From a virus (Duplodnaviria > Heunggongvirae > Uroviricota > Caudoviricetes): DNA of 64,000 nucleotides. Within the stretch, counting starts at the first letter, position 1, and each line of letters starts with the position of its first letter. This document shows, piece after piece, positions 1 through 64,000 of this stretch. The stretch is taken from IMG/VR virus record IMGVR_UViG_3300027733_000047. One strand, 5' to 3'. The position numbers were made by a program, and so were the translations under genes. The notes under the pieces were generated by a model. That model was not told where the DNA came from. It made no database searches and saw only the letters and a list, made by a program, of their open reading frames with translations.

Positions 1-641
1 TGAGGCTCTCGATGTTTGTCAAAACCTGTTTCATCTCCTTCCAAATCTTAAATGTATCTGTGGCTTGGTATTCTTTAAAATGAGCAATTAAAACCTTGAT
101 GACTGGAGCTGGCACCTTGAACTTAAATTTTAAAGCGTCGGTTTGATTAAAAAGCTTATTTCTAACAATCGTGTTAAACGCCATGCCTTGTAAAGCTGGT
201 GTCTCAGATATAAATCTTATCCAAGAAAACTTCTTCATAAAGGCCTTCATTATTGGATGCGTATCGATGCTGTCCCAACTAGCAATATTGCCAACATAAG
301 CACGCAACCCAGCATATGTTAATTGAGAGAATTTACCGTGGCCACGCTTGCTAGAATACCAAAACTTACCCCCCTTATAAATGATGCTCTCCATTTTCTT
401 TTTTCGGATATACATCTTGTTCGTAATGCTAATACCAACGGTCTCATGAAACGTACAAATCTCAAAATCACCATTTTCTTGTGTAAACTTAACAACTCGT
501 GTGATGTAATAACTACCTCGATTGTTGAAATACAAAATCCTAGCCTTGTACTTGTCTTTCGCGTAAACTTCAAATAGTTTGTCAACCAACGAAGATTTGG
601 ACTCCTGTATCAAGGTCCACTCTGGTTTATTTTTTTCCATA
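1..641 (-). CDS. hypothetical protein, partial (C-terminus beyond window start)
   Basis: Minus-strand frame translates without stop from ATG (639-641) to window edge (>=213 codons; MEKNKPEWTLIQESKSS...); not in ORF track because no stop in window. Confidence 0.5.
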
Positions 642-693
642 TGTAAATTGATTTATTTTGGCAAATATACCAAAAAAAATCAAATCACCAAAA

Positions 694-1173
694 TTATTTT
701 TTAAGATTTGCATAATATACTATGTAACTCTTTAAACACTTAGATTTAAAATCTATCCACGTATCCATATTTATCTTAATCCCCAGCCGATTACCCAATT
801 TCAATCCCTCATCCCAAGCAGCAAATTCTTCCTCTAGGCTCGCAACAACATAAGAATCCCTACGCATATATCTTTTATCATTGGTTGTTAAATTAACCTC
901 TTCAGCATACGCCGAAGTTGGAAACCGCTTGGTAAACTTCTTCCAATTCTTTCTAATTTCGTGATGACCCAACTCATGTAACATCAAATAGGTTTTTATC
1001 TCTACACCATATTTACCCTCGATATATATTGATTTTGGCTCATTTAAGGTTTGTAGGTTCCATTTTATCATGGATACACCCTTGTGATTAAGACTTATGT
1101 TAGCATAACCCTCATTAACAGCATATTCAGTTAAATGCCCAATTGCCCTCTTGTAACTATATCTACCTGCCAA
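694..1173 (-). CDS. putative HExxH-motif zinc metallopeptidase-like protein
   Basis: 159-aa ORF with MLHELGHHEI motif. Confidence 0.4.
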   Translation of the reverse strand: MAGRYSYKRAIGHLTEYAVNEGYANISLNHKGVSMIKWNLQTLNEPKSIYIEGKYGVEIKTYLMLHELGHHEIRKNWKKFTKRFPTSAYAEEVNLTTNDKRYMRRDSYVVASLEEEFAAWDEGLKLGNRLGIKINMDTWIDFKSKCLKSYIVYYANLKK

Positions 1174-1279
1174 AACCTTTTTTTTATAAATATCCAGTAT
1201 ATCTATATTAACATGTGAAGGTCAAACAAGCTCTGCAATTTACACTTCCAAAAGCAGGTACGGCGACATCGCCAGCTAC

Positions 1280-1882
1280 CTAGATGGAGCCAGGACCGAC
1301 GTAATTAAATCTAAACTCTGGGTTGACCCAAACATTTCCACCACCAGTTATCTTGGCTGTTCTATCTATTATCAGCTGTCTAACAGCTACCGCATCTGGA
1401 CTAAATGCACTGCCATCAGATGGTCTTAAATATTTCTTGGCCTCCTCTTTAGGGAATTCAACAAACTTTCCACCATCCATTACAGCAAATGAATATTGAG
1501 ACCCCGTAGGATATATAGGCAAATACAAACCACTCTTGCCAGTCTCTAACATATCAAAACCCTCTAATCTTTCATATGTGCCACGGCGTTGACCAGGCTC
1601 CGACTCAATACCCTTGCGCTCCTGAGCCCTGCGATACGTATCTAACCATGGAAACATAAACATTGTATGCTTATATAATTTACCATACATAGGATTGGGC
1701 ATCTTGCCCTCTGGGGTAACAAGGTTCTTATTCATGTTGCTATCCATGCTAGCAACATAATACGCTGTACCAGTTGTCATCTTGCCAAATCCCTGAGCCA
1801 AAAACTCAAAAAGGTCTGTATAACTACCTTCGTTTAAAATAGCCTCAGAAATTAAATCATTTAAAATTTTTTGTATTTTCAT
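1280..1882 (-). CDS. hypothetical protein
   Basis: 200-aa ORF; preceded by R2 repeat element (cccagaaaaaatttttt...ggggtacc). Confidence 0.6.
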   Translation of the reverse strand: MKIQKILNDLISEAILNEGSYTDLFEFLAQGFGKMTTGTAYYVASMDSNMNKNLVTPEGKMPNPMYGKLYKHTMFMFPWLDTYRRAQERKGIESEPGQRRGTYERLEGFDMLETGKSGLYLPIYPTGSQYSFAVMDGGKFVEFPKEEAKKYLRPSDGSAFSPDAVAVRQLIIDRTAKITGGGNVWVNPEFRFNYVGPGSI

Positions 1883-1908
1883 AACTTTTTTTTATATAAA
1901 TATACGGA

Positions 1909-1946
1909 AAAATCCCCCAGAAAAAATTTTTTAAAAGGGGGGTACC
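1909..1946. repeat. R2 intergenic repeat (TCCCAGAAAAAAATTTTTTAAAAAGGGGTACCCC family), copy 1
   Basis: cccccagaaaaaattttttaaaaggggggtacc upstream of the 1280..1882 start. Confidence 0.6.
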
Positions 1947-1954
1947 ACACCTTT

Positions 1955-2707
1955 TTATTTAATCTTTATATGTTCAACAACCTTGATATTATCCGTATTA
2001 AATATTATGTATTCATAATCCTGATAGTCAAACCCATCATATCCACACTTTTTAAAAAATAACGACATGTCTTTTTCGTACTCCGCAGTTTTGTAATTAA
2101 ACGCAAATATAAGAAAATCATTAATGCTCTTATCTGTGTTTTTTTTCAAATCATATAATATCTCGGTGTTTTTATCACCACCCTTTTGGTTGCCTAAAAT
2201 CTCTTTGACATTAGAAAGAACATCCTGTATTTCTTTATACTCCGCATTATTTTTAACACGCATTAACACATCTTCCAGCTTATTGACCAAAAATTTTAAA
2301 TCATCTAAATCATTGATATCGTAATCCCTTAGATTTTCGTATTTAGGATTTGTGTTAATTTCATTCCTAATCTCACTAGTATACTTTAATTTTAATTCAA
2401 TACTTCTAATAAAATCAGAACTTATCTTTTCATCCAAAGATAATAACTTTAAATTTGATTTATCAACTATTGTCATATATGCGCCATAATCCGATGCCTT
2501 AAATGGCGTAGAAGCAAAATATATTCCCCACCCATGTATACCCCTAGAACCACCCTTGATATAATCAGTATGAAATTTGTACCTAAAATCATCACCACAA
2601 TGATACATGATATCTTGCTTTGAATACTTTCTAGCAATATCTTGAGTTATATTACTCACCATTTCATTCAAATACCTTCGTAAACTATTTTTTATAATAT
2701 TTTTCAT
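1955..2707 (-). CDS. hypothetical protein
   Basis: 250-aa ORF; R2 repeat element upstream of ATG. Confidence 0.6.
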   Translation of the reverse strand: MKNIIKNSLRRYLNEMVSNITQDIARKYSKQDIMYHCGDDFRYKFHTDYIKGGSRGIHGWGIYFASTPFKASDYGAYMTIVDKSNLKLLSLDEKISSDFIRSIELKLKYTSEIRNEINTNPKYENLRDYDINDLDDLKFLVNKLEDVLMRVKNNAEYKEIQDVLSNVKEILGNQKGGDKNTEILYDLKKNTDKSINDFLIFAFNYKTAEYEKDMSLFFKKCGYDGFDYQDYEYIIFNTDNIKVVEHIKIK

Positions 2708-2730
2708 ACCCTATAAATATCACGAAAAAT

Positions 2731-2822
2731 TTCCCAGAAAAAAATTTTTAAAAAAGGACCCCCTCTTATATTTTAAGTCGAAAATTTCCCAGAAAAAAAT
2801 TTTTTAAAAAGGGGTACCCCTC
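2731..2822. repeat. R2 repeat, two tandem copies
   Basis: ttcccagaaaaaaatttttaaaaaaggaccccctc and ttcccagaaaaaaattttttaaaaaggggtacccctc between 2823..3526 and 1955..2707. Confidence 0.65.
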
Positions 2823-3526
2823 TTATTTTATCTTTTTACCATCAACAAATAATTTATTCAACATATCATCACTTATAAGATTAAGCTTAATATTACTACC
2901 CAAAATCTTTTGTACAGGAAAATTTCTTAATAACACATTGCTTGATAACCAAAAACCACCAGAACCATTAAAAGCATTGGAAATAACCCTTTTTTTATCT
3001 TTATACGTGTTCTTATTTATAACAAGTATATAATTTGACCCCCCATCCTCAAACGTAAAAAATACCAATTCTTTACCCTTGACATGCGAAGATATATCAG
3101 GATAATCATCTAACTCTTCACTTACCGTAATATTAAAACCTAATCCCATCCCGTTAATCCTATTCATCTCTTTTAAAAATGGTTCGTCATGCTCATGCTC
3201 AATACCCTGTTGAGATAAATAAACATGTATCATCTCATGCGCTAACGTATTCTTAAATTGACTATATGTTAAATCGTAAAACCTAGACATCCTTAAACCA
3301 CGTATAATTTCTTTACCCGATTCATCTTTCGCATAATATACTGTACCAATAAGATTTTTATCCATACCCCACCTTATTGGTATTGGCGCTATCTCACCCC
3401 CAAATAACAACCCATTTAATCTATTAAATTCTGACGTTAAATTAATATCATTAAAATCAATAACATCTTTATCATTAATCGTTTCTAATATCATACGCCT
3501 AAATAACTCCTGTATTAACTTTCTCA
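2823..3526 (-). CDS. SprT-like zinc metallopeptidase domain protein
   Basis: Motif LAHEMIHVYL...EHEHDEPF (HExxH...H..EF, SprT/Wss1-like); start moved to MRKLIQ (ATG 3524-3526) because the track N-terminal extension is a translation of the intergenic repeat. Confidence 0.5.
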
Positions 3527-3550
3527 TATAAAGATAAATATCACGAAAAA

Positions 3551-3640
3551 TTCCCAGAAAAAAATTTTTTAAAAAGGGGGTACCCCTATATGACCTTAAA
3601 AAAATTCCCAGAAAATTTTTGCGTGAAGGGTCACCCCCTA
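3551..3640. repeat. R2 repeat, two copies (second degenerate)
   Basis: ttcccagaaaaaaattttttaaaaagggggtacccct and ttcccagaaaatttttgcgtgaagggtcaccccc. Confidence 0.6.
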
Positions 3641-3735
3641 TGTGGGGTGGCATACGGGGGGGTATGTAAGGGGGGTAACGGGGGGAGGGGGTACGGGGGG
3701 AGGGGTACCCCTTATATATGGGGGAGGGGTACGTA
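3628..3735 (+). repeat. G-rich tract with at least 8 G4-G7 runs (G-quadruplex-prone) built from GGGGTAC / GTACCCC units
   Basis: ggggtggcatacgggggggtatgtaaggggggtaacggggggagggggtacggggggaggggtacccc...gggggaggggtac; unique in an AT-rich genome. Confidence 0.6.
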
Positions 3736-3736
3736 T

Positions 3737-3775
3737 ATAAAAAAACCCCCTTTTGATTTTAAGGGGGTTTTTAGA
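3737..3775. terminator. bidirectional intrinsic terminator hairpin
   Basis: aaaaaaacccccttttgattttaagggggttttt: 9-bp GC stem flanked by A/T runs; downstream of 3791..4345. Confidence 0.6.
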
Positions 3776-3790
3776 CGTTTTAAGGATACC

Positions 3791-4345
3791 TTATTCAGTT
3801 ATAAGGTATTCAGTCCCGCAGAACTTAATTAGTGTTATACGGCTAATGTATGGGGTTATCATACGGAAATCATCTTCAACGGCTACAAGTCCACGTCCTG
3901 CTGTTTTTTTAGGTGTAGGGTTAAAATAGATAGGTGCCCACAAGTCCATACTGATAGCCTCAGCCTCAGTAATTTCCTTGCCGTTATGAAAGTAGCCAAG
4001 TAATTCAACTGCCTCAGTTTTCAATATCTTTGCGTCTAACATCATTTCACCCGTTTTAAGTGAACGGATAAGGGTAGTTGATAGCCTTTCTTTGCCCTTC
4101 ATTTCCTCAGCCTTAAATTCAGTTTCACCCGTTAAATTAATCACTTTGTTAGTGTAATTGTGGTTAAGGTAGGCATTTTTTACCCTTACAAGTTTTTGAA
4201 CTTGCTTTGTACCCTTTACAACACGTGAACGGCTATCGTCCACAAAATACGTTAAACTAATTGAAGTTGAACGTGTAAAGTCCTTTACTAATTCAGCGAA
4301 ATTAGCCACACTGATAGGCTGTTGGTTTAATACTGCTGTTTGCAT
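3791..4345 (-). CDS. hypothetical protein
   Basis: 184-aa ORF followed by hairpin terminator 3737-3775. Confidence 0.6.
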   Translation of the reverse strand: MQTAVLNQQPISVANFAELVKDFTRSTSISLTYFVDDSRSRVVKGTKQVQKLVRVKNAYLNHNYTNKVINLTGETEFKAEEMKGKERLSTTLIRSLKTGEMMLDAKILKTEAVELLGYFHNGKEITEAEAISMDLWAPIYFNPTPKKTAGRGLVAVEDDFRMITPYISRITLIKFCGTEYLITE

Positions 4346-4408
4346 TTTTTGTTGGTTTAATTGTGAAAAGATGATGTAATTTAGTAAAATAAATTCAATA
4401 TACCAAAT

Positions 4409-4636
4409 TTATTTTTTATCATTGTAAATTATAAAAATTGTTGATGTAATAAATAAAACTAATGAAGTAACCCAACCCCAACACAAAAACCAACCTACGT
4501 GCCCTTTATCCATTGCGTGCGCGTATTCGTACATACTGCTTTCACTTGTCCCAGGTTCAGCACCCAAAATAAATAACGTACATAAACCTAAAACGATAAG
4601 GGAAATTTCTTGAGCATAGAAAATAAAATTTTTCAT
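4409..4636 (-). CDS. small membrane protein (paralog of 6418..6687)
   Basis: Shares LGAEPGTSESSMYEY(A/E)H core with 6418..6687 ORF; hydrophobic. Confidence 0.55.
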   Translation of the reverse strand: MKNFIFYAQEISLIVLGLCTLFILGAEPGTSESSMYEYAHAMDKGHVGWFLCWGWVTSLVLFITSTIFIIYNDKK

Positions 4637-4740
4637 AATTTGAATAGTTTAATTGTTAAAAGATGATGCAATTTACAAAATAATTTTGATATAGCAAATT
4701 TATTTTTGAATTATTTTGATATTTTTTTTATTGATATATG

Positions 4741-4795
4741 TTGCTAAAATGTTTAGCAATTTGCTAAATTATTTAGTATGCTAATATTTTTAGCA
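4741..4795. promoter_or_regulatory. cluster of three TGCTAA(A)-N-TTAGCA palindromes
   Basis: ttgctaaaatgtttagcaa, ttgctaaattatttagta, atgctaatatttttagcat. Confidence 0.4.
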
Positions 4796-4799
4796 TTAT

Positions 4800-4900
4800 A
4801 GGGTGCGTTGGAGTATACTTCCCGATTTGTAGTCGTCTGTGCCTTTGCATAGCAAAGGTAAGGAAAGCAATTGATATAAACAAATTTATTTTGAATTATT
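4800..4900 (-). ncRNA. mini-unit E: promoter plus conserved about-65-nt segment ending in GGAGTATACTCC palindrome (candidate sRNA)
   Basis: Minus-strand read ...tgctatgcaaaggcacagacgactacaaatcgggaagtatactccaacgcaccc; member of the 8-copy family. Confidence 0.35.
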
Positions 4901-4975
4901 TTTAAATTATTTTAAATAAAAAAAATCAGGATATAGAAATATCCCGATTTATCCTTATACAATATAAACCCTAAT

Positions 4976-5107
4976 TAAAACGATTGTTGCGTCGTGTCAT
5001 TTTGTCCCACGACTGATTGCCGTGACAACCATATCCAGCACGACAAGATGAACCAAAGATAGCGATTGAACCAAGCAATACCAAAGCAAATAATAATTTT
5101 TTCATTT
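4976..5107 (-). CDS. small secreted Cys-rich peptide (44 aa)
   Basis: My translation MKKLLFALVLLGSIAIFGSSCRAGYGCHGNQSWDKMTRRNNRFN; promoter motif 5120-5180 abuts ATG; below ORF-track cutoff. Confidence 0.4.
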
Positions 5108-5223
5108 TTAAAAGTTTAATTGTTAATTGATAATGCAAATATAGGACAATAAATTCAAACTACCAAATTTATTTTTAAAAAGATTTATTTGTTTATTTGA
5201 AATTAATTTTGTATTATTGCTGA

Positions 5224-5406
5224 ATGAAAAAATTATTATTACTTATTGCGATTGCTACCTTATCGGGTTGCTATGAATATCGTAAATTGCCCAATGTTAA
5301 ACGTGTTAATAAGGGTGATGTAAGAAAAGCAATGAAACATAGCACTTCAAATTATGAAATGCCAAGACAAAGCACTTATAACGTTTCTTATCATTATAAC
5401 CATTAA
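5224..5406 (+). CDS. putative small lipoprotein
   Basis: MKKLLLLIAIATLSGC lipobox-like N-terminus; plus strand. Confidence 0.35.
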   Translation: MKKLLLLIAIATLSGCYEYRKLPNVKRVNKGDVRKAMKHSTSNYEMPRQSTYNVSYHYNH

Positions 5407-5417
5407 ACCAAACTAAA

Positions 5418-5606
5418 ATGAAAATCAAAACAAAATTAAGCCCAGAAAATGAAATGCTATCTTTGTATTTATCAATTATTGTTAGCCTTATATTTTTCGC
5501 CTTGTGGGTGTTTACAGACATCAACCCAACAAAGTTATTTTTTAACTACATCGTGTTTTATTGTGTTGTTGTGCTGATTGGTTTCTTTTATCCTTTCAAA
5601 AAATAA
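5418..5606 (+). CDS. small membrane protein
   Basis: 62-aa hydrophobic ORF in tandem with 5224..5406. Confidence 0.35.
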   Translation: MKIKTKLSPENEMLSLYLSIIVSLIFFALWVFTDINPTKLFFNYIVFYCVVVLIGFFYPFKK

Positions 5607-5628
5607 TTTAAAAAAAGATTAAAAAAGA

Positions 5629-5728
5629 TTTGGTAGAATGAATAATTCTACCTATCTTTGATTTATCAAAGCGATAAGACGACGACAAGTCGGTAGGTAT
5701 ACTCCACGCTACGTGCTATTTTTTTTAT
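5629..5728 (+). ncRNA. mini-unit A (candidate sRNA)
   Basis: TTTGG(5629)-N19-TATCTTTG(5653-5660), then ...gacgacgacaagtcggtaggtatactccacgctacgtgctaTTTTTTTT. Confidence 0.4.
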
Positions 5729-5782
5729 CCAATATATAAAAAAATTGTCAGATATTACTCTGACAATCATATTATAGTTTAT

Positions 5783-6190
5783 TTAACTATAATAAATTTC
5801 CTCCAAATCCTTCAAAACAGCTTTGCCCTTATCCGTCCAAGATATACCTTTGAGCCATACAAAATGCTCAAGGTTTTGAGGGTTGCGCCAATCCATTCCT
5901 TCGCCCTCAAATAGCCATTTTAAAGCCGTTTTATAGTCAGATGCGCCCAATTGGATAGTACGTCCAATTAACAAATCAAAAGCCTTCAAATCGGCTTGTA
6001 AACGCAATTCCTCCTCGATGGCATTCTCACGGCAAACCTCGGAAAAACGAGCGAAATCGGCTTGTAACTGCTCGTCAGACATAGCCGAATAATCCAAGCC
6101 ACGAGGGCGAAAGCCGTATGCGTCCTTGTGAAAATCGCTATAAACTTGTAGCATTTCGTTTCTCTCGGCAAGTGATAAGGTAGTAGTCAT
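5783..6190 (-). CDS. hypothetical protein (GC-rich compositional outlier)
   Basis: 135-aa ORF; clearly higher GC than neighbours; promoter variant 6195-6260. Confidence 0.6.
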   Translation of the reverse strand: MTTTLSLAERNEMLQVYSDFHKDAYGFRPRGLDYSAMSDEQLQADFARFSEVCRENAIEEELRLQADLKAFDLLIGRTIQLGASDYKTALKWLFEGEGMDWRNPQNLEHFVWLKGISWTDKGKAVLKDLEEIYYS

Positions 6191-6293
6191 AATTTGAATG
6201 TTTAAATGTTAAAAGATAATGCAATTTAGCAAAATAAATTCAAAGCACCAAATTTATTTTCATATAATTTTTTTTATAATATATTGGTTTATA

Positions 6294-6412
6294 TCGCATA
6301 AAAAAAATATCGTGTAGGTTGGAGTATACTTCCCGATAGTGTATATCGTATTGCAACTTTGCTAAAGCAAAGATAAGGTAGTTTTTTCAAACTACCAAAT
6401 CTTTTGCAAAGT
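6294..6412 (-). ncRNA. mini-unit F (candidate sRNA)
   Basis: Minus strand TTTGG-N19-TTATCTTTG, then ctttagcaaagttgcaatacgatatacactatcgggaagtatactccaacctacacgataTTTTTTTT. Confidence 0.4.
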
Positions 6413-6417
6413 ATTTT

Positions 6418-6687
6418 TTATATTTTTTTGTATATACGGATTGCAGTAGTAACTACAAACGTAACAAATGATAAACCTAATGCCAAAAGCAAATACCAAC
6501 CAAAATTACCTTTATCGCAAAAATGCTCGTATTCATACATAGAACTCTCACTTGTCCCAGGCTCAGCGCCTAATACACATAATAGGCAAAAAGCAAAAAT
6601 ACACATTGAAAAAAATTGTGCGTTTTCAATAAATTCATTAAAAAACTTTTTCATAATAGATTGTTTAAATGTTAAAAGATAGTGCAA
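6418..6687 (-). CDS. small membrane protein (paralog of 4409..4636)
   Basis: LGAEPGTSESSMYEYEH core; promoter variant 6660-6725. Confidence 0.55.
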   Translation of the reverse strand: MHYLLTFKQSIMKKFFNEFIENAQFFSMCIFAFCLLCVLGAEPGTSESSMYEYEHFCDKGNFGWYLLLALGLSFVTFVVTTAIRIYKKI

Positions 6688-6756
6688 TTTACTAAAATAA
6701 ATTCAAACTACCAAATTTATTTTTAAAAAAATAAATAAAAAATAATTGCCAAAATA

Positions 6757-6853
6757 TTTGTTTTATAATTTAAAAACCCTTACCTTTGCTAAAGCAAAGG
6801 CAAAGACGTTTAAACAACGGGAAGTATACTCCACGCTACGTGTTATTTTTTTT
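6757..6853 (+). ncRNA. mini-unit G (candidate sRNA)
   Basis: TTTG-N19-TTACCTTTG, then ctaaagcaaaggcaaagacgtttaaacaacgggaagtatactccacgctacgtgttaTTTTTTTT. Confidence 0.4.
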
Positions 6854-6907
6854 ATATATGAAAAAAAAATTTTGCAAAGGTACAACATTATTTCCATACT
6901 ACCAAAT

Positions 6908-6946
6908 AAAGTTATCCACATAGGCAAAAAATATGTTAATAACTTT
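6908..6946. promoter_or_regulatory. hairpin AAAGTTAT-CCACA...-ATAACTTT containing a perfect DnaA box (TTATCCACA 6912-6920)
   Basis: 8-bp stem; precedes the plus-strand promoter of 7022..7330. Confidence 0.45.
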
Positions 6947-7021
6947 TCTAAAATAAATTTGGTAGGTTAAAAAAATAGTCCTATTTTTACATCAGTTCTT
7001 TCACATTTAAACCAATCTATT

Positions 7022-7330
7022 ATGACACAATTTGAAACGGCTATTGCCCAAGCCGAAATTGGCGAATTGCAAACTCCAAGTGTTAGTTATGGTAAAACTG
7101 CCATAGATTACTTTTGGTATCAAGTTTCAGTACATCACTTTAACCTTAAAATTATGGCAAGTGGTATGAAATGTCGGGGTATTAAATTTACCGATATTAA
7201 AAAATACTACGGCTTGAAAGGTAATTGCGCTAAAAAATGTCTGGCACAATTTGAAAATGTCGTTACTCGTTACCGATTAAAAATGATTAACGACCATCTC
7301 AACACAATGGAAACTGAATACTCGTTTTAA
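7022..7330 (+). CDS. hypothetical protein (lone plus-strand gene with own terminator)
   Basis: 102-aa ORF; TTTGG-N19-TAtttTTa upstream (6957-6990); strong intrinsic terminator 7345-7371. Confidence 0.6.
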   Translation: MTQFETAIAQAEIGELQTPSVSYGKTAIDYFWYQVSVHHFNLKIMASGMKCRGIKFTDIKKYYGLKGNCAKKCLAQFENVVTRYRLKMINDHLNTMETEYSF

Positions 7331-7344
7331 ACTCCAATCCAACA

Positions 7345-7371
7345 AAGCACCCTTCGGGGTGTTTTTTTTTG
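7345..7371 (+). terminator. rho-independent terminator of 7022..7330
   Basis: gcacccttcggggtgttttttttt: CACCC-TTCG-GGGTG followed by T9. Confidence 0.75.
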
Positions 7372-7375
7372 CCCC

Positions 7376-7395
7376 ATGTACACAAAAGTGTGCAT
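7376..7395. promoter_or_regulatory. 20-bp palindrome ATGTACACAAAAGTGTGCAT (operator-like, copy 1 of 9)
   Basis: Family consensus ATGTACACAA|TTGTGTACAT; lies between the terminator and the unit-B promoter. Confidence 0.5.
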
Positions 7396-7426
7396 TTAAA
7401 ATAATTTAAAAATAATTCAAAATAAA

Positions 7427-7527
7427 TTTGGTAGTATCAAATTAATGTACTACATTTGTATTGTCAATGTGAATGACAGACGATTAAAACTCGGGAGGTA
7501 TACTCCAAGCTACGTCATATTTTTTTA
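7427..7527 (+). ncRNA. mini-unit B (candidate sRNA)
   Basis: TTTGG(7427)-N19-TACATTTG(7451-7458), then tattgtcaatgtgaatgacagacgattaaaactcgggaggtatactccaagctacgtcataTTTTTTT. Confidence 0.45.
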
Positions 7528-7769
7528 GCGCTCCAAAAATCTTTTCATTCTTTCATATTCATAATTTTCATAATATAATATTTTTTTAATGAATTTAAAT
7601 AATGCTTTCATAGTATATGGATTTAATTATATATATTCAAATAATATACCAAACCAAAATTATTTTTCATATCCTATTTGTCAGCTCAAAACTGACAATG
7701 CAGATATAAAACATAACTCATTTTAAGCCGATTTAACGGCATATATTTATCAGATAAGGTAATCATAAG

Positions 7770-7802
7770 GGGCATAAAAAAAGGGGCTAAATTAGCCCCT
7801 TA
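7770..7802 (-). terminator. intrinsic terminator of 7821..8687
   Basis: Perfect palindrome aaggggctaaattagcccctt followed (on minus strand) by T7. Confidence 0.65.
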
Positions 7803-7820
7803 TTCATTCGTATAGCAATT

Positions 7821-8687
7821 TTAATTTGCCGTTGCCATATCGTATATGGTATCAAATATTTTGCCGTCTAGTGTTTTTTGCACATCAAACGATTTCGCAA
7901 ATTTGGTATGCAATATCTCGTTGAAGGCATTGTAACCTAACCACATATTAGGCGAAGTATTAAGGTATCTAGATTCAGCCAATATCGTATCTGCAACTAT
8001 TTCAGCATTTAAGGACGGCTCGGGATTTTTGTCCGATTTTTCATACTTAAATATAGCAGTTTCCTTGCATACGTCCTTTACGAATTTTTGCACATCAGAA
8101 ACGATTGCACCACTCAAAAACTCTGCCTTCGGTTTCAACGTGTAATACTCGTTATTCAAAAAATTGCTAACAAGGGTTTCAATTTCGGGCAATACAAACT
8201 CAACGATACTACCTTTATGCTTTACGTTAAAAGACATTTTGGTTTCAGCAACGTGCAAACCATTAGTACAAACTTGGCGAAAATATCCAAAACTGCCCGA
8301 CGTTTTACAACTGCCGTCATACGAATTAACGAAACGTAACATTGGCTTGATAATATCTTTGCCATTAGCCACAACGATATTATATCTATCATCGTTTAAG
8401 ATATAATCAACTGCGAAACTACGATTATCACGATTAATACTACGTGTGTCGTATTGCACATCAGCATTAATCAAATTTTCTTCCACAACGGCAAAAAACT
8501 GCTCGTTGGGTAAATGTCCGTAATTGTCCGAAAATACGCCTACCAACGTGCCGTTGGAATAGATTGCTTTTTCTAATCCCTTACGTGTAGGAGTGCCTAA
8601 AATTTCGGCTAAATTACGCACTTCGCTATCAACGAATACGTTGTCATTCTGCATTGTTTGCCCCTTAAAATTGATACGTGTAGTCAT
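7821..8687 (-). CDS. DUF932-like phage/plasmid protein
   Basis: Motif VNSYDGSCKTSGSFGYFRQVCTNGL resembles DUF932 signature (NSHDGSSA...FR.VCSNG); paralog of 32805..33701. Confidence 0.5.
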   Translation of the reverse strand: MTTRINFKGQTMQNDNVFVDSEVRNLAEILGTPTRKGLEKAIYSNGTLVGVFSDNYGHLPNEQFFAVVEENLINADVQYDTRSINRDNRSFAVDYILNDDRYNIVVANGKDIIKPMLRFVNSYDGSCKTSGSFGYFRQVCTNGLHVAETKMSFNVKHKGSIVEFVLPEIETLVSNFLNNEYYTLKPKAEFLSGAIVSDVQKFVKDVCKETAIFKYEKSDKNPEPSLNAEIVADTILAESRYLNTSPNMWLGYNAFNEILHTKFAKSFDVQKTLDGKIFDTIYDMATAN

Positions 8688-8740
8688 AACTGGGTTGCAT
8701 TTTAGCCACTCGCATTGTGGTTAGGTTGAATTGTGAGATA

Positions 8741-8780
8741 CAAATATCGCATTAGTTTTTCAAACCACCAAATTTATTTT
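8741..8780 (-). promoter_or_regulatory. Bacteroidota sigma-A-type promoter (TTTGG-N19-TAnnTTTG on minus strand)
   Basis: Plus strand reads caaatatcgc...ccaaatttatttt; drives 7821..8687. Confidence 0.55.
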
Positions 8781-8823
8781 GAATTATTTTTAAAATAGTT
8801 ATACACATATTATTTTTTATAAT

Positions 8824-8836
8824 GTGAATAACTTTG
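8824..8836. promoter_or_regulatory. half-site TGTGAATAACTTT (reverse complement of the TTATTCACA DnaA-box variant)
   Basis: Same extended motif AAGTTATNCACA as the other copies. Confidence 0.3.
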
Positions 8837-8842
8837 CACCCT

Positions 8843-8948
8843 AAAAAAAATAGCGTGTAGGTTGGAGTATACTTCCCGCCATTGTTAGTGCCGTATGTCA
8901 TTCAAATTGACAATACAAATATAGGATAATAAATTGAAACTACCAAAT
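8843..8948 (-). ncRNA. mini-unit D (candidate sRNA)
   Basis: Minus strand TTTGG-N19-TATATTTG, then tattgtcaatttgaatgacatacggcactaacaatggcgggaagtatactccaacctacacgctaTTTTTTTT; near-identical 5' segment to unit B. Confidence 0.45.
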
Positions 8949-9004
8949 TTATTTTAAAAAAAAATGCCCTACATTTGTAAGGCATTTAATTCGTGTGCTG
9001 ATTA

Positions 9005-9162
9005 ACACTGATAAGTTATCGGTATTATCTCAAACGCTTCAATAAAACCAGTTTCTGCTTGTAACACTTCAACAAGTGCAAGAGCATCAACTCTGTGTTC
9101 AAATGCTTTGTGCATAATACCCGCACCATTTTCAAATACGAGCCAAATTGTTTTTTCCATAA
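9005..9162 (-). CDS. small hypothetical protein (52 aa)
   Basis: My translation MEKTIWLVFENGAG...; promoter 9170-9230. Confidence 0.35.
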
Positions 9163-9307
9163 TAGATTGTTTTAATTGTGAGATACAAATATAGGATTAA
9201 TAATTCAAACTACCAAATATTTTTTGAAGTATTTTTAAAATATTTTTTTGGTGGTCTGGAATTAATGTTGTATGTTTGCTTTGTTTAAATGAATAGGTTA
9301 AAAGATA

Positions 9308-9345
9308 ATCCCTGATGTGTCTACATCGGGGATACTTTTTATTTT
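9308..9345 (+). terminator. plus-strand hairpin plus T-run
   Basis: atccctgatgt-gtctac-acatcggggat (11-bp stem, one G-U) then tttttatttt. Confidence 0.5.
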
Positions 9346-9354
9346 GTATAAACT

Positions 9355-9381
9355 AAAAAACCCCACACTTTTGGTGTAGGG
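9355..9381 (-). terminator. intrinsic terminator of 9406..9669
   Basis: Minus strand reads CCCTACAC-caaaa-GTGTGGGG then TTTTTT. Confidence 0.6.
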
Positions 9382-9405
9382 AATTTATTCACAATTAAAC
9401 TAACT

Positions 9406-9669
9406 TTAACTTCGTAGATATGCAATATCTTTGTTATACTTTAATGTCTTGGCTTGGCTTGTGGTCAGTCCAACAAACTCTTGTGGTCTAAAACTAATTT
9501 CATCGGGATAGAATTCAAATAAAAATTCTTCAACCCCATTTTCAAGCGTAACATAAACCTTTGGCATATCATCAAAGAAACTCTTTGGCATTGCCGTAAT
9601 TCTTGCTGATACGATTTTTAATTCTTCTGCTAACATAATTTTATTTTTTGATTGTGAATGAATAAGCAA
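9406..9669 (-). CDS. hypothetical protein
   Basis: ORF; promoter motif 9661-9710; terminator 9355-9381. Confidence 0.6.
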   Translation of the reverse strand: MLIHSQSKNKIMLAEELKIVSARITAMPKSFFDDMPKVYVTLENGVEEFLFEFYPDEISFRPQEFVGLTTSQAKTLKYNKDIAYLRS

Positions 9670-9722
9670 ATTTAAGATTAATTTTCCACACTACCAAATA
9701 TTTTGCAAAGTTTTTTCAACCC

Positions 9723-9742
9723 ATGTACACAAAAGTGTATAT
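9723..9742. promoter_or_regulatory. palindrome ATGTACACAAAAGTGTATAT (copy 2)
   Basis: About 20 bp upstream of the -33 of the 9406..9669 promoter. Confidence 0.5.
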
Positions 9743-9826
9743 CGTGGAATTGATTGAGAGTCGCCCCATGCTCTCATGTATTGCCGTTCTTTGTTGCGTG
9801 GACTTTCGGCACATTAAACAATTCCA

Positions 9827-10168
9827 TTATCTTTTATTCAACCATTCATCAAAGGTGCGATAACCTCCGAATGCTCTCCATTGGTTATACATATCATTCC
9901 TATCTTTGCAAACACGCTTTGCCCACTTGTAAACCAACTCGGTTTCTTTGAATGTGGTAAAGTTATCTCGGCAATAGTTTTCAAGAAACCCTACTGCTTG
10001 GCACCAACGAATATATGATTTTTCGGTAATGCGTCTGTTTATCCAATCATCACTTGTTCTGCCACAATCATTGAATTGTTTAATCGTATCAAACCCAGCA
10101 GACATTTTATCAATATCTACTTTGTTATATAAACTCTCAACAACCCTTGCTATGTAATGTGCTGTCAT
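9827..10168 (-). CDS. hypothetical protein
   Basis: 113-aa ORF on dominant strand. Confidence 0.55.
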   Translation of the reverse strand: MTAHYIARVVESLYNKVDIDKMSAGFDTIKQFNDCGRTSDDWINRRITEKSYIRWCQAVGFLENYCRDNFTTFKETELVYKWAKRVCKDRNDMYNQWRAFGGYRTFDEWLNKR

Positions 10169-10317
10169 ATTATTTTATATTATCTATTAACCAAGCGATA
10201 AATTTGCCTAATGAAGTTACAAACCAAATAAACCCCAATGTAACAAAAAAGCCAATCCAAAATTCTTGAGTGTATAACATACTGCAAATATAAGATAATT
10301 TTTTGAATGTACCAAAT

Positions 10318-10539
10318 TTATTTTATGTTTGTTAATGGGTAAGCGTTGATAAACCTTTCAGTAACTAGCTCAAAATTTTCTTTATCTCTAGGGTAGTATT
10401 CATTAGCAACGGATTCTAAAGCTGCTTCTACGTGTAGTTTGGCAAACTCTTTCATTGCTTGTGGAACACTTTGTTCAAAAGTGTGTCCTTCTTGCCTATG
10501 ATAATTTTTTATAAATTCTTCTGCTGTTTGTATTTTCAT
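10318..10539 (-). CDS. hypothetical protein
   Basis: ORF; consensus promoter 10541-10583 abuts ATG. Confidence 0.6.
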   Translation of the reverse strand: MKIQTAEEFIKNYHRQEGHTFEQSVPQAMKEFAKLHVEAALESVANEYYPRDKENFELVTERFINAYPLTNIK

Positions 10540-10540
10540 A

Positions 10541-10583
10541 CTGCAAATATAAGATTAATAATTGAATGTACCAAATTTATTTT
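10541..10583 (-). promoter_or_regulatory. consensus promoter abutting ATG (leaderless-type)
   Basis: ctgcaaatataagattaataattgaatgtaccaaatttatttt; -7 box ends 4 nt before ATG of 10318..10539. Confidence 0.6.
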
Positions 10584-10798
10584 TCAAATTCTTTTAGTGT
10601 TCTTAATGTTCGTTGTAATTCTTCCATATCACAACAAACTGCAACCCTTCTGCTAAATGGCAACCAAAAAAACCTATGATGTTTTACGACTACATAACCA
10701 ATCTCTAACTTACCTTCGTAGTTATATAATTGTTTATAATATGCGTAGTCATATTCGGTAAATGCTGAATTAAGTATTCTTTTTAATAATTTTTTCAT
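10577..10798 (-). CDS. hypothetical protein
   Basis: ORF; consensus promoter 10800-10842 abuts ATG. Confidence 0.6.
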   Translation of the reverse strand: MKKLLKRILNSAFTEYDYAYYKQLYNYEGKLEIGYVVVKHHRFFWLPFSRRVAVCCDMEELQRTLRTLKEFEK

Positions 10799-10799
10799 A

Positions 10800-10842
10800 C
10801 TGCAAATATAAGATTAATAATTGAATGTACCAAATTTATTTT
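10800..10842 (-). promoter_or_regulatory. consensus promoter abutting ATG
   Basis: Identical motif to 10541-10583; drives 10577..10798. Confidence 0.6.
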
Positions 10843-11153
10843 GCACTTTTTACATTATTAAATTCAACAACTCCAATTGCTCGTCTAACCAATGTCAATG
10901 CTTTTTGGTCGTAGCCACCAATATGCCAATCTGTTATTCTATTTACATCACGATTATTTTTGTAGTCATATATTGTAGCCACAACTGATTGTCCGTGAAT
11001 GCCACCTAATATTGTCCAATGTGCCAATGATTTGTCGTAATTGGTTTCAGGTTTGCCCAATGTCATAACCAATTCTTGATAGGTTATATCCAAATAACCT
11101 TGTAAGTGTGTGCCGTTTATTCTTGTGCTAGGGTGATTAATTTTGAATGCCAT
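10836..11153 (-). CDS. hypothetical protein
   Basis: ORF; consensus promoter 11170-11203. Confidence 0.6.
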   Translation of the reverse strand: MAFKINHPSTRINGTHLQGYLDITYQELVMTLGKPETNYDKSLAHWTILGGIHGQSVVATIYDYKNNRDVNRITDWHIGGYDQKALTLVRRAIGVVEFNNVKSAK

Positions 11154-11169
11154 TGCTTAATTGTTTAGG

Positions 11170-11203
11170 ACACAAATATAAGGATAATAATTCAATGTAC
11201 CAA
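11170..11203 (-). promoter_or_regulatory. consensus promoter
   Basis: cacaaatataaggataataattcaatgtaccaaatttattttt; drives 10836..11153. Confidence 0.55.
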
Positions 11204-11383
11204 ATTTATTTTTAAAATCTTTGTATCCTTGCCAAATGTTCTAATGCGTCTTTATAGGTATCTGCCCAAATACGATAGCCATCTAGTACATATAACTTTT
11301 TGCCATCTTCTCTTACTTGGATTGGTTGCGGTAAACTTGATTCGTTTTGCATTGTTTTTAATTTATAGATTATTTAATTTATT

Positions 11384-11507
11384 ACGACTTAAACTTTTTC
11401 GGATACCAAACTCCGCAACTGCCCTTGCTACAATTACCACTAACGTAATACTTTGAACAAGATGAAAATGCAACTGCGATTAGAATTAAGATGAATAACT
11501 TTTTCAT
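11384..11507 (-). CDS. small secreted Cys-rich peptide (41 aa)
   Basis: My translation MKKLFILILIAVAFSSCSKYYVSGNCSKGSCGVWYPKKFKS; promoter 11534-11573 abuts ATG. Confidence 0.4.
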
Positions 11508-11566
11508 AATAGATTGTTTTTAATTGTGAGATACAAATATAGGACTATTTTTTGTATCTACCAAAT

Positions 11567-11800
11567 TTATTTTAAAGAAAAAGAAATTTCTTTTTTTAAT
11601 GGTTTATCTACATCATAATCTAACTTACTTAATACTTCAACTAATTTATCATTAGTTTTGTGTAACTGGTTTCTAATTTCTTCGATAGTGTAAACTTTAT
11701 CTAGGTCGTTTGTTTGGCTTTCGTCTTTTAGTAAGAATATATCTACATCAGCCATAGTAGATGCAATTAATGTTCTAATTGTAAGTAATTCGTTTTGCAT
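11567..11800 (-). CDS. hypothetical protein
   Basis: ORF; promoter 11821-11860 abuts ATG. Confidence 0.6.
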   Translation of the reverse strand: MQNELLTIRTLIASTMADVDIFLLKDESQTNDLDKVYTIEEIRNQLHKTNDKLVEVLSKLDYDVDKPLKKEISFSLK

Positions 11801-11820
11801 AATTGATTTGTTTTAGAATG

Positions 11821-11860
11821 TAAATATAGGACTATTTTTTGTATCTACCAAATTTATTTT
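11821..11860 (-). promoter_or_regulatory. consensus promoter abutting ATG
   Basis: taaatataggactattttttgtatctaccaaatttatttt; drives 11567..11800. Confidence 0.55.
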
Positions 11861-12290
11861 AGATATTTACCAAAATAATTTCCGCTGATTGATACGATAT
11901 TTCGGGACTAACAAAAACTCCTTCCTTTTGGAATTTCCTTAATCTTGTATTTTCTTGTTTGGTAACTAAATTCCATATACCATACTTTGTAAGATAGATT
12001 TCTTTTAATTCATCTACACTATTAGGTGTTGTGTCCAGCAATATTTTACCAACTATTTTTCTTGGGTATTCGTGTTCTTTAACTCGTTTGTTCTTGGGTA
12101 ACTCCAATGCCTTCTCGCTTATCTTTCCGCTGAATGTTAATCTGTTTGTGGGTAGATAATATATTGCAGCACCAACGATTGTGGATAGAAATTCTTTTTG
12201 GTATTCAGTTGATGTGTCGTAACTTTGTTTTAGATTAACTAAAAGATTAAATACCGATTCAAACTTTTGTTCTGTTTTATTCATACGCAA
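11859..12290 (-). CDS. hypothetical protein
   Basis: ORF; promoter 12291-12330. Confidence 0.6.
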   Translation of the reverse strand: MRMNKTEQKFESVFNLLVNLKQSYDTSTEYQKEFLSTIVGAAIYYLPTNRLTFSGKISEKALELPKNKRVKEHEYPRKIVGKILLDTTPNSVDELKEIYLTKYGIWNLVTKQENTRLRKFQKEGVFVSPEISYQSAEIILVNI

Positions 12291-12316
12291 ATATAAGATT
12301 AATTTTTCAAAGTACC

Positions 12317-12350
12317 AAAAAAAAAGGAAAGTTTTTTTAGGACTTTCCCT
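12317..12350 (-). terminator. intrinsic terminator of 12367..12912
   Basis: Minus strand reads GGAAAGT-cctaaaaaa-ACTTTCC then T9. Confidence 0.65.
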
Positions 12351-12366
12351 TTTAGGTGTTTCACAA

Positions 12367-12912
12367 TTAACCTACTATCTTTTCGTTTATACCAAATTCA
12401 TCTAAAATTGATTCAACTCCGTAATATCCAAAACAACTATCTTCAATTTCGCCGTTTTCGTTTATCAATGTATATCCGTACACTTCGCCTCGCATATAAA
12501 GGTCGTATGTTTCTAATTCAGCCAATAGGACTTTTGTTACCTTCTCAATTTCTTTTTTGGTAACTCGCTTAACTCCGTATTCGTTTTTTACTTTATCTTT
12601 GCTAATAAACACAAACCCTATCTGCCCACTATCCCACTTGCAACTGAATGGTGTTGTTGAAATTGTTATGCCCGAATGGTCGTAAAGATATAAGGGTAAT
12701 ATGATTGCTGGTTTTTCATTTTTAATGATTGCCTTCTCCATTTCTGCCCAACCCGAATAATCTTGATGTTTGTAGGTGTGTTTGTCGCCTAACGAATATC
12801 GTCCGTGAAAACATATCATTGTAGATAGGTTATCATCGTGTCTTGGATTGTTAGGGTACTCGTCTTGTGTTACTTCTAATGTTTTGCCATTGTTTAATTT
12901 GTACGTTTCCAT
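12367..12912 (-). CDS. hypothetical protein
   Basis: Start moved to METYKLNNG (ATG 12910-12912) so it does not overlap promoter 12939-12980; terminator 12317-12350 downstream. Confidence 0.6.
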   Translation of the reverse strand: METYKLNNGKTLEVTQDEYPNNPRHDDNLSTMICFHGRYSLGDKHTYKHQDYSGWAEMEKAIIKNEKPAIILPLYLYDHSGITISTTPFSCKWDSGQIGFVFISKDKVKNEYGVKRVTKKEIEKVTKVLLAELETYDLYMRGEVYGYTLINENGEIEDSCFGYYGVESILDEFGINEKIVG

Positions 12913-13057
12913 TTTATTTGTTTTTAATTGTGAGATACAAATATAATACAATAAATTCAAACTACCAAATTTATTTTGAATTATTTTAAAGTTTTTTTAA
13001 AAAAGCTCCCGATATAGAAATATCGGGATTGATTATTGAATGAAAAAAAGAACTATT

Positions 13058-13255
13058 TTACCACTTGCCAACTATGTCCATAACTTGTTGGTACTGCTTT
13101 AAGTATGCGTCTGCCCAAAGGTCAATGAATTTGTTTTTCTGTTCGCCTAAAATACGATAATTGAATTTGTAACCACTGCCGTCTTCAAATTCTATCATTG
13201 CCAATTTGGCTTGGTGTTTTGATTCCAAAACTTCAACTGCTTGTGCTAATGTCAT
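13058..13255 (-). CDS. hypothetical protein
   Basis: ORF; promoter 13262-13320. Confidence 0.55.
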   Translation of the reverse strand: MTLAQAVEVLESKHQAKLAMIEFEDGSGYKFNYRILGEQKNKFIDLWADAYLKQYQQVMDIVGKW

Positions 13256-13319
13256 AATATATGTTTTTTAATTGTGAGATACAAATGTACGATTATTTTT
13301 TGAATGTACCAAATTTATT

Positions 13320-13577
13320 TTAATAATATTTTGCATAACCCGTCCAAAACCAAACTGAAATTCCTGCAAATATAGACGTAGCAACGATTGTAAACACTCT
13401 ATTATTTTTTCTTTGTTTCTTTAACTTCAACGAATATTGTTGTTTGTATATTACACTATCCGTTATTTTTGAACGAACTGACATATAAAGGTCATTACGT
13501 TTTTGGTAATAGGACGTGTCTTGTGCATTTGTGCTGAAACTGAATAAGATTGCGATTGCAAAGAATAATTTTTTCAT
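13320..13577 (-). CDS. small secreted/membrane protein
   Basis: Signal peptide MKKLFFAIAILFSFSTNAQ; promoter 13590-13640. Confidence 0.55.
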   Translation of the reverse strand: MKKLFFAIAILFSFSTNAQDTSYYQKRNDLYMSVRSKITDSVIYKQQYSLKLKKQRKNNRVFTIVATSIFAGISVWFWTGYAKYY

Positions 13578-13788
13578 CTTTATTTGTTTTTAATTGTGAG
13601 ATACAAATATAGGACTATTTTTTGGAAATACCAAATAAAATTGCAACTAAATATGAAAAAGTTATTAGTGTAAGGAATACATTATTCATCACTCCAATTT
13701 CGGATTCCTCGCCTATGTTGTTTAATATAAAACCACCCACCAATAATACTATTATAATTGCGTGAAATAAACGTAAATTTTTCATTTT

Positions 13789-13992
13789 TTATAGTTTAAA
13801 TAAATTAATAGGAATAAGGTTAAATTCTTCGGGTAATTCTCGCATAGCACCCATACCTTTTCTTTCAGCATTGTGTTGCTTTAACCACTCTTTAAATTCA
13901 GTTTTGTTTCTTACCAATGTTTCAAACTTCTTATCATCACCATTACCAAACCTATCATTGTATTCAACAATGTAAAATGTATTCTTTGTCAT
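13789..13992 (-). CDS. hypothetical protein
   Basis: ORF, start overlaps stop of next gene. Confidence 0.5.
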   Translation of the reverse strand: MTKNTFYIVEYNDRFGNGDDKKFETLVRNKTEFKEWLKQHNAERKGMGAMRELPEEFNLIPINLFKL

Positions 13993-14273
13993 AAACTGGC
14001 TATTATTTTTTTACGATATGCAACATATTTTCCCAAACGATTGATAAAACTTTCTGCTGATTTCTTTGTGCTGAAATAGGCAAAGAATTGACAATACTCA
14101 CTATCCTCGCTTGTTGTAGGTCTAAGTACTTTGTTTTCTTTTAATTTATCTACAATGTCGTAATTGCTTTCGCAGTTACCAAATGTTTCCAACCCACGAA
14201 GGTCAGCCGTTACCGTCCATTTTTTGTCCCACTCGTATTTTGTGGGAATGATTTTGTCTATTGTGTAAGCCAT
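13989..14273 (-). CDS. hypothetical protein
   Basis: ORF; promoter 14282-14340. Confidence 0.6.
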   Translation of the reverse strand: MAYTIDKIIPTKYEWDKKWTVTADLRGLETFGNCESNYDIVDKLKENKVLRPTTSEDSEYCQFFAYFSTKKSAESFINRLGKYVAYRKKIIASL

Positions 14274-14325
14274 TGTTAATTAGTTTAGAATGTAAATATA
14301 GTACTATTTTTTCAAACTACCAAAT

Positions 14326-14679
14326 TTATTTTAATTTTTCTGCTAATTCTTTAATTACTTTAAAATCAAATTCTTGACAACCAACGATTACTTTTTTTGT
14401 CTGCTTATCAATAATCGCAGTATAATCACAATTTAACTTAAAATTACTTCGCGTAGTATTTTCAAGCAAATCAATCATTTCTTCAATGCTAACCACATTA
14501 TAACCATCACCACTAACCGAGCCAACGATTTCATTACGATTACTATTGTATTGAAAATGCTCCCAACCATTACTTTTTTCGCCAAAATAATTCTCACATA
14601 CATCAATACCTCTTTGCTTTGCGATAGTAAACAACCAACCAATTAATTTATCATTTTTTACTCTAACTGAATATATCAT
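14326..14679 (-). CDS. hypothetical protein
   Basis: ORF; promoter 14690-14745. Confidence 0.6.
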   Translation of the reverse strand: MIYSVRVKNDKLIGWLFTIAKQRGIDVCENYFGEKSNGWEHFQYNSNRNEIVGSVSGDGYNVVSIEEMIDLLENTTRSNFKLNCDYTAIIDKQTKKVIVGCQEFDFKVIKELAEKLK

Positions 14680-14730
14680 AATTTTTAATTTAGAATGTAA
14701 ATATAGTACTATTTTTTCAATCTACCAAAT

Positions 14731-15117
14731 TTATTTTAGAATTTCTTCAAAATTATTTTTGGTAATGTTTTCGCTTTCTGCTTTCTTGTCAATCATTAAA
14801 TAAACATCACTCAAAAACTTTTCCTTTATCCCTTCGTTCTTTTCGCTTTCAGCAATGTAATAGGTTAGATAATCTAATACTTCTCTTTTGATATTCCATT
14901 TAACCCCTCTACAATCGTAATAGAAACGACTGCCGTCTTCATTCATTCCACGTTTACCTACCAACACACGCTTAACTCTATCTTCACGCTTTTTTTGTTC
15001 GTGGTGTGCCTTAAATTGATTAAGTGTATTTTCACTGCAAAATCCTGCCATTATAGATATCTTTGCAAAATCCATTGCCAATTCATCTGTCCATTTAAAA
15101 CTTGGTTTGTAACCCAT
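14731..15117 (-). CDS. hypothetical protein
   Basis: ORF; promoter 15130-15185. Confidence 0.6.
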   Translation of the reverse strand: MGYKPSFKWTDELAMDFAKISIMAGFCSENTLNQFKAHHEQKKREDRVKRVLVGKRGMNEDGSRFYYDCRGVKWNIKREVLDYLTYYIAESEKNEGIKEKFLSDVYLMIDKKAESENITKNNFEEILK

Positions 15118-15183
15118 TTTGTTTATTTTTTTAGTGTATGCAAATGTAGTAATAATAATTCAAACTACCTAATTTATTTTGAA

Positions 15184-15384
15184 TTATTTTTTTATAATCC
15201 AAACTTTTTTTAGGTATTCATCAACAACTTGTGCTGGTGTTAAAGGATTCGCACCCCAACCATCATCAGCCATACGATGAAATTCAACCCCAAAAGAATT
15301 TTCTCTTGCTTGGTAATTCTTATTAACCCATTCCAATAGATTAACCATTGAATTGTGCATTTCGTTAAAATCAGTGATATTCAT
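15184..15384 (-). CDS. hypothetical protein
   Basis: Start moved to MNITDFNEMHN (ATG 15382-15384) adjacent to promoter 15398-15445. Confidence 0.5.
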   Translation of the reverse strand: MNITDFNEMHNSMVNLLEWVNKNYQARENSFGVEFHRMADDGWGANPLTPAQVVDEYLKKVWIIKK

Positions 15385-15527
15385 CTTAATTAATTTAGAA
15401 TACAAATATAGCAAATTAAATTCAAACCACCAAATATTTTTTAAACTTTTTTTATACTTCGCCAAAAGTATATTAGATTAGATAGTTTTGGCGAGTTATA
15501 AATTATTTTAAAAATAATTGCACAAAT

Positions 15528-15627
15528 ATTTGGTAGTGTCAATTATTATTACGATATTTGTATTGTCAATGTATGACAGACGATTCGCTCGGTAGGTATA
15601 CTCCAACCTACGCCATATTTTTTTTAG
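15528..15627 (+). ncRNA. mini-unit C (candidate sRNA)
   Basis: TTTGG(15528)-N19-gATATTTG, then tattgtcaatgtatgacagacgattcgctcggtaggtatactccaacctacgccataTTTTTTTT. Confidence 0.45.
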
Positions 15628-15703
15628 GGTATATATAAAAAAATCCCCATATAAACATATAGGGATTATAATTGATACTTTATCAACTATGATAGACAAA
15701 TTC

Positions 15704-15916
15704 TTATTCGTGTCCACCAAATATTTGTTCCCATTCTTTTGGTGAAATTCCCGTTAGGATAAATTCCCTTTCTGCTGGTGTTAGGTTTGGAAATATGGTT
15801 TGAATATACTCACCATTTTCTCTGCGATTGAAAAACCTTTCTAATTGCTCTTCGGTAATATCCAATTCCAATGTTGTTTTGATTCCCGAAATTTGACTTG
15901 TGTTTGTTAATAGCAT
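15704..15916 (-). CDS. hypothetical protein
   Basis: ORF; promoter 15935-15990. Confidence 0.55.
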   Translation of the reverse strand: MLLTNTSQISGIKTTLELDITEEQLERFFNRRENGEYIQTIFPNLTPAEREFILTGISPKEWEQIFGGHE

Positions 15917-15990
15917 TGTTTAAAGTTTAATTGTGATTAATAGAATACAAATATCGCAATAATAATTCAAACTACCAAATTTATTTAATA

Positions 15991-16024
15991 AAAGTTATCC
16001 ACATTTTTAGTGTGGATAACCTTT
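15991..16024. promoter_or_regulatory. inverted pair of perfect DnaA boxes (TTATCCACA 15995-16003 / TGTGGATAA 16011-16019) forming a 13-bp-stem hairpin
   Basis: aaagttatccacatttttagtgtggataaccttt; between the 16034..16612 stop and the next promoter. Confidence 0.5.
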
Positions 16025-16033
16025 ACATATTCA

Positions 16034-16612
16034 TTATTTTTCAAATGATAATTCTTCGCCATTTGTTCGCATTTTCATTCCATTCAATTTGAATTTGAAT
16101 TGGCGATACTTTGTTGATTTCATCATTTGGCGAATTTCATCTTTTGCCTTTGTTTTGGCACTTCTTTTATCTTCGCCATAATCAACTGCTTCAACAACAT
16201 TCTTTTTAACTTTGCTACCAAAAACATATAACTCCAATGTATCAGCGTGTAACTTCAACGCTTCGTTAATGTGGATATACGCTTCTTTTTGTCCTTCGCT
16301 TCTTGCTTTGCTTGGATTGATTAAACTCTCCAATAACTCGGTTTTTGCTACAAGAATATCAACCATAGAACTATTCCATTCCATTGTGGTAACATCTAAA
16401 TTAGAAAGGAATTTAATGTCCTTCTGCTTTGCAGTTTGGTAATTAACACCAATGTTGATTAGATAATCGGCTAATTCGCCTTTGTCATTTACATAACCTT
16501 TAACCGAACAAAAGGTTACATTCGTTAATGATTTGTTCAACGCTGATTTGATTGTTTCAGCGATTGTTTCTGCTTGGTTACTTAAACCAATGATTGTTGC
16601 TTCGTTTTGCAT
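16034..16612 (-). CDS. hypothetical protein
   Basis: 192-aa ORF; promoter 16625-16685. Confidence 0.6.
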   Translation of the reverse strand: MQNEATIIGLSNQAETIAETIKSALNKSLTNVTFCSVKGYVNDKGELADYLINIGVNYQTAKQKDIKFLSNLDVTTMEWNSSMVDILVAKTELLESLINPSKARSEGQKEAYIHINEALKLHADTLELYVFGSKVKKNVVEAVDYGEDKRSAKTKAKDEIRQMMKSTKYRQFKFKLNGMKMRTNGEELSFEK

Positions 16613-16854
16613 TGTTTAATTGTTTAATTGTGAATAATAGAATACAAATATCGCAATAATAATTCAATCTACCAAATTTATTTTGGATATTTTTGAATAT
16701 TTTTTTCTATCATATAACTTCTTGCTTTTATGCACACGATTATACGATACACGACCTGCTTCCAATTCCAACTGGCGATTAACTTTGCGTAGTAATTTGT
16801 CGGTAGATAGTTTCATAATAGCAAATATACTATTATATTTTCAATCCACCAAAT

Positions 16855-17118
16855 TTATTTTGATAATCTTTTTAAATCTTCTTCAAACTCTCTCATCATC
16901 TCGTCAAAATCATATACCTTGTTACCAGCATCATCAAGGTAGTAATACACTCCAACCTCAATGGTTTGTTCAGCGATGGGTTCTCTATTGATAGTTGGTA
17001 ATACATCTTGAAGTAGGTTGATAGCCGTTCCCAACTTTACATTGCCGTAACCCGTTCTGTCTTCAAGTGTGTGCAAAAGGTCTAATGCTTTGGATAATAT
17101 GTCTTTATTTGATTTCAT
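16855..17118 (-). CDS. hypothetical protein
   Basis: ORF; promoter 17125-17163 with TGTACAC palindrome just upstream. Confidence 0.6.
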   Translation of the reverse strand: MKSNKDILSKALDLLHTLEDRTGYGNVKLGTAINLLQDVLPTINREPIAEQTIEVGVYYYLDDAGNKVYDFDEMMREFEEDLKRLSK

Positions 17119-17178
17119 ATCGCAAATATAAGATTAAAAATTCAATGTACCAAATTTATTTTCTCGCGCTCGCGTGTG

Positions 17179-17200
17179 TAGTACACAAAAGTGTACATAG
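17179..17200. promoter_or_regulatory. palindrome TAGTACACAAAAGTGTACATA (copy 3)
   Basis: Immediately upstream of promoter 17125-17163; preceded by ctcgcgctcgcg. Confidence 0.5.
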
Positions 17201-17202
17201 GG

Positions 17203-17481
17203 TTACTTAACCGATAATACTTTTTCAATATCATCATCAGTAATATCTTTGCTTGCGCCGAATTTAAGATATTCCCTTCTGCCAAACTTTTGATGCTCAC
17301 GATGTCTAAACTCGTGAATAATAATATCAGCTTGTTTGAAACTACCCATATACTGCCAACCTTCGCCATTATTCATTGCGATGCTGGGGTGTTCAATACC
17401 TTCGTTGATTGGGTGGGTAGCAACCATATCCCACATTCTTTCCCATTCCTGACTGCCTTCTTTTATTAATACCATTTCCAT
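17203..17481 (-). CDS. hypothetical protein
   Basis: 92-aa ORF on dominant strand. Confidence 0.5.
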   Translation of the reverse strand: MEMVLIKEGSQEWERMWDMVATHPINEGIEHPSIAMNNGEGWQYMGSFKQADIIIHEFRHREHQKFGRREYLKFGASKDITDDDIEKVLSVK

Positions 17482-17492
17482 ATTAGATTGTT

Positions 17493-17690
17493 TTATTCAA
17501 AGATATGCTCAACTACGATTGAAGTCAATGATTTTCTTTCCTTTAATTGTTTGCGTAGATAAGTTCTCCACTTAACATAACCCTTTAAGATATGTTCATC
17601 ATCAACATTTTCAATTTGCTTTTGTTGTCTTGCGATTGTAACCAACGCTAACTGCTTGTGGTTTACTTGGATAACATCAAAGATTGGCAT
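17493..17690 (-). CDS. hypothetical protein
   Basis: ORF; promoter 17705-17760. Confidence 0.5.
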   Translation of the reverse strand: MPIFDVIQVNHKQLALVTIARQQKQIENVDDEHILKGYVKWRTYLRKQLKERKSLTSIVVEHIFE

Positions 17691-18060
17691 AGTTAATTTG
17701 TTTTAATTGTGAGATACAAATATAAGATTAATTATTCAAACTACCAAATATTTTTTGAATTATTTTTTAGATTAATTAGTTTAAAAAAAGAAGGCAAGGT
17801 AGAAACCTCGCCTCGTTTTTAATCCGTACCCTATAAAAACTAACTTTTCAGTTAATCAATGCGAATATACTAAACTAAAAAGAAAATGTCAAGTATATGT
17901 AAATTATTTTTTTTGCAGAATAAAACTGCCTCGCCTTCGGTAGCAAACCCACTATTCAGCAGTTGACCGTTTTGGTTATGTATTGCAAACCAACCCTCAC
18001 ATTCGTATATTATAACTTTCATAATGCAAATATAATGCTTTATTTTTAGATTACCAAATT

Positions 18061-18357
18061 TTATTCCCCACCATAATAAACTTTATAGTATCTTTCATCA
18101 CCTATCAATTCACTTGTAAAGTGTTGCATTCTACCTGTATATTCATTTGGCGAACGTCTTACGATTTGAAATTCAAGGTTTTTACCTTCAAATACTAATT
18201 CCAGCTTTTCTCTTACTTCACTTGCAAATTCCTTGTCTATATACAATTCAGTTGTACGCTCACCTTTATCCAAATTGTTTTGAATTTGCTGAATTTGTTT
18301 TTCAAACAATCTATTAATTGTTTCTTCCCTTGCTGATTTGTTTAGTTTAAATTCCAT
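18061..18357 (-). CDS. hypothetical protein
   Basis: 98-aa ORF. Confidence 0.55.
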   Translation of the reverse strand: MEFKLNKSAREETINRLFEKQIQQIQNNLDKGERTTELYIDKEFASEVREKLELVFEGKNLEFQIVRRSPNEYTGRMQHFTSELIGDERYYKVYYGGE

Positions 18358-18560
18358 ACTTTATTTTTTACGTTTAGATAATGTAATAGGGTTTACCGAT
18401 GCTTTTGATGAATAGGTTAATTTGTCTTGAAATAAGAAAATGCTTTTAGCCATTTCATCTGTAAATAACTCAACAACTTGTTTTGGTTTTTCTACCTTTG
18501 TATCTTTCTTTTTCATACTGCAAATATAAGACAATATTTTGTAACTACCAAATTTATTTT

Positions 18561-18594
18561 AAAAAATAGTGGGACTTTCACCCACTTGTTTTTT
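18561..18594. terminator. bidirectional terminator downstream of 18610..19395
   Basis: agtggg-actttca-cccact flanked by T/A runs on both strands. Confidence 0.6.
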
Positions 18595-18609
18595 ATCATT
18601 ATCAACCTA

Positions 18610-19395
18610 CTACTTTATCTTAAATTCAGCACGATATATATCAATCAAATGTGCTAAAAAATCTGTTTCATTTTCGCTAAATTTAGCATTGGCTTTTGTC
18701 AAATGTTTTGCAGATTTGAGAATGGCTTTGCTCATTCTTTTGTAATCTTTTGACATTCTTAATACTTTAAATAAACTCCTTCTCGCAAATGATTTGTTTG
18801 GTATATCATTCTTAACCAATGTAACGGCATCAAGCATTTCGTAACTATCATCAACATCAAAAAACTTTAAATCACCACTTTTAAACGCTTTACCTTCTTG
18901 GTTTTTTGATGCACCACCCATAAAGATATGTAACAAATCAGTTGTTGTCAAACCCTTATCTTTAATTAATTTATCAAATATTTGATATTCTGGAATGTGA
19001 TAAAATGTACGGATATAGTTATTGTTACTCCACGCTTTTGCAGTATTGTTTAATGATGTAACATATCTCAATACATTCATCAGCGTATCTTCGGTTAAAT
19101 CAACGATAAGGATATTTAAAGGTAAATCTAAACGTGATGCGGCTATGATACTATGTTGCCCATCAGCAATATATTCTTCATTAACCTTACCAAATACCAT
19201 AGTACGAATGATAATTACCTTTGTACCCGCAGTACCATACTTTGAGAAACTCTCCATCAATACCTTAACTTGTGCTTCATCAACACCACGATTGTGATTG
19301 TTAGGTAATTTTGAATACTTTAAATACTCCTTTGGTTTCATCTCTTGGTAGATTTTTAATAATCTCGCAATTAATGTTGACTCTGTTTTTTTCAT
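18610..19395 (-). CDS. ParB/Srx-fold (DGQHR-like) nuclease-domain protein
   Basis: N-terminal LPNNHNRGVDEAQVKVLMESFSKYG...IADGQHSIIAA resembles ParB N-domain / DGQHR motif; promoter 19420-19470; terminator 18561-18594. Confidence 0.45.
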   Translation of the reverse strand: MKKTESTLIARLLKIYQEMKPKEYLKYSKLPNNHNRGVDEAQVKVLMESFSKYGTAGTKVIIIRTMVFGKVNEEYIADGQHSIIAASRLDLPLNILIVDLTEDTLMNVLRYVTSLNNTAKAWSNNNYIRTFYHIPEYQIFDKLIKDKGLTTTDLLHIFMGGASKNQEGKAFKSGDLKFFDVDDSYEMLDAVTLVKNDIPNKSFARRSLFKVLRMSKDYKRMSKAILKSAKHLTKANAKFSENETDFLAHLIDIYRAEFKIK

Positions 19396-19563
19396 TTTGA
19401 AAATGTTTTTAGTGTGATTAATAATGATAGAGCAAATATAATCTTATTTTTTCTAACCACCAAATATTTAATCAATTATTTTTAAAATATTTTTTAGATT
19501 AATTAAAATAAAAAAGGCAAGGTATTACCCTCACCTAATTTAATCTAGAAACCAAACAAACTA

Positions 19564-19941
19564 TTAACTTTCGTAAACTTCCGTAATCTCCTCAATATAT
19601 TCATCAACTGCTTCTTCAACATCAGCCATTACGTTATCAACGATGTCGCTTGTGTTGATACCAATGCTCTCAATTTCAATTTCATTTCCGTTACGAATTT
19701 CAAACTCGCAACTTGAAATATCAACGATGTCATTGTTGCTCATTCCGTCAATAGCATTTTCAACGGCATTTTTTATTTTCTCCAACATTTTTTCTTTGTT
19801 GATAAACCCTTCAAGTTTTTCTTGCTCGGGAACATCAATCCTGTTTACAAGTTGAAGTACGTCTTCTCTACTCCAAATGCTTGGAAACGATGTGTTGATT
19901 GTGTTGATTGCTTCTTCCTTTGTCATTTTTGGATAATTCAT
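19564..19941 (-). CDS. hypothetical acidic protein
   Basis: ORF; promoter 19955-20015. Confidence 0.6.
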   Translation of the reverse strand: MNYPKMTKEEAINTINTSFPSIWSREDVLQLVNRIDVPEQEKLEGFINKEKMLEKIKNAVENAIDGMSNNDIVDISSCEFEIRNGNEIEIESIGINTSDIVDNVMADVEEAVDEYIEEITEVYES

Positions 19942-20006
19942 TTTAATTTAATTTTGATTGTGAGATACAAATATAAGACAATAAATTGAAACCACCAAAT
20001 TTATTT

Positions 20007-20378
20007 TTAAGATTTAAAATATAATTCTCCACTAGCAAACTTTTCTTTATCTAGCTGACTTTGTACAAACTCAACTGCTCTCTTATCAGTTTCATCATAT
20101 ACATACGCTCCATTGCTAGATGTAGGCACAACACTACCATTGCTTAATGATTGGATATAATATCCGTTTATATCATCTAATGGAAGGGATTGTAATGCGT
20201 CAATAAACACATCAGTTAAAATAGGATAAGATATAACCCCACCCGTAAAACTAGATGTGATACCTAACTTCATATTACCACGCTCAATTTCAATGGCTTC
20301 AGTTTCTCTGCCAATGTTTCTTAACCCTTTGATTAAAGGTGCTTTGTACGAACCCGAAGGTGCTTTTGGATAATTCAT
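20007..20378 (-). CDS. hypothetical protein
   Basis: Start moved to MNYPKAP (ATG 20376-20378) adjacent to promoter 20396-20455. Confidence 0.55.
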   Translation of the reverse strand: MNYPKAPSGSYKAPLIKGLRNIGRETEAIEIERGNMKLGITSSFTGGVISYPILTDVFIDALQSLPLDDINGYYIQSLSNGSVVPTSSNGAYVYDETDKRAVEFVQSQLDKEKFASGELYFKS

Positions 20379-20452
20379 TTTGTTTAGATTTAGATTGTGA
20401 AATAAATAATAGAGTGCAAATGTAATCTTATATTTGCACTCTACCAAATTTT

Positions 20453-20701
20453 TTAGTTATTATTATTAAATAAGTTACCCACAACGCTATCCACATTTTC
20501 CATATCTTGAACAACTTTCATTGCTTTCTTTACATCACCTTGTGTAACGTGTCTTAACATTATTAATTGTGAATAAAAGATAATTGCTTTCATTCTGTCA
20601 TCATCTTGACATTCCTTCCATTCAGCGATTGCTTCTTCAAGGTCTTTAACTAATTTTGCTTCGGTTGAAGCAGTTGCCATCATTACTAGCATTGATTTCA
20701 T
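20453..20701 (-). CDS. hypothetical protein
   Basis: ORF; promoter 20725-20775. Confidence 0.55.
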   Translation of the reverse strand: MKSMLVMMATASTEAKLVKDLEEAIAEWKECQDDDRMKAIIFYSQLIMLRHVTQGDVKKAMKVVQDMENVDSVVGNLFNNNN

Positions 20702-20788
20702 AATAATTTGTTTTAGATTGTTAATTGATAGTGCAAATATCGTATTAATAATTCAATCTACCAAATTTATTTTGAAGTATTTTTGGAT

Positions 20789-20815
20789 AAGTTATCCACA
20801 CTATGTTTATAACTT
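20789..20815. promoter_or_regulatory. hairpin AAGTTAT-CCACA..-ATAACTT with a perfect DnaA box (20792-20800)
   Basis: ggataagttatccacactatgtttataactt. Confidence 0.45.
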
Positions 20816-21220
20816 AATTTGTTCAGTATGTGAATTTGTATCAGTTTGCATACCAATAACATTTGACAGTAACTGGTAATTAGTGAAACCCTCTTTGTTA
20901 GGTAAATCCAATTTAATGTTATGCTTCTCAATTATATGCTCAATCATTGTATTCATCATATCATAATCTAAAATGAATTCAGCCAATACCTTTGAAGAAA
21001 ATCTACCCGCTTCCCTGACTAATTGTTTAACGCCAGTGAAGGCTGTATATGAATAACCATTGTTATACTTTGTCAATGGCTGTATTGAAAGATAGTAACC
21101 CCTTCTCTCAACACTACCCGTAAAGTAATTCATTCCACCTTTGTTGTAATATATTTCAACGTCCACGTGTGTAAAACTGCTTTCTAATGTCGGAAACGAT
21201 AATAATAATCTTTTGTGCAT
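20807..21220 (-). CDS. hypothetical protein
   Basis: ORF; promoter 21228-21270. Confidence 0.6.
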   Translation of the reverse strand: MHKRLLLSFPTLESSFTHVDVEIYYNKGGMNYFTGSVERRGYYLSIQPLTKYNNGYSYTAFTGVKQLVREAGRFSSKVLAEFILDYDMMNTMIEHIIEKHNIKLDLPNKEGFTNYQLLSNVIGMQTDTNSHTEQIKL

Positions 21221-21334
21221 AATCTTTTTTTTGCAAATATAGTTTTAAATTTTGTTTCTACCAAACTTTTTTATGTAAAATTTTTAATGGTTTATCGGAT
21301 AATTTCCGATGCTGGTCTTATAATTTTACAATCC

Positions 21335-21354
21335 ATGTACACAATTGTGTATAT
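21335..21354. promoter_or_regulatory. palindrome ATGTACACAATTGTGTATAT (copy 4)
   Basis: Upstream of the 20807..21220 promoter. Confidence 0.5.
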
Positions 21355-21403
21355 GAGTTGGGCTAGGAATCACCCTAGCCCTTCTCTATTCACAATCTAA
21401 ACC

Positions 21404-21859
21404 CTATTCATCAACCTTCTCAATTTCTTCTAATTGCTCTAAAAACTCTTTCGGTGTACCCTCAAATAAAACCTTACCCCTACTAGTTACACACTTTAAA
21501 GTTAATTCCATTGTATCATTATCACCAATTACATAGTAATCGTATTCTTCCCAACAATCCTTTGTACCTGCTGTGTGTAAATAAATGTTACCTGCACCCT
21601 CTTTGAAATTTGCAACCACTTGCGCTGTCAAACAACCCATACCATTAAATAAAAGTTGTGTTTCAGCAAATGAAATACCATTAACCAATTTGCCTTTTAC
21701 CAAAAACTCGGCTAATTGTATTCCGTGTCCACTAGGATAGCCGTCATATTGTCTATACATTACAACAATTTCGGTGTCCTTTACTTTTGGTTTTCTACGT
21801 TTGTCTTTTGGCTGTTCTTTGTACCTTTCAATAAAATGTGTTAAACTGCGTGTTCCCAT
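21404..21859 (-). CDS. hypothetical protein
   Basis: 151-aa ORF; promoter 21875-21935. Confidence 0.6.
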   Translation of the reverse strand: MGTRSLTHFIERYKEQPKDKRRKPKVKDTEIVVMYRQYDGYPSGHGIQLAEFLVKGKLVNGISFAETQLLFNGMGCLTAQVVANFKEGAGNIYLHTAGTKDCWEEYDYYVIGDNDTMELTLKCVTSRGKVLFEGTPKEFLEQLEEIEKVDE

Positions 21860-21925
21860 TTTTAATTTGTTTTAGATTGTGATTTAATAATGCAAATATA
21901 AGATTAAAAAACGAAACTACCAAAT

Positions 21926-22168
21926 TTATTTTGAATTTTTTAATACTTCATCTATCGCAATACGAAGGTCGTTAAGGTCTGCTCTTGTCATAAGTGGTAT
22001 CATTATTCTATTGAACAACATATCTTTTCTTATTGCTCGGCTATCTCTATCGGGGTAAAGGTTATTATCTTCAATAGATATGTAACCAACATTACCAGTC
22101 AATCCAACGGAAACAATATGTCCGTTTGAATAGGTTTGTCTTTGTGCTAATTTTGTTTGCTTAGTCAT
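21926..22168 (-). CDS. hypothetical protein
   Basis: ORF; promoter 22170-22215. Confidence 0.55.
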   Translation of the reverse strand: MTKQTKLAQRQTYSNGHIVSVGLTGNVGYISIEDNNLYPDRDSRAIRKDMLFNRIMIPLMTRADLNDLRIAIDEVLKNSK

Positions 22169-22205
22169 AATGCAAATATAAGATTAAAAAACGAAACTAC
22201 CAAAT

Positions 22206-22451
22206 TTATTTTCGGTTTTTTTCAACATAAAATGTTCCACTACGATATATGCTATCACCATTCTCATTCACATAACGGATTGTTGCGTTACCTGGTAGGT
22301 ATTCAAATTCATTGGTATAATCTTCATAACTATACTTCGCGTAGTTATATTGGATTGTATATTTGTAATTAGTTTGTTGTTTTTCTCTAACAAACATATA
22401 CATTAATATAAACAATGCTACTACCGATAAAATTCCAATTACTAATCTCAT
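22206..22451 (-). CDS. small membrane protein
   Basis: N-terminal TM segment; dominant strand. Confidence 0.5.
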   Translation of the reverse strand: MRLVIGILSVVALFILMYMFVREKQQTNYKYTIQYNYAKYSYEDYTNEFEYLPGNATIRYVNENGDSIYRSGTFYVEKNRK

Positions 22452-22466
22452 TTTAATTTATTTAGA

Positions 22467-22664
22467 TTATGAATTAAATTGTTCAAGTTCAAAAAATTCT
22501 TCCCACTCGTCCTCTGGTAAAAACCCTACAAGATTTTTGGTAGGGCAAAATGAAAGCAAAGCATCTATTGCAGTTGTATCTCCATTGTCAATATCTTTTT
22601 TGATATTATAGATTACCCTATCAATAAGTTGTTGTCTTTTTTCTTCTGCTTGTTCGTTTGTCAT
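22467..22664 (-). CDS. hypothetical protein
   Basis: 65-aa ORF. Confidence 0.45.
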   Translation of the reverse strand: MTNEQAEEKRQQLIDRVIYNIKKDIDNGDTTAIDALLSFCPTKNLVGFLPEDEWEEFFELEQFNS

Positions 22665-22878
22665 AACTTATCTATTATATTTGAATTTTCTATAAAATAA
22701 TGACATCAGTTCTTCATCAGTATAAAACTTTCTTTGCTTACCATTGGTGTATGGTCTTTCATTGGTTGAATACCACGTTCCGTCTTTGTATTGGTGAAAG
22801 TGATTTTCTTTCAACCATTGTAATAATTCTATCATACTGCAAATATAAGATTAAAAAACCAAACTACCAAATTTATTT

Positions 22879-23565
22879 TTAACTTTCTGCAACCAACAAA
22901 TCAGTATATTCTTTTTCAGTCAAATGTCTAACTGCAACCTTATCTTTCTTTTTTATTGGTTTAATTAGAATACAATCACCCTGTCTTATGATTTTCTCAA
23001 TGTTACCTTCTTCAACATCAGTTTGAATAGTCCAAGCTACACATTGAATAGCATTAACTTTCTTAATATCAAAATTCCACCTATCTTCCCACGCAGTAAA
23101 GTTTGTATTATATACACTTCTAACATCAACCCAAATCAAATACTCTCTATCTGTGCTTGTATCTTTACACTTCACAAAATAACAATCTTCCATTTTTTCC
23201 CACGAATTTTTTAACCCTTCGCTAAAATACTTGCCATCAACTTTGTATAGTTCGTAGGTATCTTTGAATTTCTTTGTTACCAACTCACCATTTTCAGCAA
23301 CCCAAGTGGTTTGCTTGTTAATTGCTTTCTTGTTAATCAGTTTAGGATTGACTTCACTCACCAATCTTTCAATACCCAAACAAATTATTCCAACCCTTCT
23401 TTGTTCCAAGTTTTCAAATTGTGCAATATCTTTGAAGGACAACGGCTGAATATCGTTCCATATATCCGATAGTTCCTCAAAAGGACATTCATCACCATTT
23501 TTTAATTTAAGCAATCTGCAACCTTCATTGTAAGGAAATTGTATGTTTTCTATTACTATTTTCAT
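22879..23565 (-). CDS. hypothetical protein
   Basis: 228-aa ORF; promoter 23582-23630. Confidence 0.6.
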   Translation of the reverse strand: MKIVIENIQFPYNEGCRLLKLKNGDECPFEELSDIWNDIQPLSFKDIAQFENLEQRRVGIICLGIERLVSEVNPKLINKKAINKQTTWVAENGELVTKKFKDTYELYKVDGKYFSEGLKNSWEKMEDCYFVKCKDTSTDREYLIWVDVRSVYNTNFTAWEDRWNFDIKKVNAIQCVAWTIQTDVEEGNIEKIIRQGDCILIKPIKKKDKVAVRHLTEKEYTDLLVAES

Positions 23566-23623
23566 TGTATGTTTTTTTTGTTATGCAAATATAAGATTAA
23601 TTTTGTTACCAACCAAATTTATT

Positions 23624-24280
23624 TTAGTCATCACTTTGAGTATAAACAACAAATGTTCTGCTAACTACTAATTTGAGTTTACCTTCATCAATGGTCAATT
23701 CATCAGCATCACGATTTGTTGTATATGAATACCAATCCAACTGCTCACCTTCTGCATTTTCAAAATCGTATTCACACGCAGTATTATCAATCAGTTCAGT
23801 TAATTCAACCATAATTTCATCATCTCTATCAGTCATAATGAAATCTCGGCTAAAATTAAATGTTGCCCTATCACTTTCACCACCATTGATATTGCTAACA
23901 TTTTTAGCAATAAATGTAGCTTGTTCATCAGTCAAATCAATATAAATAGTTTCAGTATATTGTTCGTTATATTCTGCTTCTGCCGATTTTGAATAGGTAA
24001 AACTATGTTCAGCTTCATCTTTGCTTTCGTTATCCAATTCAATATGCACAACACCCCTTTCGCCTTGATAATGTCCGTCAGACGCTTCATAAAAATTTAC
24101 ATTCTTATACACTTGGTCGTCAAAGTAAGTTTCCAAATCACTATTCTCAATGATTTTGTCTTTCTTGTCATAAAAATTGATAGTGGTATCATTCATACTA
24201 TCACCACCACAATCAAATTCAAATTCAGCACGACTAATGCTTAATTCTTTCCATTTGTTTACTGCTTCTTGTAAGTTCAT
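23624..24280 (-). CDS. hypothetical acidic protein
   Basis: 218-aa ORF; promoter 24298-24345. Confidence 0.6.
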   Translation of the reverse strand: MNLQEAVNKWKELSISRAEFEFDCGGDSMNDTTINFYDKKDKIIENSDLETYFDDQVYKNVNFYEASDGHYQGERGVVHIELDNESKDEAEHSFTYSKSAEAEYNEQYTETIYIDLTDEQATFIAKNVSNINGGESDRATFNFSRDFIMTDRDDEIMVELTELIDNTACEYDFENAEGEQLDWYSYTTNRDADELTIDEGKLKLVVSRTFVVYTQSDD

Positions 24281-24333
24281 AATTTATTGTTTTTAGATTG
24301 CAAATATAAGGTTAAAAATCCACACTACCAAAT

Positions 24334-24729
24334 TTATTGTCGTATTTTTTCTAAAAAATCTTCACATATTTTTGTAGCTTCGGGATTGTCTATATCTTTA
24401 ACACCATTACTAAACCAACTTTGTAATTCAATATGTTTTAGATAATCTTGTGGAGTAGGCACAAACTTCATACGGAAATCTTCTGCTATATGTAACATAG
24501 CAATATCAACACTATCAACACTTTTGCCTTCACTATTGATTATGTTATATCCAAATACCTTTGGAATGATTGTATATGCAAACCAAGTATTATGTGTCAG
24601 CATACGACTGCTATTGTTATTCATAGTAGCTTTTGGACTATCTATAAGTTCGTGTATAGCCAAATAATCTTCTACTTTGCCACCCCAACGCTTAACGCTG
24701 GACTTTGAATGAATTAAAGGGTTTGCCAT
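24334..24729 (-). CDS. hypothetical protein
   Basis: ORF; promoter 24745-24790. Confidence 0.6.
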   Translation of the reverse strand: MANPLIHSKSSVKRWGGKVEDYLAIHELIDSPKATMNNNSSRMLTHNTWFAYTIIPKVFGYNIINSEGKSVDSVDIAMLHIAEDFRMKFVPTPQDYLKHIELQSWFSNGVKDIDNPEATKICEDFLEKIRQ

Positions 24730-24759
24730 TGTTTTTAAGTTTAGAATACAAATATAGGA

Positions 24760-25164
24760 CTATTTTTCCAAACCACCAAATTTATTTTTGATTATTTCTA
24801 TTAATTTATTTAGACAAATAAGTTCTGCTTTTTCGTATGAATCTACATCTTCATAATACCACATATGTGCAGGATTACCCATTGTTTTACCTGAAACAAT
24901 ATAACTATATTGTGGTTTGTCCCAATCACCAAACATATTAATAACGTGGTATAATCTATGCTTTTCTCTAAACCATTTAAATGCTTGTTGGTATAGTGGT
25001 GCAGAAAAGTAATCTATTGAATCATTATTATCTTCTTTTAAGTTTCTTAAAGACAATATAAATTGTTGACTTCCCAAGTTATTATAATAACCAAAACAAG
25101 GTTCATCAAAACCAAGTTTTTTAAGTTCTACTGCTTGTTTGTAAGGAATAAATTCTTTGTTCAT
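24760..25164 (-). CDS. hypothetical protein, FIPY...LGFDEPC family (paralog of 38351..38692)
   Basis: Shared N-terminal EFIPY(K/E)QA..LK.LGFDEPC and ..AP...QAF(K/R)WFREK. Confidence 0.6.
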   Translation of the reverse strand: MNKEFIPYKQAVELKKLGFDEPCFGYYNNLGSQQFILSLRNLKEDNNDSIDYFSAPLYQQAFKWFREKHRLYHVINMFGDWDKPQYSYIVSGKTMGNPAHMWYYEDVDSYEKAELICLNKLIEIIKNKFGGLEK

Positions 25165-25284
25165 AATTAATCTATTTTAGTTTTTTTAAATGAGAGGGAA
25201 GTGGAGCTACCACTCCCCAATGTTTCTACTTTTGAATATGCTGGTTAAGTTAACATCACAGCAGAAAGTTCATTTTCGTCTGCT

Positions 25285-25385
25285 TCTCATTTTTTATAAT
25301 GTTCAGATTGTTTTAAACAAGGTTCATCAAACCCAAGTTCTTTAAGTTCTAATTCTTGTTGGTAAGGGATAAATTCTTTTTGCAT
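25285..25385 (-). pseudogene. truncated 5' duplicate of the FIPY...LGFDEPC family gene
   Basis: Region 25318-25385 is roughly 80% identical to 25082-25164; encodes MQKEFIPYQQELELKELGFDEPCLKQSEHYKK then stop; retains own promoter 25395-25440. Confidence 0.5.
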
Positions 25386-25435
25386 TATATTAATTTTAGA
25401 TTGTGAATAGCAAATGTAAGATTATATTTTCAAAC

Positions 25436-25473
25436 TACCAAAAAAAAAGGTAAGAATTTTCTTACCTTTTTTA
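25436..25473. terminator. bidirectional terminator downstream of 25491..25757
   Basis: aaaaaaaaaggtaaga-atttt-cttacctttttt. Confidence 0.65.
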
Positions 25474-25490
25474 ATAGTTTGTTTAATCTA

Positions 25491-25757
25491 TTAATCCCAC
25501 ACTTGACTAATAGTTCGCTTGAATGGATTGTATTCCACTTGCTTACCCATTACCCAATTACCTTTGCTAACTTGTAACGCTTTGTGTTCGTTAGAAAAAT
25601 CGCCATTAGGTTTTTCGTGTTTTAATACACTATCTTTGATAACCTTAATGTTTGGAAATTCCAATACATCAGTTTCCATTGAGAAACCACCATAAAGTGT
25701 GTGCTGATTAATACCTTCACCCTTCAATAGAGTGTGCTTTGTTAATTTTGTCTGCAT
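25491..25757 (-). CDS. hypothetical protein
   Basis: ORF; promoter 25775-25820; terminator 25436-25473. Confidence 0.6.
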   Translation of the reverse strand: MQTKLTKHTLLKGEGINQHTLYGGFSMETDVLEFPNIKVIKDSVLKHEKPNGDFSNEHKALQVSKGNWVMGKQVEYNPFKRTISQVWD

Positions 25758-25794
25758 AATTAAATTGTTTTTAGATTGTAAATATAGGACTATT

Positions 25795-26028
25795 TTATGA
25801 AACCACCAAATTATTTGTAAAAAATTTATACATTTTTGGTGTATAAATTACTTTACTTTCGCCATTGATAACTTGTACTACCTTTAAATATGTTGGTTTA
25901 CCAAATTCATCAAACCTCTGGTGCATATCAACAATACGTGTTATCATATCTTCGGCATTACGTGTTTGAGTTACATAAGTAACAGTTATACCACATTGTG
26001 AGTGGACTTCGTATTTTGTTTTTGTCAT
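25795..26028 (-). CDS. hypothetical protein
   Basis: 77-aa ORF. Confidence 0.5.
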   Translation of the reverse strand: MTKTKYEVHSQCGITVTYVTQTRNAEDMITRIVDMHQRFDEFGKPTYLKVVQVINGESKVIYTPKMYKFFTNNLVVS

Positions 26029-26049
26029 ACTGCAAAGATATGTTTATTT

Positions 26050-26391
26050 TTACAAACCATAAAATAATTTATCCATAGCATCTTTTTGACTAATCAAATC
26101 TTCAACCAACTTAATTGGTAACTCACAAACCTCGCCCAACATGTTGTCCGTCCATTCATCTAAACATATCCCTCTACAAACCTCTACAATGGCAGATTTT
26201 TTGGTTACCTTTATTACCTGATAGTAAGCATATCCATCAGCCACATTGCGCCTGAAATTGCGCCACAGCAACAATCCTTTATCTCGCTGTTCAATATCAA
26301 TACCTTTTAACACATCGTAGTTGTGTTCCGAATTAACTATTGCTCTTTGCCAATCAGTCATATCTGTTGGAAAATGTTGTTTGTACTTCAT
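26050..26391 (-). CDS. hypothetical protein
   Basis: Start moved to internal MKYKQHFPT (ATG 26389-26391); palindrome 26415-26432 upstream. Confidence 0.5.
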   Translation of the reverse strand: MKYKQHFPTDMTDWQRAIVNSEHNYDVLKGIDIEQRDKGLLLWRNFRRNVADGYAYYQVIKVTKKSAIVEVCRGICLDEWTDNMLGEVCELPIKLVEDLISQKDAMDKLFYGL

Positions 26392-26414
26392 ATTATAGTT
26401 TTTAAAATTTAAAA

Positions 26415-26432
26415 GACACAATTGTGTACATA
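26415..26432. promoter_or_regulatory. degenerate palindrome GACACAATTGTGTACATA (copy 5)
   Basis: Right half intact; upstream of the 26050..26391 start. Confidence 0.4.
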
Positions 26433-26434
26433 GG

Positions 26435-26680
26435 TTATAGGTGAGTTTGTAACCCACAATTTAAACATTCAATGTAGGGTTTACCACCCTCTCTAACAGC
26501 AACACTATCACCAGGCAACAACCACCATTCATTGTTGCTACATTCAGGACACTTCGCTTCCTCGCTTCCCATTCTTTCTTCCATTGTTAATTGTTCGCCC
26601 TTTAAATACGGGTAAACTTCATCTAATACGTTACCTTCGATTTCAATTAACTCTGCTCGGTAAAATTTTGGCTTTCTCAT
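26435..26680 (-). CDS. zinc-ribbon protein
   Basis: CPEC...CLNC Cys pairs. Confidence 0.5.
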   Translation of the reverse strand: MRKPKFYRAELIEIEGNVLDEVYPYLKGEQLTMEERMGSEEAKCPECSNNEWWLLPGDSVAVREGGKPYIECLNCGLQTHL

Positions 26681-26701
26681 AATGCAAATATAAGTTTATT
26701 T

Positions 26702-26905
26702 TTATTCAGTAACCTCAAAAACATCTATATCTCTATAATCTATTACCTTTAATCCTTCTGCTTCGGGTAAAAAGTTCTCAACTCCAGTTTTGTCTTCCTC
26801 ATAAAAACAAAGGACGCTTTTGCTTACAACATTGTCCTCGTCATACAAATCAGTATCGTATTCAACCAAAACATTCATACGAATCTCAATAATCTTTTTT
26901 GCCAT
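26702..26905 (-). CDS. hypothetical protein
   Basis: ORF; promoter 26920-26965. Confidence 0.5.
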   Translation of the reverse strand: MAKKIIEIRMNVLVEYDTDLYDEDNVVSKSVLCFYEEDKTGVENFLPEAEGLKVIDYRDIDVFEVTE

Positions 26906-26935
26906 AGTAATTAAGTTTAGATAGCAAATATAGTA

Positions 26936-27355
26936 TTAAAAATCGAATCTACCAAATTTATTTTTATCTTTTAATGAACCTTCAACGACAGCATACATTC
27001 CATAATCAACGGTAATGATTTCACCAATACGTTTGTTATCAACGTCCCAATTATTCCACACCCAATGTGGCTGTTTTCTTGGATTGTAACTTAACTTATC
27101 TTTAACCCAAACCTTCTCAAATTTTTCAAATCTAATTTCAATGCTATCACATATCACCCACGCACATACGTCTTTATTCTCGCCATTGAATATCTTCTCG
27201 GCTGTCTTACGATTGTTCTTTAACTGACAGCCCTTCATAATCAGTTGAACATCACATGGACTATGATATTCAACTCCAGTTTTACTCCATATCTTCCACT
27301 TCATGTAGTTTTTACCTTTGCCTAAATTGAAACGAACTTTGATTTTGTTTTGCAT
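26936..27355 (-). CDS. hypothetical protein
   Basis: ORF; promoter 27370-27420. Confidence 0.6.
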   Translation of the reverse strand: MQNKIKVRFNLGKGKNYMKWKIWSKTGVEYHSPCDVQLIMKGCQLKNNRKTAEKIFNGENKDVCAWVICDSIEIRFEKFEKVWVKDKLSYNPRKQPHWVWNNWDVDNKRIGEIITVDYGMYAVVEGSLKDKNKFGRFDF

Positions 27356-27413
27356 GATTGATTGGTTTAGAAGACAAATATAATCCTATTTATTCAAACT
27401 ACCAAATTTATTT

Positions 27414-27932
27414 TTAAAATCTTTTGTGATATTGGTTTTGTTCCATAATATAAATAATATCTCTTAATGCTCCTTTAAGGTCATCACCATTACGATAGAT
27501 AGGTATAACAAAATTAACAAATCCGTGTCTTGAACTACCTTCACGCAAAAAGTTTTCATCACAAGTTGTTCCGTTAACTTTATACTTCTCATACAACTCA
27601 CCTAACCCCTTAAATTGTTTAGATTCGTAATAACCCAAATTGCTTGACCTAAACTTAATACCTTCCTTATTTACACCGAATGAGAATGAGCCATACCAAC
27701 TACTACCTACACTTCTTTTCATACGAATAATTACACTATCTTGGTCATCAAGAACTTCGTAATTGGTTTGGAATACTCTATCCAAATCATAAATCAGTTG
27801 AAGGGCAAATCCTTTGTTTGCTTTTATTTCATCAATGGCTTTTAGTTTTTCGCTGTCCATTGCATCAAAAAATAGATTGTTGTAATTGTAATTCATTGCT
27901 TTTAGTTTTAGATTATTTAAAGTAGAATGCAA
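27414..27932 (-). CDS. hypothetical protein
   Basis: 172-aa ORF; promoter 27935-27975. Confidence 0.6.
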   Translation of the reverse strand: MHSTLNNLKLKAMNYNYNNLFFDAMDSEKLKAIDEIKANKGFALQLIYDLDRVFQTNYEVLDDQDSVIIRMKRSVGSSWYGSFSFGVNKEGIKFRSSNLGYYESKQFKGLGELYEKYKVNGTTCDENFLREGSSRHGFVNFVIPIYRNGDDLKGALRDIIYIMEQNQYHKRF

Positions 27933-27968
27933 ATATAAAACTATATTTGCAAACTACCAAATTTATTT

Positions 27969-28280
27969 TTAGATACAACCCAAATGTCCACTTGGCTTAC
28001 ACATCATTTTTAATGTTTCATTTGTAAACCCGTCATTGGCTTGTTTCTGTTTAAACCCCTCCAATAACTCTCTTGCAATCTTTTGTGATTGTTCGTTTCT
28101 GCCGTCTGTTCTATACTCAACACTGGCACAATGTTCTAACCATTGTAAGCATAACTTTGTAAATGACTGCTGTAATGTCCTGTGCTCACATGACATTGCT
28201 TCGCAGAATTCTTTACCTTTGTCGTTGAAGGTGTTAACGTAATCGCTAACTTCCTGTACTAATTCTTTTGTTTGTTTCAT
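27969..28280 (-). CDS. hypothetical protein
   Basis: ORF; promoter 28295-28345. Confidence 0.55.
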   Translation of the reverse strand: MKQTKELVQEVSDYVNTFNDKGKEFCEAMSCEHRTLQQSFTKLCLQWLEHCASVEYRTDGRNEQSQKIARELLEGFKQKQANDGFTNETLKMMCKPSGHLGCI

Positions 28281-28337
28281 GTTTTAAAGTTTAGATTGCA
28301 AATATAATCCTATTTTTAATACCATACAAATTTATTT

Positions 28338-28793
28338 TTAAATTGTTGTAATCATTACGTATTGACTATCTTTGGTTAATTCATTTAAAACCAATAATTC
28401 ATCTATGAATGGTTGATAACTACCCCAAGTGATTAACCCTTGTAGTTTTATTTCTTCATCTACTTCACCCAATATGGCTTCAAAGACATCACTGGAATAC
28501 ATTGATTCCTCTAACATATCATCAATATCTGTAAAACTTTCTCTACCCTTTAATTCATTTAATAACTTATCACTTAACTGATGATTAGGTATTTGTATTA
28601 TCTTTAACTCGTTAAGGTGATAATCTCTACCAAAAGGTACGATGCTACCGCCAAACATCTTGGCTTTCTTTGTGGCTTCACGTCTTGTATATAACATCGG
28701 GTCTATCGTTTCATAGCCACCCAAATAATCACCAGCAATTTGGTCAGGCCTTGCTGTGTGTCCTTCGTTTAATCTTACTCGATATAATTGCAT
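28338..28793 (-). CDS. hypothetical protein
   Basis: ORF; promoter 28810-28850 with palindrome 28865-28886 upstream. Confidence 0.6.
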   Translation of the reverse strand: MQLYRVRLNEGHTARPDQIAGDYLGGYETIDPMLYTRREATKKAKMFGGSIVPFGRDYHLNELKIIQIPNHQLSDKLLNELKGRESFTDIDDMLEESMYSSDVFEAILGEVDEEIKLQGLITWGSYQPFIDELLVLNELTKDSQYVMITTI

Positions 28794-28809
28794 AATTGAA
28801 ATGTTTTTA

Positions 28810-28850
28810 CAAATATAGGGTTATTTTTGTTGCCAACCAAATTTATTTTT
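28810..28850 (-). promoter_or_regulatory. consensus promoter
   Basis: acaaatatagggttatttttgttgccaaccaaatttatttt; drives 28338..28793. Confidence 0.55.
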
Positions 28851-28864
28851 TACCCCTCGCGCAC

Positions 28865-28886
28865 ATGGGTACACAAATGTGTACAT
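28865..28886. promoter_or_regulatory. palindrome ATGGGTACACAAATGTGTACAT (copy 6)
   Basis: About 20 bp upstream of the -33 of promoter 28810-28850; preceded by cctcgcgcac. Confidence 0.5.
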
Positions 28887-28964
28887 AAAACACAGATGCC
28901 GTTATCTCTAACGGCACCCATGAATCATCAATCTAAAACTAAAAACAAAAAACAAAAAGCAATA

Positions 28965-29531
28965 TTATTCATCTTCATCATCATAATCATCATCTTCCTC
29001 ATCATCAGGATAAAAGAATCCTTGGTCACCACAACTTTCGGGATAAGGTAAACTCTCCCACCATTGCTTCCAGTCACTATTTGTATTTGGTAACCTCTCA
29101 ACCAACTTGGGCATCTTTAATCCCTGTTTCGCCCATCCCTCAAACTCACCGCTATCACCAAAACTCTCCCAACCATGCTCGGCAACCAATTCATTCGCAC
29201 ATAATCCACCTTCACTCTCAATCGGTGATTGATAATTATCAAAATCCTCACGATGACAATACTTCTTATCACCCTTCTTGATACCTCGAACCCAAATCTT
29301 ATCAAAGAATAACATTCTAGTTTCTTCATCAGTATCACCCTTATACCCATTCATCTCCGCTGATAGTACATGAATATCTTTACCACCAAACACTCCATAA
29401 CCCTCGTAGTTATTCTCGGTGAATATTTGTCCGTCTTCCGTAACCATATGTACTGGAAATGTACTTCTAGTACTATAATGATTTGCAATACTCTTGTTTG
29501 TATCGCTTGTTAGCCAACTAAAAAATCCCAT
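28965..29531 (-). CDS. hypothetical protein with poly-acidic C-terminus
   Basis: 188-aa ORF ending DDEEDDDYDDEDE. Confidence 0.6.
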   Translation of the reverse strand: MGFFSWLTSDTNKSIANHYSTRSTFPVHMVTEDGQIFTENNYEGYGVFGGKDIHVLSAEMNGYKGDTDEETRMLFFDKIWVRGIKKGDKKYCHREDFDNYQSPIESEGGLCANELVAEHGWESFGDSGEFEGWAKQGLKMPKLVERLPNTNSDWKQWWESLPYPESCGDQGFFYPDDEEDDDYDDEDE

Positions 29532-29695
29532 AATATTATGTTTTAGTGTTTGTGAAAATAATCGTAAATGTCAACAACGCAGTTAAATATTAGCATAGCC
29601 ATAATGATAGTACCTAAACCCAATAAGCACCATACCACAAATACTTCGCTGTCGTGTCTTTGTCTTTCTCTATTGTTCATAACGCAAATGTAAGA

Positions 29696-30253
29696 TTAAA
29701 AAATGAATTTACCAAAACTATCTTTTCTTAAACATAATTGAGATAGATTTGTATTTAATATTGTTTCACCTTGGCTATCCAATTCTTTAATTTTTTTTGT
29801 CACATACTCTCTACCATCAACCCTATTTAAGATTTGTTCAAGCGTATATCCCTTCCAACTCAACATCTTATATCCGTTTTCGTTGAAATTTTTGCTATAA
29901 CATATACCCTTAAGCATATCTTTAGCCAACTTCTTTTTATGTTTCTCAATCTTTTTCTTATTGGATATAGCATATACCACTTCATTAATCCAATGTTCAA
30001 GATTACTTTTAATCTCAATAGTTCTTTCACCATAGGTTACAAACTTTGAAGGTAAGGTCTTGCAATACTCCTCTGCTTGTGCAATAATAGGTCGTAACTC
30101 AATAGAATACGCATTATAAAAGGTACAACCACCTCTGCCGTCATTATTAGCATAGGCAACCTTCTTACCATTAACATACAAATCTGCTTTGAACATCAGC
30201 GTTTCTTCGCTGAACGCTTCATTAATCTTTACGTTTTTTAATTCTAATTTCAT
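29696..30253 (-). CDS. hypothetical protein
   Basis: 185-aa ORF; promoter 30270-30315. Confidence 0.6.
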   Translation of the reverse strand: MKLELKNVKINEAFSEETLMFKADLYVNGKKVAYANNDGRGGCTFYNAYSIELRPIIAQAEEYCKTLPSKFVTYGERTIEIKSNLEHWINEVVYAISNKKKIEKHKKKLAKDMLKGICYSKNFNENGYKMLSWKGYTLEQILNRVDGREYVTKKIKELDSQGETILNTNLSQLCLRKDSFGKFIF

Positions 30254-30312
30254 ATTATTTAAGTTTTAGAATACAAATATAAGAAAAAATTTGTTACAAA
30301 CCAAATTTATTT

Positions 30313-30660
30313 TTAATTATCCCAATCATTATAATCACCGTCCTCCAGCGCCTCTAATATCCCTATTAAGATATCCAAAGGTAAATCATCGTAGTTATGT
30401 TCCGATTGGAACTCCAACCAGTAATCATTATCTCCAGTATCAATATGTACCTTACCCGATTCACCGTCAACCCTCTTAACACAATGATTCGTTTGGTCGT
30501 CAACTACGATATAGATTAACGGTGTATGTAATTCAATCACCCTAACATCATTACTCAAAAACATACTCTTGATGTCATTCATGATATCAATCCTTAAATC
30601 TAATATCGCCCTTTTGTATTCTGTACTTTTCATATATAACTTTTTAATAATAATAAGCAA
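30313..30660 (-). CDS. hypothetical protein
   Basis: 115-aa ORF. Confidence 0.5.
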   Translation of the reverse strand: MLIIIKKLYMKSTEYKRAILDLRIDIMNDIKSMFLSNDVRVIELHTPLIYIVVDDQTNHCVKRVDGESGKVHIDTGDNDYWLEFQSEHNYDDLPLDILIGILEALEDGDYNDWDN

Positions 30661-31000
30661 TTGCTACCGTATAAAGATGTAAATCAACTTCATCAACTGA
30701 AACCTCATAATGTTCATAATAGTTAACATTACCAAATACCTTCTTCGCCAGTTTCTCAACAGCATCAGTAATCTTTTTTAGATTATCTAATTTACGATTC
30801 TTTAACATATACTCTGCTACCAACCTATCGGCTTCATTAAGATAACCCTTCTTTAAGGTATCTTTACGAAAGAAATCCACATTCTCAACAAAATCCAAAT
30901 CGTGTGAGAATATTTGAAGCAAACCTTCTTTGATATGACCATCACACATCGTATGCAATTGAAAATGAATTAACCCAAGTGAATTGTTGTAATTGCCCAT
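30644..31000 (-). CDS. hypothetical protein
   Basis: ORF; promoter 31010-31055. Confidence 0.55.
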   Translation of the reverse strand: MGNYNNSLGLIHFQLHTMCDGHIKEGLLQIFSHDLDFVENVDFFRKDTLKKGYLNEADRLVAEYMLKNRKLDNLKKITDAVEKLAKKVFGNVNYYEHYEVSVDEVDLHLYTVAIAYYY

Positions 31001-31025
31001 GATTTATTTTTTTACAAATATAAGA

Positions 31026-31388
31026 TTAAATTTCCGTTTCAACAAATTTATTTTCATAAACTTGTCGTAGCCCGCCGTAACCAATTGGAATCCCGCCGTT
31101 GCCCCACTGAACATCACCCTCGTTGTAATCATCCATGTTACCCTTAACCAATGAAATAAACATATCGTATGCCTCCTTCATTACCTGACTGTCATTACCG
31201 TACATAACATAAAATCCAAATAGATTTTGTTTTGGCTGTCCAACAAATACAATCTTATAACTATCACCGTACTTATGCACGCTTGCTCTGTTCTTGAACC
31301 CTGAATAACTTATTGGTTTGTTTGTACTCAAATTAATCAACCCTAACAATTTTAAATTGTCAACCAACTGCTCATTACTTAACTTCAT
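31026..31388 (-). CDS. hypothetical protein
   Basis: 120-aa ORF. Confidence 0.55.
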   Translation of the reverse strand: MKLSNEQLVDNLKLLGLINLSTNKPISYSGFKNRASVHKYGDSYKIVFVGQPKQNLFGFYVMYGNDSQVMKEAYDMFISLVKGNMDDYNEGDVQWGNGGIPIGYGGLRQVYENKFVETEI

Positions 31389-31417
31389 ATATCTAATTTT
31401 AGTTTACAAATATAGGA

Positions 31418-32239
31418 CTATTGATTCAAATTGTCCGCATTTAATTTTAACTTCATCATTTGTTTAATAGCACCTGCCCTCTCAAATTGCTCATCTTTGA
31501 TAGCCAACTCTAATAACTTCTCCAAAACTGGAAGGGCGTACTCCTCAATTAAATTACCTTCCTCATGGGCAATCTCTACCAACCAAGTATTGAAATCATC
31601 TAACTCGCTGTCATCCTCAACATCATCAATCAATCTTTCCTCAATCCAATATGACATATCACCCAATATCTCCATTGCTAATTTAATCGAATCTTTGCTG
31701 TAATCGGGTTGATAGATATCTACTATCTCACCACCCTGTAAGGTATAGGTCCCAACATTGCTACCAAAATCTTCATCAGCATATCTTACTTCAATAGTAA
31801 TATCCTCAAACATCTCACTCAATTTAACCAACGCCCTGATAGGTGTACTCCACGCTGTTTCAAATATAACAAACCCCTCATCACCCTCGCCTCTATGACT
31901 ATAACAATCCCACTTCGTACCCCAACTATGTATGTGCCAATCATACCAATTATCAGCACCATACTTACGCTTTAAGTTATTTTGCTCATCTTTGGTAATA
32001 GGTCTATAATCTTTCTCCCACTCGTTTAACTCACCTTTGGCTACCTTATCTTTCCACTCCTGTAACTCTGCTTCGGTTACAATCTTTGCTGGACTACTCG
32101 TTCCTATCAACTCATCAGGCATAGGATAAAATGATTGAAAACTAAATGGGCTTTTATCACCCTTACATTTCTCTCTTAACTCTTTAATTCTTTCTGTACT
32201 ACCTAAAAAGGTTACTTCGTTTGTTACGTGGTTTGGCAT
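31418..32239 (-). CDS. hypothetical acidic protein
   Basis: 273-aa ORF; promoter 32265-32310. Confidence 0.6.
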   Translation of the reverse strand: MPNHVTNEVTFLGSTERIKELREKCKGDKSPFSFQSFYPMPDELIGTSSPAKIVTEAELQEWKDKVAKGELNEWEKDYRPITKDEQNNLKRKYGADNWYDWHIHSWGTKWDCYSHRGEGDEGFVIFETAWSTPIRALVKLSEMFEDITIEVRYADEDFGSNVGTYTLQGGEIVDIYQPDYSKDSIKLAMEILGDMSYWIEERLIDDVEDDSELDDFNTWLVEIAHEEGNLIEEYALPVLEKLLELAIKDEQFERAGAIKQMMKLKLNADNLNQ

Positions 32240-32300
32240 TGTTTTATGTTTTAAATTTATGAATACGCAAATATAATACTAATTTTGGTAACTACCAAAT

Positions 32301-32564
32301 TTATTTTTCTGTCTTATCATATCTTATATAAGATATCCAATACTGCTCCAAATCTATCATTTGATTATTACACAAATCCATGAAATCACTTAGGGTAATA
32401 ATATCAATATCATTAGGTATCGCTGTTTCTAATTGATGTATGTCATACAGGTTATTCTCAACCTTCTCAGCAAACCCTCTCCTGTCATACTCATCAATCG
32501 GTATCAATAATATTCTCGTTTCAATATTCATAGCCTTAATGTTTAGATAGCAAATATAAGACAA
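32301..32564 (-). CDS. hypothetical protein
   Basis: ORF; promoter 32550-32595. Confidence 0.55.
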   Translation of the reverse strand: MSYICYLNIKAMNIETRILLIPIDEYDRRGFAEKVENNLYDIHQLETAIPNDIDIITLSDFMDLCNNQMIDLEQYWISYIRYDKTEK

Positions 32565-32605
32565 CTTTTGTTATCAACCAAATTTATTTTAATAAAAAAA
32601 AGATT

Positions 32606-32690
32606 TTTTTATTCCAAAATATAATCCTATATTTGCATAGCAATCATGCAAGACGACTACAAATCGGGAGGTATACTCCAACCTACCCCT
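32606..32690 (+). ncRNA. mini-unit H (candidate sRNA, no T-run)
   Basis: TATATTTG, then catagcaatcatgcaagacgactacaaatcgggaggtatactccaacctacc; shares gacgactacaaatcggga(a/g)gtatactccaac with unit E. Confidence 0.3.
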
Positions 32691-32691
32691 A

Positions 32692-32730
32692 TTTGCTAAA
32701 TTCTTTAGTACTTGCTAAAATCTTTAGTAT
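32692..32730. promoter_or_regulatory. two tandem TTGCTAAA-N3-TTTAGTA palindromes
   Basis: tttgctaaattctttagta / cttgctaaaatctttagtat directly after mini-unit H. Confidence 0.4.
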
Positions 32731-32745
32731 TGGATAAAACAAAAA

Positions 32746-32773
32746 AAGTTATTCACATTGCTGTGAATAACTC
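32746..32773. promoter_or_regulatory. inverted pair TTATTCACA / TGTGAATAA (DnaA-box variant) hairpin
   Basis: aagttattcacattgctgtgaataactc, 12-bp stem. Confidence 0.45.
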
Positions 32774-32804
32774 TTTCGGATTTTAAAGCGGGTTTTTCTA
32801 TATG

Positions 32805-33701
32805 TTAAGCAAGGCTCAACTCGTTTAAAGCAAATTCAAAACTTGCTTGGTTTTTCTTATACGATGTACCAACCAACATGTTTTCCCAATCACCATTTAC
32901 ACGCTTGGGTGCTTTTCTCTCATGTGTTGTCCATGATGTAACACCACTGTGTAACCCCCACATGTTCATTCCCTTCTGCTCCATTTCCTTATTGATGTGT
33001 GTGTATAAATCATCCATGATGTTAATCGACTTTTGTGTTAACTTGTCGAATTCAGCAATGCTGGTAATTACTCTATCATAACCCAATACACTCTTAACCA
33101 TTTTATCGGCTAATCCTTTTGATACTTCTGTAGATACAAATCTACGATATCTCTCAACTTGGCGAAGGCTCTCACCTAATGCTGTTTCAATCAGGGAAGG
33201 AATCGATTTGATTTTCTCATTCAATGTCGCTGTATGTCTAAACTTCGCGTTACCTTCTCTATAGAAACGGAAAAACTGATTCATACAACTCATAGTCAAA
33301 TCACCAATACCAACACTTAACCCTGTACTACCATCATTGCTGTCTATGATTGTAACATAACGTTTGATGATGTCATCACCTACTTTGCTGTCACCTTCGA
33401 TAGCCAACTGCATAAACACCCTACGACCACCATTGATACTTCCAGCCTTGGATACAGTTAACTCACTACCAAACTTCTCCATACCGCGTAATACCATCTC
33501 AACCACATCTGCATTCTGCGATACAGTATAACCTTCTTTTACTGTATTGATACACTCATTCGTTGAACTGTTAAATAAACCGTAATACGGTGTTATCATT
33601 TGCTCACCTTGGTTATTGTGCGCAATCAAGGGCGCTTTCTCAATAGTGAAATCTAAACCATGTACAGATAAAATGTCTTGTACTTTCTCATTGTAATTCA
33701 T
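32805..33701 (-). CDS. DUF932-like phage/plasmid protein
   Basis: 298 aa; IIDSNDGSTGLSVGIGDLTMSCMNQF resembles DUF932 core; paralog of 7821..8687; promoter 33730-33770. Confidence 0.45.
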   Translation of the reverse strand: MNYNEKVQDILSVHGLDFTIEKAPLIAHNNQGEQMITPYYGLFNSSTNECINTVKEGYTVSQNADVVEMVLRGMEKFGSELTVSKAGSINGGRRVFMQLAIEGDSKVGDDIIKRYVTIIDSNDGSTGLSVGIGDLTMSCMNQFFRFYREGNAKFRHTATLNEKIKSIPSLIETALGESLRQVERYRRFVSTEVSKGLADKMVKSVLGYDRVITSIAEFDKLTQKSINIMDDLYTHINKEMEQKGMNMWGLHSGVTSWTTHERKAPKRVNGDWENMLVGTSYKKNQASFEFALNELSLA

Positions 33702-33787
33702 AACTTTAATTTTTTTAAGTGATTAATAGAATGCAAATATACTATTAAATTTAATGCCAACCAAATATAATCTTATTTATTTTAAAA

Positions 33788-33973
33788 TTATTTTTCAGTA
33801 TAGATAAACTTAACCTTGCTACCTTGTTTGGTATTTGGCTCCAATTTATCTATATTTGTCCAGCCCCACTTCCATTCAACCTTGGTGGCACCAACCCAAC
33901 CAATGGTACGAAGGAATCTACCGTATTGGTTTACTACATATAATCTGTCACCTACTTTGATATCTTTTACCAT
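33788..33973 (-). CDS. hypothetical protein
   Basis: 61-aa ORF overlapping stop of next gene. Confidence 0.45.
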   Translation of the reverse strand: MVKDIKVGDRLYVVNQYGRFLRTIGWVGATKVEWKWGWTNIDKLEPNTKQGSKVKFIYTEK

Positions 33974-34188
33974 TCTACTTTAAATTTATCTAATGTGTCT
34001 AAATATACAATCTCATAATTCAAGCAAATATACTCTCTATTATCCATTTCACTATCCAACCATACTTTGATTATACCTACAGGCCTATCATCAACATACA
34101 GGGTAACCTCGGGCTCACCTTCATCTTGATATGATAATTGTTTGTAATCTTTGAACCTGACTTCCGTTTCTTCCTTGATACGTTTCAT
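33967..34188 (-). CDS. hypothetical protein
   Basis: ORF; promoter variant 34192-34235; palindrome 34238-34260 upstream. Confidence 0.5.
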   Translation of the reverse strand: MKRIKEETEVRFKDYKQLSYQDEGEPEVTLYVDDRPVGIIKVWLDSEMDNREYICLNYEIVYLDTLDKFKVEW

Positions 34189-34237
34189 ACAGCAAATGTA
34201 ATTTTAATTATTCAAATAAACAAATCTATTTTTATAA

Positions 34238-34260
34238 GGGGTACACAATTGTGTACACCC
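34238..34260. promoter_or_regulatory. palindrome GGTACACAATTGTGTACACC (copy 7)
   Basis: Abuts the promoter of 33967..34188. Confidence 0.5.
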
Positions 34261-34262
34261 AC

Positions 34263-34988
34263 CTATATAGCAATGGCAAACCCTGTGGTAAATGCTACCT
34301 TATTATCAGCACCTTTGCCTGTTTGGTTTTTATACTTCAAACCAACTATAACACCCTGTTCGTCCAGAAAACGTAAATCAGTTTCATCACCGTTAACTAC
34401 TCTATAACCGTTATACGTTTCAGGTAACTTATTAAATACCATGGCTACATTATAACCTTTCTTTAATACCGCCATGGCATGTTTGTCGTTATCTTCACTC
34501 CTGCTAAAGGTTAAATGATAATTGCTAGGCATGGACCCGTCAAACCTTTTAGGATTCTTGGTATAATCATAAAATTGTATATCAGGATATAATTCGAAAA
34601 TATTCTTACCTTCACGTATCTTTAATTTTTCCCAACGTATATCACTAGTACCGTTTAACCTGAATACTGGTATTGCTTTACCTTCATGTTTTTTGATAGC
34701 TTTGCTCACCTCTAAATCTAATTGAGCTAAAAACTCTTTGCGATTGGCTAAATACCATTCAGTTTTATTACGACGACCTTCCTGAACTGTATCGTACATC
34801 CCACCAAACCCTGACTTAAATAAACAGGCCGATGAACACCCTGAACTAGCATGTGGACATAAATTAACACCCTGACTATTATCAGTATAAGGTGACATGT
34901 ACATAATATAGGTTATATAACCTAATTTAGCACCTTTGATTGTTTTGTGGTTGTTTGTGGTTAACAACGTACTTTTGTAGTAAGACAT
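34263..34988 (-). CDS. hypothetical Cys-cluster protein
   Basis: 241 aa; CPHASSGCSSAC cluster; promoter 35000-35055. Confidence 0.6.
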   Translation of the reverse strand: MSYYKSTLLTTNNHKTIKGAKLGYITYIMYMSPYTDNSQGVNLCPHASSGCSSACLFKSGFGGMYDTVQEGRRNKTEWYLANRKEFLAQLDLEVSKAIKKHEGKAIPVFRLNGTSDIRWEKLKIREGKNIFELYPDIQFYDYTKNPKRFDGSMPSNYHLTFSRSEDNDKHAMAVLKKGYNVAMVFNKLPETYNGYRVVNGDETDLRFLDEQGVIVGLKYKNQTGKGADNKVAFTTGFAIAI

Positions 34989-35061
34989 AAGCTTTAATGT
35001 TTTAGATTAAGAAAGTACAAATGTATGGCTATTTTTGATACGTTCCAAATTTATTTTGCCT

Positions 35062-35090
35062 GGCACATAACAAAGTTATCCACATCATGT
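35062..35090. promoter_or_regulatory. hairpin AAAGTTAT-CCACAtcatgtgc-ATAACTTT with a perfect DnaA box (35066-35074)
   Basis: At the edge of the ORF-free region, abutting the promoter of 34263..34988. Confidence 0.45.
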
Positions 35091-35547
35091 GCATAACTTT
35101 ATTTGGATAGGTAAATTATCCTATCATAAATTTGTAACCTCACTAACCTCGAAGTTATGATTCTGTTAATGTACCTAACCACAAAACAACCTAAATCCTT
35201 AAACAGTATCCCCGCTGCTATATCGCTGGACATGTTAATCCTCTGGACCCCTGAGCGGCGTCACCTGCAATATGAAAGGTTCATCGGCCCTGCTCCAGAA
35301 CCGCGAGTCGGTTAATCTAATATTAATTTTGGATTACTAGTTGACCTGAACCCCTTTTTTTCGTATACTTGTAAATAATATGTCTACATCGATAACTAGA
35401 ACCACAGTTGGACCTAAGTCAGGATTTGTTGACCCCCTAAAGAAAACATTCCCTCCTCTCATCTCCCGCTGCACACACAGCCTCCTGCATCAGGATGGCC
35501 ATTCTCAGATTTCCCCGTTAGACCCGCGCGGCGCCTAGCCCGAACCC

Positions 35548-35567
35548 ATGTACACTTTTGTGTATAT
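35548..35567. promoter_or_regulatory. palindrome ATGTACACTTTTGTGTATAT (copy 8)
   Basis: Inside the 1-kb ORF-free region. Confidence 0.5.
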
Positions 35568-35603
35568 AACTTAAAGATGATACGTTTAAGGATGCTCACA
35601 AAA

Positions 35604-35620
35604 TGCTAAATTCTTTAGCA
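35604..35620. promoter_or_regulatory. TGCTAAA-ttc-TTTAGCA palindrome
   Basis: Same family as 4741-4795 and 32692-32730; inside the ORF-free region. Confidence 0.4.
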
Positions 35621-35919
35621 CGGCTTCTCCCACGAAAAAAAAATTTCAGCCGAAAAAAGGGGGAGAGTTTACGGAGAGGGTAACCCTAAATGGCTTATCA
35701 CCCCAAAAGAAAAGTGGGTGCTAGGCATGAAAATGGGGTGCAAAAGTGTTCACCCCCATTTTAGGGGTGCAAATTCAACACATTTTAACACTTTTTACCA
35801 CTCCCTGACATTTTTTCAAAAAAAATACTGTAGAATGTTAAGGTGTCCAACATTAGTTTTATGGTACATATAAATAATAATATTTTTAGCAAATCGGAAA
35901 TTCTAGGTCCCGAAAAATC

Positions 35920-35939
35920 ATGTACACTTTTGTGTACAT
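35920..35939. promoter_or_regulatory. palindrome ATGTACACTTTTGTGTACAT (copy 9)
   Basis: Inside the ORF-free region, 30 bp from the HNH gene stop. Confidence 0.5.
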
Positions 35940-35969
35940 AATTTGTCCGATGGCCTTCGGCACATAATA

Positions 35970-36614
35970 TTAAAGATTCATTTTATCCCAGAATATGTCG
36001 TTATATGTTACGCCATTAATTATATCTGAGATTGCTCTATACTTTCTACCATAGATTTTTGCAATATCAGTCATGGTTAATCCGTCTTTATGTTTTTGTT
36101 TAATTTCTAATATTGTTTCTCTAGAAAAGAAAGTATGTCCACCTCTATTTTTAAAAGCTCCAGATTCCACAGCGTGTTTAATATTATCTTTATTATTTAT
36201 CCATTCTAAGTTATTAACTGTAGCGTTTCTTTTATCTAGGTCTATATGATTTACTTCGTTTTTATTTTCCATTCTGGGTATGAATGTTTTTGCTACTAGT
36301 CTATGTATGTATTGTTGTTTGGTTTCTAGTGTTTCATCTTTAGATAAAGCACATTTAGGGTAACCTTTATCAGATATATGAATAGATGTATAGTCGTGAT
36401 ACTTTAAGTCAAATATTCTACCCCAAGATGAGATTAGGTATCTATTTTGTTGTACATTATCATCATTTATTGTTTCCCAGATTTCTTCATCTAAATTATC
36501 TGGGATTACATTAAGTGGGTTTGTTACTCTAGCGTATTCTATATTGTTTTGTTGCAGATATTCATCTGTGAATGGTTCTAGGAGTTTTCTAAGTATTTGG
36601 GTTTCTTTGTTCAT
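35970..36614 (-). CDS. HNH homing endonuclease (NUMOD4-like + HNH)
   Basis: YLISSWGRIFDLKYHD (NUMOD4-like) and HIDLDKRNATVNNLEWINNKDN (HNH) motifs. Confidence 0.75.
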   Translation of the reverse strand: MNKETQILRKLLEPFTDEYLQQNNIEYARVTNPLNVIPDNLDEEIWETINDDNVQQNRYLISSWGRIFDLKYHDYTSIHISDKGYPKCALSKDETLETKQQYIHRLVAKTFIPRMENKNEVNHIDLDKRNATVNNLEWINNKDNIKHAVESGAFKNRGGHTFFSRETILEIKQKHKDGLTMTDIAKIYGRKYRAISDIINGVTYNDIFWDKMNL

Positions 36615-36858
36615 TTACTAATCTATTTTGTATATCCATGAGTGTTAAATTGGCTTCTTGGATTATATCCATTTGTTTTTGTACTATTGGGAGTAGTTTG
36701 CAGACTTCTTCTTTATCTTCATAATTTATTTGTTTGGCTAGGTTTCTCATAGCCAATATGGATAAATTTTTAACGTTGAAGGTATCGCTATAAATTTCTT
36801 TTAATAGTTGTTGTGTTGCGTTTTCGGATAATAGGTTTGTTTTTGCTTTTCTAGGCAT
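36589..36858 (-). CDS. hypothetical protein
   Basis: ORF in tightly packed cluster with shifted G+T-rich composition. Confidence 0.5.
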   Translation of the reverse strand: MPRKAKTNLLSENATQQLLKEIYSDTFNVKNLSILAMRNLAKQINYEDKEEVCKLLPIVQKQMDIIQEANLTLMDIQNRLVNEQRNPNT

Positions 36859-36888
36859 ATATTTTAATTTTTTGGGTTATGTTATATA

Positions 36889-37071
36889 TCAAGGGTACTG
36901 ATTCATGATATCATCTACCTGAGATTCTGTAATATTATACAGGTCTTCTCCTAGTAGTTCTATTATTTTGCTTAGCTGTGATACGGTAACCATTCGTTCT
37001 ACTAGGTTATCCGTGGGGTTATCTAGTGATGTAGGGTTGTCTTTTTTTACTCTGATTAATTCTAAGTCCAT
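36889..37071 (-). CDS. hypothetical protein
   Basis: 60-aa ORF in the same cluster. Confidence 0.4.
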   Translation of the reverse strand: MDLELIRVKKDNPTSLDNPTDNLVERMVTVSQLSKIIELLGEDLYNITESQVDDIMNQYP

Positions 37072-37082
37072 GTTAATTTATT

Positions 37083-37334
37083 TTATATGGGGATGTTATT
37101 GTTATCTTCGTCTTTTATTTTTATGAGGGTTCTATCTAGTTTTACTAGCTGGGATTTAGCGTACCAATTTAGGGAATCTTTTTTTTCCCATAGGAGGTTT
37201 TCTTTTTCTTGTTGTATCAAGGTATCGAGTTCTTCCTGTGAGTTAGCGATAACATCTTGAGTTATGATGGTATCAAGGTTATCTTCTTGGTCTTCGTATT
37301 CTGCTGATGTCAGGAAGTGTAGTGTGTATATCAT
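37083..37334 (-). CDS. hypothetical protein
   Basis: 83-aa ORF. Confidence 0.45.
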   Translation of the reverse strand: MIYTLHFLTSAEYEDQEDNLDTIITQDVIANSQEELDTLIQQEKENLLWEKKDSLNWYAKSQLVKLDRTLIKIKDEDNNNIPI

Positions 37335-37345
37335 ATGTTTTAGGT

Positions 37346-37534
37346 TTATATTCTGTCTAGGATAGTTCTTTCGAATATTATTAAGTAGCCGCCTCTAATT
37401 TGTCCTGTTGAGCCAGCTACGTTTTGTGCTGATACGGATGTAATCATCCAACCTTGTTCTAGTATTTCTTCTACCCTTCGTTGTATTAGGTTAGGTGGTT
37501 CATCTGATACCACCAATACTTTTTGTTCTTTCAT
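37346..37534 (-). CDS. hypothetical protein
   Basis: 62-aa ORF. Confidence 0.4.
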   Translation of the reverse strand: MKEQKVLVVSDEPPNLIQRRVEEILEQGWMITSVSAQNVAGSTGQIRGGYLIIFERTILDRI

Positions 37535-37701
37535 GTTATTCTTTTATATATTCAACTTCGTTCCAATCTCCAAAACTACCTATCCATCCGAAATTGTATT
37601 TTAATAATCTTTTTGCTTTTAGTATGTTTTCGGCCATAACGTATTTATAGCCAGCATCTACTCCAGTCTTGCGTCTTACAAATATTTTAAACAGTTTCAT
37701 A

Positions 37702-38139
37702 TTAATTTTTTATTTCTATCAAGAGTCCTTTATCGAACATTGGTTTGAATTTCTCTTGGATTGTTTCATCGTATTGGGTGATGGTTAGGTCCATACCTTT
37801 TATGATGGCCACGACATCCTCCAATGTGGTTATTTTGGGGAAGTCAATCTTAAAGGTTTTAGGGTATGCTGGCACCGCTTTTGGTCTCCTGTCATCGATA
37901 AGTCCACTACTATTTTCATAATAGATTTCATTTCCATTATTATCATATTCGTTTTTCCGCCAAAATCCATTACTATCTTCCCAATAGATTTTATTACCTT
38001 TATCGTCATACTCTCTTTTACACCACCATCCATCACTCCTTTCAAAATAGATTTCTTTTCCATCGTCATCTTTGATGGTGAATGGAAACTTTGTTACCCC
38101 TAGTTGTTGAGCTATTGTTTTAGATAATGTTCCTTTCAT
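37702..38139 (-). CDS. tandem-repeat protein (MORN/YWE-like repeats)
   Basis: Repeated D..G.EIY.E.S.G(W/F)W.K.EYD..GN.IY(W/Y)E.S.G units. Confidence 0.5.
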   Translation of the reverse strand: MKGTLSKTIAQQLGVTKFPFTIKDDDGKEIYFERSDGWWCKREYDDKGNKIYWEDSNGFWRKNEYDNNGNEIYYENSSGLIDDRRPKAVPAYPKTFKIDFPKITTLEDVVAIIKGMDLTITQYDETIQEKFKPMFDKGLLIEIKN

Positions 38140-38320
38140 TTTTTTCTTTTTTTGTTACGCTATTATGTAGGTGGATTACGTTTTCGATAATCTCTTTAAT
38201 CCATTCATTGGTATCATCTGGTAGACCATGTCTACTGTAGCCTGTTTTGGTTTCTTCTACGTTGTCTTCGAATGTTAGGTCTACTTCTGATGTTTTGATT
38301 GTTATTTTCATAATGTGCAA
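38120..38320 (-). CDS. hypothetical protein
   Basis: 66-aa ORF overlapping the downstream start. Confidence 0.4.
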   Translation of the reverse strand: MHIMKITIKTSEVDLTFEDNVEETKTGYSRHGLPDDTNEWIKEIIENVIHLHNSVTKKEKNERNII

Positions 38321-38350
38321 ATATACTATATAAAATTTAAAGTGACAAAT

Positions 38351-38692
38351 TTATTTTTTTATTATTTGGATTAGTTTTTTAAGACATTCGAGTTCTGCTT
38401 CTTCGTAGGTATCAAATGACTCATTGGTTTGTGTTACACCTTCTTTATAAGTTTCATAACCAAATCCTTCATCAAACTTAAATACAAAAGAATACAGTTC
38501 ATACTTCTCTCTAAACCATCTAAAGGCTTGTGAGAATGTTGGGGCGGATATAGCGCAATGTGGCATTTCTTTTATCATCAGATGTCCACCACCATCTCTA
38601 TAACCCATACAAGGTTCATCAAACCCCAGTTGTTTAAGTGCTTGGGCTTGTTCGTAAGGGATAAACTCTTCTGCTGTTGGTATATTACTCAT
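38351..38692 (-). CDS. hypothetical protein, FIPY...LGFDEPC family (paralog of 24760..25164)
   Basis: EEFIPYEQAQALKQLGFDEPCMGY ... ISAPTFSQAFRWFREKYELY. Confidence 0.6.
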   Translation of the reverse strand: MSNIPTAEEFIPYEQAQALKQLGFDEPCMGYRDGGGHLMIKEMPHCAISAPTFSQAFRWFREKYELYSFVFKFDEGFGYETYKEGVTQTNESFDTYEEAELECLKKLIQIIKK

Positions 38693-38882
38693 AGCTTTCT
38701 TTGTTTATGGTTCTATCGGTGCCAAATGTTTTGTTGGTCCAGCTTTTCATTTCTTGCATTGACTCATCGCCTTCTTCAAATTCGTAGATGTCCATTTCAT
38801 CTGCGAGGCCGCATACTTCATAAAAGTTATCTAATAGCTTTTGAAGCGTTTCTTTTTTGATTAGTACAAATCCTTTTTCCAT
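38685..38882 (-). CDS. hypothetical protein
   Basis: 65-aa ORF overlapping the neighbouring start. Confidence 0.45.
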   Translation of the reverse strand: MEKGFVLIKKETLQKLLDNFYEVCGLADEMDIYEFEEGDESMQEMKSWTNKTFGTDRTINKESYE

Positions 38883-38893
38883 AATTTTATATT

Positions 38894-39100
38894 TTAATAA
38901 TTATTAAGTTTTAATAGTTCGTCTTTCTCATATGATATTTCAAATTCTCTATAATTGGCACAATCATCTATTGAATTTAATTGATAAAGATAATAATCAT
39001 GTGTATATATTGTGATTGAAATTATAATTTTAGGGTTCTGTTCTTTATCGGTTTTGATATAAACATTGTCACCTATATTATATTTTGTTTTTATATTCAT
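38894..39100 (-). CDS. hypothetical protein
   Basis: 68-aa ORF. Confidence 0.45.
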   Translation of the reverse strand: MNIKTKYNIGDNVYIKTDKEQNPKIIISITIYTHDYYLYQLNSIDDCANYREFEISYEKDELLKLNNY

Positions 39101-39254
39101 GGCTTTCTATTGTTTTATTTGATTAACTACGCTTACTATACTCTTCATCCAAGCACCCATAATATCTCTTCTTCCGAACAATACATTCCATATTGACATA
39201 TCTGCATCCCAGATTTCTTTTGGTACTTCTACTTTAATAACTTGTCTATCTTCT

Positions 39255-39629
39255 TTATTCATAACTTTCTATTTTTGTTATTTTTGTTGTTGTGATTAGT
39301 TTGGTTGGTATGTTATTTCTATCCCAAGATTCAACTGTCATAGGTGATACAAATACAGAATCATAATTAGCCAATTTTCTTCTCTCTTCCAAACTCAATT
39401 CTCGTTCCTCAATATTTAATCCCCACCTTTCACTGAACTCTGTATCGGTTTTACATTTGTTGATGAACTCTTCTTGTGAGTAATGAACATAATTAGGATA
39501 TCCGCTATTAAATTCAAGTCCATCTGATTTGAAATGTTTACCCCTCTCACTAAAAGTAATTGAATCTATTAAAGTGGTGTAATACTTCTCATACGCTTCA
39601 TCCAATAATTCTTGTTGTTCGTTATTCAT
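39255..39629 (-). CDS. hypothetical protein with ThyA-insert-like EEFINKCKTDTEFSERWG motif (paralog of 39760..40149)
   Basis: Shares MNNEQ(Q/K)ELLDE.YE.Y N-terminus and SxEEFINKCKT.TEFSERWGL.IEERELS with tandem neighbour; motif resembles ThyA residues EEFINKIKTDDEFAKKWGDLG (54303..55433). Confidence 0.55.
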   Translation of the reverse strand: MNNEQQELLDEAYEKYYTTLIDSITFSERGKHFKSDGLEFNSGYPNYVHYSQEEFINKCKTDTEFSERWGLNIEERELSLEERRKLANYDSVFVSPMTVESWDRNNIPTKLITTTKITKIESYE

Positions 39630-39759
39630 AACTTTCTATTTTTTTGGATATATTCCGTTTTCAATTTCATTAAGAATCCTACTTTGATATTCTTCGGAGC
39701 ATTTTTTAAGTTCAAATAATACCCATAATCCAAACAAAGGTTCAATATCTTTTGGTAAT

Positions 39760-40149
39760 TTACTCATAACTTTCTATTGTTTTATCGTTATATGTTATTG
39801 TGATTGCTCTGGTTGGTATATTAAAATCATCTAAAAAGCGATGTGATGGTAATGCCATTCTATCCCACGGAAATTGTTTATCTTTTGGATAATAATCAAA
39901 ACGGATACGCCACCTTTCTTCTTCACTCAACTCCCTTTCCTCAATCTGCAATCCCCACCTTTCACTAAACTCTGTATTGGTTTTACATTTATTGATGAAT
40001 TCTTCTTTTGATAATATTAATCTATGTATAACATCTTCACTTAATGGATATTGGTTTAATTTTAAATTTTCTCCATTGTATTTTTTTGTAAAAATTGAAC
40101 AATAGTTCTCATACACCTCATCCAATAATTCTTTTTGTTCGTTATTCAT
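39760..40149 (-). CDS. hypothetical protein with ThyA-insert-like motif (paralog of 39255..39629)
   Basis: As above. Confidence 0.55.
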   Translation of the reverse strand: MNNEQKELLDEVYENYCSIFTKKYNGENLKLNQYPLSEDVIHRLILSKEEFINKCKTNTEFSERWGLQIEERELSEEERWRIRFDYYPKDKQFPWDRMALPSHRFLDDFNIPTRAITITYNDKTIESYE

Positions 40150-40152
40150 ATT

Positions 40153-40389
40153 TTATTCTTTTACGTAATCCATCATTTCTCTCAGCTTGGCAATCATTGC
40201 TTCTAGTGTTTCAGCATTTAGGTATAAGCGTGCGTCGTAGGTAGAAGATTGAGATTCTTTTATTTCTAGTACCACACCATCAAATGTTTCTGTTGGTTGG
40301 ATTCTGATATTTTGTTCAAATTCGGTATGTAATTCTGTGGTAATCCAAATTTTTTTCTTTGTCATATTATTTTTTAAAAAAGGTATCAA
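40153..40389 (-). CDS. hypothetical protein
   Basis: 78-aa ORF. Confidence 0.5.
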   Translation of the reverse strand: MIPFLKNNMTKKKIWITTELHTEFEQNIRIQPTETFDGVVLEIKESQSSTYDARLYLNAETLEAMIAKLREMMDYVKE

Positions 40390-40396
40390 CGATTTA

Positions 40397-40433
40397 ACAT
40401 AGACATGGTGTCTATGTTCATGTCTATGTTCAT
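40397..40433. repeat. palindrome AACATAGACA-tgg-TGTCTATGTT overlapping direct repeat GTCTATGTTCAT x2, next to the tRNA-like element
   Basis: Read directly from the sequence. Confidence 0.55.
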
Positions 40434-40442
40434 CATTTAGTT

Positions 40443-40525
40443 GTCAGGCAAGGACTTGAACCTTGAACGCCGTTTTTAACTCGGCCTCTCTTTATAGATA
40501 GCGTCTACCCTTCCGCCACCTGACT
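40443..40525 (-). tRNA. tRNA-like element (possible type-II tRNA, or a tRNA 3' portion serving as an att core)
   Basis: Minus-strand read GTCAGGT...GGCGTTCAAGGTTCAAGTCCTTGCCTGACA: canonical T-arm (CAAGG-TTCAAGT-CCTTG), 7-bp acceptor with one G-U, D-loop with GG, candidate long variable arm; I could not fold a convincing anticodon arm by hand. Confidence 0.4.
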
Positions 40526-40530
40526 ATTTG

Positions 40531-40719
40531 TTATTGAATATAAAGTACTTCATTTAGATTTAAAGCCATACATGGATTACCATCTTGGTCATAAAATGCT
40601 TGAAGAAGTTTACTAAAGTTTACATAACCGTAATTTTCATTGTAGATGTTCTCCATAATTCTTTTACCCAATTCTTTACTTACTTCTAAAGTCATTCCGT
40701 TTTTAAAATAAATTGTCAT
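40531..40719 (-). CDS. hypothetical protein
   Basis: 62-aa ORF. Confidence 0.45.
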   Translation of the reverse strand: MTIYFKNGMTLEVSKELGKRIMENIYNENYGYVNFSKLLQAFYDQDGNPCMALNLNEVLYIQ

Positions 40720-40725
40720 ATCTTT

Positions 40726-40932
40726 TTATTCTTGGGTATAGATTTCGTTATAGAATAATGTGCAAGCAAAGGTGGAAAACGAGATTACAAAACCTAATAC
40801 CAAGTAGTTGAATATGATGTTAAGAGTACCTCCATTCGGTGAATGCCATATAACCCCTATTGACCATGTAATAAGGATTAGACACGCTAAGAGTATCATT
40901 GAGCCCAGCGCAATCTTTTCAAGTTTTTTCAT
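40726..40932 (-). CDS. small membrane protein
   Basis: Two hydrophobic segments. Confidence 0.5.
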   Translation of the reverse strand: MKKLEKIALGSMILLACLILITWSIGVIWHSPNGGTLNIIFNYLVLGFVISFSTFACTLFYNEIYTQE

Positions 40933-40936
40933 AAGT

Positions 40937-41263
40937 TTATTTTGTTTTTCTCCATTTGATAAATTCCCAAATTGACATTCTTTTTAGTTCACGGATGTTA
41001 GGGCGACTATTTCTTAAGTGATTACATTCATTATTTAACTCTTCGTTAATAGCTGATAGTCTATCGTTTCGGCCCAATAGTTCTTTCACCGCCATATCCG
41101 TTGTGATATACTTTACTGATGGTAGAGGGGAGTAATTGTTTAACCATGAAGTGTAAGTGTGGGGTTGGGGTACCACATAGGTGTTACCTTTTTCCATCTT
41201 CTCTTTAAATTCTCTTAACTCGTTATAATCCGATAGAGTTAATACTACTGTGTTTGTTTCCAT
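40937..41263 (-). CDS. hypothetical protein
   Basis: Start moved to METNTVVL (ATG 41261-41263) so it does not overlap promoter 41283-41335. Confidence 0.55.
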   Translation of the reverse strand: METNTVVLTLSDYNELREFKEKMEKGNTYVVPQPHTYTSWLNNYSPLPSVKYITTDMAVKELLGRNDRLSAINEELNNECNHLRNSRPNIRELKRMSIWEFIKWRKTK

Positions 41264-41344
41264 ATTATTTTGTTTTATTATTGGAATACAAATATACAAC
41301 ACTTGATTTAATATTCCAAATTTATTTTAAAGATTTATTGTGTA

Positions 41345-41638
41345 TTATATTTCGTATTTTGTTTCTGGATAAAATTCTATGCAATATACTTTGATGGCAT
41401 CAACATATGTTGTTTCAATACCATGTGTTGTTGTTTTACATATATAGCCCCAGTATCCCATATAATCATCTGGGTATTTGGTTTCATAGATAACGAACCC
41501 TGTGCATATTGTGTCTGTTTTATCTACGGCGTAGTATTCGTCAACGCCTCGTTTAAGGTCATCGAAGTTATCGGCTGACATGATGGGTCTGTTGCCATCG
41601 GCGTCCATTGCTATGTATGTTACTTTTAATCTGGTCAT
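41345..41638 (-). CDS. hypothetical protein
   Basis: 97-aa ORF. Confidence 0.55.
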   Translation of the reverse strand: MTRLKVTYIAMDADGNRPIMSADNFDDLKRGVDEYYAVDKTDTICTGFVIYETKYPDDYMGYWGYICKTTTHGIETTYVDAIKVYCIEFYPETKYEI

Positions 41639-41648
41639 TTGTTTAAGT

Positions 41649-42590
41649 TTAAATGAAATACTTTATATTCAATAATCTGTCAATTACATCTTGGCCAGTG
41701 TGTCCATCAAATGGATATTTTGCTTTTTCAACTTCGGGTATCTTAAACAAATCCCAATCTGATGCTGGGTAGTGATTGCTTATCTGTCCTGTGGGAAGAA
41801 CGGCCATTACAATAAACCAACCGCCACCAAAACATAATTCACCATCGTGGTGTTTCCAAGATTTATGTACATCATACTTTAATTTAAAATCTACAAGTAT
41901 GCTACCCCACTGATTAAACAGTGCTACATTATAAGCTTTCCTAAACTCATAGAGTTCTTTGAATGTATGGTAGCCGTCGGATGTGTCTTCGTTAATCTCT
42001 GTTTCAGTTTGGGAAGATTCAACAAGTTTTTCAAGTTCAGAAATATATCTTAACACACTAATAGGTGTGGTAATATAATCTTCTTCACAATTATTCTTCC
42101 AATAGTTTATATCTTTTTCTTGTTGGGGAAGTTTGGAATTTAACATTTGAGCTTCTATTGGAATGTTTATTTTGTGTTGCCATTTTTTATCTAAAGGGTA
42201 GTTCCAATTTTCATCAACCTCCACTTCCTTACAACTTGGATTCTTCACAAACCATTCTAAAAACTCATCATCAATGGCTTGTACACCATCTAATGATTGG
42301 TCTGTTGTTAGGATTATTTTTTTAGTAATTGGTTGGATTCCATAATAATATTTAAGAAAATAAACTTCATTGGTATTAGTGTTTAATACCCAACAATTTT
42401 CAATTTCTTCATCGCTAGTAATATAGAGGTGTTGATAATTACTACTTGGTAGTATTTTTTCTAAATTAGAATAAGTATCACCATCTAATAGTAATTTATT
42501 ATTCACTTTATTTAAGAATAACCTACTTGGTTTATCCGTTGGTAGTAAGTATATGTTTCTCATATTGCTTTTATCTTGGTCCTGTCTCAT
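41649..42590 (-). CDS. hypothetical protein
   Basis: 313-aa ORF. Confidence 0.65.
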   Translation of the reverse strand: MRQDQDKSNMRNIYLLPTDKPSRLFLNKVNNKLLLDGDTYSNLEKILPSSNYQHLYITSDEEIENCWVLNTNTNEVYFLKYYYGIQPITKKIILTTDQSLDGVQAIDDEFLEWFVKNPSCKEVEVDENWNYPLDKKWQHKINIPIEAQMLNSKLPQQEKDINYWKNNCEEDYITTPISVLRYISELEKLVESSQTETEINEDTSDGYHTFKELYEFRKAYNVALFNQWGSILVDFKLKYDVHKSWKHHDGELCFGGGWFIVMAVLPTGQISNHYPASDWDLFKIPEVEKAKYPFDGHTGQDVIDRLLNIKYFI

Positions 42591-42804
42591 AGGTAATTGT
42601 GGTTGTATTTTCTGATTCTTTTATTAGCTTCTGTATCTCTGCTACAGTCTCTCTTACATGTCGTCTATCACCTGCCACTGTGTATACTTTTGCATGTATT
42701 AATAGCTCAGCTGAACATGGTCGTACTTCCTGTAGTGTTGTTATCATCATTGGATTGATTAAGACTTTGAGTCCTTCGTTATCTGTTAGTGTTATGAATT
42801 TCAT
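42571..42804 (-). CDS. hypothetical protein
   Basis: 77-aa ORF overlapping start. Confidence 0.45.
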   Translation of the reverse strand: MKFITLTDNEGLKVLINPMMITTLQEVRPCSAELLIHAKVYTVAGDRRHVRETVAEIQKLIKESENTTTITYETGPR

Positions 42805-42815
42805 ATTATATGTTT

Positions 42816-43076
42816 TTATTTTGATTTTTTGTTAAACATCAAAGGTGCATCTGTAAGATAAACGAACCCATCTTTTGTTGTCTTAAAGGTTTCTTTGTAA
42901 TATTGTTCTGCCATATAATTTATATTATCATCAAATCTTAATGATTGACCTTCCTTATAAGCTGCTAGTATCTCTTGGTGATGCATCGCTTGAGCTTGTT
43001 GGATTTCTTCATCTGTTACAACTTGTGCAAATCCTTGTTTATTAAGTTGGTTAATTAACCATTCAATTGATGTCAT
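42816..43076 (-). CDS. hypothetical protein
   Basis: ORF; promoter 43090-43135. Confidence 0.55.
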   Translation of the reverse strand: MTSIEWLINQLNKQGFAQVVTDEEIQQAQAMHHQEILAAYKEGQSLRFDDNINYMAEQYYKETFKTTKDGFVYLTDAPLMFNKKSK

Positions 43077-43104
43077 ATATCTTTTGATTTAGAATACAAA
43101 TATA

Positions 43105-43341
43105 CTAGTTAGTTTTGAATCTACCAAATTTATTTTTGGATTTAAAGGATGGTGTTGTTGCGTAGTATTGGAATGTCATGAATCCAGTTGTGGTGGAGTC
43201 TTGTATCTTATATTTGAATGCGTTTCCTAATATATGTGTTAGGGTGCAGTATTTGCCTTTGAATATGAATGAGTCACCTACACCCATAATATTCCAAGTA
43301 GCTATTTTTGGGTTATCCATTGAGTTGGGTTCTTTTTGCAT
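43105..43341 (-). CDS. hypothetical protein
   Basis: 78-aa ORF. Confidence 0.45.
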   Translation of the reverse strand: MQKEPNSMDNPKIATWNIMGVGDSFIFKGKYCTLTHILGNAFKYKIQDSTTTGFMTFQYYATTPSFKSKNKFGRFKTN

Positions 43342-43343
43342 AT

Positions 43344-43778
43344 CTATTTTTTTCTCTTGGGTTTTTTGTATGTGTTTTTGATATAGTTGATAGCTCTTAG
43401 TGGGACATAAACATCTAGTTTAGATTCTAGGTCCATGAATAATTCGTCCCAAGTTATTTTTTCTGATTCTTTGTGTTCGTATGCGCCGTCTGGTCCTATT
43501 TGAAAGTCGTCTGATACGTATGGTGCTTGGGGTTTATCTACATCGGTTAATACCGCAACTTTATATGCTTGTTTCAATCCCGTTTCCAAAAAGTCTTCTA
43601 TTTCAAACTCAACTTTTTTGCCATCCACCAATGGAATGATAGGTTGTTTTGTTGTTGGGTCAAATGTTTCTTGATGTAATGGTACCCATTCGCCGCAATA
43701 CATAATATCATACGCCTTTTCTGAATCAAAATATCTTACAACCCAACCTTGTTCTTTTTTTTGTAGTGTTCCTTTCAT
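43344..43778 (-). CDS. hypothetical protein
   Basis: 144-aa ORF. Confidence 0.6.
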   Translation of the reverse strand: MKGTLQKKEQGWVVRYFDSEKAYDIMYCGEWVPLHQETFDPTTKQPIIPLVDGKKVEFEIEDFLETGLKQAYKVAVLTDVDKPQAPYVSDDFQIGPDGAYEHKESEKITWDELFMDLESKLDVYVPLRAINYIKNTYKKPKRKK

Positions 43779-43905
43779 GTTATTTACAATTTTCTATATA
43801 ATATACTATTATCATTCCAACTAGTAGAAATATTCCTAGAGCGGTTAAAAATAAACATCCTTCTTTTCTCTTTTTTTCGTTTAATGGTAGGTCTCTCATA
43901 ATTTT

Positions 43906-44289
43906 TTATTTTTTAGGTGTAAAGTTATTTGCTTCGATTATGTATTCTTCTGATATGAATGTGTTTAGTCCTGTATAAAATCTATCACCCATTTTGAAGG
44001 CTCGATGCTTTTCTGTTTTTCTTTTTATTTTGGTTATAACTTCGTATTGGTTATCTGGGTCAAACCTAGCGTGGAATACTTGTGTATCTTCTTCTGTTTC
44101 AAGACTTTTTTTGTACCAATCGTTTAGGTTCATCCAAACGAATAGATGTGCTCTTTCACCTTCTGTCATTTGTGCCCAGTATTTTCTTGTAAGGTCTTGC
44201 CAGAACATTGCTCTTGAGATGGGTCTTGGTGGTATGCAGGCTTCAGCTAGAAAGCTTAGCTCAAAGAAATCAATATTGAATGTGCTCAT
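43906..44289 (-). CDS. hypothetical protein
   Basis: 127-aa ORF. Confidence 0.55.
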   Translation of the reverse strand: MSTFNIDFFELSFLAEACIPPRPISRAMFWQDLTRKYWAQMTEGERAHLFVWMNLNDWYKKSLETEEDTQVFHARFDPDNQYEVITKIKRKTEKHRAFKMGDRFYTGLNTFISEEYIIEANNFTPKK

Positions 44290-44343
44290 TTGGTTTATTT
44301 TTTATTATATTTTGGTACCCAGAGTACTAAAATATGATTATTT

Positions 44344-44580
44344 TTAAACTGCGTCAGTTCTTTCGAATACCACGCCTTTAACTACTTGGTATTCATCTTC
44401 TGATACCAATGTTTTATATTGGTGTGGCCCGTAGTACCAATAGTCGTGGTAGTTAAGAGCCACTTCATGAACTTCAGTTGATATGTTTGCATCACATAGA
44501 CCACCTTCGTATCCTTGGGTGAATACGTGTAAGTCTTGTGGTAGTTGTTGTAGTTGTTCGATTAGTTCTTTTACTGTCAT
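44344..44580 (-). CDS. hypothetical protein
   Basis: 78-aa ORF overlapping start. Confidence 0.5.
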   Translation of the reverse strand: MTVKELIEQLQQLPQDLHVFTQGYEGGLCDANISTEVHEVALNYHDYWYYGPHQYKTLVSEDEYQVVKGVVFERTDAV

Positions 44581-44942
44581 AATGATTCGATTTCAATTTT
44601 AACTTGTGTCCAGAATTCGTAGCCTCTATCGGCACCCATGTGGCCTAGAACTTCATCAGCAACTTTATTCGCGAATAATTTAGCTGTGGGTGAATAAACA
44701 TATGAATAATCTGATAATTTGGTTGTATGTTGTCCCATAAAGAATGCTAATAATTCTTCAGCTTTATCTTTTGGTGTTGGCGCATTTTTTGGTAGTTCAG
44801 AAACAAACATATCACCTTCAAAAGTTGTACTGCATTCGGTGCAGAATACTTCTTTAATAGGTCTATGTTGTTTTGTGTAATCGTAAGTGCATTGTAATTT
44901 TTCATTTTCACCACACTTCGGGCACGTATAGATAAGTTCCAT
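44577..44942 (-). CDS. zinc-ribbon protein
   Basis: CPKC...CTEC. Confidence 0.55.
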   Translation of the reverse strand: MELIYTCPKCGENEKLQCTYDYTKQHRPIKEVFCTECSTTFEGDMFVSELPKNAPTPKDKAEELLAFFMGQHTTKLSDYSYVYSPTAKLFANKVADEVLGHMGADRGYEFWTQVKIEIESL

Positions 44943-45055
44943 ATTTTATTTTTTATTGTCCATTTTTTTTATTTGTTTTAATACATCGATGATACCCCAG
45001 ATGCAAATTCCAAATAATAATACAAATATACCAATTATTATCATAAAAATCAAAT

Positions 45056-45247
45056 TTAATGTTTAAATGTATAGGGTGAATATTTTCCTTTATCATCTAT
45101 TTCGGTTATACCTATGTAGTATTCTTTTTCACCACAGTGTTTGCATGTGCGAATAAGTTTATCTTCATAGAATGTTTTACCCCTTTCAGATAGTTTCCAT
45201 CCATTCCAATTGTGAAGCCCTAGATTGCAGAATATTTCTCTTAACAT
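45056..45247 (-). CDS. hypothetical protein
   Basis: 63-aa ORF with CKHC pair. Confidence 0.45.
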   Translation of the reverse strand: MLREIFCNLGLHNWNGWKLSERGKTFYEDKLIRTCKHCGEKEYYIGITEIDDKGKYSPYTFKH

Positions 45248-45495
45248 TATTCAATATTTCTTAGTAATGAATCAATTTTGTATAGTGTTTTTTCATCGAG
45301 TTCTTCAAATAGTATTTCGTATCTCTGAAGTTGATATTCTTTGATATTAGATTCCATTCGTAGTGAATCGATTGTGCGTTTTTTTAATTCGTTATCTTGC
45401 ATTAACTTTGTATTTTCTGATTTGGCAAACCATAGTGTTAATAGGTTTGTTGTTAAAGCAGTTATTGCAATTGTAAATAAAATTTTCAAGTTCAT
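45247..45495 (-). CDS. small membrane protein
   Basis: N-terminal TM helix. Confidence 0.5.
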   Translation of the reverse strand: MNLKILFTIAITALTTNLLTLWFAKSENTKLMQDNELKKRTIDSLRMESNIKEYQLQRYEILFEELDEKTLYKIDSLLRNIE

Positions 45496-45630
45496 ATTTT
45501 TATTAGTATTCTAAAAAGTCATCACCCTTATAATCTGGGTGTTTATCTTTCATGTTATGGATACCTCTAACCCATAATATTGAAAGGATTGTTGAGATTG
45601 TTAGTGATATGATTATTGCTGTCATGTTAT

Positions 45631-45873
45631 TTAGTGTGTTCCGTTAGTTAATGATATACCATGTCTAAGTCCGTGGATTAAATCTGTTATTTGTCCTTCG
45701 GTCATATTTTTTATGATAAGACCTACAGAGTGCCCGATTTCGTTTCCAAGGTCGGAGATATCGCCGTAGTATTTGGTTTTTTTTGTTTTGTCCAATAAAT
45801 CTGTACCTAGTGTATGCATACATCCAACTAGGGTGTATGGTAATTCGTTTTCGCAAAAATCTTTGTTATCCAT
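45631..45873 (-). CDS. hypothetical protein
   Basis: 80-aa ORF. Confidence 0.45.
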   Translation of the reverse strand: MDNKDFCENELPYTLVGCMHTLGTDLLDKTKKTKYYGDISDLGNEIGHSVGLIIKNMTEGQITDLIHGLRHGISLTNGTH

Positions 45874-46591
45874 TGTTAAATAGTTTAAAGTTTTTAATGA
45901 ATTCTTTGGTGTAGGGTTTTAACTTTTCATCATCTAGTTTACTATAAAGCCCAGTTGACATGAATGCTTGTATTTCATCATCGATAATTTTTTTGTTGTT
46001 GAGATAACCGATACCTACAAGTGCCTTGTTTAGTCTGTTGTAGTCTGATTTTTTAATCTTAGAGATTAGCGCATCACAATTTCTTTTGTACTCTGGATTG
46101 GTGTAATATAAGGCATGTGCCATTTCATGGTTCATCGTTCTAGACTTAAAATTATCTGTACCGATTAGATACCAATTATGTTTGGTGCCGTTGTTTAAGC
46201 TATATGATTTGGTTTCACATTCTGAAACAATATGTTGCATTATTTCGTCATATTCGGTCATGTACTTATCACCAAATTTTTCGATAGCCTTTTCCAATGA
46301 GTATGATGGTATGTTATAACCAGCCCAATCTTCTGGGTAGGTGAATGTCTCTTTCTTGTAATGGTCTCTGTAGCGCTTCATGAGGCCTTCTAGGGTAAAG
46401 AATCTGTTTCTTATACCTTTGATAGGTGACTCGTAGAACTCTTGGTATCTAGAGAATAGCATTGCCCTGTCGTAAGCATCTTCAACAGCAACACAGTATA
46501 TGTGTGGTGCTACTTCTTTAAGTTCTCCTTTTACTAAATAGTGTTTTATTTTCATATTAATATAAGTCTTCGCTGAATAATCTGTTTTCAA
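45866..46591 (-). CDS. putative HExxH-motif metallopeptidase-like protein
   Basis: 241 aa with TMNHEMAHALYY motif. Confidence 0.45.
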   Translation of the reverse strand: MKTDYSAKTYINMKIKHYLVKGELKEVAPHIYCVAVEDAYDRAMLFSRYQEFYESPIKGIRNRFFTLEGLMKRYRDHYKKETFTYPEDWAGYNIPSYSLEKAIEKFGDKYMTEYDEIMQHIVSECETKSYSLNNGTKHNWYLIGTDNFKSRTMNHEMAHALYYTNPEYKRNCDALISKIKKSDYNRLNKALVGIGYLNNKKIIDDEIQAFMSTGLYSKLDDEKLKPYTKEFIKNFKLFNNG

Positions 46592-46880
46592 AATCTATCG
46601 TATGTCCATTGGCTATATGGATTTGGGCACCTTCTTCTCTATCTACAAACCGATTTTTGCTTGTTAGGAATCCTTGTACATGTTCACCAGAACAGTCTTC
46701 ACCAATTTCACAAGTTCGTAAACCTGTTAATGAACTCATAGTCCACATACACTGACCATGACGATGTCCTAAGACTACTAAACCCTTATCGCAATTCTTT
46801 GGAAGTACTTCGGGTATCTCTTTCTTAAGAGGTATTTCTTTATACCATATAGCAGCACATAATATGTATTCTTGTTCCAT
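46557..46880 (-). CDS. hypothetical protein
   Basis: 107-aa ORF. Confidence 0.5.
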   Translation of the reverse strand: MEQEYILCAAIWYKEIPLKKEIPEVLPKNCDKGLVVLGHRHGQCMWTMSSLTGLRTCEIGEDCSGEHVQGFLTSKNRFVDREEGAQIHIANGHTIDFENRLFSEDLY

Positions 46881-46924
46881 GTGATAAATTTTTAAAAAAA
46901 ATAGTCTTTTGAACCACCAAAGGA

Positions 46925-47060
46925 TTCTACCGATACTTACACATGAAGCGTAAGCGCTATAGCCTCGGAACGGCTAGGAAAACAGAAGATGGGCGAGTGG
47001 ACATCTGTTTTTATGATTGGCATTACTGTTACGCACCTCAGGTATTTCTACCGTTCCCAA
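46925..47060. other. GC-rich non-coding segment with long-range complementarity (ggaacggctag ... ctaccgttcc)
   Basis: Between 47075..47293 and 46557..46880; composition unlike the flanking AT-rich spacers. Confidence 0.3.
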
Positions 47061-47074
47061 TCAACCTAATAGTT

Positions 47075-47293
47075 TTAACTTTCCAAATTTAATTTAAAGA
47101 CCAAACCGTTTTTTATTATTTTATCCTCGTAAATAAGCGAATCAACGATATCTCGTTTAACGTTGTATAAAGGATTATGTTCGCCGTCCATAACTCTACA
47201 TAACTTTGGCCCATGTCCCTTGATATAACCATCTTTATTAAATAAATCGGTTAAGACAAGTTTTTTCAATTTAATTGTTTCGTCTAGTGTCAT
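47075..47293 (-). CDS. hypothetical protein
   Basis: 72-aa ORF. Confidence 0.45.
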   Translation of the reverse strand: MTLDETIKLKKLVLTDLFNKDGYIKGHGPKLCRVMDGEHNPLYNVKRDIVDSLIYEDKIIKNGLVFKLNLES

Positions 47294-47296
47294 CGT

Positions 47297-48256
47297 TTAT
47301 CTTGGGTTGTATATCATTGAAGTGCCTGAACCAAGTACTGTTGATGGTACGCGTGGTACATCACCATTAGCATTTACCCAACGGATGTATTCAACATAAG
47401 TAGGGCTAAGTTCACGTGTTTTAAGTCTAATAGCCTCGGCCTCACCTGCTGCAGAGATAACTGCTTTGGCTGAGTCACCTTTTGCTGTTGCAATTTTAGT
47501 TTCAGCATCAGCAACAGCTGTAAGTTTATCAAGTTCAGCTTGTTGTGCTTTTTGAATTGCTTCTGTTTTTGCTTTGATAACATCAGCCAATTCTTTTGGT
47601 GGTACGACGCCTGGGTTGATTTGTGATACCGTAAAGTACAAGCTTAATTCTTTATTTAACTCTCTTGTAACATCTTCTTGATACTTTTGTTTGTGATTAA
47701 AGATGCTATCAATCGTGTAGCTATTGCTTGCGTTGGCTAGAGCAATGTTAGTGGCTGTTGACAACCAATTATCTTCTAATGAAGTGAAACTACCACCCTT
47801 TAATAGATTGACATACAAGTCAACCGCTTTTTCTGGTTTCAACGAATAGTTAAAACTAGGGTTAACTTGAATAGGGAAACCACCTCTTGTTGTTACACTG
47901 AACGCTTGATACGATACGTGGTTTTGACGAATTGAATACTCAACTACATCGCTAATCCAAGAGTTGTAGAATACCCAACCTTTAACTGGGATAGCAACAG
48001 GAATACCTTTGCTATTACCGATGCGGTCAATCTTAAGACCAACATTACCAGCATCAATTCTTTGGATGGTAACTGGGTTCATTAGTGATAGTGATAGGGA
48101 TATGAGAATTACCCCTACGAGTTTAGCAACCATCAATGGTTTTAAACTTCGGTCACCGTACCTATCAGGTTCGTTAAAATAATTTTTCGGGTTAAAGATA
48201 CCGAACGTTACGCCTAGTAACGCAATTGCAAGAATAAATGTTAATGTTCCAATCAT
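47297..48256 (-). CDS. SPFH/band-7 (HflK/C-like) membrane protein
   Basis: N-terminal TM; core resembling SPFH fold; C-terminal coiled coil with AEAEAIRLK typical of HflK/C. Confidence 0.55.
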   Translation of the reverse strand: MIGTLTFILAIALLGVTFGIFNPKNYFNEPDRYGDRSLKPLMVAKLVGVILISLSLSLMNPVTIQRIDAGNVGLKIDRIGNSKGIPVAIPVKGWVFYNSWISDVVEYSIRQNHVSYQAFSVTTRGGFPIQVNPSFNYSLKPEKAVDLYVNLLKGGSFTSLEDNWLSTATNIALANASNSYTIDSIFNHKQKYQEDVTRELNKELSLYFTVSQINPGVVPPKELADVIKAKTEAIQKAQQAELDKLTAVADAETKIATAKGDSAKAVISAAGEAEAIRLKTRELSPTYVEYIRWVNANGDVPRVPSTVLGSGTSMIYNPR

Positions 48257-48498
48257 TGTTTTGTGTGTTTTTTAAAGTAAAAAAATAAATGTTTAGTGTG
48301 TAAAATAATGCTTATCAAAATTAATGATAGCAATAGTCCTTCGAATAGGGTGATAAAGATGCTTTGTTGTTGTGACATCAAGCTACCCAACATATCAATG
48401 AATATTGCTGATAGCGCGAGGTGAACAAAGGCCCCTAAAATTTTAAATAATAATTCCATGTGTTTAAGTGTATTAGAATACAAATATACTAAACGCAT
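48253..48498 (-). CDS. small membrane protein
   Basis: Hydrophobic; start overlaps SPFH stop. Confidence 0.5.
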   Translation of the reverse strand: MRLVYLYSNTLKHMELLFKILGAFVHLALSAIFIDMLGSLMSQQQSIFITLFEGLLLSLILISIILHTKHLFFYFKKHTKQ

Positions 48499-48530
48499 TT
48501 TGATTATCCAAATAAAATTTGATTTATTTT

Positions 48531-49901
48531 TTAATTAAATTGGATAGGGCTAGGTGGTGATGGTAATGGATGAACAATTACGGGTTGTTGTATTGTTGCA
48601 CTGCAGAGTGTTCCAACGGTTGTTGCTGTTAGACTAACATTAAATGTTCCAGCACTTGAATAGATGTGAGTTGGGTTTGTAAGTATTGATGTTGTGTTGT
48701 CACCAAAACCCCATTGATATGTTATTGAGTGGTTTGGTATTTGGGGTGTTGTATTCGTGAATACAGTAGTACCACCCAAACAAACTGGTGGTACATTAAA
48801 ACTTGGGTCTGGTGTTGGCTCTATAGTAACTATTATCGTTGTATCTCTTCCGCATCCTAAGTTAGATGATATGTATAAATTTACAGAATAGGTACCAGCT
48901 TGAAATGTATGGATTGGATTTTGTAATGTAGATATTGTACCATCATCAAATGTCCATAAGTAATTAATTGGTGAGTAGCTAGCAGAGCTGGTATTTGTAA
49001 ATTGTACTACCCCAGCACAGTTTGGTGTATATGTGAAGTTTGGAAACCCAGGGGCCATATCTAAAATATAGTACAGCGTTAATTGACACCCTAGAAAGGT
49101 TGTAACTTGACATGTGATTGTATCGTATAATTGTGGGTTGATTGTTGTGCTTTGTGTTGTATCTCCATTCTCCCAAAGATAACTAGCAAAACCACCTAAG
49201 CCATCTATCGTTAATGTTGTATCATTTTCACAATATGTTACGTGGTTAGTTGATTGACCACATTGAACAGCATCTATATAAGCGTAGCCGTAGTGTCCTC
49301 TAAGTCTGCAGTCACCTGTTTCAAATTCAAGTGTCACTGATTGTCCAACATAAGCACTTAAGTCAACTGCCACTTCAGTCCAATCTCTCCAAGCAACCGA
49401 AACAGTATCTGGCGGGTTTGGCCCACAATATTGAAACCCAGCCAAATTTGATGCTGCTGTTACGGTATAGTCAGTACAAGGTATAACGGTGCCGTTTGCT
49501 AATCTAACTCTAGATTGAAATCTAGGTTGGTCTGCTACCAAGTGGTTTGGGTCTTGGAATACCACAGCATATGCGTATCTAATGATTGTTGTTGCTGGTG
49601 TTACTGTAAATTGATAATAAAGTGCTTCTGCTTGAGCACCTACTCTATTATTTCCGAGTCTAGCTGAGTATGTACCTTGGTAAACTGTTCTTAATCCGCC
49701 ACATGTGTTTGGGTCAGTACCTTGTGTCATTATTGTTTGTCTGTTTGCTCCAAAACCATTTGTTGGTAATACGATTGGGCAGCATGTGCCTAGTCTGGCT
49801 GACCAACCAGTAAAGTTACCAAGTTCAAAATCAGTATTACCACATTGCGAATATGTTGCAACGGAAATGAATAATGATATAATAAATAAAACGTTTTTCA
49901 T
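48531..49901 (-). CDS. secreted protein with C-terminal PKD repeats
   Basis: Signal peptide MKNVLFIISLFISVATYSQ; two PKD-like units (YLWTFDDGT...NPIHTFQAGTYSVNL; YQWGFGDNT...NPTHIYSSAGTFNVSL); GC-richer than the phage background. Confidence 0.65.
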   Translation of the reverse strand: MKNVLFIISLFISVATYSQCGNTDFELGNFTGWSARLGTCCPIVLPTNGFGANRQTIMTQGTDPNTCGGLRTVYQGTYSARLGNNRVGAQAEALYYQFTVTPATTIIRYAYAVVFQDPNHLVADQPRFQSRVRLANGTVIPCTDYTVTAASNLAGFQYCGPNPPDTVSVAWRDWTEVAVDLSAYVGQSVTLEFETGDCRLRGHYGYAYIDAVQCGQSTNHVTYCENDTTLTIDGLGGFASYLWENGDTTQSTTINPQLYDTITCQVTTFLGCQLTLYYILDMAPGFPNFTYTPNCAGVVQFTNTSSASYSPINYLWTFDDGTISTLQNPIHTFQAGTYSVNLYISSNLGCGRDTTIIVTIEPTPDPSFNVPPVCLGGTTVFTNTTPQIPNHSITYQWGFGDNTTSILTNPTHIYSSAGTFNVSLTATTVGTLCSATIQQPVIVHPLPSPPSPIQFN

Positions 49902-49907
49902 AATTTA

Positions 49908-50105
49908 TTAATAACGAGGAGATGAAAGTCTTAGGGGGTCAATTGTTCTTGTTTCCCTTCTATCTAACCTACGTATTTGTCTTTCGTACTTTCTAGTATT
50001 AGTTTCAAATTTATGTCTTGGGTTTGCCGCAGCATATGGTGACATATATGTAGTACAGCCATTTGAAATGGCAATAATAAAAATTAAAATAAATATTTTT
50101 TTCAT
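49908..50105 (-). CDS. small lipoprotein
   Basis: MKKIFILIFIIAISNGC lipobox. Confidence 0.5.
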   Translation of the reverse strand: MKKIFILIFIIAISNGCTTYMSPYAAANPRHKFETNTRKYERQIRRLDRRETRTIDPLRLSSPRY

Positions 50106-50662
50106 CGTATTAAAATTAAATTTCCTTTTTTAAAACCTGTTTTACCGTCAATTCCTTTCCACCAACATTGAAAAACAAAATTAAAGATTCCTTGTTGTGC
50201 ACCTTTATATATTCCATTCCATTTATCACCCAATTTATTTGTTTGATAAACCATCTCCCCGTATCTATTATATACCTGCCAACGAATTTCGGTTATTTTA
50301 AACGGAATTGGTGACCAAGCGTCATTAAGCCCATCTCCATTAGGTGTAAATGCGTTAGGAAAAAATATTGCCGATTCTGGACATTTTACAACCTTTACCC
50401 GATATATTCTAGTTGGGTTGCCGCATTCATCTTTATAATAGACTCTTATTAGATAATATCCTGTATCTCTCCAAGTTATTCTAACATTTGAATTTGTTGA
50501 TATTGTATCGCTATTAAGTGTCCATAACCAACCACCACTACTTGTTGATGCATTTGCCCAATAGTTAAAAGTATTCCTAACGTTTGGACATAGTTCAATC
50601 TCTTGCTGAGCTTTTACCGACAGGCTCACCGTAATTAATAATATAGATATGATATATCTCAT
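50102..50662 (-). CDS. secreted protein with T9SS type-B C-terminal sorting domain (CHU_C / gliding-motility-associated CTD)
   Basis: Signal peptide; C-terminus FFPNAFTPNGDGLNDAW...VYNRYGEMVYQT...WNGIYKG...GIFNFVF...GNLILIR matches the TIGR04131-type signature (FTPNGDGINDxF ... IFNRWG..VF ... WdGtykG ... GvYvY ... GtvtLiR). Confidence 0.75.
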   Translation of the reverse strand: MRYIISILLITVSLSVKAQQEIELCPNVRNTFNYWANASTSSGGWLWTLNSDTISTNSNVRITWRDTGYYLIRVYYKDECGNPTRIYRVKVVKCPESAIFFPNAFTPNGDGLNDAWSPIPFKITEIRWQVYNRYGEMVYQTNKLGDKWNGIYKGAQQGIFNFVFQCWWKGIDGKTGFKKGNLILIR

Positions 50663-51207
50663 TAATCATGTTGTATTGGGCTTATTGTTGGTAATGGATT
50701 TACAACCACAGGATTGGTAACGCTAAACGTACAACCACCTAGGCTATATGTATATGTTACGTTTGATGTACCTACACCTGCTGTTGTTGGGCAGAATTGG
50801 TTACCAGTTACACCATTTCCAGACCAGATACCGCCATCAGGTGAGCCAACTAAGGTCACACAAGGTGCGTTAACACAGAACGGTCCAGATTGAAATGTTG
50901 GTGTTATGTTTAGCACAAACACATTTAAAAGGACTGGTGGGCCTACGCAACCAAATTCATTGGTTGGGAAAACGGTCACAGCATTTGTTATTAGGCCAGC
51001 GTTTGCTGTACCCCAATCAACGGTGATTATGTGTGTTCCTTGGCCTGAGGTAATGATACCTGGGCTGGCTACGGTCCAAGTATATGTATTATTTGGTACG
51101 TTTACAACCTGATATGTAGAGCTATTTGAACGATAACAAACAGTATCTGTTTGTGCTTTAACCAAAAAAGGTGTAAAAAATAGGAGGATAAAGAGTAACT
51201 TTTTCAT
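50662..51207 (-). CDS. secreted Ig-like/Cys-rich protein
   Basis: Signal peptide MKKLLFILLFFTPFLVKAQ; ends PLPTISPIQHD, similar to the PKD protein C-terminus PLPSPPSPIQFN. Confidence 0.55.
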   Translation of the reverse strand: MKKLLFILLFFTPFLVKAQTDTVCYRSNSSTYQVVNVPNNTYTWTVASPGIITSGQGTHIITVDWGTANAGLITNAVTVFPTNEFGCVGPPVLLNVFVLNITPTFQSGPFCVNAPCVTLVGSPDGGIWSGNGVTGNQFCPTTAGVGTSNVTYTYSLGGCTFSVTNPVVVNPLPTISPIQHD

Positions 51208-51257
51208 TGGGATTAGGGTTTACTATAAATATTTTATTAAGCAACAAAAGTACCGAA

Positions 51258-51983
51258 TTATATTGTAATTATTTTTAAATTATCATCCCCATCTAAAATT
51301 ATAGCTGTCCTATTTTCAACCCAGTCCCCAGAGTTAAGATAATGGTCATTGTTGATGACCAAATCTGAGGGTTGGTGTATATGTCCGCATATTACACCAT
51401 TGCAATCTTTTTTGTGTGCCATCTTTATTGCGGCATTCTCAAAGTCATTTATATAATTGGTAGCTTGTTTAACACTTGCTTTAATTTTTTGGGAAATTGA
51501 CTGATATGGAAGTTTTCTCCATGCTCTGTATCGATTATACCATCTGTTTAACCATAGGGCCATATCGTATCCAACTGAACCAATCTTTGCTAACCATTTA
51601 TATTTGCTAATAAAAACATCTATTACATCACCGTGGAATATATAATATTTTTTATCTTTAACATTCAGGATATAGTCCTCAACAATCATTATGTTTCCAA
51701 AACTAGAACCAATGAATTCAGCTATGAATTCGTCGTGATTACCTCTAATCCAAACTACTTTTATCTTGTTTGATAGCTTTAATATCTTGGATATAACCAT
51801 CGTATGTTTCTTTTTCCATTTTGAGCCTCTATTTAACGCCCAACCATCAATGATATCACCATTTAGAATTAATAATTCAGTTGGATTATTGTCCAGAAAT
51901 TCAATAAAGTCTTTGGCTTTAGAGTCTTTGGTCCCAAGATGTAAATCAGATACGATTATAGCTTTGGATTTCATATTCCACAA
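51258..51983 (-). CDS. LpxH-family metallophosphoesterase (UDP-2,3-diacylglucosamine hydrolase-like)
   Basis: SDLHLG...NGDIIDGW...RGNHDEF...FHGDVID...GHIHQP...NSGDW: calcineurin-like motifs in LpxH order. Confidence 0.6.
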   Translation of the reverse strand: MWNMKSKAIIVSDLHLGTKDSKAKDFIEFLDNNPTELLILNGDIIDGWALNRGSKWKKKHTMVISKILKLSNKIKVVWIRGNHDEFIAEFIGSSFGNIMIVEDYILNVKDKKYYIFHGDVIDVFISKYKWLAKIGSVGYDMALWLNRWYNRYRAWRKLPYQSISQKIKASVKQATNYINDFENAAIKMAHKKDCNGVICGHIHQPSDLVINNDHYLNSGDWVENRTAIILDGDDNLKIITI

Positions 51984-52059
51984 AATAGTTTTGTTAGAAT
52001 TATTAAAACGGCTGCTGTTGTTACAACAATAAACTCAAATTTGATATCAACTTTCTTTT

Positions 52060-52758
52060 TCATCGCCAATAATTAAAATCTTTTTTAAAAAACTCGTCGT
52101 TATTTCTATTCCACCAGCACATAACCATTAGTTTAATCATATACCATAAACCTTTTTCCTCAAATCTTCTAGAAGGAGTATGAACAAATAGATTCGAAAT
52201 CTTAAACCTTTTAGTGTTAATTTTTGAGCTAATGTGGTAGTCTTCTGCAATTTTATCCTCATTATTAAATCCTCCAATTTTATTAAATGCATCGGTTTTA
52301 AACATCATAAACCCACCCAATGCGAATGGGGTTGTTTTAGAACTAAACCATTGTATAGTATTAAATATTTTGTAAACCCAATCAAATTTACCGTCAAATG
52401 TTTTAAATTTACAAGTCAGCAAATCATAGTCATTTTCAACCATTTCTTTTAAACATTTAACAATTAATTCATTATCGTATATGTGTATGTCAGCATCAAG
52501 AAATAAAACATAGGGTGTTTTTACCAGTTTGGCACCGTTGTTTCTAGCCACGGATGGTAGGCCACCATCAATTATTGTTACTTGCGAACTATATTTTTTT
52601 TGATATTTTTTTAGTAGTATGGTGCTGATTTCATCGTTTGATGAATCCGCAATAATTACTTTAAACTTTTCAGTTTGTTGTACAATAAAAATGAGGGTGT
52701 CTATTACTAAACGACCCTCATTTTTACTAGGTATTACTATGGTTATATCTTTATTCAT
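52060..52758 (-). CDS. family-2 glycosyltransferase
   Basis: ITIVIPSKNE N-terminus and LFLDADIHI (DxD) motif. Confidence 0.6.
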   Translation of the reverse strand: MNKDITIVIPSKNEGRLVIDTLIFIVQQTEKFKVIIADSSNDEISTILLKKYQKKYSSQVTIIDGGLPSVARNNGAKLVKTPYVLFLDADIHIYDNELIVKCLKEMVENDYDLLTCKFKTFDGKFDWVYKIFNTIQWFSSKTTPFALGGFMMFKTDAFNKIGGFNNEDKIAEDYHISSKINTKRFKISNLFVHTPSRRFEEKGLWYMIKLMVMCWWNRNNDEFFKKDFNYWR

Positions 52759-52800
52759 ACATATAAATATTGATATTTTTATATAAATTTTTAAAAAATG

Positions 52801-53154
52801 TTAATAACAAACTGTACCAATAAGATTATAGTTAGTTGTTATTTCATCCCCAATATTAATATCGATTGACGCAACAGTAGTTAAAGTATCTGGTTCAATT
52901 GTGTTTGGGTTATCGCTATGATTCATAAATCTATCATTATCTAATGAACATTTCCAAACATCATCTAAAAAATAACAATAGTGTTTAATATATTCTTTTT
53001 GTAGTTGTGGTAACTGTTCGTATTCTTGTTCAGTAAATTTTTTTGTGAAAATTGATTCTTTAAATATTACAGTTCCTTTAGGGATAAATTCATCGGCAAA
53101 TAGTCCGATACCATTAATCGCGCTTTCTTTTAACTTTGTTTTTACTCTTAACAT
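52801..53154 (-). CDS. SET-domain protein (putative protein lysine methyltransferase)
   Basis: 117 aa with GIGLFADEFIPKGTVI (GxG), RFMNHSDNPN (NHSCxPN-like) and GDEITTNY (ELxFDY-like) in SET order. Confidence 0.6.
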   Translation of the reverse strand: MLRVKTKLKESAINGIGLFADEFIPKGTVIFKESIFTKKFTEQEYEQLPQLQKEYIKHYCYFLDDVWKCSLDNDRFMNHSDNPNTIEPDTLTTVASIDINIGDEITTNYNLIGTVCY

Positions 53155-53513
53155 AATTTTTTAATATTGTGTGGTTTTGGTCTACCTTCATCATCTAATA
53201 ATACAAATACTATTTTATCTATCTTGATTATTGTTTCTTTGGTTGTCTTGCATCTAACGTCACACGCTAGAGTAATAGAAGTAGTACCTATGCTGACTAG
53301 TTCGGTACCAAACTCTACTATGTCTCCTTGCTTAGCCGTCTTAACAAAATTGACTTCACTCATTGCTTTGGTTACGATGTTAGGTGAACCTAGCTGACAT
53401 ATAGCAAAGATAGCAGCCTCTTCATCAATCCATTCTAATACCCTTCCCCCGAAGAGTGTACCTCTTGAGTTTAGGTCACCTGGTTTTACTAGTTTTCTTG
53501 TTCTGTATTTCAT
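53148..53513 (-). CDS. hotdog-fold acyl-CoA thioesterase
   Basis: LNSRGTLFGGRVLEWIDEEAAIFA resembles the 4HBT/YbgC acyl-CoA hydrolase core. Confidence 0.55.
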   Translation of the reverse strand: MKYRTRKLVKPGDLNSRGTLFGGRVLEWIDEEAAIFAICQLGSPNIVTKAMSEVNFVKTAKQGDIVEFGTELVSIGTTSITLACDVRCKTTKETIIKIDKIVFVLLDDEGRPKPHNIKKLC

Positions 53514-53540
53514 ATTTTATTTTGTTTTAACTACTTTAAA

Positions 53541-53759
53541 TTAAGATTTTTCAAGTAATGAATTATCCAATTCTATACCTAAACCAAATAGTGATTTTTC
53601 GATTACTTCACGTATTGTCAATGTTGTATCTTCTTTCATAATATTTAAACAAACTAACATAAGTTCATTTGTTCTATCAATTTGATTAATGAATTTAATC
53701 ACATAATCAATAAATTTTAAATCGTCAAAATTTTTCATAATTTTCCAAGATGTTTCCAT
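53541..53759 (-). CDS. hypothetical protein
   Basis: 72-aa ORF. Confidence 0.45.
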   Translation of the reverse strand: METSWKIMKNFDDLKFIDYVIKFINQIDRTNELMLVCLNIMKEDTTLTIREVIEKSLFGLGIELDNSLLEKS

Positions 53760-53762
53760 TTT

Positions 53763-54113
53763 TTATTTTATTTTAACTACTTTAAATAATCCTTTCTCTA
53801 TTGTGTAACCGTTATTAATAAAATGTTTTAGGCTATCGACATTGCAGTGGGCATAAACTATTTTATCTGTATCTTTAATTTTTGAATCTCTGTAGTTCCA
53901 CAATAGTTTATATATCCCTTTGCTCCTGTGTTCTTCTTTAACATAGGCATGACATAAGTAGATTACAGATTCGTGTTCAACATAAGATACAACACCAACC
54001 AATTCATTTTTAATTAGGCATCCGTAGTAAGTAGCGTGTTTATCTAATAGGTCAGGTTTGAGTTCTTTAAACTCATCCTCAACATCATTATATGTAATCT
54101 TTTTAATTTCCAT
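53763..54113 (-). CDS. GNAT-family N-acetyltransferase
   Basis: VGVVSY...HAYVKEEHRSKGIYKLL resembles GNAT motif A. Confidence 0.45.
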   Translation of the reverse strand: MEIKKITYNDVEDEFKELKPDLLDKHATYYGCLIKNELVGVVSYVEHESVIYLCHAYVKEEHRSKGIYKLLWNYRDSKIKDTDKIVYAHCNVDSLKHFINNGYTIEKGLFKVVKIK

Positions 54114-54302
54114 TGGTTAATTACTTTACTCTTTTTTTAATTTCCAATAATTCTGCGGCAGTTTCGTAATCTTCTTCGTTAACAGATAATTTTTCGGCAT
54201 CCTCACAAATTTCTTTTAACATATCAACAATAAAATATCTAATCTCTTCTTTACTTTTACCTTTGAGGTTTTCTAATATTTTTTCTTTTTCTGTCATATA
54301 AT

Positions 54303-55433
54303 TTAATTAGAAAGTGGCATTTTTATCGCTGGATGACTTTGATATCCTTCAATAATAAAATCACCGATTTCATAATGTGCGATATCATCAACTTTACTAT
54401 CTAATATTTTTAACTTTGGTAATGGATATGGTTCTCTTGTTAATTGTTCTACAACACCTTCCTTTTGATTCAGGTAAATATGACAATCTCCCATATTTGC
54501 AATTAATTCATCAGGAACCATATTAACTTCTTTGGCTATGATTTCTAAAAGTAGAGCATAACTTGCGATGTTGAATGGTGTGCCTAACGGAACATCTTGA
54601 CTTCTAGTATTATACATTAAAGAGATTGCTCGGGTTGGTAGGTTATTATCAAGTAATTTATTCGTCCAAGCATTCACATCTCCAACTGATTTGAACTCGG
54701 GTACTACAATCTCACCTTTTTCTCTCTTTTGATTAAAAATTGAAACTCTCTCTTCAATACTTAACTCTCTCGTATAAAATTGAAAATCAGTATGACAGGG
54801 TGGAAGCGTCATTTTTTGTAACTCACCTACATTCCAAGCATTAACTTTATTGCGTCTAGAATCTGGGTCTATTTTAAGCAAATTGATTGAATTTGCGATT
54901 TGGTCTATGGTCTGTTTTTCCATATATCTCAACCCATTGCCATTAGGTATTTCCAAATCATGATTAACCCAACTTCTCCACTGTCTACCATAAATTGGTC
55001 CTAAATCTCCCCACTTCTTAGCAAACTCGTCATCGGTTTTGATTTTGTTGATGAACTCTTCTTGTGATAGAATTTTTATCTCTGAAAGATATTCTTGATA
55101 TCTCTCCTCAGTCGAAAATGATTTTTGTAATTTATTAGCGTGTTCCCACCCTTTCAAATACGCTTTATAAGCATCGCCATCCCATATATGACATCCATTA
55201 TCAACAAGGTATTTGATATTGGTATCACCACGTAAGAACCATAGTAGTTCTGTCACCATAGTTTTCCAAGCCATCTTCTTTGTTGTTAGTAATGGAAATC
55301 CTTCGCTCATTTTGTGGCGGATTTGTCTACCGAATACGCTTATGGTTCCTGTACCAGTGCGGTCTTTCTTTTCAACTCCATTATGGATTATATCCTGAAG
55401 TAGTCTTTGATATTGTTTGTCGATGTTATTCAT
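54303..55433 (-). CDS. thyA: thymidylate synthase (ThyA, long form with L. casei-type insertion)
   Basis: DRTGTGTISVFG, WGDLGPIYGRQWRSW, DPDSRR, LPPCH (catalytic Cys), PFNIASYALL; 376 aa, with the insert before WGDLG. Confidence 0.85.
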   Translation of the reverse strand: MNNIDKQYQRLLQDIIHNGVEKKDRTGTGTISVFGRQIRHKMSEGFPLLTTKKMAWKTMVTELLWFLRGDTNIKYLVDNGCHIWDGDAYKAYLKGWEHANKLQKSFSTEERYQEYLSEIKILSQEEFINKIKTDDEFAKKWGDLGPIYGRQWRSWVNHDLEIPNGNGLRYMEKQTIDQIANSINLLKIDPDSRRNKVNAWNVGELQKMTLPPCHTDFQFYTRELSIEERVSIFNQKREKGEIVVPEFKSVGDVNAWTNKLLDNNLPTRAISLMYNTRSQDVPLGTPFNIASYALLLEIIAKEVNMVPDELIANMGDCHIYLNQKEGVVEQLTREPYPLPKLKILDSKVDDIAHYEIGDFIIEGYQSHPAIKMPLSN

Positions 55434-55439
55434 AATCTT

Positions 55440-55718
55440 CTATTGTTTTTTAAATTCATATCTAACACTATAAATAGTATCTTCAATCCAATCATCTTGA
55501 CTATTTCCATTTGCTATTTTGCCTATCCAAGATTTAATCTCATATAGATAAACAACATCGGGATTAACTCTTTCTAGTTCTTTAAACCACAAACTCATAC
55601 CACCATCTGCTTCTCTATACATTGATTCCTTAACACACCATTTTTCACCTAAATATTGTACATTGTCTAGTGTTGTGTATTCGTCTTGAAGTGGTTTTTT
55701 TACTATTTTAAGTTCCAT
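55440..55718 (-). CDS. hypothetical protein
   Basis: 92-aa ORF. Confidence 0.5.
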   Translation of the reverse strand: MELKIVKKPLQDEYTTLDNVQYLGEKWCVKESMYREADGGMSLWFKELERVNPDVVYLYEIKSWIGKIANGNSQDDWIEDTIYSVRYEFKKQ

Positions 55719-55724
55719 AATCTT

Positions 55725-55946
55725 TTATTGTATTTCTTCGAAAGGTAAATCTTCGAGAATCCAAGTTATTAATTCTCTATCGATTATTTCTTTCCATATA
55801 CCGTCTTCAAGTATAAAAAAGTCACTACCTTTGCTATGTTCGCTAAATCTTATCTCCTGTTGTACACCATTTTTATCTTCTATGGTGCACTCTTTAGTTT
55901 CCATATAGTAAACTACTTCAGGTTCAGTTTTTAATTTGTATTGCAT
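55725..55946 (-). CDS. hypothetical protein
   Basis: 73-aa ORF. Confidence 0.5.
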   Translation of the reverse strand: MQYKLKTEPEVVYYMETKECTIEDKNGVQQEIRFSEHSKGSDFFILEDGIWKEIIDRELITWILEDLPFEEIQ

Positions 55947-55953
55947 ATCTTTA

Positions 55954-56340
55954 TTATTGAGTTGTTTCGTATTCGTACATTACCATATCTTCTGGGTATA
56001 GTATAGCGTATAACATGTGTGTGCTTATTTCTGGTTTAAACTTCTTCATCAAGAACATACACTTGTTGCCATCCTTATCGATACATTTCCAAGTATAGCA
56101 TACGTGGGTGTCGTAAGTTGTCTTATCAGGTGTATCGTATGTCCTGAATTTATAGGAACCTATTTTAATATCCCACTCATTAATAATGATGAACATATCA
56201 GTTGGTTGGTTGGAAGATATTATATTCCATTTATCGCCGTCCCATGTGCTTTTGGTAATATTTGTAACCCTGTTAAAGTCTTGAGAATAACTAAAGAGTG
56301 TTGTGAGTAGACTTACTACTATGAGTGATAATTTTTTCAT
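55954..56340 (-). CDS. secreted hypothetical protein
   Basis: Start moved to internal MKKLSLIVVSLLTTLFSYSQ signal peptide (ATG 56338-56340), which resolves the overlap with 56345..56584. Confidence 0.5.
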   Translation of the reverse strand: MKKLSLIVVSLLTTLFSYSQDFNRVTNITKSTWDGDKWNIISSNQPTDMFIIINEWDIKIGSYKFRTYDTPDKTTYDTHVCYTWKCIDKDGNKCMFLMKKFKPEISTHMLYAILYPEDMVMYEYETTQ

Positions 56341-56344
56341 TTTT

Positions 56345-56584
56345 TTAATGTGATTCAATATGTTTATAAAAAAGGTTTGTAATTTCGTCGCATTCTTCTT
56401 GGGTTTCATTATACTCCATATCAGAAAACATAACACCATGTACAAACCAACCATCATCTATATCCCATTCACTATAGATTATAAATTCTTTTCCATCAGA
56501 TGTATGGCCGATAAATTTCTGAACCATTGATAATGTTTCTGGTTCTTTTAGATTGATATTCATGTTTAAAATTTTATAAAACAA
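56345..56584 (-). CDS. hypothetical protein
   Basis: 79-aa ORF. Confidence 0.45.
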   Translation of the reverse strand: MFYKILNMNINLKEPETLSMVQKFIGHTSDGKEFIIYSEWDIDDGWFVHGVMFSDMEYNETQEECDEITNLFYKHIESH

Positions 56585-56644
56585 ATATACGTATACAACT
56601 ATAAAAATGCAAGAGTTATTAATAATTTGTGGACAATGTTGAGG

Positions 56645-56989
56645 TTAAAGATATATTTGTACCAAAACAATACATAACGCTAAGAATATAGATACACTTA
56701 CTTTAAGTGTTATTGGTTCTCCGAATAGATACCTACTCATCAAGGCAAATACTATCATACCTAAGCTGAATCCAATAAATCTGCTAGGCCATATTTTTCC
56801 ATCAAATGCTATAACAAAGTATTCGACAGATTTTATGTACAACCAAGATAGGGGAATCGCTGCGGCTAACAATAATACAGGATACTTTTGATACCAACCA
56901 TATTTTATGTTACCCTGCAATTGAAGAAACGTACCGATTTGCGCAATAAGACCATAAATAATACCTAAACTTAAACTATTCCAATTCAT
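56645..56989 (-). CDS. membrane protein
   Basis: Multiple TM helices. Confidence 0.55.
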   Translation of the reverse strand: MNWNSLSLGIIYGLIAQIGTFLQLQGNIKYGWYQKYPVLLLAAAIPLSWLYIKSVEYFVIAFDGKIWPSRFIGFSLGMIVFALMSRYLFGEPITLKVSVSIFLALCIVLVQIYL

Positions 56990-57161
56990 TATTCTTCATC
57001 TTTAATTGTTTTTTTTTCAAGTCCTTCTAAAATTGTAACTGGTACGAATGTAATCCAAAATTCCCAAGTTGAAGGACCATAACCGAAATAACCCAAACAA
57101 CCACCAAGCCATACTGACCAAAGAATTCCATAAATTGTACTTTTTTTCATATGTTTATTTT

Positions 57162-57587
57162 TTATCCGATTTCATCTCGGTTTATTTGTGAATAATTAAA
57201 TGCTCTTTGTCTGTACATTGCTTCGTCCAATATATCTAGCGCGGCAGGTAATGCTGCTCTATCATCTAAGAAGTGGTTGCAATAAGGTTTACTACCTTTT
57301 TGGCCGTAGGGTAACTCGATTGGTGTTTGGTTGATTGAATCAACCTTGATACCAATTTTATCGCAATACTCCATTATATGTTGGTGTCTATCTTCGTTGC
57401 ACGCTGTGTGTATAACGGTGTAGCAGCCAACCCCTTGACACTCCTTTAGAAGCTTGATTGTTCTATCGATATCTTCTTGGTTATCTAGAGTATGGTAAGG
57501 TGAAATGGTGCTGTCAAAATCCACACCTATGATTATCTTACCATGAGATTGCCATTCTTGTACTAGGCGGTCTATATATTTTTTCAT
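57162..57587 (-). CDS. HAD-superfamily phosphatase-like protein (possible nucleotidase)
   Basis: GVDFDSTIS (DxDxT motif I). Confidence 0.4.
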   Translation of the reverse strand: MKKYIDRLVQEWQSHGKIIIGVDFDSTISPYHTLDNQEDIDRTIKLLKECQGVGCYTVIHTACNEDRHQHIMEYCDKIGIKVDSINQTPIELPYGQKGSKPYCNHFLDDRAALPAALDILDEAMYRQRAFNYSQINRDEIG

Positions 57588-57595
57588 GTTTATAA

Positions 57596-57805
57596 TTATT
57601 TTTTATCTTTTATAAATTCATTGTAAAGTAATTCCCAATCGTCAGATAAATAATCTTTTTCTCCGAGCCATTTAAAGACATCTTTGATTGTAAATCCATT
57701 AACGGATTTGGTCATTGTTTCTCTGTATGTTGGTGATACGTTTTTAAATTCATGACCACATTGACAAGGGGTTGACCAGCATTCTGAACAATCTGATAAT
57801 GCCAT
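57596..57805 (-). CDS. small Cys-rich zinc-finger-like protein
   Basis: CSECWSTPCQCGH. Confidence 0.45.
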   Translation of the reverse strand: MALSDCSECWSTPCQCGHEFKNVSPTYRETMTKSVNGFTIKDVFKWLGEKDYLSDDWELLYNEFIKDKK

Positions 57806-57806
57806 A

Positions 57807-58286
57807 TTAAAGTGTTTTTAATTCTTGTTTAACAAGTGTTAGTGCTTGACCTAATAGGTTTAAGCCAAACCAATATGATGGATTATCAATACCTTCGGCA
57901 TCTTCTGCCAACCCTATACCCCAGATGTTATCTAGTGGTGATGCTTCAACAAAGATTCTATCTTCGGTTTCTAACATTTGTTCTTTAAGGTCTTGGTTCT
58001 GACTAAACTTAGCCAAGTTGCCTTCGTAAACGATGGCCAAGCAATTCTTATCCCAAATAGCTTTGTCAAAGTTTCTAATCATTCTGCCGAATCTTTTTTG
58101 TTCTCTTGGGTTTTTTTCTTCCATGATTTGTTCAGCGATTTCCATGTCATTGAATAACAAGGCTTTCTGATACATCATGTATTGTTCGCATGAATTGTAT
58201 TCAATCCCATCGATTGTCATGTCGGCTTTATGCCATTGGGAATATATCCCATTCCAGAAGAATACGTATTTGTCTGTTATTTTCAT
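57807..58286 (-). CDS. NADAR-domain protein (YbiA-like)
   Basis: FFWNGIYSQW...IDGIEYNSCEQYMMYQKALLF...GNLAKFSQN...VEASPLDNIWGIG matches the NADAR/DUF1768 pattern. Confidence 0.7.
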   Translation of the reverse strand: MKITDKYVFFWNGIYSQWHKADMTIDGIEYNSCEQYMMYQKALLFNDMEIAEQIMEEKNPREQKRFGRMIRNFDKAIWDKNCLAIVYEGNLAKFSQNQDLKEQMLETEDRIFVEASPLDNIWGIGLAEDAEGIDNPSYWFGLNLLGQALTLVKQELKTL

Positions 58287-58290
58287 TTTA

Positions 58291-58632
58291 TTAATTTTTA
58301 TATTCTACATATGTTATTTTAATTCCTAAGTCTTTTGCGTAAGCTATTTCTTCGGCTACGCCCTTAGATTTGTCCCAACCTTCCATCATGTAAACAATCA
58401 TTTCATCACATCTATTTAAGAATGTCAGACAAAAGTTTTCCCAAAAAGGCCAATCGGTTGGCATGTCAGGTTGAAAGTTTACTGCGGTATGTCCGTATAG
58501 TATTGGGCTAAAAGCTACAACGCCATTGTTGATAAGTTCAGCTGTATACTTGGAAACCTTTTGATAGTTTTCTTCTCTAACATTGTCATCAGGATGACTA
58601 TATGGAGATGAAACAAAGATTAGTTTTCTCAC
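58291..58632 (-). CDS. DUF4406 / nucleoside 2-deoxyribosyltransferase-like protein
   Basis: IFVSSPYS... ...CDEMIVYMMEGWDKSKGVAEEIAYAKDLG pattern. Confidence 0.5.
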   Translation of the reverse strand: MRKLIFVSSPYSHPDDNVREENYQKVSKYTAELINNGVVAFSPILYGHTAVNFQPDMPTDWPFWENFCLTFLNRCDEMIVYMMEGWDKSKGVAEEIAYAKDLGIKITYVEYKN

Positions 58633-59408
58633 TTCAAACGATTTTTAATTTCAGTTAATGTTGTTTGGTTTTCAAAGTTACCATCTAGGTAAAGTGTTTT
58701 CAATTGACCTTTGGTTTCTGTTTCCCAAGTTACTTTATCGAATAGTTTTAATTCACCATCGTCATCATTTTTACCAACGTACAAAAGTCCTGTAGCTGAT
58801 TTCTTCATACCATCATCTGTAATTGGGTCTTTAAAGATTTCACGACCTTCAAAATTAACCTCAACATATGTTGCTTTCATTGCAAACCCGAATGTATCGC
58901 GAGTGTTGAATTGGTAAGTGAATGAACCAACACCCAACACGATATTTGTGCTTGCAAATCCTTTTGCTTCTAATCTAGAACAGATTTCTTCTGCTCTGTC
59001 GATTGTGATGCTGTCACCATAGATTGCACCGATGTGTGAATCTAGGACCTTGTAACCTTGTTCGTTAATGGTTCCACCGAATACATCCCAAAGCAATTCA
59101 ATAACTCCTTTGTAAGATGGGTCTTCGTCATCAACTAAACTTACCATTTTAGAACGGGTATTATATCCGCAAACAATATCAACAGGGTCGCCTGAATCAG
59201 GACGTATTACCAATTTACCATCACGAGCTAGGATTTCTTCTTTGAGAATAGGTAAATACTCTGTACACATTCTCCAGAGGTCAAATGTATCACTTACCAT
59301 ACTAAGTATTCCTGTAGGATATTTTGCTAATAACCCTCTAATACCGTTTAATTCATCAGTAACTGTTTTTGTTACAGTTCTTTTTCTAGTTTCAATAACT
59401 TTTTTCAT
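58629..59408 (-). CDS. nicotinamide phosphoribosyltransferase-family protein, C-terminal half (split gene)
   Basis: KLVIRPDSGDPVDIV, IVLGVGSFTYQ, EIFKDPITD align with the NAMPT C-terminal half (LIIRPDSGNPLD, IAFGSGGGLLQ, NVFKDPVAD). Confidence 0.75.
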   Translation of the reverse strand: MKKVIETRKRTVTKTVTDELNGIRGLLAKYPTGILSMVSDTFDLWRMCTEYLPILKEEILARDGKLVIRPDSGDPVDIVCGYNTRSKMVSLVDDEDPSYKGVIELLWDVFGGTINEQGYKVLDSHIGAIYGDSITIDRAEEICSRLEAKGFASTNIVLGVGSFTYQFNTRDTFGFAMKATYVEVNFEGREIFKDPITDDGMKKSATGLLYVGKNDDDGELKLFDKVTWETETKGQLKTLYLDGNFENQTTLTEIKNRLK

Positions 59409-60476
59409 TATTTAAGTTTTAATTATACTTTTATTTATTCCTTTCTAAAAAATCCATCACTTCAATTTCTTTTGGAACATCTATATTTTTGAACTGTTCT
59501 TTGAACTTTTCAATTAGATGGTCAGCAATTTCCATTGATTCTACCGTAAATTTTATTCTTGTAATATCATCTGGATAATTCTCAAAATTTTCATCTTCGT
59601 ATTTTAAATAATATACTTTCATTGTTTAGGTTGTTTAAGTTTAGAATACAAATATACGAACAATATTTGAAATAACAAAATTAATTTTAAAGGTTTGTAT
59701 TAATTTAATACATTTTTTAGTTTTTTTATGTCTTTTGTGTAGGTAGTAGATATTTATTAGTATGAACCACGAACAAATATACAATAAAATCATTAATAAC
59801 GCAAAATCTCAAATAAGGTCTAAAAAAGATTCTTATTTTGAAAGACATCACATTATCCCTAAAACCGCTGGTGGTGATAATTCAAAAGAAAATATCGTTC
59901 TACTAACAGCTAAAGAACACTTTGTTTGCCACCGTCTATTATGTTTCATATACCCTGAATCAAAATCCCTACGTTTTGCTTTTTGGGCGATGTGTAACCA
60001 ATTAAAAGGCGATGTTAAACGAGATTATAAAGTAACATCAAGAACATACGAAGATGCAAAACTAAAATTCAAAGAAGTTAATTCATCTTTACATAAAGGT
60101 AAAAAACTTTCAGACGAACATCTGTTAAAAATTACCAAAAGAATGTTATCTGATGATAATCCAATGAAAGGTAGAAAAGGTTCTGATAATCCATTATATA
60201 AAAAAGAACGAAGTGAATACACCAAATCTAAAATTTCAAATACCAAACTCTTAAACCCAACAAAAAATTGTAATTTTAAAGGCTTATATGTTACACCTTT
60301 AGGTAAGTTTTATACTTCGGCAGAAGCATCTAAAATACATAAATTAGATAGGTCTGTCATAATTGAAAGATGTAAAGTAAAGTCCGATAAAGTTATTACA
60401 AAAAAAGGTGTATTCTTTTCTAAAGATTTAACAATTAATGATATTGGTAAAACATATAAAGAGGTTGGATGGGATT
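59409..60476. mobile_element. homing-endonuclease-bearing insertion splitting the NAMPT-family gene
   Basis: About 1.07 kb separates the N- and C-terminal NAMPT halves; it contains the HNH ORF and one small ORF. Confidence 0.55.
59431..59622 (-). CDS. hypothetical protein inside the insertion that splits the NAMPT gene
   Basis: 63-aa ORF with promoter variant 59640-59690. Confidence 0.45.
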   Translation of the reverse strand: MKVYYLKYEDENFENYPDDITRIKFTVESMEIADHLIEKFKEQFKNIDVPKEIEVMDFLERNK

Positions 60477-60499
60477 TTATATCTCAACCTCAGAAATAA
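59762..60499 (+). CDS. HNH homing endonuclease
   Basis: FERHHIIPKTAGGDNSKENIVLLTAKEHFVCH HNH motif; plus strand between the two NAMPT halves. Confidence 0.7.
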   Translation: MNHEQIYNKIINNAKSQIRSKKDSYFERHHIIPKTAGGDNSKENIVLLTAKEHFVCHRLLCFIYPESKSLRFAFWAMCNQLKGDVKRDYKVTSRTYEDAKLKFKEVNSSLHKGKKLSDEHLLKITKRMLSDDNPMKGRKGSDNPLYKKERSEYTKSKISNTKLLNPTKNCNFKGLYVTPLGKFYTSAEASKIHKLDRSVIIERCKVKSDKVITKKGVFFSKDLTINDIGKTYKEVGWDFISQPQK

Positions 60500-61307
60500 T
60501 GTTTCCATTATCATCATAAGTTATCTCTACTTTATATTCTTCTTCAACTTCAACCTTTTTAAACTCGGTTATAGAGCACATTACCGAGTGTTCGGTTGCG
60601 TTTACGCTACCACCAACGAATCCTGTTTCACCATAATACTTTCTAGCACCGCCGATAGCTGGCAATGAATCGGTACCTGAGAATGATGTCAAGTGACCTA
60701 ACCCTGAGCTTATTGTTGCATCGATTGAATCCAATCCTCTCATTGAGAAATCATGTCCTTGCCAGTCGATAAACCATGCTCTTTCAGCATCAGTTTTTTC
60801 TTGCCACTTGGTTAATACCTTACGATATTGGTGAGCGATGGTAGCAGATGTTGTTGGTTTCCACAAAAGGTTTGAAATGATTGTTTCAAGGTAATTTGTT
60901 ATCCAATAGAAATCAGGATGTGTGTTGTGGATTGTAAGAATAGGAATTCTCATTGGTACTAGTGTTCCTTCTTCTAGTATCTTTACATGGATAGGTAAGT
61001 AACCCAAGTCATGTAGTTTTTCAAAGTGTGTAACATCGTAATCGGTACCTAAGTACATTGATAGTTCGCGTTTAATTTCACCACAAACTTCAGATTTCAT
61101 TCTATTAAAGAAATCATCTCTGAATGCTTCGTTGATTTGTTTCATTACCATTTGTTGACCAAATGATACAACTTTATCACAACCCTTTGGAGCGTATTTG
61201 TTGCTACGTGGTGTAAAGTTTGAATAAACTAATGTTGTACCTTGTGGATACATTTGATGGTGTGCTGTTTTATAACCATCGGTAAGTAAAAGTGGATTGA
61301 TTTTCAT
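60477..61307 (-). CDS. nicotinamide phosphoribosyltransferase-family protein, N-terminal half (split gene)
   Basis: INPLLLTDGYKTAHHQMYPQGT ... FSGTDSLPAIGGARKYYG ... ATEHSVM align with the NAMPT N-terminal half (NILLATDSYKVTHYKQYP ... FKGTDTVAGLALIKKYYG ... AAEHSTI); the C-terminal roughly 30 aa do not align. Confidence 0.75.
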   Translation of the reverse strand: MKINPLLLTDGYKTAHHQMYPQGTTLVYSNFTPRSNKYAPKGCDKVVSFGQQMVMKQINEAFRDDFFNRMKSEVCGEIKRELSMYLGTDYDVTHFEKLHDLGYLPIHVKILEEGTLVPMRIPILTIHNTHPDFYWITNYLETIISNLLWKPTTSATIAHQYRKVLTKWQEKTDAERAWFIDWQGHDFSMRGLDSIDATISSGLGHLTSFSGTDSLPAIGGARKYYGETGFVGGSVNATEHSVMCSITEFKKVEVEEEYKVEITYDDNGNIISEVEI

Positions 61308-61317
61308 AATTTTATTT

Positions 61318-62085
61318 TTAAAAATGTGTATAAATTGTTAAGTTAGATAATTCGTATTTATCGTATTTGCTATTGGTGCAATAGATTTTTTCGTATAGGT
61401 TTTCTAATTCTTTATTAGGGTTAGGCACAGTAATGTGACTTACTGCAAGATAAAGCTTACCAACATTTTTTGTTTTAAGTAGCTTGGCCAAGCCTACAAA
61501 TGTTCCACCGAACACACATAAGTCATCTAGGACTAGGATGTCAGCACCTTCAAAATCTTCTTTGTCGATGGTTTGTGTCAATTTGTGTGTTACCAAATCT
61601 CTAGACTTGCTAGCAGCATATACGCCACCTTCGTGATGTAATGTATCAGCAAGTTTGTTAATCCATTTGAATGACCCAGCGTCTGTTGATAAGAAGATGG
61701 GTGTTGATTTGATATCTTCCAATACAGAACCGATAAAGATAGAGTTATCTATAACCCTGCTGTTATTTAAACCCATTAGGGTTGAATCGCTATGTGGGTG
61801 ATATACATAAACCCTTGCAAAGTTGCATGAGTTGATAAAATCACATACCAATTTTAATTCAAACGATTGGTTGGTTTCAAATCTGCGGTCATGTTGTTGT
61901 TGAAACATGCAAGGGATTTTAAGAACAACATTTTGAATCTGATTAAAATCACATATGTCTTTAAGTGACTTGATAAAGAATAAATCTTCGTAGGTGTTGA
62001 TTCTTTCTGTGATTACTGGTTCTCTGAAATCGGTAATCTCTGCGTAAACGGTACCGTCTGGGTATTTGATTCGATTGTAAAGCAT
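61318..62085 (-). CDS. ribose-phosphate pyrophosphokinase-family protein (Prs / ADPR-PP-synthetase-like)
   Basis: KIPCMFQQQHDRR (compare YARQDRR), STDAGSFKWINKLA, ILVLDDLCVFGGT (compare DDIIDTAGT) in Prs order. Confidence 0.7.
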   Translation of the reverse strand: MLYNRIKYPDGTVYAEITDFREPVITERINTYEDLFFIKSLKDICDFNQIQNVVLKIPCMFQQQHDRRFETNQSFELKLVCDFINSCNFARVYVYHPHSDSTLMGLNNSRVIDNSIFIGSVLEDIKSTPIFLSTDAGSFKWINKLADTLHHEGGVYAASKSRDLVTHKLTQTIDKEDFEGADILVLDDLCVFGGTFVGLAKLLKTKNVGKLYLAVSHITVPNPNKELENLYEKIYCTNSKYDKYELSNLTIYTHF

Positions 62086-62107
62086 TTGTTTTATTTTTTA
62101 ATTGTTA

Positions 62108-62896
62108 TTATTTATATTGCCATATATATCCAATGGCTGTTTTTGCTCTTCCATTAAGACAATTTGATATGTTGGTCCCAGTTTTTAAATTAAGTTCTTT
62201 AATAATATCTTGAATACTATTCCATTCTTTAATTAAATTCATATTTTTATCATACTGAATTACTTTTTTAAATTTTAAATTAATGTATGGTTTAACACTT
62301 TTTAATTTTTTTGTTAAAAATAATTTTTTATTTTTCTTCAGATAGGCACCATTGTAAATTGAATTCCGTAGAGTACTTAATTTTATGTTGTAGTAATCAG
62401 AAGCAACTTTAATCGATTCCCATTCTTTAATGAAAAAACCCGTTTCATCGTATTCGTAACATTTTTGACATATTTGTTTTTTCCACATTGAAGAGTCTCG
62501 TTTCACACCTAATTTACTATCTGAAATTTTTTTTCTTGTTTCATATGAAAATTTTCGCAAAGTTTTATTATACTCACCAATTTTTCTTTTAGCCTCGGAT
62601 GTATGTTTTCGACCTTCACAATTTCCAGCAACTGGGCATACATTATATTGTGATGGTGTATTATCAATCCACCACTGCTCTCTCTCTATCAATTTATCCT
62701 TATTTTCAATATGTTCTAAAATAATAAATTCAAAATTTTCTTTACCGTATTTATTCCAAGCGTTTTGTAAAATAATTGAATGGTGTTCATTTTTTTTAAG
62801 TTTAGATAAATGAGAATTTTTTCTTTTATTAAATTTAATTGTTGACCCGACGTATCGTTTCATATTGATTTTATTAAGTATACAATATATTACCAT
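62108..62896 (-). CDS. GIY-YIG homing endonuclease
   Basis: VIYCILNKINMKRYVGST...R..SH and NAWNKYGKENFEFIILE (I-TevI-like). Confidence 0.7.
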   Translation of the reverse strand: MVIYCILNKINMKRYVGSTIKFNKRKNSHLSKLKKNEHHSIILQNAWNKYGKENFEFIILEHIENKDKLIEREQWWIDNTPSQYNVCPVAGNCEGRKHTSEAKRKIGEYNKTLRKFSYETRKKISDSKLGVKRDSSMWKKQICQKCYEYDETGFFIKEWESIKVASDYYNIKLSTLRNSIYNGAYLKKNKKLFLTKKLKSVKPYINLKFKKVIQYDKNMNLIKEWNSIQDIIKELNLKTGTNISNCLNGRAKTAIGYIWQYK

Positions 62897-62985
62897 GACA
62901 TTTTAGTTTATGTAATATAAATATACTAATTATCTAAAAAAAGTCTAATTTATTGATACCTGTGTCTTGTGTATATCATAATTTG

Positions 62986-63180
62986 TTATTTAAAAAAATC
63001 ATTATCTTCAAAAAATTCTTTTATTCTTGGTAGGTATATTATGAATAACACACCTAATAGTACTATTGATAGTATCATAATTAACACAAATAGTGGGTGC
63101 CAAAACACCAGATAAAAAGCAATAAACAATGCTAGTATTTTTGCTATATTTTTTAATATTCTTTCTTGATTAGGTCTCAT
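62986..63180 (-). CDS. small membrane protein
   Basis: Two TM helices. Confidence 0.45.
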   Translation of the reverse strand: MRPNQERILKNIAKILALFIAFYLVFWHPLFVLIMILSIVLLGVLFIIYLPRIKEFFEDNDFFK

Positions 63181-63186
63181 AATATT

Positions 63187-63465
63187 TTAATTTTTTGATT
63201 TCCAAAACTGATACCACTTACGTACCTTAGGTGGATTACATTTGCTAAAAGGATTATGACCAAATGATACTTTATTTAAGTATTTTGACGTTAACATATT
63301 AATCATAATCTCATGGTACTCAATTGGGATATCTTTAAAATCGGCAGATACATCAACTTTTAAATCGATGGTACCATTTTCGGTTTGAAGCGTGAAATAT
63401 TCATTCATTCTAACCACTGTGGATGATGTTACATAAATAACATCAGCGTTTAAATTAATTTCCAT
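63187..63465 (-). CDS. hypothetical protein
   Basis: 92-aa ORF. Confidence 0.5.
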   Translation of the reverse strand: MEINLNADVIYVTSSTVVRMNEYFTLQTENGTIDLKVDVSADFKDIPIEYHEIMINMLTSKYLNKVSFGHNPFSKCNPPKVRKWYQFWKSKN

Positions 63466-63541
63466 ATTGCAAATATATGCTTTTTTGATGTAAAAAACAA
63501 TTTTTTTGGTAAAAACTTTATATTTATAGTAAACTATTTTT

Positions 63542-63913
63542 ATGAAAGAACAATTAGTAACAATGATGCTTCAAATACAAAACCAAATTAAAATTTTACA
63601 TTGGCAAACATTTTCTGAAGCAAGACACGTAGCATATGGTAATTATTATGACAGCCTTGGTGGAAACATTGATGAATTTGTTGAGGTTATGATGGGTAAA
63701 TATGGTAGATTTCAGTTACCAGAAGAAGGTACTAAATTAGAAATATTCAACCTTAAAACCTTGGAAATCAATTCATTCCTAGATACCGTAACTGATTTTT
63801 TAATTAACATGACTGACCAATTAGACGCTAGAAAAGATACCGATTTATTAAATATCAGAGACGAAATGTTAAGTGATACAAATAAATTAAGATATCTATT
63901 AACTCAAAAGTAA
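63542..63913 (+). CDS. hypothetical protein
   Basis: 123-aa plus-strand ORF after the strand switch near 63.5 kb. Confidence 0.5.
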   Translation: MKEQLVTMMLQIQNQIKILHWQTFSEARHVAYGNYYDSLGGNIDEFVEVMMGKYGRFQLPEEGTKLEIFNLKTLEINSFLDTVTDFLINMTDQLDARKDTDLLNIRDEMLSDTNKLRYLLTQK

Positions 63914-64000
63914 TTGATACTGTTCCCTGTATTTTAATACAGCTAAATCCTTAGCCTTTGCTTCAATCTCAATATCGAAGTCCAGACCAAAAGTCTGGAT

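Follow-up and report, generated by a model that had tools for sequence, protein, structure and literature searches.

Eight repeated units in a 64,000-nt stretch of viral DNA (the window) belong to a new family of putative small structured RNA genes, carried by uncultured Flavobacterium-type phages. In the reading that we tentatively favor, a unit would be a free-standing early RNA gene of ~60 to 75 nt that acts in trans via a nearly invariant 3' module, most likely as a protein-binding site or decoy. From comparison of the sequences we infer transcription of the units, termination at a T-run, action in trans and a protein partner; a decoy role is possible.

A search for the 23-nt core CGG[GT]A[AG]GTATACTCCA[AC][CG][CG][CT]AC, with up to 3 mismatches tolerated, detected exactly 8 occurrences in the window (chance expectation, 0) and none in 100 shuffles. 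All eight were located where a sequence-only reading of this DNA had placed its copies. With its filters switched off, a covariance model credibly yielded only the same 8 units, at 27.8 to 84 bits, the next-best match (19.5 bits) being in an AT-rich promoter. Copies were single and non-tandem, with a spacing of at least 500 nt. Several details of the earlier description were not borne out. The exact palindrome GGAGTATACTCC was present in 0 of 8 copies; on the RNA strand, four had GGAAGTATACTCC, one base off the palindrome, and the remaining four had an additional G (GGAGGTATACTCC or GTAGGTATACTCC). The extended palindrome of 26 nt was nonexistent, only its right half being conserved, and units B, C and D, described as nearly identical over their first 25 nt, exhibited ~60% identity and shared a hairpin rather than a sequence. 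The noncoding nature of the units was upheld, as in units D and E the predicted RNA offers no start codon for the core frame, which in unit E is also shut by an upstream stop codon. A protein-coding micro-gene was rejected because a start and an open frame were not kept across copies.

Unit A (4789-4884, minus strand; 27.8 bits) had its promoter at 4853-4884, its core at 4802-4824 and a predicted RNA from ~4852 to 4789; on the 3' side a T-run was absent and TGCTAAA/TTTAGCA palindromes came next. Palindromic promoter spacers were present in unit B (5629-5726, plus strand; promoter, 5629-5660; core, 5691-5713; 58.3 bits), with hairpins H1 UUAUC/GAUAA and H2 CGAC/GUCG, and in unit C (6300-6399, minus strand; promoter, 6368-6399; core, 6313-6335; 54 bits), with H1 GCA/UGC and H2 CGAUA/UAUCG, and each ended in T8. 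Unit D (6757-6853, plus strand; promoter, 6757-6788; core, 6818-6840; 54.2 bits) had an H2 of CGUU/AACG and a T8 run. Identical hairpin stems, H1 GUCA/UGAC and H2 CGA/UCG, were found in unit E (7427-7527, plus strand; promoter, 7427-7458; core, 7492-7514; T7; 84 bits) and unit G (15529-15625, plus strand; promoter, 15529-15560; core, 15590-15612; T8; 83.7 bits), the latter being the sole predicted plus-strand transcript amid minus-strand genes. Unit F (8843-8947, minus strand; promoter, 8916-8947; core, 8856-8878; T8; 64.5 bits) combined H1 GUCA/UGAC with H2 CG(G)CA/UG(G)CG and lay ~170 nt upstream of a DUF932 gene (7821-8687). Unit H (32603-32694, plus strand; promoter, ~32603-32635; core, 32665-32687; 44.9 bits) had H1 GCA/UGC, H2 CGA/UCG and no T-run; it was convergent with a second DUF932 gene (32805-33701), 119 nt past its stop.

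Covariation across the copies, which had been proposed as a check, was detected in the two 5' hairpins, where pairing was kept while the sequence changed; the score was above that of every one of the 500 shuffles and of every slid register. Changes on both sides were observed at 6 of 6 pairs in H1, with 90% of cells paired, and at 4 of 5 pairs in H2, with 86% paired. The combined covariation score was 0.302, compared to 0.102 in shuffles (0/500 reached the observed value) and at most 0.045 with slid pairing partners. An anchor-based test of H2, involving no choice of pairs, gave 70 to 82% pairing versus 11 to 52% in shifted registers (permutations, 0/2,000), and RNAalifold unaided recovered H1 and the base of H2. 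The structure was assigned to the promoter strand because many of the pairs were U-G and G-U. H1 ranged from 3 to 8 bp across units; H2 had C-G and G-C closing pairs, a conserved A just before it and loops of 3 to >12 nt that were often A-rich, one being GACAA. The general mark of a structured small RNA gene, single-strand helices maintained through compensatory change, was thus present in this family.

The proposed promoter, TTTG-N19-TAnnTTTG, was found directly upstream in 7 copies, with departures in the -7 box of unit G (GATATTTG) and at -33 of unit H (TTTT). This Bacteroidetes-type promoter was generic rather than family specific, with >45 copies driving small early phage genes, and its class is the strongest early promoter class. 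A -7 box was directly upstream in 97 of 111 distinct units, compared to 16% of random positions, and in the distinct units compared the orientation of the core was always coupled to promoter direction. As the core lay ~30 to 40 nt downstream of the -7 box, an RNA of ~60 to 75 nt was predicted, and a start site a few bases past this box was predicted since nearby leaderless genes read TTTG-N4-6-ATG.

A run of T7-9, claimed to follow every copy, followed 6 of 8; units A and H led instead into TGCTAAA/TTTAGCA hairpins. Most copies finished with NCNAUA and U7-9, a spacer of ~6 nt separating CUAC from the T-run. A T-run was present in 72 of the 111 distinct units, and T6 or longer was absent in 39. 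Intrinsic terminators were defined as a T-run preceded, at a distance of 0 to 2 nt, by a hairpin that contains G+C and has at least 5 bp. A scan of 4300-9400 flagged no unit T-run as a canonical terminator, while those of protein genes were flagged (e.g., 7344-7365, 7801-7781 and 8987-8962), and identity as a simple intrinsic terminator was rejected on these grounds. The RNA 3' end is uncertain because the T-run has no canonical terminator hairpin before it. The sequence-only view of the units as discrete small RNAs, not simple terminators, was supported by the promoter-strand covariation, the frequency of the -7 box and these T-runs, all of them products of sequence comparison.

Directly after H2 came the module CGG-K-A-R-GUAUACUCC-AACCUAC, in which 13 of the first 15 positions were invariant across phages whose DUF932 proteins were only 64 to 86% identical. 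Hairpin potential in the module was weak (3 to 4 bp, GGAG/CUCC). No compensatory changes in H3 were found in the unit alignment, variation being restricted to the 5' strand, as would fit a module recognized by its sequence. The conserved sequence was asymmetric, with CUCCAACCUAC lacking a mirror half around a palindromic center, GTATAC.

The unit was also found in related phages, where a search had been suggested; its 135 sites, 112 of them distinct, lay in contigs of viral and metagenome origin from 77 sources, including >70 environmental contigs, and copy numbers in related contigs were similar to the 8 in 64 kb seen here. Among 185,579 species-representative genomes of bacteria and archaea, scanned on both strands, a 22-nt pattern gave only 2 matches; these look like chance, as they were in MAGs of 63% and 69% G+C and their number approximated the chance estimate. 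No Rfam 15 family reached its gathering score anywhere in the window. With E values up to 5, region 4700-9000 gave only 6 weak chance matches, five outside the units and the sixth on the opposite strand of unit F at 25 bits, compared to a gathering score of 47. The search for a protein partner gave no informative candidate.

Copy number, promoter, spread and module invariance point to a dosage-dependent early function. In the mechanism that we favor, host RNA polymerase would initiate at an ordinary early promoter (-33 TTTG, -7 TAnnTTTG), a few bases past the -7 box, and the RNA would fold into H1 and H2, both free in sequence, with the module CGG-K-A-R-GUAUACUCC-AACCUAC immediately 3' of them; most copies would terminate with NCNAUA and U7-9. 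An early, abundant RNA would thereby arise from multiple gene copies. The module would act in trans, and most likely a conserved protein of host or phage would bind it, making the RNA a decoy, sponge or cofactor; the hairpins would be a scaffold that stabilizes and presents it.

A more specific proposal, which we consider unlikely, is that the units are a new class of RNA effector for host takeover or counter-defense in Bacteroidetes: an abundant, immediate-early transcript with an invariant module that traps a conserved host protein or acts as a false guide in a host RNA-guided system. The trapped protein may be a defense nuclease, an RNase or an RNA chaperone, and the system loaded with the guide may be, for example, the dCas12f-sigma(E) system of Flavobacteriia. 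Guide RNAs of that system are 85 to 105 nt long, have a sequence-conserved scaffold and are encoded beside dcas12f (PMC13472631). They resemble the units as Bacteroidetes RNAs with 5' stem-loops and a conserved 3' stretch (14 to 20 nt in the guides; PMC13472631), but the 5' part of the units is conserved in shape only and no open reading frame in the window exceeds 456 amino acids; we treat this resemblance as a lead only. Should the module trap or guide a host factor, an RNA-based mechanism would join the known ways in which hosts are taken over or defenses countered, and the module would also be a compact, portable RNA ligand. To our knowledge, understanding has been gained of very few small RNAs encoded by phages, and no description of any in Bacteroidetes phages was found in the literature searched; for phages of this phylum, an effector of this kind would be the first RNA-based one on record, and it would differ from Racrs in not copying a host repeat.

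A base-pairing riboregulator would be our next candidate, albeit one of low probability. Here GUAUACUCC(A/G)..CUA(C/U) would be a seed for a conserved host RNA or DNA, altering translation, stability or transcription. The contiguous invariant stretch of 9 to 15 nt between variable hairpins is like that of many trans-acting small RNAs. Module transitions at three positions (G/A at column 103, A/G at 113 and C/U at 119) would, by wobble, preserve the pairs with U, U and G and would suit wobble-tolerant pairing to a fixed target, but transversions at three other positions misfit such a target. Furthermore, 466 kb of related phage DNA (partial genomes) contained no complementary site outside the units at up to 4 mismatches in 16 nt, and the best duplexes in the window and with Escherichia coli 16S, 23S and 5S rRNAs were no better than those of shuffled cores. 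The genome search above likewise gave only its 2 chance-level matches, although targets of just 9 to 12 nt are below the resolution of these searches. The P4 CI and P1/P7 c4 immunity RNAs pair with sites in transcripts of their own phage and are processed from longer RNAs. They are small structured phage RNAs of ~70 nt in which a conserved single-stranded stretch acts in trans, as proposed here, but each unit has its own promoter. The missing complementary site in the 466 kb and the shuffle-level window duplexes led us to reject antisense identity of this type.

Distinctly unlikely is a regulatory or recombination cassette without RNA function, in which a promoter and noncanonical terminator insulate genes or recombine. 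The PeSL cassettes of T4-type phages, as reportedly described by Arbiol et al. in 2010, flank open reading frames and have no invariant transcribed module. The units resemble PeSL in having many early promoter copies with a stem-loop amid small early genes and signs of exchange between copies. They lie at gene boundaries, in both orientations, among small genes each with its own promoter, and palindromic promoter spacers in some of them score as two-way terminators. Unit G and a relative, L044, have identical flanks and different H2 blocks, and because close relatives differ in this way, copies appear to exchange segments. However, an invariant 15-nt sequence and two compensated hairpins across distant phages are not required for insulation or recombination, and ordinary terminators are used in the same region. 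Unlike PeSL, the units contain no open reading frame, and their promoter is predicted to drive only ~65 nt, with covarying hairpins and invariant sequence.

We regard as quite improbable an element acting as DNA, be it through protein binding to the near-palindromic core or as a transcription-activated replication origin (R-loop) in which the displaced DNA strand folds into the hairpins. The palindromic GTATAC center, the AT-rich flanks (T-run and then A-run) and the clustering of six units beside a G-rich element, with which several whole contigs end, would be compatible with it. The asymmetry around CUCCAACCUAC argues against it, as do an orientation that always follows the promoter, G-U pairs that become A-C mismatches on the opposite strand and the at least 8 origins per 64 kb, which would be unusual.

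Mimicry of a host immune RNA, in which a copied CRISPR repeat (Racr) would soak up Cas or a copied type III antitoxin repeat the toxin, is very improbable. Racrs are solitary repeat units in phages that copy a host CRISPR repeat; like the units, they are short and noncoding, with their own promoter and terminator, a conserved unit, an early-region location and possibly several copies, and a decoy role is thought or shown (PMC10651486). Two variable hairpins precede the unit core, however, and the core matched none of the 185,579 genomes beyond chance, whereas a repeat mimic would be expected to match arrays many times. No CRISPR-repeat match to the core was found, and the two high-GC MAGs had no array; Racr identity was rejected on this absence of a close host repeat, within a collection that possibly lacks the true hosts. 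CRISPR repeats of Bacteroidetes types II-C and VI-B typically have GUUG...CAAC ends; the core does not, which presumably counts against mimicry. In ToxI, the toxin cuts an RNA of tandem repeats, which a strong promoter supplies in excess, and a terminator stands before the protein gene. The order of unit F, terminator and DUF932 gene is like that of ToxI and phage pseudo-ToxI, but the units are dispersed and single, and only some are upstream of DUF932, most being convergent with it; type III antitoxin identity was rejected on this basis.

HK022 put and lambda nut RNAs act in cis on polymerase entering an operon. A leader, attenuator or antitermination RNA of that kind is extremely improbable: the units have two, often A-rich-looped hairpins right after an early promoter, one H2 loop (GACAA) has the loop sequence of P22 boxB, and units A and H, which have no T-run, run on into further hairpins, but the loops vary widely in length, the genes that units B, E, G and H face are convergent ones on the opposite strand, the next same-strand gene has its own promoter after A, C and F (and, further downstream, after D), and no same-orientation gene family lacking its own promoter was conserved downstream of the units. 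Unlike put and nut, the units thus lead into no operon, and the attenuator proposed by the sequence-only reading was not supported.

Whatever its function, the family provides a clean covariance model for annotating related phages and lets Bacteroidetes-type promoters and start sites be viewed directly in a phage.

Eight matches to the core CGG[GT]A[AG]GTATACTCCA[AC][CG][CG][CT]AC were detected in the window, five on the plus strand (units B, 5691-5713; D, 6818-6840; E, 7492-7514; G, 15590-15612; and H, 32665-32687) and three on the minus strand (units A, 4802-4824; C, 6313-6335; and F, 8856-8878). These matches coincided with the eight copies described in the sequence-only reading and none occurred in 100 shuffles of the window; the repeat is real and far above chance. 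The 10-mer GTATACTCCA was the same in all eight units. A search of the window, with filters off, using a covariance model trained on twelve relatives recovered all eight units at 27.8 to 84 bits and detected no further credible match in the 64 kb. Several details of the earlier description required correction. The exact palindrome GGAGTATACTCC claimed within the conserved segment was present in none of the eight copies, the extended 26-nt palindrome attributed to some copies does not exist, and the feature common to units B, C and D at their 5′ ends is a hairpin and not near-identical sequence. A T-run, said to end every unit, was found in six (T7-8, ∼6 nt after the core), while units A and H have short TGCTAAA/TTTAGCA hairpins in its place.

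A Bacteroidetes-type promoter (TTTG, 19 nt, TAnnTTTG) precedes the core in seven copies, and the distance from the promoter end to the core was 28 to 37 nt (seven units). The promoter layout proposed as common to the units was upheld for seven copies, with deviations in unit G, whose -7 box is GATATTTG, and unit H, which has TTTT at -33. An extended early promoter, AAATAAATTTGGTAG-N-TATATTTG, is present in more than 45 copies across positions 4300-60000, in nearly all cases on the minus strand (for example, 9186-9217, 10544-10575 and 22173-22204) and with a small ORF downstream of each. Many early genes have an ORF start 4 to 6 nt past the -7 box (TTTG-CAGT-ATG and similar), which places transcription initiation a few bases past the box; as judged from this spacing, their messages would be leaderless. 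As the promoter is generic in this phage, the RNA family is defined by the transcribed part and not by the promoter.

Three other features were observed around the ends of the units. In the window, some unit promoters have an inverted repeat as the spacer that separates -33 from -7 (5632-5652 and 6377-6396), and palindromic spacers are also present in many unit promoters of related contigs L009, L010, L011, L015, L048 and L058. The spacer arms covary across copies (GGTAG/CTACC, GGCAG/CTGCC, GGAAATGTC/GACATTTCC and GGTGGAAT/ATTCCACC), and the repeat, which ordinary early promoters lack, scores as a two-way terminator-like hairpin. A well-formed minus-strand promoter at 6875-6906, 22 nt past the end of unit D, is aimed into this unit and would yield an RNA antisense to it. 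Two or three short TGCTAAA/TTTAGCA palindromes are located at 4700-4800, after unit A, and at 32688-32735, after unit H. Units without a T-run that are followed by such palindromes were also seen in L008, L031, L032, L058, L065, L069, L071 and L077, and one relative has an ACTAAA...TTTAGT variant in which a G-U pair becomes A-U; these palindromes could serve as operators or form additional hairpins in the RNA.

The distribution of the family was examined with an exact-pattern core scan, which yielded at least 5 loci in IMG/VR viral contigs and at least 71 loci in JGI and other metagenome records. Across these sources, the covariance model detected 135 units, of which 112 were distinct, and for ∼35 of the units found by the model the core departed from the search pattern; the unit therefore recurs in related phage genomes. 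Several contigs carried multiple units, among them a 68-kb contig with at least six and a 38-kb contig with at least seven. A -7 box was directly upstream in 97 of 111 distinct units, compared to 16% at random positions, and the complete -33/-7 arrangement was present in 89 and a run of at least six T residues in 72 of these 111 units. No unit was detected by the model in Flavobacterium phage 6H or in the first 100 kb of Flavobacterium phage immuto, and no DNA match was found among 50,697 phage records. Rfam 15 contained no matching family at gathering or permissive thresholds, and a literature search found neither the core sequence, nor a description of the family, nor RNA effectors in this phage group. 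The family is multicopy and widespread, with good support, and is classed here as new among phage-encoded small RNAs.

The predicted RNA begins with a 5′ leader of 2 to 4 nt, which is followed by a hairpin of 3 to 8 bp, H1, of diverse sequence (UUGUCA/UGACAG, UGUUCA/UGAACG, UUAUC/GAUAA, UGC/GCA, GCA/UGC, UGCCUU/AAGGCA and others). A short linker whose last base is A joins H1 to a second hairpin, H2, which always has C-G and G-C closing pairs, inner pairs that are free to vary and a loop, often A-rich, of 3 to >12 nt. The conserved 3′ module, GG-K-A-R-GUAUACUCC-A-A-C-C-U-A-C, abuts H2 without a spacer, and the predicted RNA ends in a tail of NCNAUA and a U-run. Among the 112 distinct sequences, two-sided changes were observed at six of six pairs in H1 and four of five pairs in H2, with 90% and 86% of cells paired, respectively. 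The covariation score was 0.302, compared to 0.102 in shuffles (none of 500 reached 0.302) and no more than 0.045 with the partners slid. As the 112-sequence alignment had been fitted to the covariance model, an H2 test was added that was anchored on the fixed ACG and CGG and involved no pair selection. In this test, pairs 3 to 6 were standard in 70 to 82% of 61 distinct sequences versus 11 to 52% in shifted registers, and none of 2,000 permutations reached the observed value. Unaided, RNAalifold recovered H1 along with the base of H2. The frequency of U-G and G-U pairs indicated that the fold belongs to the promoter strand. This comparative evidence supports the proposal that the units are probably small RNAs rather than simple terminators.

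The module behaved differently from the hairpins. Thirteen of its first 15 positions were invariant or nearly so, and no compensatory change was detected in H3 (GGAG/CUCC), a possible hairpin within it: variation was confined to the 5′ strand (G/U and G/A), and every such change disrupts a pair. The lack of compensation and the near-invariant positions indicated that the module is conserved as sequence and not as a helix. A longer H3 stem or palindrome (GUAGGU/ACCUAC) was confined to a small number of copies, unit G among them, again with no compensation.

The strong early promoters, the many copies per genome and the free-standing units, together with hairpins kept in shape only and an invariant module with no sign of internal pairing, led us to read the units as small-RNA genes. 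Each would be an independent gene, and the small RNA, abundant and early, would act in trans via the 3′ module, with H1 and H2 serving as a scaffold in which shape, but not sequence, would matter. We infer that the units are transcribed, that the RNA has the ends predicted here and that it acts in trans on a partner.

That partner may be a protein, for which the RNA would be a decoy, sponge or cofactor; we favor this tentatively, because no nucleic acid target was found and because transversions occur at three module positions. A rather unlikely alternative is that the module acts as a seed that pairs with a short target in the host; transitions at three other module positions would suit wobble pairing. 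Outside the units, 466 kb of related phage DNA contained no site complementary to the module. Within the window, the strongest predicted duplexes (-25.8 kcal/mol) were in the range of shuffled cores, the duplex with Escherichia coli rRNA scored -22.4 versus a shuffled mean of -22.2, and the apparent resemblance between the module's reverse complement and the 16S rRNA 3′ end (GGUUGGA..CCUCC) was no better than that of shuffles.

The remaining explanations fared worse. Mimicry of a host immune RNA is improbable: a core scan of 185,579 bacterial and archaeal genomes, in which a host copy or CRISPR repeat was sought, yielded only two matches, both in MAGs (63% and 69% G+C), apparently about the number estimated for chance. 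A cis-acting leader is very improbable and the attenuator suggested earlier was rejected, since units B, E, G and H point towards opposite-strand genes and the genes after A, C and F, and further downstream after D, have their own promoters. A DNA-level element is similarly improbable, and a symmetric DNA site appears unlikely given the asymmetry of the conserved sequence, whose orientation tracks the promoter. An insulator or recombination cassette has at best a slim chance of being correct. The units are not canonical terminators: a scan of 4300-9400 that flags the terminators of neighboring protein genes flagged none of the unit T-runs. A terminator stem competing with H2, visible by eye in C and F, was inconsistent across copies. 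The units had been described as noncoding, and indeed no start codon lies within the predicted RNA (frame through the core, units D and E); a search of the window with ARAGORN for tRNA and tmRNA was negative.

The genomic setting of the units resembles that of the promoter-stem-loop cassettes of T4-type phages, which, to our knowledge, have no invariant transcribed module; here, close relatives swap H2 blocks between units. Unit G (15561-15625) and its counterparts at L044:5171-5237 and L022:2212-2276 have near-identical flanks and H1 and a different H2 block (CGAUUCGCUCG versus CGUUUAAACAACG), and a few H2 alleles recur across units and contigs, a pattern that suggests gene conversion between copies. 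In size, and in the presumed action in trans, the units are like the P4 CI and P1 c4 immunity RNAs. These need target sites in the phage, whereas no target site for the units was found in related phage DNA. The guide RNAs of dCas12f-sigma(E) systems in Flavobacteriia (PMC13472631) share the plan of stem-loops followed by a conserved 3′ stretch but are longer, have a sequence-conserved scaffold and adjoin their own protein gene. Closest in layout are RNA anti-CRISPRs (Racrs; PMC10651486), which occur as solitary repeat units, but the likeness to a host repeat that defines Racrs was sought in the genomes scanned and was absent here.

The families that neighbored units most frequently were DUF932, with one paralogue group in 20 contigs and a second in 10, and GP88, in 16 contigs. 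A recurrent layout placed the unit 100 to 225 nt past the DUF932 stop and convergent with this gene, and a contig retrieved by protein alone had the same layout, with the unit 90 nt past DUF932. Three of the window's eight units border its two minus-strand DUF932 genes (7821-8687 and 32805-33701; ∼21% identical), with E and F around one and H after the other; the GP88 gene is at 34263-34988 on the minus strand. Modeling of the DUF932 fold gave no informative match, and the linkage may be plain synteny. A related 125-kb contig encodes an ECF-type sigma factor (Sigma70_r2; L080:6342-6968) a few genes upstream of GP88 and DUF932. This phage sigma factor was rejected as a candidate, as the window has no homologue.

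The window most likely represents the early region of a large phage of Flavobacteriia that has not been cultured. It contains thymidylate synthase, NAD salvage genes, two DUF932 genes, GP88 and homing endonucleases, and no ORF of >456 amino acids under any stop codon reassignment. The closest cultured relatives are Flavobacterium phages (52 to 54% protein identity), and contigs with close homologues of the DUF932 protein extend up to 125 to 231 kb. A G-rich island with repeats of GGGGGGAGGGGTAC and GGGGGTACCCC (3560-3790) adjoins the six-unit cluster in a phage of otherwise ∼30 to 35% G+C. Conservation of the island extends to at least 10 related loci. It occupies the extreme end of at least four whole contigs (L021, L050, L062 and L065), lies ∼300 nt from the end of L034, and marks a point at which either the assembly broke or the genome ends.

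A mini transcription unit of another kind, at 9247-9340 on the plus strand, comprises a good promoter (9247-9278), ∼30 nt and a canonical terminator (ATCCCTGATGTGTCTACATCGGGGAT and a T-run). It opposes the minus-strand gene flow, has an identical copy in L047 and a copy with 87% identity in L015, and is a second small-RNA candidate. The nicotinamide/nicotinate phosphoribosyltransferase gene is apparently split into N-terminal (60477-61307) and C-terminal (58629-59408) parts on the minus strand, with an HNH/NUMOD3 endonuclease gene (59762-60499) on the opposite strand between them and a GIY-YIG endonuclease nearby (62108-62896). Small ORFs predicted to encode membrane or lipoprotein-like products are located among the units (4409-4636, 4971-5138 and 6418-6687 on the minus strand; 5224-5406 and 5418-5606 on the plus strand). 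Two of these are paralogues with a common GAEPGTSESSMYEY, and such ORF families adjoin units in other contigs too.

Follow-up and report, generated by a model that had tools for sequence, protein, structure and literature searches.

What is the bacterial DnaA box doing in the DNA of a phage, repeated between genes and mostly as inverted pairs that can fold into hairpins? The question is raised by a stretch of 64,000 nucleotides (hereafter the window, which is part of a phage genome) whose source is a freshwater Bacteroidota phage, and in which the box modules are confined to a promoter-dense early region. About 60 copies of a Bacteroidota-type promoter are found in this window (AAAATAAATTTGGTAG, about 20 nt, and then TATATTTG; that is, a -33 TTTG and a -7 TAnnTTTG), which we listed using a position weight matrix (PWM) with a score threshold, and the majority of these promoters have no DnaA box. 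A previous interpretation, made from the sequence alone (the sequence-only reading), had offered two answers: simple hairpins acting as terminators or insulators, or sites which recruit or titrate host DnaA, as an origin or as interference with host replication.

The perfect box, TTATCCACA, is present on the + strand at 6912, 15995, 20792 and 35076, and on the - strand at 16011-16019. These five matches compare with 0.87 expected (none of 100 shuffles reached five) or, in a second shuffle set, with 1.08 expected (200 shuffles, maximum of four), so that the count against shuffled sequence which had been proposed as a check places the perfect box above chance. The positions originally given at 6912, 15995 and 20792, as well as the inverted partner at 16011, are correct, but the copy reported at 35066 lies at 35076. 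Similarly, for the one-mismatch form TTATTCACA, found at 8823-8831 (-), 32749 (+) and 32762 (-), the last position stands and the other two had been misplaced (at 8824 and 32751); four further lone copies of TTATTCACA are unrelated. The relaxed consensus TTATNCACA has 20 matches, with 6.1 expected, half of which are hairpin arms preceded by G, the remaining ten being close to background. The extended context that the boxes were said to share is confirmed by the 12-mer AAGTTATNNACA, which occurs 11 times against 0.48 expected. This 12-mer family, arranged as six inverted pairs and one direct double box (20475-20483 and 20487-20495, absent from the sequence-only reading), accounts on its own for the entire box excess. 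Judged by the DnaA-box consensus, in its strict (TTATCCACA) and relaxed (TTATNCACA) forms, five boxes are perfect and ten of the 12 hairpin arms conform, the two outside it being TTATTAACA and TTATAAACA.

The sites and their promoters are given below, d being the number of base pairs between the end of the box, reading TGTNNATAAC towards the promoter, and the -33 TTTG.

6909-6920 and 6934-6945, inverted pair A: AAGTTATCCACA and the reverse complement of AAGTTATTAACA, spacer 13 nt, with divergent promoters on either side.
6875..6906 (-), promoter-like site scoring below the PWM threshold: -33 TTTG at 6906-6903, -7 TACCTTTG at 6882-6875, d = 4 from box 6920-6911; its transcript would be antisense to a small-RNA copy ending near 6852.
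6958..6989 (+), promoter: -33 at 6958-6961, -7 at 6982-6989, d = 14 from box 6934-6943; drives ORF 7022-7330.
8796-8807 and 8823-8834, inverted pair B: TAGTTATACACA and the reverse complement of AAGTTATTCACA, spacer 15 nt, directly behind the T-run of a small-RNA copy.
8741..8772 (-), promoter: d = 25 from box 8807-8798; drives the DUF932 gene 8687-7821.
15992-16003 and 16011-16022, inverted pair C: two perfect TTATCCACA boxes, spacer 7 nt, beginning 11 nt past the stop codon of ORF 16034-16612.
15948..15979 (-), promoter: d = 14 from box 16003-15994; drives the 70-aa ORF 15916-15704.
20474..20495 (-), direct double DnaA box: TGTGGATAG-cgt-TGTGGGTAA, spacer 3 bp, no hairpin possible, within the final codons of ORF 20453-20701.
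20417..20448 (-), promoter: d = 25 from box 20483-20474.
20789-20800 and 20804-20815, inverted pair E: AAGTTATCCACA and the reverse complement of AAGTTATAAACA, spacer 3 nt, overlapping the stop codon of ORF 20807-21220.
20734..20765 (-), promoter: d = 25 from box 20800-20791; drives ORF 20701-20453.
32746-32757 and 32762-32773, inverted pair F: TTATTCACA twice, spacer 4 nt, with a run of 7 T coming next on the - strand; the end of a + strand small-RNA copy lies about 50 nt off, and no consensus promoter was found at a phased distance.
35073-35084 and 35088-35099, inverted pair G: AAGTTATCCACA and the reverse complement of AAGTTATGCACA, spacer 3 nt, at the edge of an ORF-free region.
35018..35049 (-), promoter: d = 25 from box 35084-35075; drives the GP88-family gene 34988-34263.
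35102..35134 (+), promoter-like site directed into the ORF-free region: -33 TTTG at 35102-35105, -7 TAAATTTG at 35127-35134, d = 4 from box 35088-35097.

Comparison with natural DnaA sites supports the view that these repeated elements are DnaA-box sequences, resembling genuine DnaA-binding sites, rather than chance look-alikes: flanks, variants and pair spacers all agree. DnaA boxes in contigs with a GC content of 27-68 % have the full 12-mer context as well; (A/G)A precedes GTTAT in contigs of every GC content, A is the commonest base at positions -1 and -2 before GTTAT when the GC content is 0.45 or more, and GTTATNCACA pairs are most often flanked by AAG/CTT even at 45 % GC and above. The exact pair AAGTTATCCACA-N3-15-TGTGGATAACTT (24 specified bases) occurs at no fewer than 120 genome loci from many phyla, Bacteroidota included; dnaA is also present on 37 of these roughly 120 loci (about a third), and in most of the 37 the pair lies upstream of dnaA, at a distance of up to about 900 bp, or a short way downstream of the gene. 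In bacteria, the variants enriched beside canonical pairs (CC far above CA, TC, TA and GC) largely overlap those of the phage family. Natural pair spacers are bimodal (3-7 and 13-15 nt), and the six inverted pairs of the window, with 3, 3, 4, 7, 13 and 15 nt, fall in these natural classes, besides the one direct pair with its 3-bp spacer. Tandem direct boxes 2-3 bp apart occur at 20474-20495, in the relatives L010, L015 and L054 and in other phages, and the direct layout at 20474-20495 is the one described for E. coli, where DnaA requires a double box in vivo (for example gTTATCCACAaagTTATGCACT at nrdA; PMC11317965). Additionally, E. coli-type boxes have been used to locate the oriC of Prevotella (PMC4755523), which indicates that Bacteroidota share the same box and lends indirect support to binding of the sites by the host DnaA.

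Given this identity, we can ask whether the hairpin or the box is the selected feature. All six inverted pairs are foldable (RNA dG from -7.7 to -18.9 kcal/mol), in every case more stably than shuffled controls (z between -2.3 and -6.9), and five of the six lie between the end of an upstream gene or small RNA and a promoter, much as the sequence-only reading had placed them; four of the six have internal mismatches at box positions 5-6. These are degenerate positions of the box, and the retention of the box consensus while the stems are interrupted argues for selection on the box rather than on pairing, the hairpin potential arising because the boxes are inverted. It has nevertheless to be considered that the hairpins work at the RNA or single-strand level, as terminators or insulators spread with the promoters as cassettes in the manner of the promoter-early stem-loops of T4-type phages, the likeness to DnaA boxes being functionless. 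The pairs do sit in the slot taken by canonical GC-rich terminators upstream of other promoters, and the pair at 32746-32773, with its T-run, passes an intrinsic terminator scan (at 32777-32742) and may also terminate transcription. However, it is the only one of the six to do so, and the same scan over 4-24 kb returned 29 canonical terminator-like sites (8 expected). Moreover, neither the direct double box at 20474-20495 nor the single and tandem boxes of relatives can fold, and the same applies to 96 of the 103 sites found in IMG/VR among the matches listed. A distance to the -33 element that is fixed in helical-turn steps is not a terminator property, and a coincidental identity with dnaA-adjacent sites across phyla is unlikely. 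We therefore regard termination or insulation as a quite unlikely main role.

It is this fixed distance, absent from the sequence-only reading, that points to transcription regulation. At eight promoters, d is exactly 4 (two cases), 14 (two) or 25 bp (four), each step being one helical turn, and a second box, inverted in six cases and direct in one, follows 12-25 bp further upstream. The boxes lie in the upstream or core promoter region and their placement is helix-face-specific, to the point of overriding coding, since the double box 20474-20495 keeps d = 25 inside the end of a coding region. The same distances recur in relatives (14 in L010, L015, L021 and L030; 25 in L021, twice, and L083; 4 in L013). 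In a scan of IMG/VR, the 103 distinct sites (in 83 clusters, among the matches listed) show peaks at 4-6, 14-15 and 24-26 bp; the T-rich flank of the box may account for some of the height of the first peak. The amplitude of the 10.5-bp period is 0.54 among the matches listed, while 20,000 uniform nulls reached no more than 0.37. A control 10-mer of equal composition gave just 26 stretches with a flat distance distribution, and the box itself was found in at least 119 stretches in the forward orientation against 73 in the opposite one.

Based on this geometry, the reading which we prefer, with a probability of roughly 0.55, is that selected early promoters are regulated by host DnaA, or a mimic of it, working as a transcription factor from one face of the helix. 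The boxes would be upstream regulatory sites for a subset of the host-type early promoters of the phage; host DnaA would bind each box pair as a dimer, in agreement with the preference of E. coli DnaA for closely spaced double boxes, and, being on one face of the helix, would contact or obstruct RNA polymerase. Expression of the early units would in this way be tied to the amount or nucleotide state of DnaA and so to how far the host is replicating and growing. The box-bearing promoters are not weaker than the others in the window (Mann-Whitney p = 0.41) and give, for this reason, no hint of activator dependence; the genes behind them are heterogeneous and mostly without an assigned function.

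The same boxes could instead mark a place where replication starts, the best candidate for a DnaA-dependent, transcription-activated phage origin being 35073-35099. This pair does border an ORF-free region (of 0.87 kb), as noted in the sequence-only reading, which had however located it at 35062-35090. Besides the box pair and the divergent promoters, the ORF-free stretch holds a cassette between two TGTACAC palindromes that is kept in relatives, the 1 kb upstream of GP88 homologues is enriched in GTTATNNACA boxes (15 in 65 bins, compared with about 0.04 per bin elsewhere), the slopes of both GC and AT skew change at 35-36 kb, and a plasmid-type origin in Runella (L233) has iterons flanked by DnaA-box pairs. 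Still, there are only two boxes at this site, as at every other, with no array of several within a few hundred base pairs and no obvious DnaA-trio or unwinding element; the densest group in the window (four boxes in about 340 bp, 20474-20815) is split between two promoter modules. The cumulative GC skew, which had been suggested as a check, falls monotonically and flattens at 35-50 kb, with neither a minimum nor a maximum. No iterons were found in the window, itself part of the phage genome, a (TAA)4 run lies behind box 20474 only, and the window proteins scanned included no rep or initiator homologue, GP88 having no informative homologue. Furthermore, box-promoter modules of this kind are spread over 30 kb, and in other phages they precede ordinary early genes. 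An origin at one or more of these sites consequently seems unlikely to us.

Titration fares worse. As the phage genome multiplies, so would the copies of its boxes (at least 12 good ones within 30 kb), and they might soak up host DnaA in the manner of datA, shutting off host replication initiation. Such a function needs neither orientation nor helical phasing to promoters, the box pairs are scattered across 28 kb with no datA-style cluster of five or more, and many phages of the census have a single box. We consider titration very unlikely as the purpose of the sites, although it could be a side effect, and neither the origin nor the titration proposal of the sequence-only reading is borne out.

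If the sites are regulatory, the ligand could be a phage-encoded protein with DnaA-like specificity, for instance a stand-alone DnaA domain IV, which would regulate the promoters or displace host DnaA. In at least one related phage, L085, known from a GP88-anchored contig, a 150-aa protein matches DnaA domain IV (E = 7e-10) and could be the real ligand of the boxes. Some relatives have TTATTAACA or TTATCAACA only, breaking the conserved C6 of the classical consensus, and fixed non-canonical boxes such as those of L021 (all TTATTAACA) are what would be expected from sites co-evolving with a private factor. Nonetheless, the 64-kb window (part of the phage genome) has no domain IV-like gene, such genes are rare among the more than 500 loci examined, and motif, flanks and variants are those of bacterial DnaA sites of all phyla, for which a universal host factor is the simplest explanation. 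A private phage factor is, in our view, an unlikely ligand, and host DnaA remains the preferred one. The sites themselves turn over quickly, since the orthologous place is without a box in L009, which is the closest relative found (GP88 77 % identical). Such modules are absent from the two cultured flavobacterial phages inspected (6H and, over a 40-kb stretch, PTm1).

A wider generalization, which we hold more tentatively and at somewhat less than even odds, is that Bacteroidota phages, from 30-kb to jumbo genomes, routinely build the host DnaA box into early promoters at fixed helical phases of about -45, -55 and -66, using DnaA as a general co-factor or sensor of the host state. If true, phages would read the replication-initiation status of the host directly at their early promoters, and there would be a concrete, testable way into the early gene control of Bacteroidota phages, a group in which transcription is little understood. 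On the practical side, origin-finding software should not call an origin from an isolated DnaA box in a phage genome alone.

The known roles of DnaA include transcriptional control of a small bacterial regulon and assistance at certain plasmid and phage origins; in the literature searched, we found no account of host-factor-dependent phage promoters of the present class. The origins of P1 (oriR), F, pSC101 and RK2 contain DnaA boxes and, like the Runella L233 origin, they resemble the window in that a mobile replicon borrows one or two boxes, often paired; there, however, the boxes adjoin a rep gene, iterons and an AT-rich unwinding element, and we found no such neighbours at the window sites. 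The DnaA-titrating locus datA and the DnaA-reactivating DARS loci of E. coli are likewise DnaA-box sites on the chromosome that are not origins, but they are single loci with a defined cluster architecture, IHF or Fis sites and no promoter coupling. Promoter-early stem-loop (PeSL) cassettes, reportedly described in T4-type phages by Arbiol, Comeau and Krisch in 2010, share with the window the many small early genes, each with a near-identical promoter and an upstream stem-loop, in a plastic genome region; the stem-loops of PeSL cassettes resemble terminators and lack a conserved protein-binding sequence, whereas what is conserved in the window is the DnaA box, together with the spacing between box and promoter. 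Modulation of a phage promoter by host DnaA, as proposed here, has a precedent in the pR promoter of phage lambda, which host DnaA is said to stimulate (Wegrzyn and co-workers), with the difference that the lambda boxes lie downstream, at a single promoter tied to activation of the lambda origin, with no phased upstream module.

The closest parallel is offered by the DnaA-regulated promoters of E. coli with double DnaA boxes, namely nrdAB, polA, purH, dnaA and mioC (Stringer, Fitzgerald & Wade 2024, PMC11317965). These have the same 9-mer with the same 'aag' spacer and flank, in close pairs that are needed for binding and that overlap the promoter or lie immediately upstream, and DnaA functions there as a transcription factor, as we propose for the phage. 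In the phage, by comparison, the promoters are viral and of the Bacteroidota -33/-7 type, the window has mostly inverted instead of direct pairs, box and promoter are separated by quantised distances (4, 14 or 25 bp), and the layout is repeated many times in one genome and across many phages.

The boxes noticed in the sequence-only reading recur in the window well above expectation, and their repetition in hairpins is confirmed: TTATCCACA is found 5 times (about 1 expected), AAGTTATNNACA 11 times (0.48 expected) and TTATNCACA 20 times (6.1 expected), the excess of the latter corresponding exactly to the ten G-preceded hairpin arms. There are six inverted box pairs, with spacers of 13, 15, 7, 3, 4 and 3 nt, and one direct pair (20474-20495), which was missing from the earlier list; that list was otherwise right but for small errors in some coordinates.

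Every available sequence criterion supports these as DnaA sites, and we infer that DnaA would bind them; flanks, spacers, variants and the genome loci adjoining dnaA all agree with the DnaA-box assignment originally proposed. At least 120 viral contigs (27-68 % G+C) carry inverted pairs of the type GTTATNCACA-N3-15-TGTGNATAAC; even in those with at least 45 % G+C, A predominates at the two positions ahead of GTTAT. The complete pair, AAGTTATCCACA-N3-15-TGTGGATAACTT, is present at no fewer than 120 genome loci from Bacillota, Actinomycetota, Chloroflexota, Deinococcota, Pseudomonadota and Bacteroidota (the last including Runella, Pedobacter, Prevotella, Saprospiraceae and Cytophagales). The dnaA gene lies within 37 of these 8-kb loci (at least 120), in most of which the pair precedes dnaA by no more than about 900 bp or follows it closely. 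The spacers of the genome pairs are bimodal (3-7 and 13-15 nt), with all six window spacers falling within these classes, and the variants of box positions 5-6 enriched beside canonical bacterial pairs (CC, CA, TC, TA and GC) largely overlap those of the window and its relatives. The Prevotella oriC has been located by E. coli-type boxes too (PMC4755523). The conserved AAG/CTT flank, which could be read as the mark of a different, phage-specific protein and as an argument against DnaA, proves in comparative scans to be the normal DnaA-box flank. Binding of the palindromes by the ParB-like protein encoded at 18610-19395, as parS- or KorB-like operators, was rejected because the half-site is unlike parS, the spacing is variable and the motif is universal among bacteria. 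This protein (- strand, phrog_12305) belongs to a family whose genes are also found directly behind DnaA-box promoters in two unrelated IMG/VR contigs (L346 and L388).

The promoters of the window consist of AAAATAAATTTGGTAG, about 20 nt and then TATATTTG, an architecture (-33 TTTG / -7 TAnnTTTG) that matches housekeeping promoters of the Bacteroidota (Bayley et al. 2000; Chen et al. 2007). Some 60 near-identical 45-nt copies, 57 of 60 on the - strand, are located before small genes, most of them preceding one small ORF. They are closely packed from 4.4 to 33.8 kb (4400-33800); past 36 kb the window is organized in long operons almost without such promoters, with only four copies (38349, 41320, 43128 and 59680). 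Nearly all ORFs are held by the - strand (the largest with 456 aa), the G+C content is 32 %, and scans of the entire window for tRNA/tmRNA genes and for Rfam families at gathering thresholds returned none. A megablast search of the 30-40 kb region against GenBank phages gave no match and no close relative, and scanning viral contigs with the promoter 22-mer retrieved unrelated contigs sharing the promoter, with no relatives among them. A DUF932 protein shows 54 % identity to Flavobacterium psychrophilum phage proteins, and an exact-protein look-up with the GP88-family protein led to contigs from freshwater lake metagenomes that are 99.8-100 % identical to the window (and hence of no use for conservation analysis). 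Freshwater lake metagenomes, such as JGI 3300027734 with its contig Ga0209087_1000028, are the source of the phage. The DnaA-box sites therefore belong to a Bacteroidota phage, and to its early region. Most relatives reached by way of the GP88 gene are large phages, of up to 370 kb.

What the promoter-linked sites share is their geometry. The promoter-proximal box in the window always reads TGTNNATAAC toward the promoter, and its end lies 25, 14 or 4 bp upstream of the initial T in the -33 TTTG, as follows.

Distances between the proximal DnaA box and the promoter, each promoter being named by the first base of its -33 TTTG
25 bp: promoters 35049, 20765, 20448 and 8772
14 bp: promoters 15979 and 6958 (+ strand)
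4 bp: promoters 6906 (- strand) and 35102 (+ strand)

These modules are not recent duplicates, since the intervening sequences differ from site to site; one double box is even placed within the end of a coding region, the 25 bp thereby being kept. The same distances are found in relatives that carry a GP88 homologue, at 14 bp in L010, L015, L021 and L030, at 25 bp in L021 (twice) and L083, and at 4 bp in L013. When IMG/VR was scanned with the pattern TGTGGATAAC-N0-30-TTTG-N19-21-TAnnTTTG, at least 119 stretches matched; the matches listed fall into 83 sequence clusters with 103 distinct sites, their contigs having 26-51 % G+C. Among these sites the distances peak at 4-6, 14-15 and 24-26 bp; the amplitude at a 10.5-bp period is 0.54, and the highest value reached by 20,000 uniform nulls is 0.37. 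A control 10-mer of equal composition matched only 26 stretches in the whole collection, with flat distances, and the opposite box orientation matched 73, whose peaks, at 3 and 13 bp, are due in large part to a handful of sequence families. Helical phasing and a preferred orientation typify a DNA-bound factor working with RNA polymerase rather than terminators, titration sinks or origins. The canonical box-promoter module was not found in the cultured flavobacterial phages 6H and PTm1 (40-kb stretch), and the GP88 upstream region of the closest relative is without a box. Box-bearing promoters are not weaker than the rest (p = 0.41), and the genes downstream of box promoters in other phages are heterogeneous, with no common function.

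The best-supported mechanism, to which we assign a probability of about 0.55 from these sequence patterns, is that host DnaA would act on some of the early phage promoters, from sites lying upstream in phase with them. A real alternative is that the ligand is a phage-encoded DnaA mimic, because one related phage encodes a DnaA-domain-IV-like protein: a contig with a GP88 homologue (L085, IMGVR_UViG_3300011334_000309) carries, at 151-603, a stand-alone protein of 150 aa matching the DNA-binding domain IV of E. coli DnaA (tblastn E = 7e-10), which may compete with DnaA or mimic it at the boxes. In the window, neither GP88 nor the small proteins behind the box promoters have a PDB, Pfam or NCBIfam match hinting at DNA binding or initiation.

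The hairpins had also been read as possible terminators, which our results do not support. All six inverted pairs are foldable (dG of -7.7 to -18.9 kcal/mol), but the stems are broken at box positions 5-6 in four of the six, with the box consensus retained, and only 32777-32742 passes the terminator scan, which detects many canonical G+C-rich terminators that occupy this upstream position at other promoters. The 20474-20495 site is a direct repeat, unlike the six inverted pairs, and in other phages 80 of the 103 promoter-linked boxes listed are single, 16 tandem direct and only 7 inverted. The hairpin is thus not the selected feature; the position relative to the promoter is. Titration of DnaA, proposed as well, needs none of the observed geometry and finds no support.

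An origin of replication, the remaining proposal, is likewise unsupported for the sites as a whole, which never hold more than two boxes and in which no iterons were found. The cumulative GC skew has no extremum, only flattening at 35-50 kb, where the promoter-dense region gives way to the long operons. For the 35-kb site an origin stands as a minority reading: GTTATNNACA boxes are over-represented within 1 kb upstream of GP88 homologues, and a conserved cassette, bounded by two TGTACAC palindromes, lies in the neighboring ORF-free region. Among the window proteins scanned, no initiator gene was identified. The contrast is provided by a locus of Runella aurantiaca (L233, ~6650-7000, NZ_QPIW01000040.1), where at least six iterons (ctatcaccattactacgaaa) surround the same inverted DnaA-box pair, an arrangement that looks like a plasmid-type origin. 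In a recurrent family of IMG/VR viral contigs of 37-41 % G+C (L095, L109, L111, L114, L117, L166, L170, L182 and others), a DnaA-box pair with a 14-nt spacer has the palindrome gtgattaatctcac on one side and a G+C-rich hairpin on the other; this could represent an origin or an operator conserved in a different group of phages.

The ORF-free region (35100-35970) has further features. A promoter-like site on the + strand (35102-35134) is directed into it, a G+C-rich stretch spans 35150-35545, the GC-skew and AT-skew slopes change there, and an HNH endonuclease gene (35970-36614, - strand) adjoins it. Rfam at permissive E-values gave chance-level matches only (34900-36100), and the - strand fold of 35100-35560 carries no structure signal (z = -0.34). 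The palindrome-bounded cassette (35549-35938) shows homology with L009, L014 and L015 (nhmmer E 2e-13 to 7e-5), and its conserved blocks include GTGGTAAAAAGTG and TTTTTCGGCT.GAAATTTT; its consensus fold in 10 phages comprises the palindromes only, with no covariation and no conserved RNA structure. The palindrome itself, of 18 bp with a spacer that is always 4 nt, is conserved across almost all related large-phage contigs (L009-L030, L080, L083), typically paired 270-440 nt apart, 0.5-1.5 kb upstream of GP88 and often directly after a canonical terminator; it may be a dimeric regulator's operator or a specific RNA hairpin. Eight paralogous units resemble ~60-nt small RNA genes, each with its own promoter copy, a copy-variable 5' hairpin, an invariant core CGG.A.GTATACTCCA (8 observed, 0.09 expected) and, in 6 of 8, a terminal T-run. 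This element is not in Rfam, lies just upstream of GP88 in L010, L013-L015, L017, L018, L021 and L083, and in three of the eight copies ends 12-57 nt from a DnaA-box pair.

Palindromes and small-RNA-like units of the window
7377, 9724, 17180, 21336, 28868, 34240, 35549, 35921: palindrome TGTACAC-WWWW-GTGTACA, 18 nt each
4807-4822, 6318-6333, 8861-8876: small-RNA-like units, - strand
5693-5708, 6820-6835, 7494-7509, 15592-15607, 32667-32682: small-RNA-like units, + strand

A GIY-YIG-type homing endonuclease gene (62108-62896, - strand) is located near the right end of the window. The nicotinamide phosphoribosyltransferase gene is split into 58629-59408 and 60477-61307 (both - strand), the N-terminal part covering profile positions 12-272 and the C-terminal part 262-494; the ~1 kb of inserted DNA carries an opposite-strand ORF (59762-60499, + strand), and the split may reflect an intron, the insertion of a homing element or a disruption of the gene.

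The literature searched, incomplete in coverage, does not describe DnaA boxes at promoters of Bacteroidota phages. The kind of element, a DnaA box serving as operator, is known, while its viral arrangement is new and apparently widespread. In vivo, E. coli DnaA requires a "double DnaA box", as at nrdA and polA (PMC11317965), and the tandem direct boxes found 2-3 bp apart in relatives of the window (e.g. aagTTATCCACAaagTTATCAACA in L015) have this same layout.

Follow-up and report, generated by a model that had tools for sequence, protein, structure and literature searches.

In the small temperate actinophage phiC31 of Streptomyces, whose repressor maintains lysogeny, the conserved inverted repeats (CIRs) are reportedly the operators of the phage repressor. 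Among sites of class I-type activators, those for CRP are found at -61.5 and -71.5, while the dyad of the Ogr-dependent late promoters of phage P2 is located at about -55. In cluster A mycobacteriophages, the repressor (L5 gp71 family) terminates elongation at numerous sites throughout the genome (PMC9283540, PMC6550527). These stoperators are asymmetric and orientation-dependent, and are read by a monomeric two-domain repressor (PMC9283540). Finally, the PeSLs (promoter-early stem-loops) of T4-type phages consist of a stem-loop followed by an early host-type promoter, and are repeated in a hyperplastic region, where they separate small accessory genes (PMC2839356, PMC4122927). The palindrome described here appears to be a new instance of such a familiar sort of phage control element.

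The window, the whole stretch of 64,000 nucleotides of phage DNA that was analysed, contains nine copies of ACAC-W4-GTGT with flanks near ATGT…ACAT, while none is expected by chance. The cores start at 7380, 9727, 17183, 21339, 26416, 28871, 34243, 35552 and 35924. A search with the 20-mer, allowing up to three mismatches, recovers eight of the nine sites (0.00 expected in 100 dinucleotide-preserving shuffles); the ninth, at 17179, has the same core. Outside 7.4-35.9 kb the window holds no further copy, only four-mismatch matches at the background rate. Each of the nine lies between genes, within 30 kb occupied by a block of small genes on the minus strand. The nine sites reported in the preliminary description thus exist, but they are not nine perfect palindromes with invariant arms TGTACAC/GTGTACA. 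The 18-mer TGTACAC-W4-GTGTACA occurs once in the window, in copy 9, the sole copy with perfect arms. Elsewhere the arms differ (GTGTGCAT in copy 1, GTGTATAT in copies 2, 4 and 8, TAGTACAC in copy 3, AAAGACAC in copy 5, GGGTACAC in copies 6 and 7), and ACAC…GTGT alone is constant. The centre does vary between AAAA, AATT and TTTT, as had been noticed, with AAAT as an additional form in copy 6. Six of the start positions given at the time were right, whereas those of copies 5, 6 and 7 were off by one to three bases, the in-register 20-mers starting at 26412, 28867 and 34239 instead of 26415, 28865 and 34238.

The copies are situated inside or at the edge of an early promoter block (4853..35049) with about 49 near-identical promoters of the Bacteroidota type (-33/-7; TTTG-N19-21-TAnnTTTG), roughly one per small gene. 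Copy 1 (ATGTACACAAAAGTGTGCAT, 7376..7395) lies past the terminator of the plus-strand gene 7022-7330, with the -33 box of a plus-strand promoter (7427-7458) 31 bp downstream. Copies 2, 3, 6 and 7 had been placed within 0-25 bp upstream of the -33 box of minus-strand promoters, and they indeed end 24, 24, 25 and 14 bp upstream of it, each promoter being of the form TTTG-N20-TAnnTTTG. Copy 2 (ATGTACACAAAAGTGTATAT, 9723..9742) precedes the -33 TTTG of promoter 9698-9667. Copy 3 (TAGTACACAAAAGTGTACAT, 17179..17198) starts 4 nt past the stop codon of gene 17203-17481 and precedes promoter 17154-17123; copy 6 (GGGTACACAAATGTGTACAT, 28867..28886), preceded by a GC hairpin, is followed by promoter 28841-28810. 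The CTCGCG seen at these two copies sits, in each case, between the palindrome and the -33 box. Copy 7 (GGGTACACAATTGTGTACAC, 34239..34258) is 4 nt past the stop codon of the GP88 gene, upstream of promoter 34224-34193, and has a counterpart at the same position in the closest relative, L093. Copy 4 (ATGTACACAATTGTGTATAT, 21335..21354) is found 49 nt past the stop codon of gene 21404-21859; the -33 box of promoter 21265-21234 follows 69 bp further downstream. Copy 5 (AAAGACACAATTGTGTACAT, 26412..26431), with one decayed arm, is 3 nt past the stop codon of gene 26435-26680; the ATG of the next gene follows after 20 nt, with no promoter in between. Copy 8 (ATGTACACTTTTGTGTATAT, 35548..35567) is imperfect and constitutes the GP88-proximal member of a conserved pair; the start of GP88 follows after 560 bp. 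Copy 9 (ATGTACACTTTTGTGTACAT, 35920..35939), the distal member, lies 30 nt past the stop codon of an HNH gene (35970-36614).

The site is shared throughout a clade of Bacteroidota phages that are large and uncultured, the relatives' contigs reaching up to 368 kb. In relatives' loci chosen by GP88 homology and not by the motif (366 kb), 51 sites with at most three mismatches are found against 2 expected, so that the site is enriched in these relatives as well as in the window. The motif is present in 21 of the 26 loci in which GP88 is at least 55% identical and, among 54 loci at a greater distance, in 0-1. The 20-mer is no more frequent than expected by chance in prokaryotic genomes (10 matches in 596 Gb of bacterial and archaeal sequence); nine of the matches are scattered singletons and the tenth, the only multi-copy one, is a misbinned phage contig of the clade. 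A phage or a host protein had both been considered as the reader of the palindrome. Given the chance level in prokaryotic genomes and the phage origin of the sole multi-copy match, the reader is probably phage-encoded and not a host protein. The exact palindrome is kept across phages with fully diverged flanking DNA. In the relatives, one conserved position is upstream of GP88, where a pair that corresponds to copies 8 and 9 flanks an origin-like region with iterons; a single conserved copy is found upstream of a ATATTTAT promoter that serves a gene for a protein of about 110 amino acids, beside a phage sigma-factor gene. The GP88 pair and the module of sigma gene, palindrome and helix-turn-helix (HTH) gene are found on the same contigs, for example on 3300033075_000969, the closest relative, with a GP88 that is 77% identical.

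The relatives also provide a view on the gene arrangement around the sites. It could be imagined that the palindrome is a recombination or cassette-boundary element, PeSL-like units of stem-loop and promoter serving as points of homologous exchange by which small accessory genes are shuffled. PeSLs are composite terminator/promoter motifs with such a role (PMC2839356, PMC4122927), and the block is an “ORFan” array whose promoters, about 49 of them, are nearly identical. The region from GP88 to DUF932 varies among relatives in the genes it contains and in their order, with palindromes at some of the junctions; homologues of 21404-21859 adjoin a palindrome in the window and in L023, and lie elsewhere in L093 and L096, while in four other relatives palindrome pairs flank single small genes. 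On the other hand, the palindrome is found at only 5-6 of the approximately 49 junctions, and 20 bp is short for homologous exchange, for which the 32-bp promoters would be better suited. Moreover, the exact sequence is kept across diverged flanks and at phased distances, which argues for selection for protein recognition and not for mere repetition. We consider this role quite improbable as the primary one, but it could be a side-effect of an operator function and is not necessarily an alternative to it.

An association with promoters had been suspected from the window, and it is borne out by the spacing, which proceeds in steps of about 10.5 bp. In 27 distinct loci, the distance from the site centre to ATATTTAT is 34-37 bp (8 loci), 45-48 bp (13) or 56-58 bp (4), with 2 outliers; the resulting spacings of 36, 46 or 57 bp are about one helical turn apart. 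The phasing is significant (Rayleigh R 0.74 at 10.5 bp, p ~4e-7), a value reached in none of 20,000 permutations. On a tree of the downstream protein, at least five switches of one turn are seen between sister lineages (36/48, 35/46, 58/47, 34/46 and 46/36). The distances to the -33 box are 22-24 bp at five sites in five different phages and 34-35 bp at three sites in the window. Where an extra gene is present between the sigma gene and the gene for the ~110-aa protein, the palindrome stays with the promoter of the latter and not with the stop codon of the former.

Many sites are, nevertheless, 0-15 nt past a stop codon, so that an element at the end of a transcript would fit too. A DNA-bound regulator might act as a roadblock, comparable to a stoperator, that halts read-through polymerase and thereby insulates transcription units and the origin-like region, leaving the downstream promoter untouched. 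The sites occupy short gaps in a long one-directional gene array, and most junctions in the block are without terminator, the stop codon being located inside the upstream A-tract of the promoter, which makes read-through the default. In addition, the site pair brackets the origin-like region at the border between a tightly packed upstream module and individually promoted genes, and the mycobacteriophage repressors that end elongation at many genome-wide sites offer a precedent (PMC9283540). Helical phasing to the next promoter is not required of a roadblock, yet it is strongly kept, and the site follows the downstream promoter when genes are inserted upstream. The symmetry of the palindrome also differs from the asymmetric, orientation-dependent and monomer-bound cluster A stoperators (PMC9283540). 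A roadblock is rather unlikely as the main function; it is compatible with, and does not exclude, an operator that modulates promoters.

The pattern of variation within the palindrome bears on the nature of the molecule that is recognized. In 79 non-redundant sites, the arms behave as two half-sites T[G/A]TACAC that vary independently, without compensatory changes: at position 3 there are 25 single-arm against 2 double changes (Fisher p 0.19-1.0 across positions), and the G-to-A variant is equally common in both arms. The centre is A/T in 76 of the 79 sites, in free order (ATTT, AATT, TTTT, AAAA, AAAT). Independent arms, the lack of compensation and the A/T centre point to a dimeric protein on double-stranded DNA and not to an RNA hairpin. 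Together with the promoter-phased spacing, they support, at the level of sequence, the dimeric regulator that had been postulated. The sites also display a polarity, the centre being T-rich on the sense strand (~18 to 3) and GG following the promoter-proximal arm (~15 to 2). This is not explained by a symmetric dimer, and counts against an operator.

An RNA hairpin with an 8-bp stem and a 4-nt loop, acting as a processing site, a 3'-end stabiliser, a factor-dependent terminator or the site of a translational regulator, would draw on some of these same features. The site is transcribed on the sense strand just past stop codons, perfect copies fold at -8.6 to -9.2 kcal/mol, the loop is biased to U with a GG flank on the 3' side, and a degenerate copy with a T-run in one relative (L260) resembles a terminator. 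However, single-arm changes yield A.C mismatches as often as G.U pairs, and many copies retain just ACAC/GTGT and one arm. Apart from being A/T, the loop is free and flips between sister phages, unlike that of protein-recognised RNA hairpins. The palindrome has no T-run, although ordinary terminators with GC hairpin and T-run share the block; spacing in 10.5-bp steps would be meaningless for an RNA element, and there is no match to an Rfam family. We regard the RNA hairpin as improbable.

A hairpin in the DNA itself has to be weighed as well. The virion RNA polymerase of phage N4 uses as promoter a small DNA hairpin on the template strand. In the present palindrome, the G-rich flank (CAT|GGG) is 10-11 nt away from the middle of the loop, similar to the N4 geometry, and the four arm variants of the window all keep G.T pairing on the template strand. 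Yet the G.T bias vanishes in the larger sample of 79 sites, the loop is not conserved, and no N4-like or single-subunit polymerase was found among the loci examined. The approximately 49 host-type promoters and the phage-sigma-type element account for transcription. That this would be a promoter of the N4 type is hardly credible.

If the palindrome is instead an operator, the best candidate for its reader is most likely the ~110-aa protein (100-135 aa) encoded beside the sigma-factor gene in the relatives. It is modelled as a long N-terminal helix followed by a C-terminal HTH of the lambda-repressor/XRE type, and has no sequence match in Pfam or the PDB. The window encodes no homologue of it, and Pfam detects no HTH domain in any gene of the window, in agreement with the initial impression. 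The gene 7022-7330 next to copy 1, which had been put forward as a candidate, shows no HTH fold. HTH homologues that have the ATATTTAT promoter but no palindrome within the 7-20 kb considered occur in ten other loci, and the predicted recognition helix is conserved in these as well. The HTH family is therefore broader than the motif, and it is adjacency that connects the protein to the site.

In 21 of 26 close relatives, the GP88-family gene (PF17338; 34263..34988, minus strand) serves as the syntenic anchor of copies 7-9. The non-coding segment between copies 8 and 9 (35568..35919) contains iteron-like repeats, GTGGTAAAAAGTGTTAAAATGTGTTGA and TTGCACCCC (twice), and also TTTTCGGCTGAAATTTT. This candidate origin or regulatory hub keeps its position, and in part its sequence, in relatives. 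Both GC and AT skew break at about 36 kb, where the gene orientation is unchanged. The palindrome might accordingly be a site for a phage protein of the origin or fork; copies 8 and 9 would then mark the ends of the origin, and the remaining ones would be secondary sites. In favour of this, the conserved pair brackets the iteron-rich segment in most relatives. Against this, the best-conserved single copy in relatives is far from GP88 and phased to the promoter of the HTH gene, most copies in the window adjoin promoters and not iterons, and the assignment of the origin is itself inferred. The chance that replication is the primary role seems slim, slightly more so than for the cassette boundary.

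On balance, and judged from sequence, it is somewhat probable that the palindrome is a multi-copy operator for a dimeric phage-encoded regulator, probably the ~110-aa HTH protein, that modulates nearby promoters. The putative dimer-binding site on double-stranded DNA would consist of a half-site A-T-[G/A]-T-A-C-A-C, a 4-bp A/T centre and the inverted half-site. Since the putative reader gene is directly downstream of the best-conserved copy in related phages, this copy would be an autoregulatory site. When bound, the dimer would always occupy the same side of the helix ahead of a promoter, with its midpoint about 23 or 34 bp before the -33 box of host-type early promoters, or 36, 46 or 57 bp before the ATATTTAT element of phage type. 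These distances would place it at an estimated -50, -60 or -70, clear of the core promoter, where it may modulate initiation by polymerase, possibly through direct contact, at a chosen subset of promoters, here 5-6 of the approximately 49 early ones. An additional pair of sites brackets the origin-like region ahead of the GP88 gene. Since the sites leave the core promoter free, activation or fine-tuning from an upstream position is the effect that we favour. Early promoters with a palindrome share their consensus with the 40-odd that have none, and do not obviously require activation. Copies 5, 8 and 9, for which no recognisable promoter lies at a phased distance, also count against an operator.

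In comparison with the known systems, the palindrome resembles the CIRs of phiC31 in that a short inverted repeat is tied to the putative autoregulation of a regulator gene, with highly conserved copies between early genes. Unlike phiC31, the genomes are large and have no lysogeny genes in the loci examined, and the sequence is unrelated. As with the cluster A stoperators, many copies of a short site occupy small gaps in one-directional arrays and the site is strongest at the regulator's own control region; unlike these, the palindrome is two-fold symmetric and promoter-phased. The stem-loop immediately before an early host-type promoter, repeated between small genes, is reminiscent of the PeSLs. 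Nevertheless, PeSL stem-loops are terminators without a single fixed sequence across distant phages, whereas the palindrome lacks a T-run, is found at a minority of promoters and also occurs without one. With the sites of CRP and Ogr it shares a dyad upstream of the core promoter with allowed positions whole helical turns apart, its own positions being estimates from unmapped start sites. In contrast to those systems, the early promoters already match the consensus, and the host polymerase, being of the Bacteroidota type, uses -33/-7 promoters. C-boxes and their controller (C) proteins in restriction-modification systems, as well as the anti-CRISPR-associated (Aca) HTH autoregulators, are likewise among the nearest known systems, but no membership at the sequence level was found. 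Typical C proteins are without the long N-terminal helix of the candidate reader. Compared with C and Aca proteins, the palindrome centre is 36-57 bp upstream of a -10-like element, without overlap of the -35 region, and many extra copies are dispersed across 28 kb of early genes.

The reading best supported by the sequence is that the repeated palindrome serves as a multi-copy operator for a putative phage-encoded dimeric helix-turn-helix (HTH) regulator. Nine copies, numbered here by rising coordinate, are found between 7.4 and 35.9 kb, all of them intergenic, and a scan of the 64-kb window revealed no comparable site outside this region. A search for the 20-mer with up to three mismatches recovers eight of them, against 0.00 expected from 100 dinucleotide-preserving shuffles of the window; the ninth, at 17179, is missed by this search and also has the core ACAC-W4-GTGT. 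This core is invariant in all nine copies, with flanks near ATGT…ACAT. The presence of nine sites, as claimed in the preliminary description, is thereby confirmed (nine versus none expected); their regularity was overstated. Perfect arms are restricted to copy 9, the single occurrence of the 18-mer TGTACAC-W4-GTGTACA in the window. The arms, described as invariant, deviate in the other eight copies (GTGTGCAT, GTGTATAT three times, TAGTACAC, AAAGACAC and GGGTACAC twice), the centre is AAAT in one copy, and three of the start coordinates were wrong by 1-3 bases. The form named as DNA for binding assays is ATGTACACAATTGTGTACAT. Companion motifs, GCGCGAG and GGCCATCGG, lie near some copies, in numbers too low for interpretation. 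Restriction-site avoidance was rejected, as neither GTAC nor TGTACA is avoided in the window.

The window has a G+C content of 32% and encodes nearly exclusively small genes on the minus strand. The recognisable ones include thymidylate synthase, a split NAMPT gene with HNH and GIY-YIG endonuclease genes, two DUF932 genes, one gene of the GP88 family (PF17338), and proteins with PKD and CHU_C domains. The CHU_C type IX secretion sorting signal serves for export in Bacteroidota specifically and is an unusual find in a phage; together with the promoter type, it points to a host from the Bacteroidota. Between 4853 and 35049, the Bacteroidota -33/-7 promoter pattern, TTTG-N19-21-TAnnTTTG, is strictly matched 49 times on the minus strand; there is about one such promoter per small gene, and most are nearly identical (TTTGGTAGTTTGAA…TAATCTTATATTTG). 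This array of early promoters is unusually dense and uniform. At most junctions there is no terminator, since the stop codon of the upstream gene sits within the A-rich tract preceding the -33 box; terminators of the ordinary kind, a GC-hairpin followed by a T-run, are present at a minority of junctions. A second element, ATATTTAT, precedes genes near either end of the window; on the minus strand it is found at 62924, 52770, 51232, 2720, 1903 and 1193, with 12-25 nt between it and the start codon. The element probably represents a promoter class specific to the phage, perhaps sigma-dependent.

Some features of the window stand apart from the palindrome. The NAMPT (nicotinamide/nicotinate phosphoribosyltransferase) gene is split into an N-terminal part (60477-61307) and a C-terminal part (58629-59408), which are separated by an HNH endonuclease gene running in the opposite direction (59762-60499), and a GIY-YIG endonuclease gene is nearby (region 58629-61307 and 62108-62896); an intron or homing-endonuclease insertion is a likely explanation for this arrangement. 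The thymidylate synthase (54303-55433) has 376 residues and matches a 266-position Pfam model end to end, indicating an insertion of about 110 residues. The phage proteins with PKD domains and the CHU_C signal are encoded at 48531-51207. No tRNA genes and no Rfam families at gathering threshold were detected in the window, and no near-identical DNA exists among 50,697 phage records. Searches with the GP88 and sigma-factor proteins matched distant phages only, and no cultured relatives were found.

With respect to the promoters, the palindromes occupy defined positions. Copies 2, 3, 6 and 7 end 24, 24, 25 and 14 bp, respectively, upstream of the -33 TTTG of minus-strand promoters, copy 4 ends 69 bp upstream of another one, and copy 1 is located 31 bp upstream of the -33 box of a plus-strand promoter. 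Copy 5 lies within a 44-nt gap that contains no promoter, and copies 8 and 9 belong to the 1 kb of non-coding DNA that precedes the GP88 gene, where they enclose a segment of 352 bp holding iteron-like repeats. Only 5-6 of about 49 early promoters are associated with a palindrome. The distance from the site centre to the -33 box is 34-35 bp for copies 2, 3 and 6, and 22-24 bp in five different phages, copy 7 included. The centre would be situated at roughly -50, -60 or -70, an estimate made with unmapped start sites. For ATATTTAT, the centre-to-element distances at 27 distinct loci form classes near 36, 46 and 57 bp, with values of 34-37 (eight loci), 45-48 (13) and 56-58 (four) and two outliers. 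This corresponds to a pronounced helical phasing (Rayleigh R = 0.74 at 10.5 bp, p about 4e-7), and of 20,000 random sets not one gave so high a value. When the protein encoded downstream of ATATTTAT is arranged in a tree, sister lineages differ by one spacing class at least five times, which indicates repeated selection for whole-turn changes and not inheritance. Promoter-linked sites are also polar: their sense-strand centre is T-rich (about 18 to 3) and GG follows the promoter-proximal arm (about 15 to 2). This polarity is unexplained by a symmetric operator model.

The phased upstream positions suggest activation or tuning, with the regulator acting from upstream, on one face of the helix, on a subset of promoters. 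The early promoters that have a palindrome already match the consensus, which counts against activation. A serious secondary possibility is that the bound sites are a roadblock to read-through polymerase, as in the case of mycobacteriophage stoperators (PMC9283540); read-through is the default in this gene array and many of the sites abut stop codons. As a by-product, the sites could also be exchange points, like the PeSLs (PMC2839356, PMC4122927).

Whether the palindrome is read as double-stranded DNA or as an RNA hairpin is addressed first by the arm variation in 79 non-redundant sites, from homology-selected loci and the window, in which deviations of one arm are far commoner than those of both. 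At position 3 of the arms there are 25 single-arm changes, two double and one complementary. Covariation is absent across the positions (Fisher p 0.19-1.0), few double changes are complementary, and the common G-to-A variant is found in either arm. These uncompensated single-arm changes imply two independent half-sites T[G/A]TACAC. The centre consists of A/T in 76 of the 79 sites, in any order and flipping between sister phages, which fits an uncontacted bendable spacer rather than a recognised loop. We favour recognition of the palindrome as double-stranded DNA by a dimer. Over-representation of a symmetric non-coding site of about 14-20 bp, independent half-sites and helical phase to the promoter are all characteristic of a generic dimeric HTH operator, and all three are seen here. 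The hairpin explains neither the half-site independence, nor the free A/T centre, nor the phasing, and the element also lacks a T-run, an Rfam family match and covariation. An intrinsic terminator was also rejected, as the AT-rich stem leads into GGG, AGG or AAA instead of a T-run. Four G.U-preserving arm variants in the window hinted at a hairpin on the template strand, a bias that is gone in the 79 sites.

The distribution of the motif bears on the origin of its reader. Viral contigs of IMG/VR, many of them with several copies, contain the exact 20-mer (W4 centre) in 40 stretches and the 18-mer in 82; the G+C content of the 20-mer loci is 25-38%, all being below 40% except for two copies on one contig. 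Bacterial and archaeal genomes, 596 Gb in total, contain it in 10 stretches only, without taxonomic coherence. Nine are singletons in unrelated taxa with a G+C content from 31 to 68%. The tenth consists of two perfect copies upstream of GP88 on a 103-kb contig, L045 (PLXT01000052.1), labelled as a Methanobacterium sp. MAG. The promoters of L045 are of Bacteroidota type and its genes include DUF932 and a GP88 (64% identical), and it is therefore a misbinned phage of this clade. Given this chance-like scatter, with a misbinned phage as the sole two-copy match, a regulon of a Bacteroidota transcription factor is excluded, and the host half of the earlier proposal of a phage or host regulator is abandoned. 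Among relatives' loci fetched by GP88 homology and not by motif, the palindrome is present in 21 of 26 with a GP88 of at least 55% identity and in at most one of 54 more distant loci. These loci (366 kb) contain 51 sites with up to three mismatches versus two expected, so that the enrichment scan proposed earlier is positive for the relatives as well as for the window. The literature on the motif sequence and on phage promoters of this type yielded nothing relevant. Another palindrome, CTGTACACTTAAGTGTACAG, is conserved in four other viral contigs (L051, L061, L063 and L076) at a distance of 9 nt from the end of a gene, and may represent a related form of the operator in a different group of phages.

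In the relatives, the palindrome recurs in two contexts, which lie in different regions of the same contigs, that of the closest relative included. In the first, a sigma-70-family gene (with regions 1.2, 2, 3 and 4), at times followed by an extra gene, precedes the palindrome; ATATTTAT comes after a further 24-47 bp, and the ATG of a gene of 100-135 codons about 20 nt later. When the extra gene is present, the palindrome stays at the promoter of the small gene and not at the sigma stop codon. This would be the master copy, at the regulator's own gene, and it is probably autoregulatory. Relatives with the sigma-HTH gene module are very large phages (L173, L262, L264 and L265, contigs up to 376 kb) that encode a notable set of translation and RNA-turnover genes, with SmpB, IF3, an RNase R-like exonuclease and NAD synthase.

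The second context, that of the window, starts with a tightly packed gene module, followed by a distal copy, an iteron-rich non-coding segment, a proximal copy and, after 0.55-1.4 kb, GP88. The distal copy is usually perfect and lies a few nt past the last stop codon; the proximal one is often imperfect. L093, the closest relative (GP88 77% identical), also has a copy directly past the GP88 stop, like copy 7. Between copies 8 and 9, at 35568-35919, there are iteron-like repeats (GTGGTAAAAAGTGTTAAAATGTGTTGA, TTGCACCCC twice), TTTTCGGCTGAAATTTT and a 70-nt block that is 77% identical to the related contigs L021/L099; relatives have similar GTGGTAAAA arrays and GTACCCAC-N4-GCACGTTTG. Close to 36 kb, the skew of both GC and AT changes, whereas gene orientation does not. 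The segment is a candidate replication origin, which the site pair would bracket. The adjacent GC-rich non-coding stretch between copy 8 and the GP88 promoter (35090-35547) was rejected as a structured RNA, its fold energy being equal to that of shuffles (z = 0.01) and an Rfam match being absent, and in the relatives no DNA conservation was detected beyond a short GGGGTCCAGAGG match with L093.

The protein of about 110 residues encoded beside the sigma-factor gene is the candidate reader, on account of gene adjacency and a predicted lambda-repressor/XRE-type fold. It gave no significant Foldseek match and no sequence-level family match, and a profile search of six-frame ORFs detected no homologue in the window. 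At several homologues in other large phages that keep the ATATTTAT promoter, the palindrome is absent within 7-20 kb. The assignment is therefore based on adjacency and fold and not on strict co-occurrence. In agreement with the preliminary description, no HTH domain is found by Pfam in any of the window genes, small ORFs (searched concatenated) included. Its own candidate, gene 7022-7330, belongs to a widespread family of about 90 residues; the predicted structure (pLDDT 92) matches generic helical bundles only and thus lends no support to a role as reader. GP88 was also dismissed as reader, a PDB search giving no informative match.

The window contains a second repeated element, CGGGA(A/G)GTATACTCCAAC with a 12-bp palindromic core GGAGTATACTCC, at 4810-4821(-), 6321-6332(-), 6821-6832(+), 7495-7506(+), 8864-8875(-) and 32668-32679(+), six copies versus about one expected. 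All six have a -33/-7 promoter of their own, with the -7 box 32-40 nt upstream, and are preceded by a variable hairpin; a T-run follows four of them. They resemble promoter-driven non-coding units of about 70 nt or, alternatively, a second operator, and neither a common fold nor an Rfam match was found for them. On a 294-kb contig (L260), the homologue of gene 7022-7330 is likewise flanked by the motif.

To our knowledge, the gene regulation of large uncultured Bacteroidota phages has so far not been described. The analysis yields an operator sequence, a candidate regulator, two promoter classes (host-type -33/-7 and phage-type ATATTTAT) and a candidate origin, all conserved across dozens of metagenomic genomes, and the regulatory programme of the clade is therefore testable by gel shift and reporter assays. 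Furthermore, the motif is a cheap marker for clade members, including contigs misbinned into archaeal or bacterial genomes. It could be imagined, though we consider it improbable, that in this clade of large phages (up to about 370 kb) one XRE-type regulator encoded beside the phage sigma factor fulfils three tasks through a single 20-bp operator, namely autoregulation, gating of a subset of otherwise identical host-type early promoters and bracketing of the replication origin. Such a genome-wide timing and insulation system would couple transcription to replication in a lytic giant phage, and the polarity of the sites would reflect a second partner.

Palindromic operators in dispersed copies are familiar from other phage regulators, examples being the phiC31 CIRs, L5-type stoperators and C-boxes. 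The stoperators of cluster A mycobacteriophages are asymmetric, direction-bound and read by a monomer, whereas the present palindrome is symmetric, with a weak polarity in the centre and one flank only. The PeSLs of T4-type phages are terminator-like stem-loops that occupy the majority of cassette junctions, each directly attached to an early promoter; here, few of the early promoters are concerned, a T-run is lacking and terminators are separate. Controller (C) proteins are linked to a restriction-modification system, and the C-box overlaps their own promoter. In contrast, the neighbours of the candidate HTH gene are the sigma factor, SmpB and an RNase R-like gene, without restriction or methylase genes, and the palindrome is located well upstream of the -10-like element. 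The operator is a further instance of dispersed phage operators and not a new principle; the motif, the clade and the candidate reader are, as far as the literature searched shows, previously undescribed.
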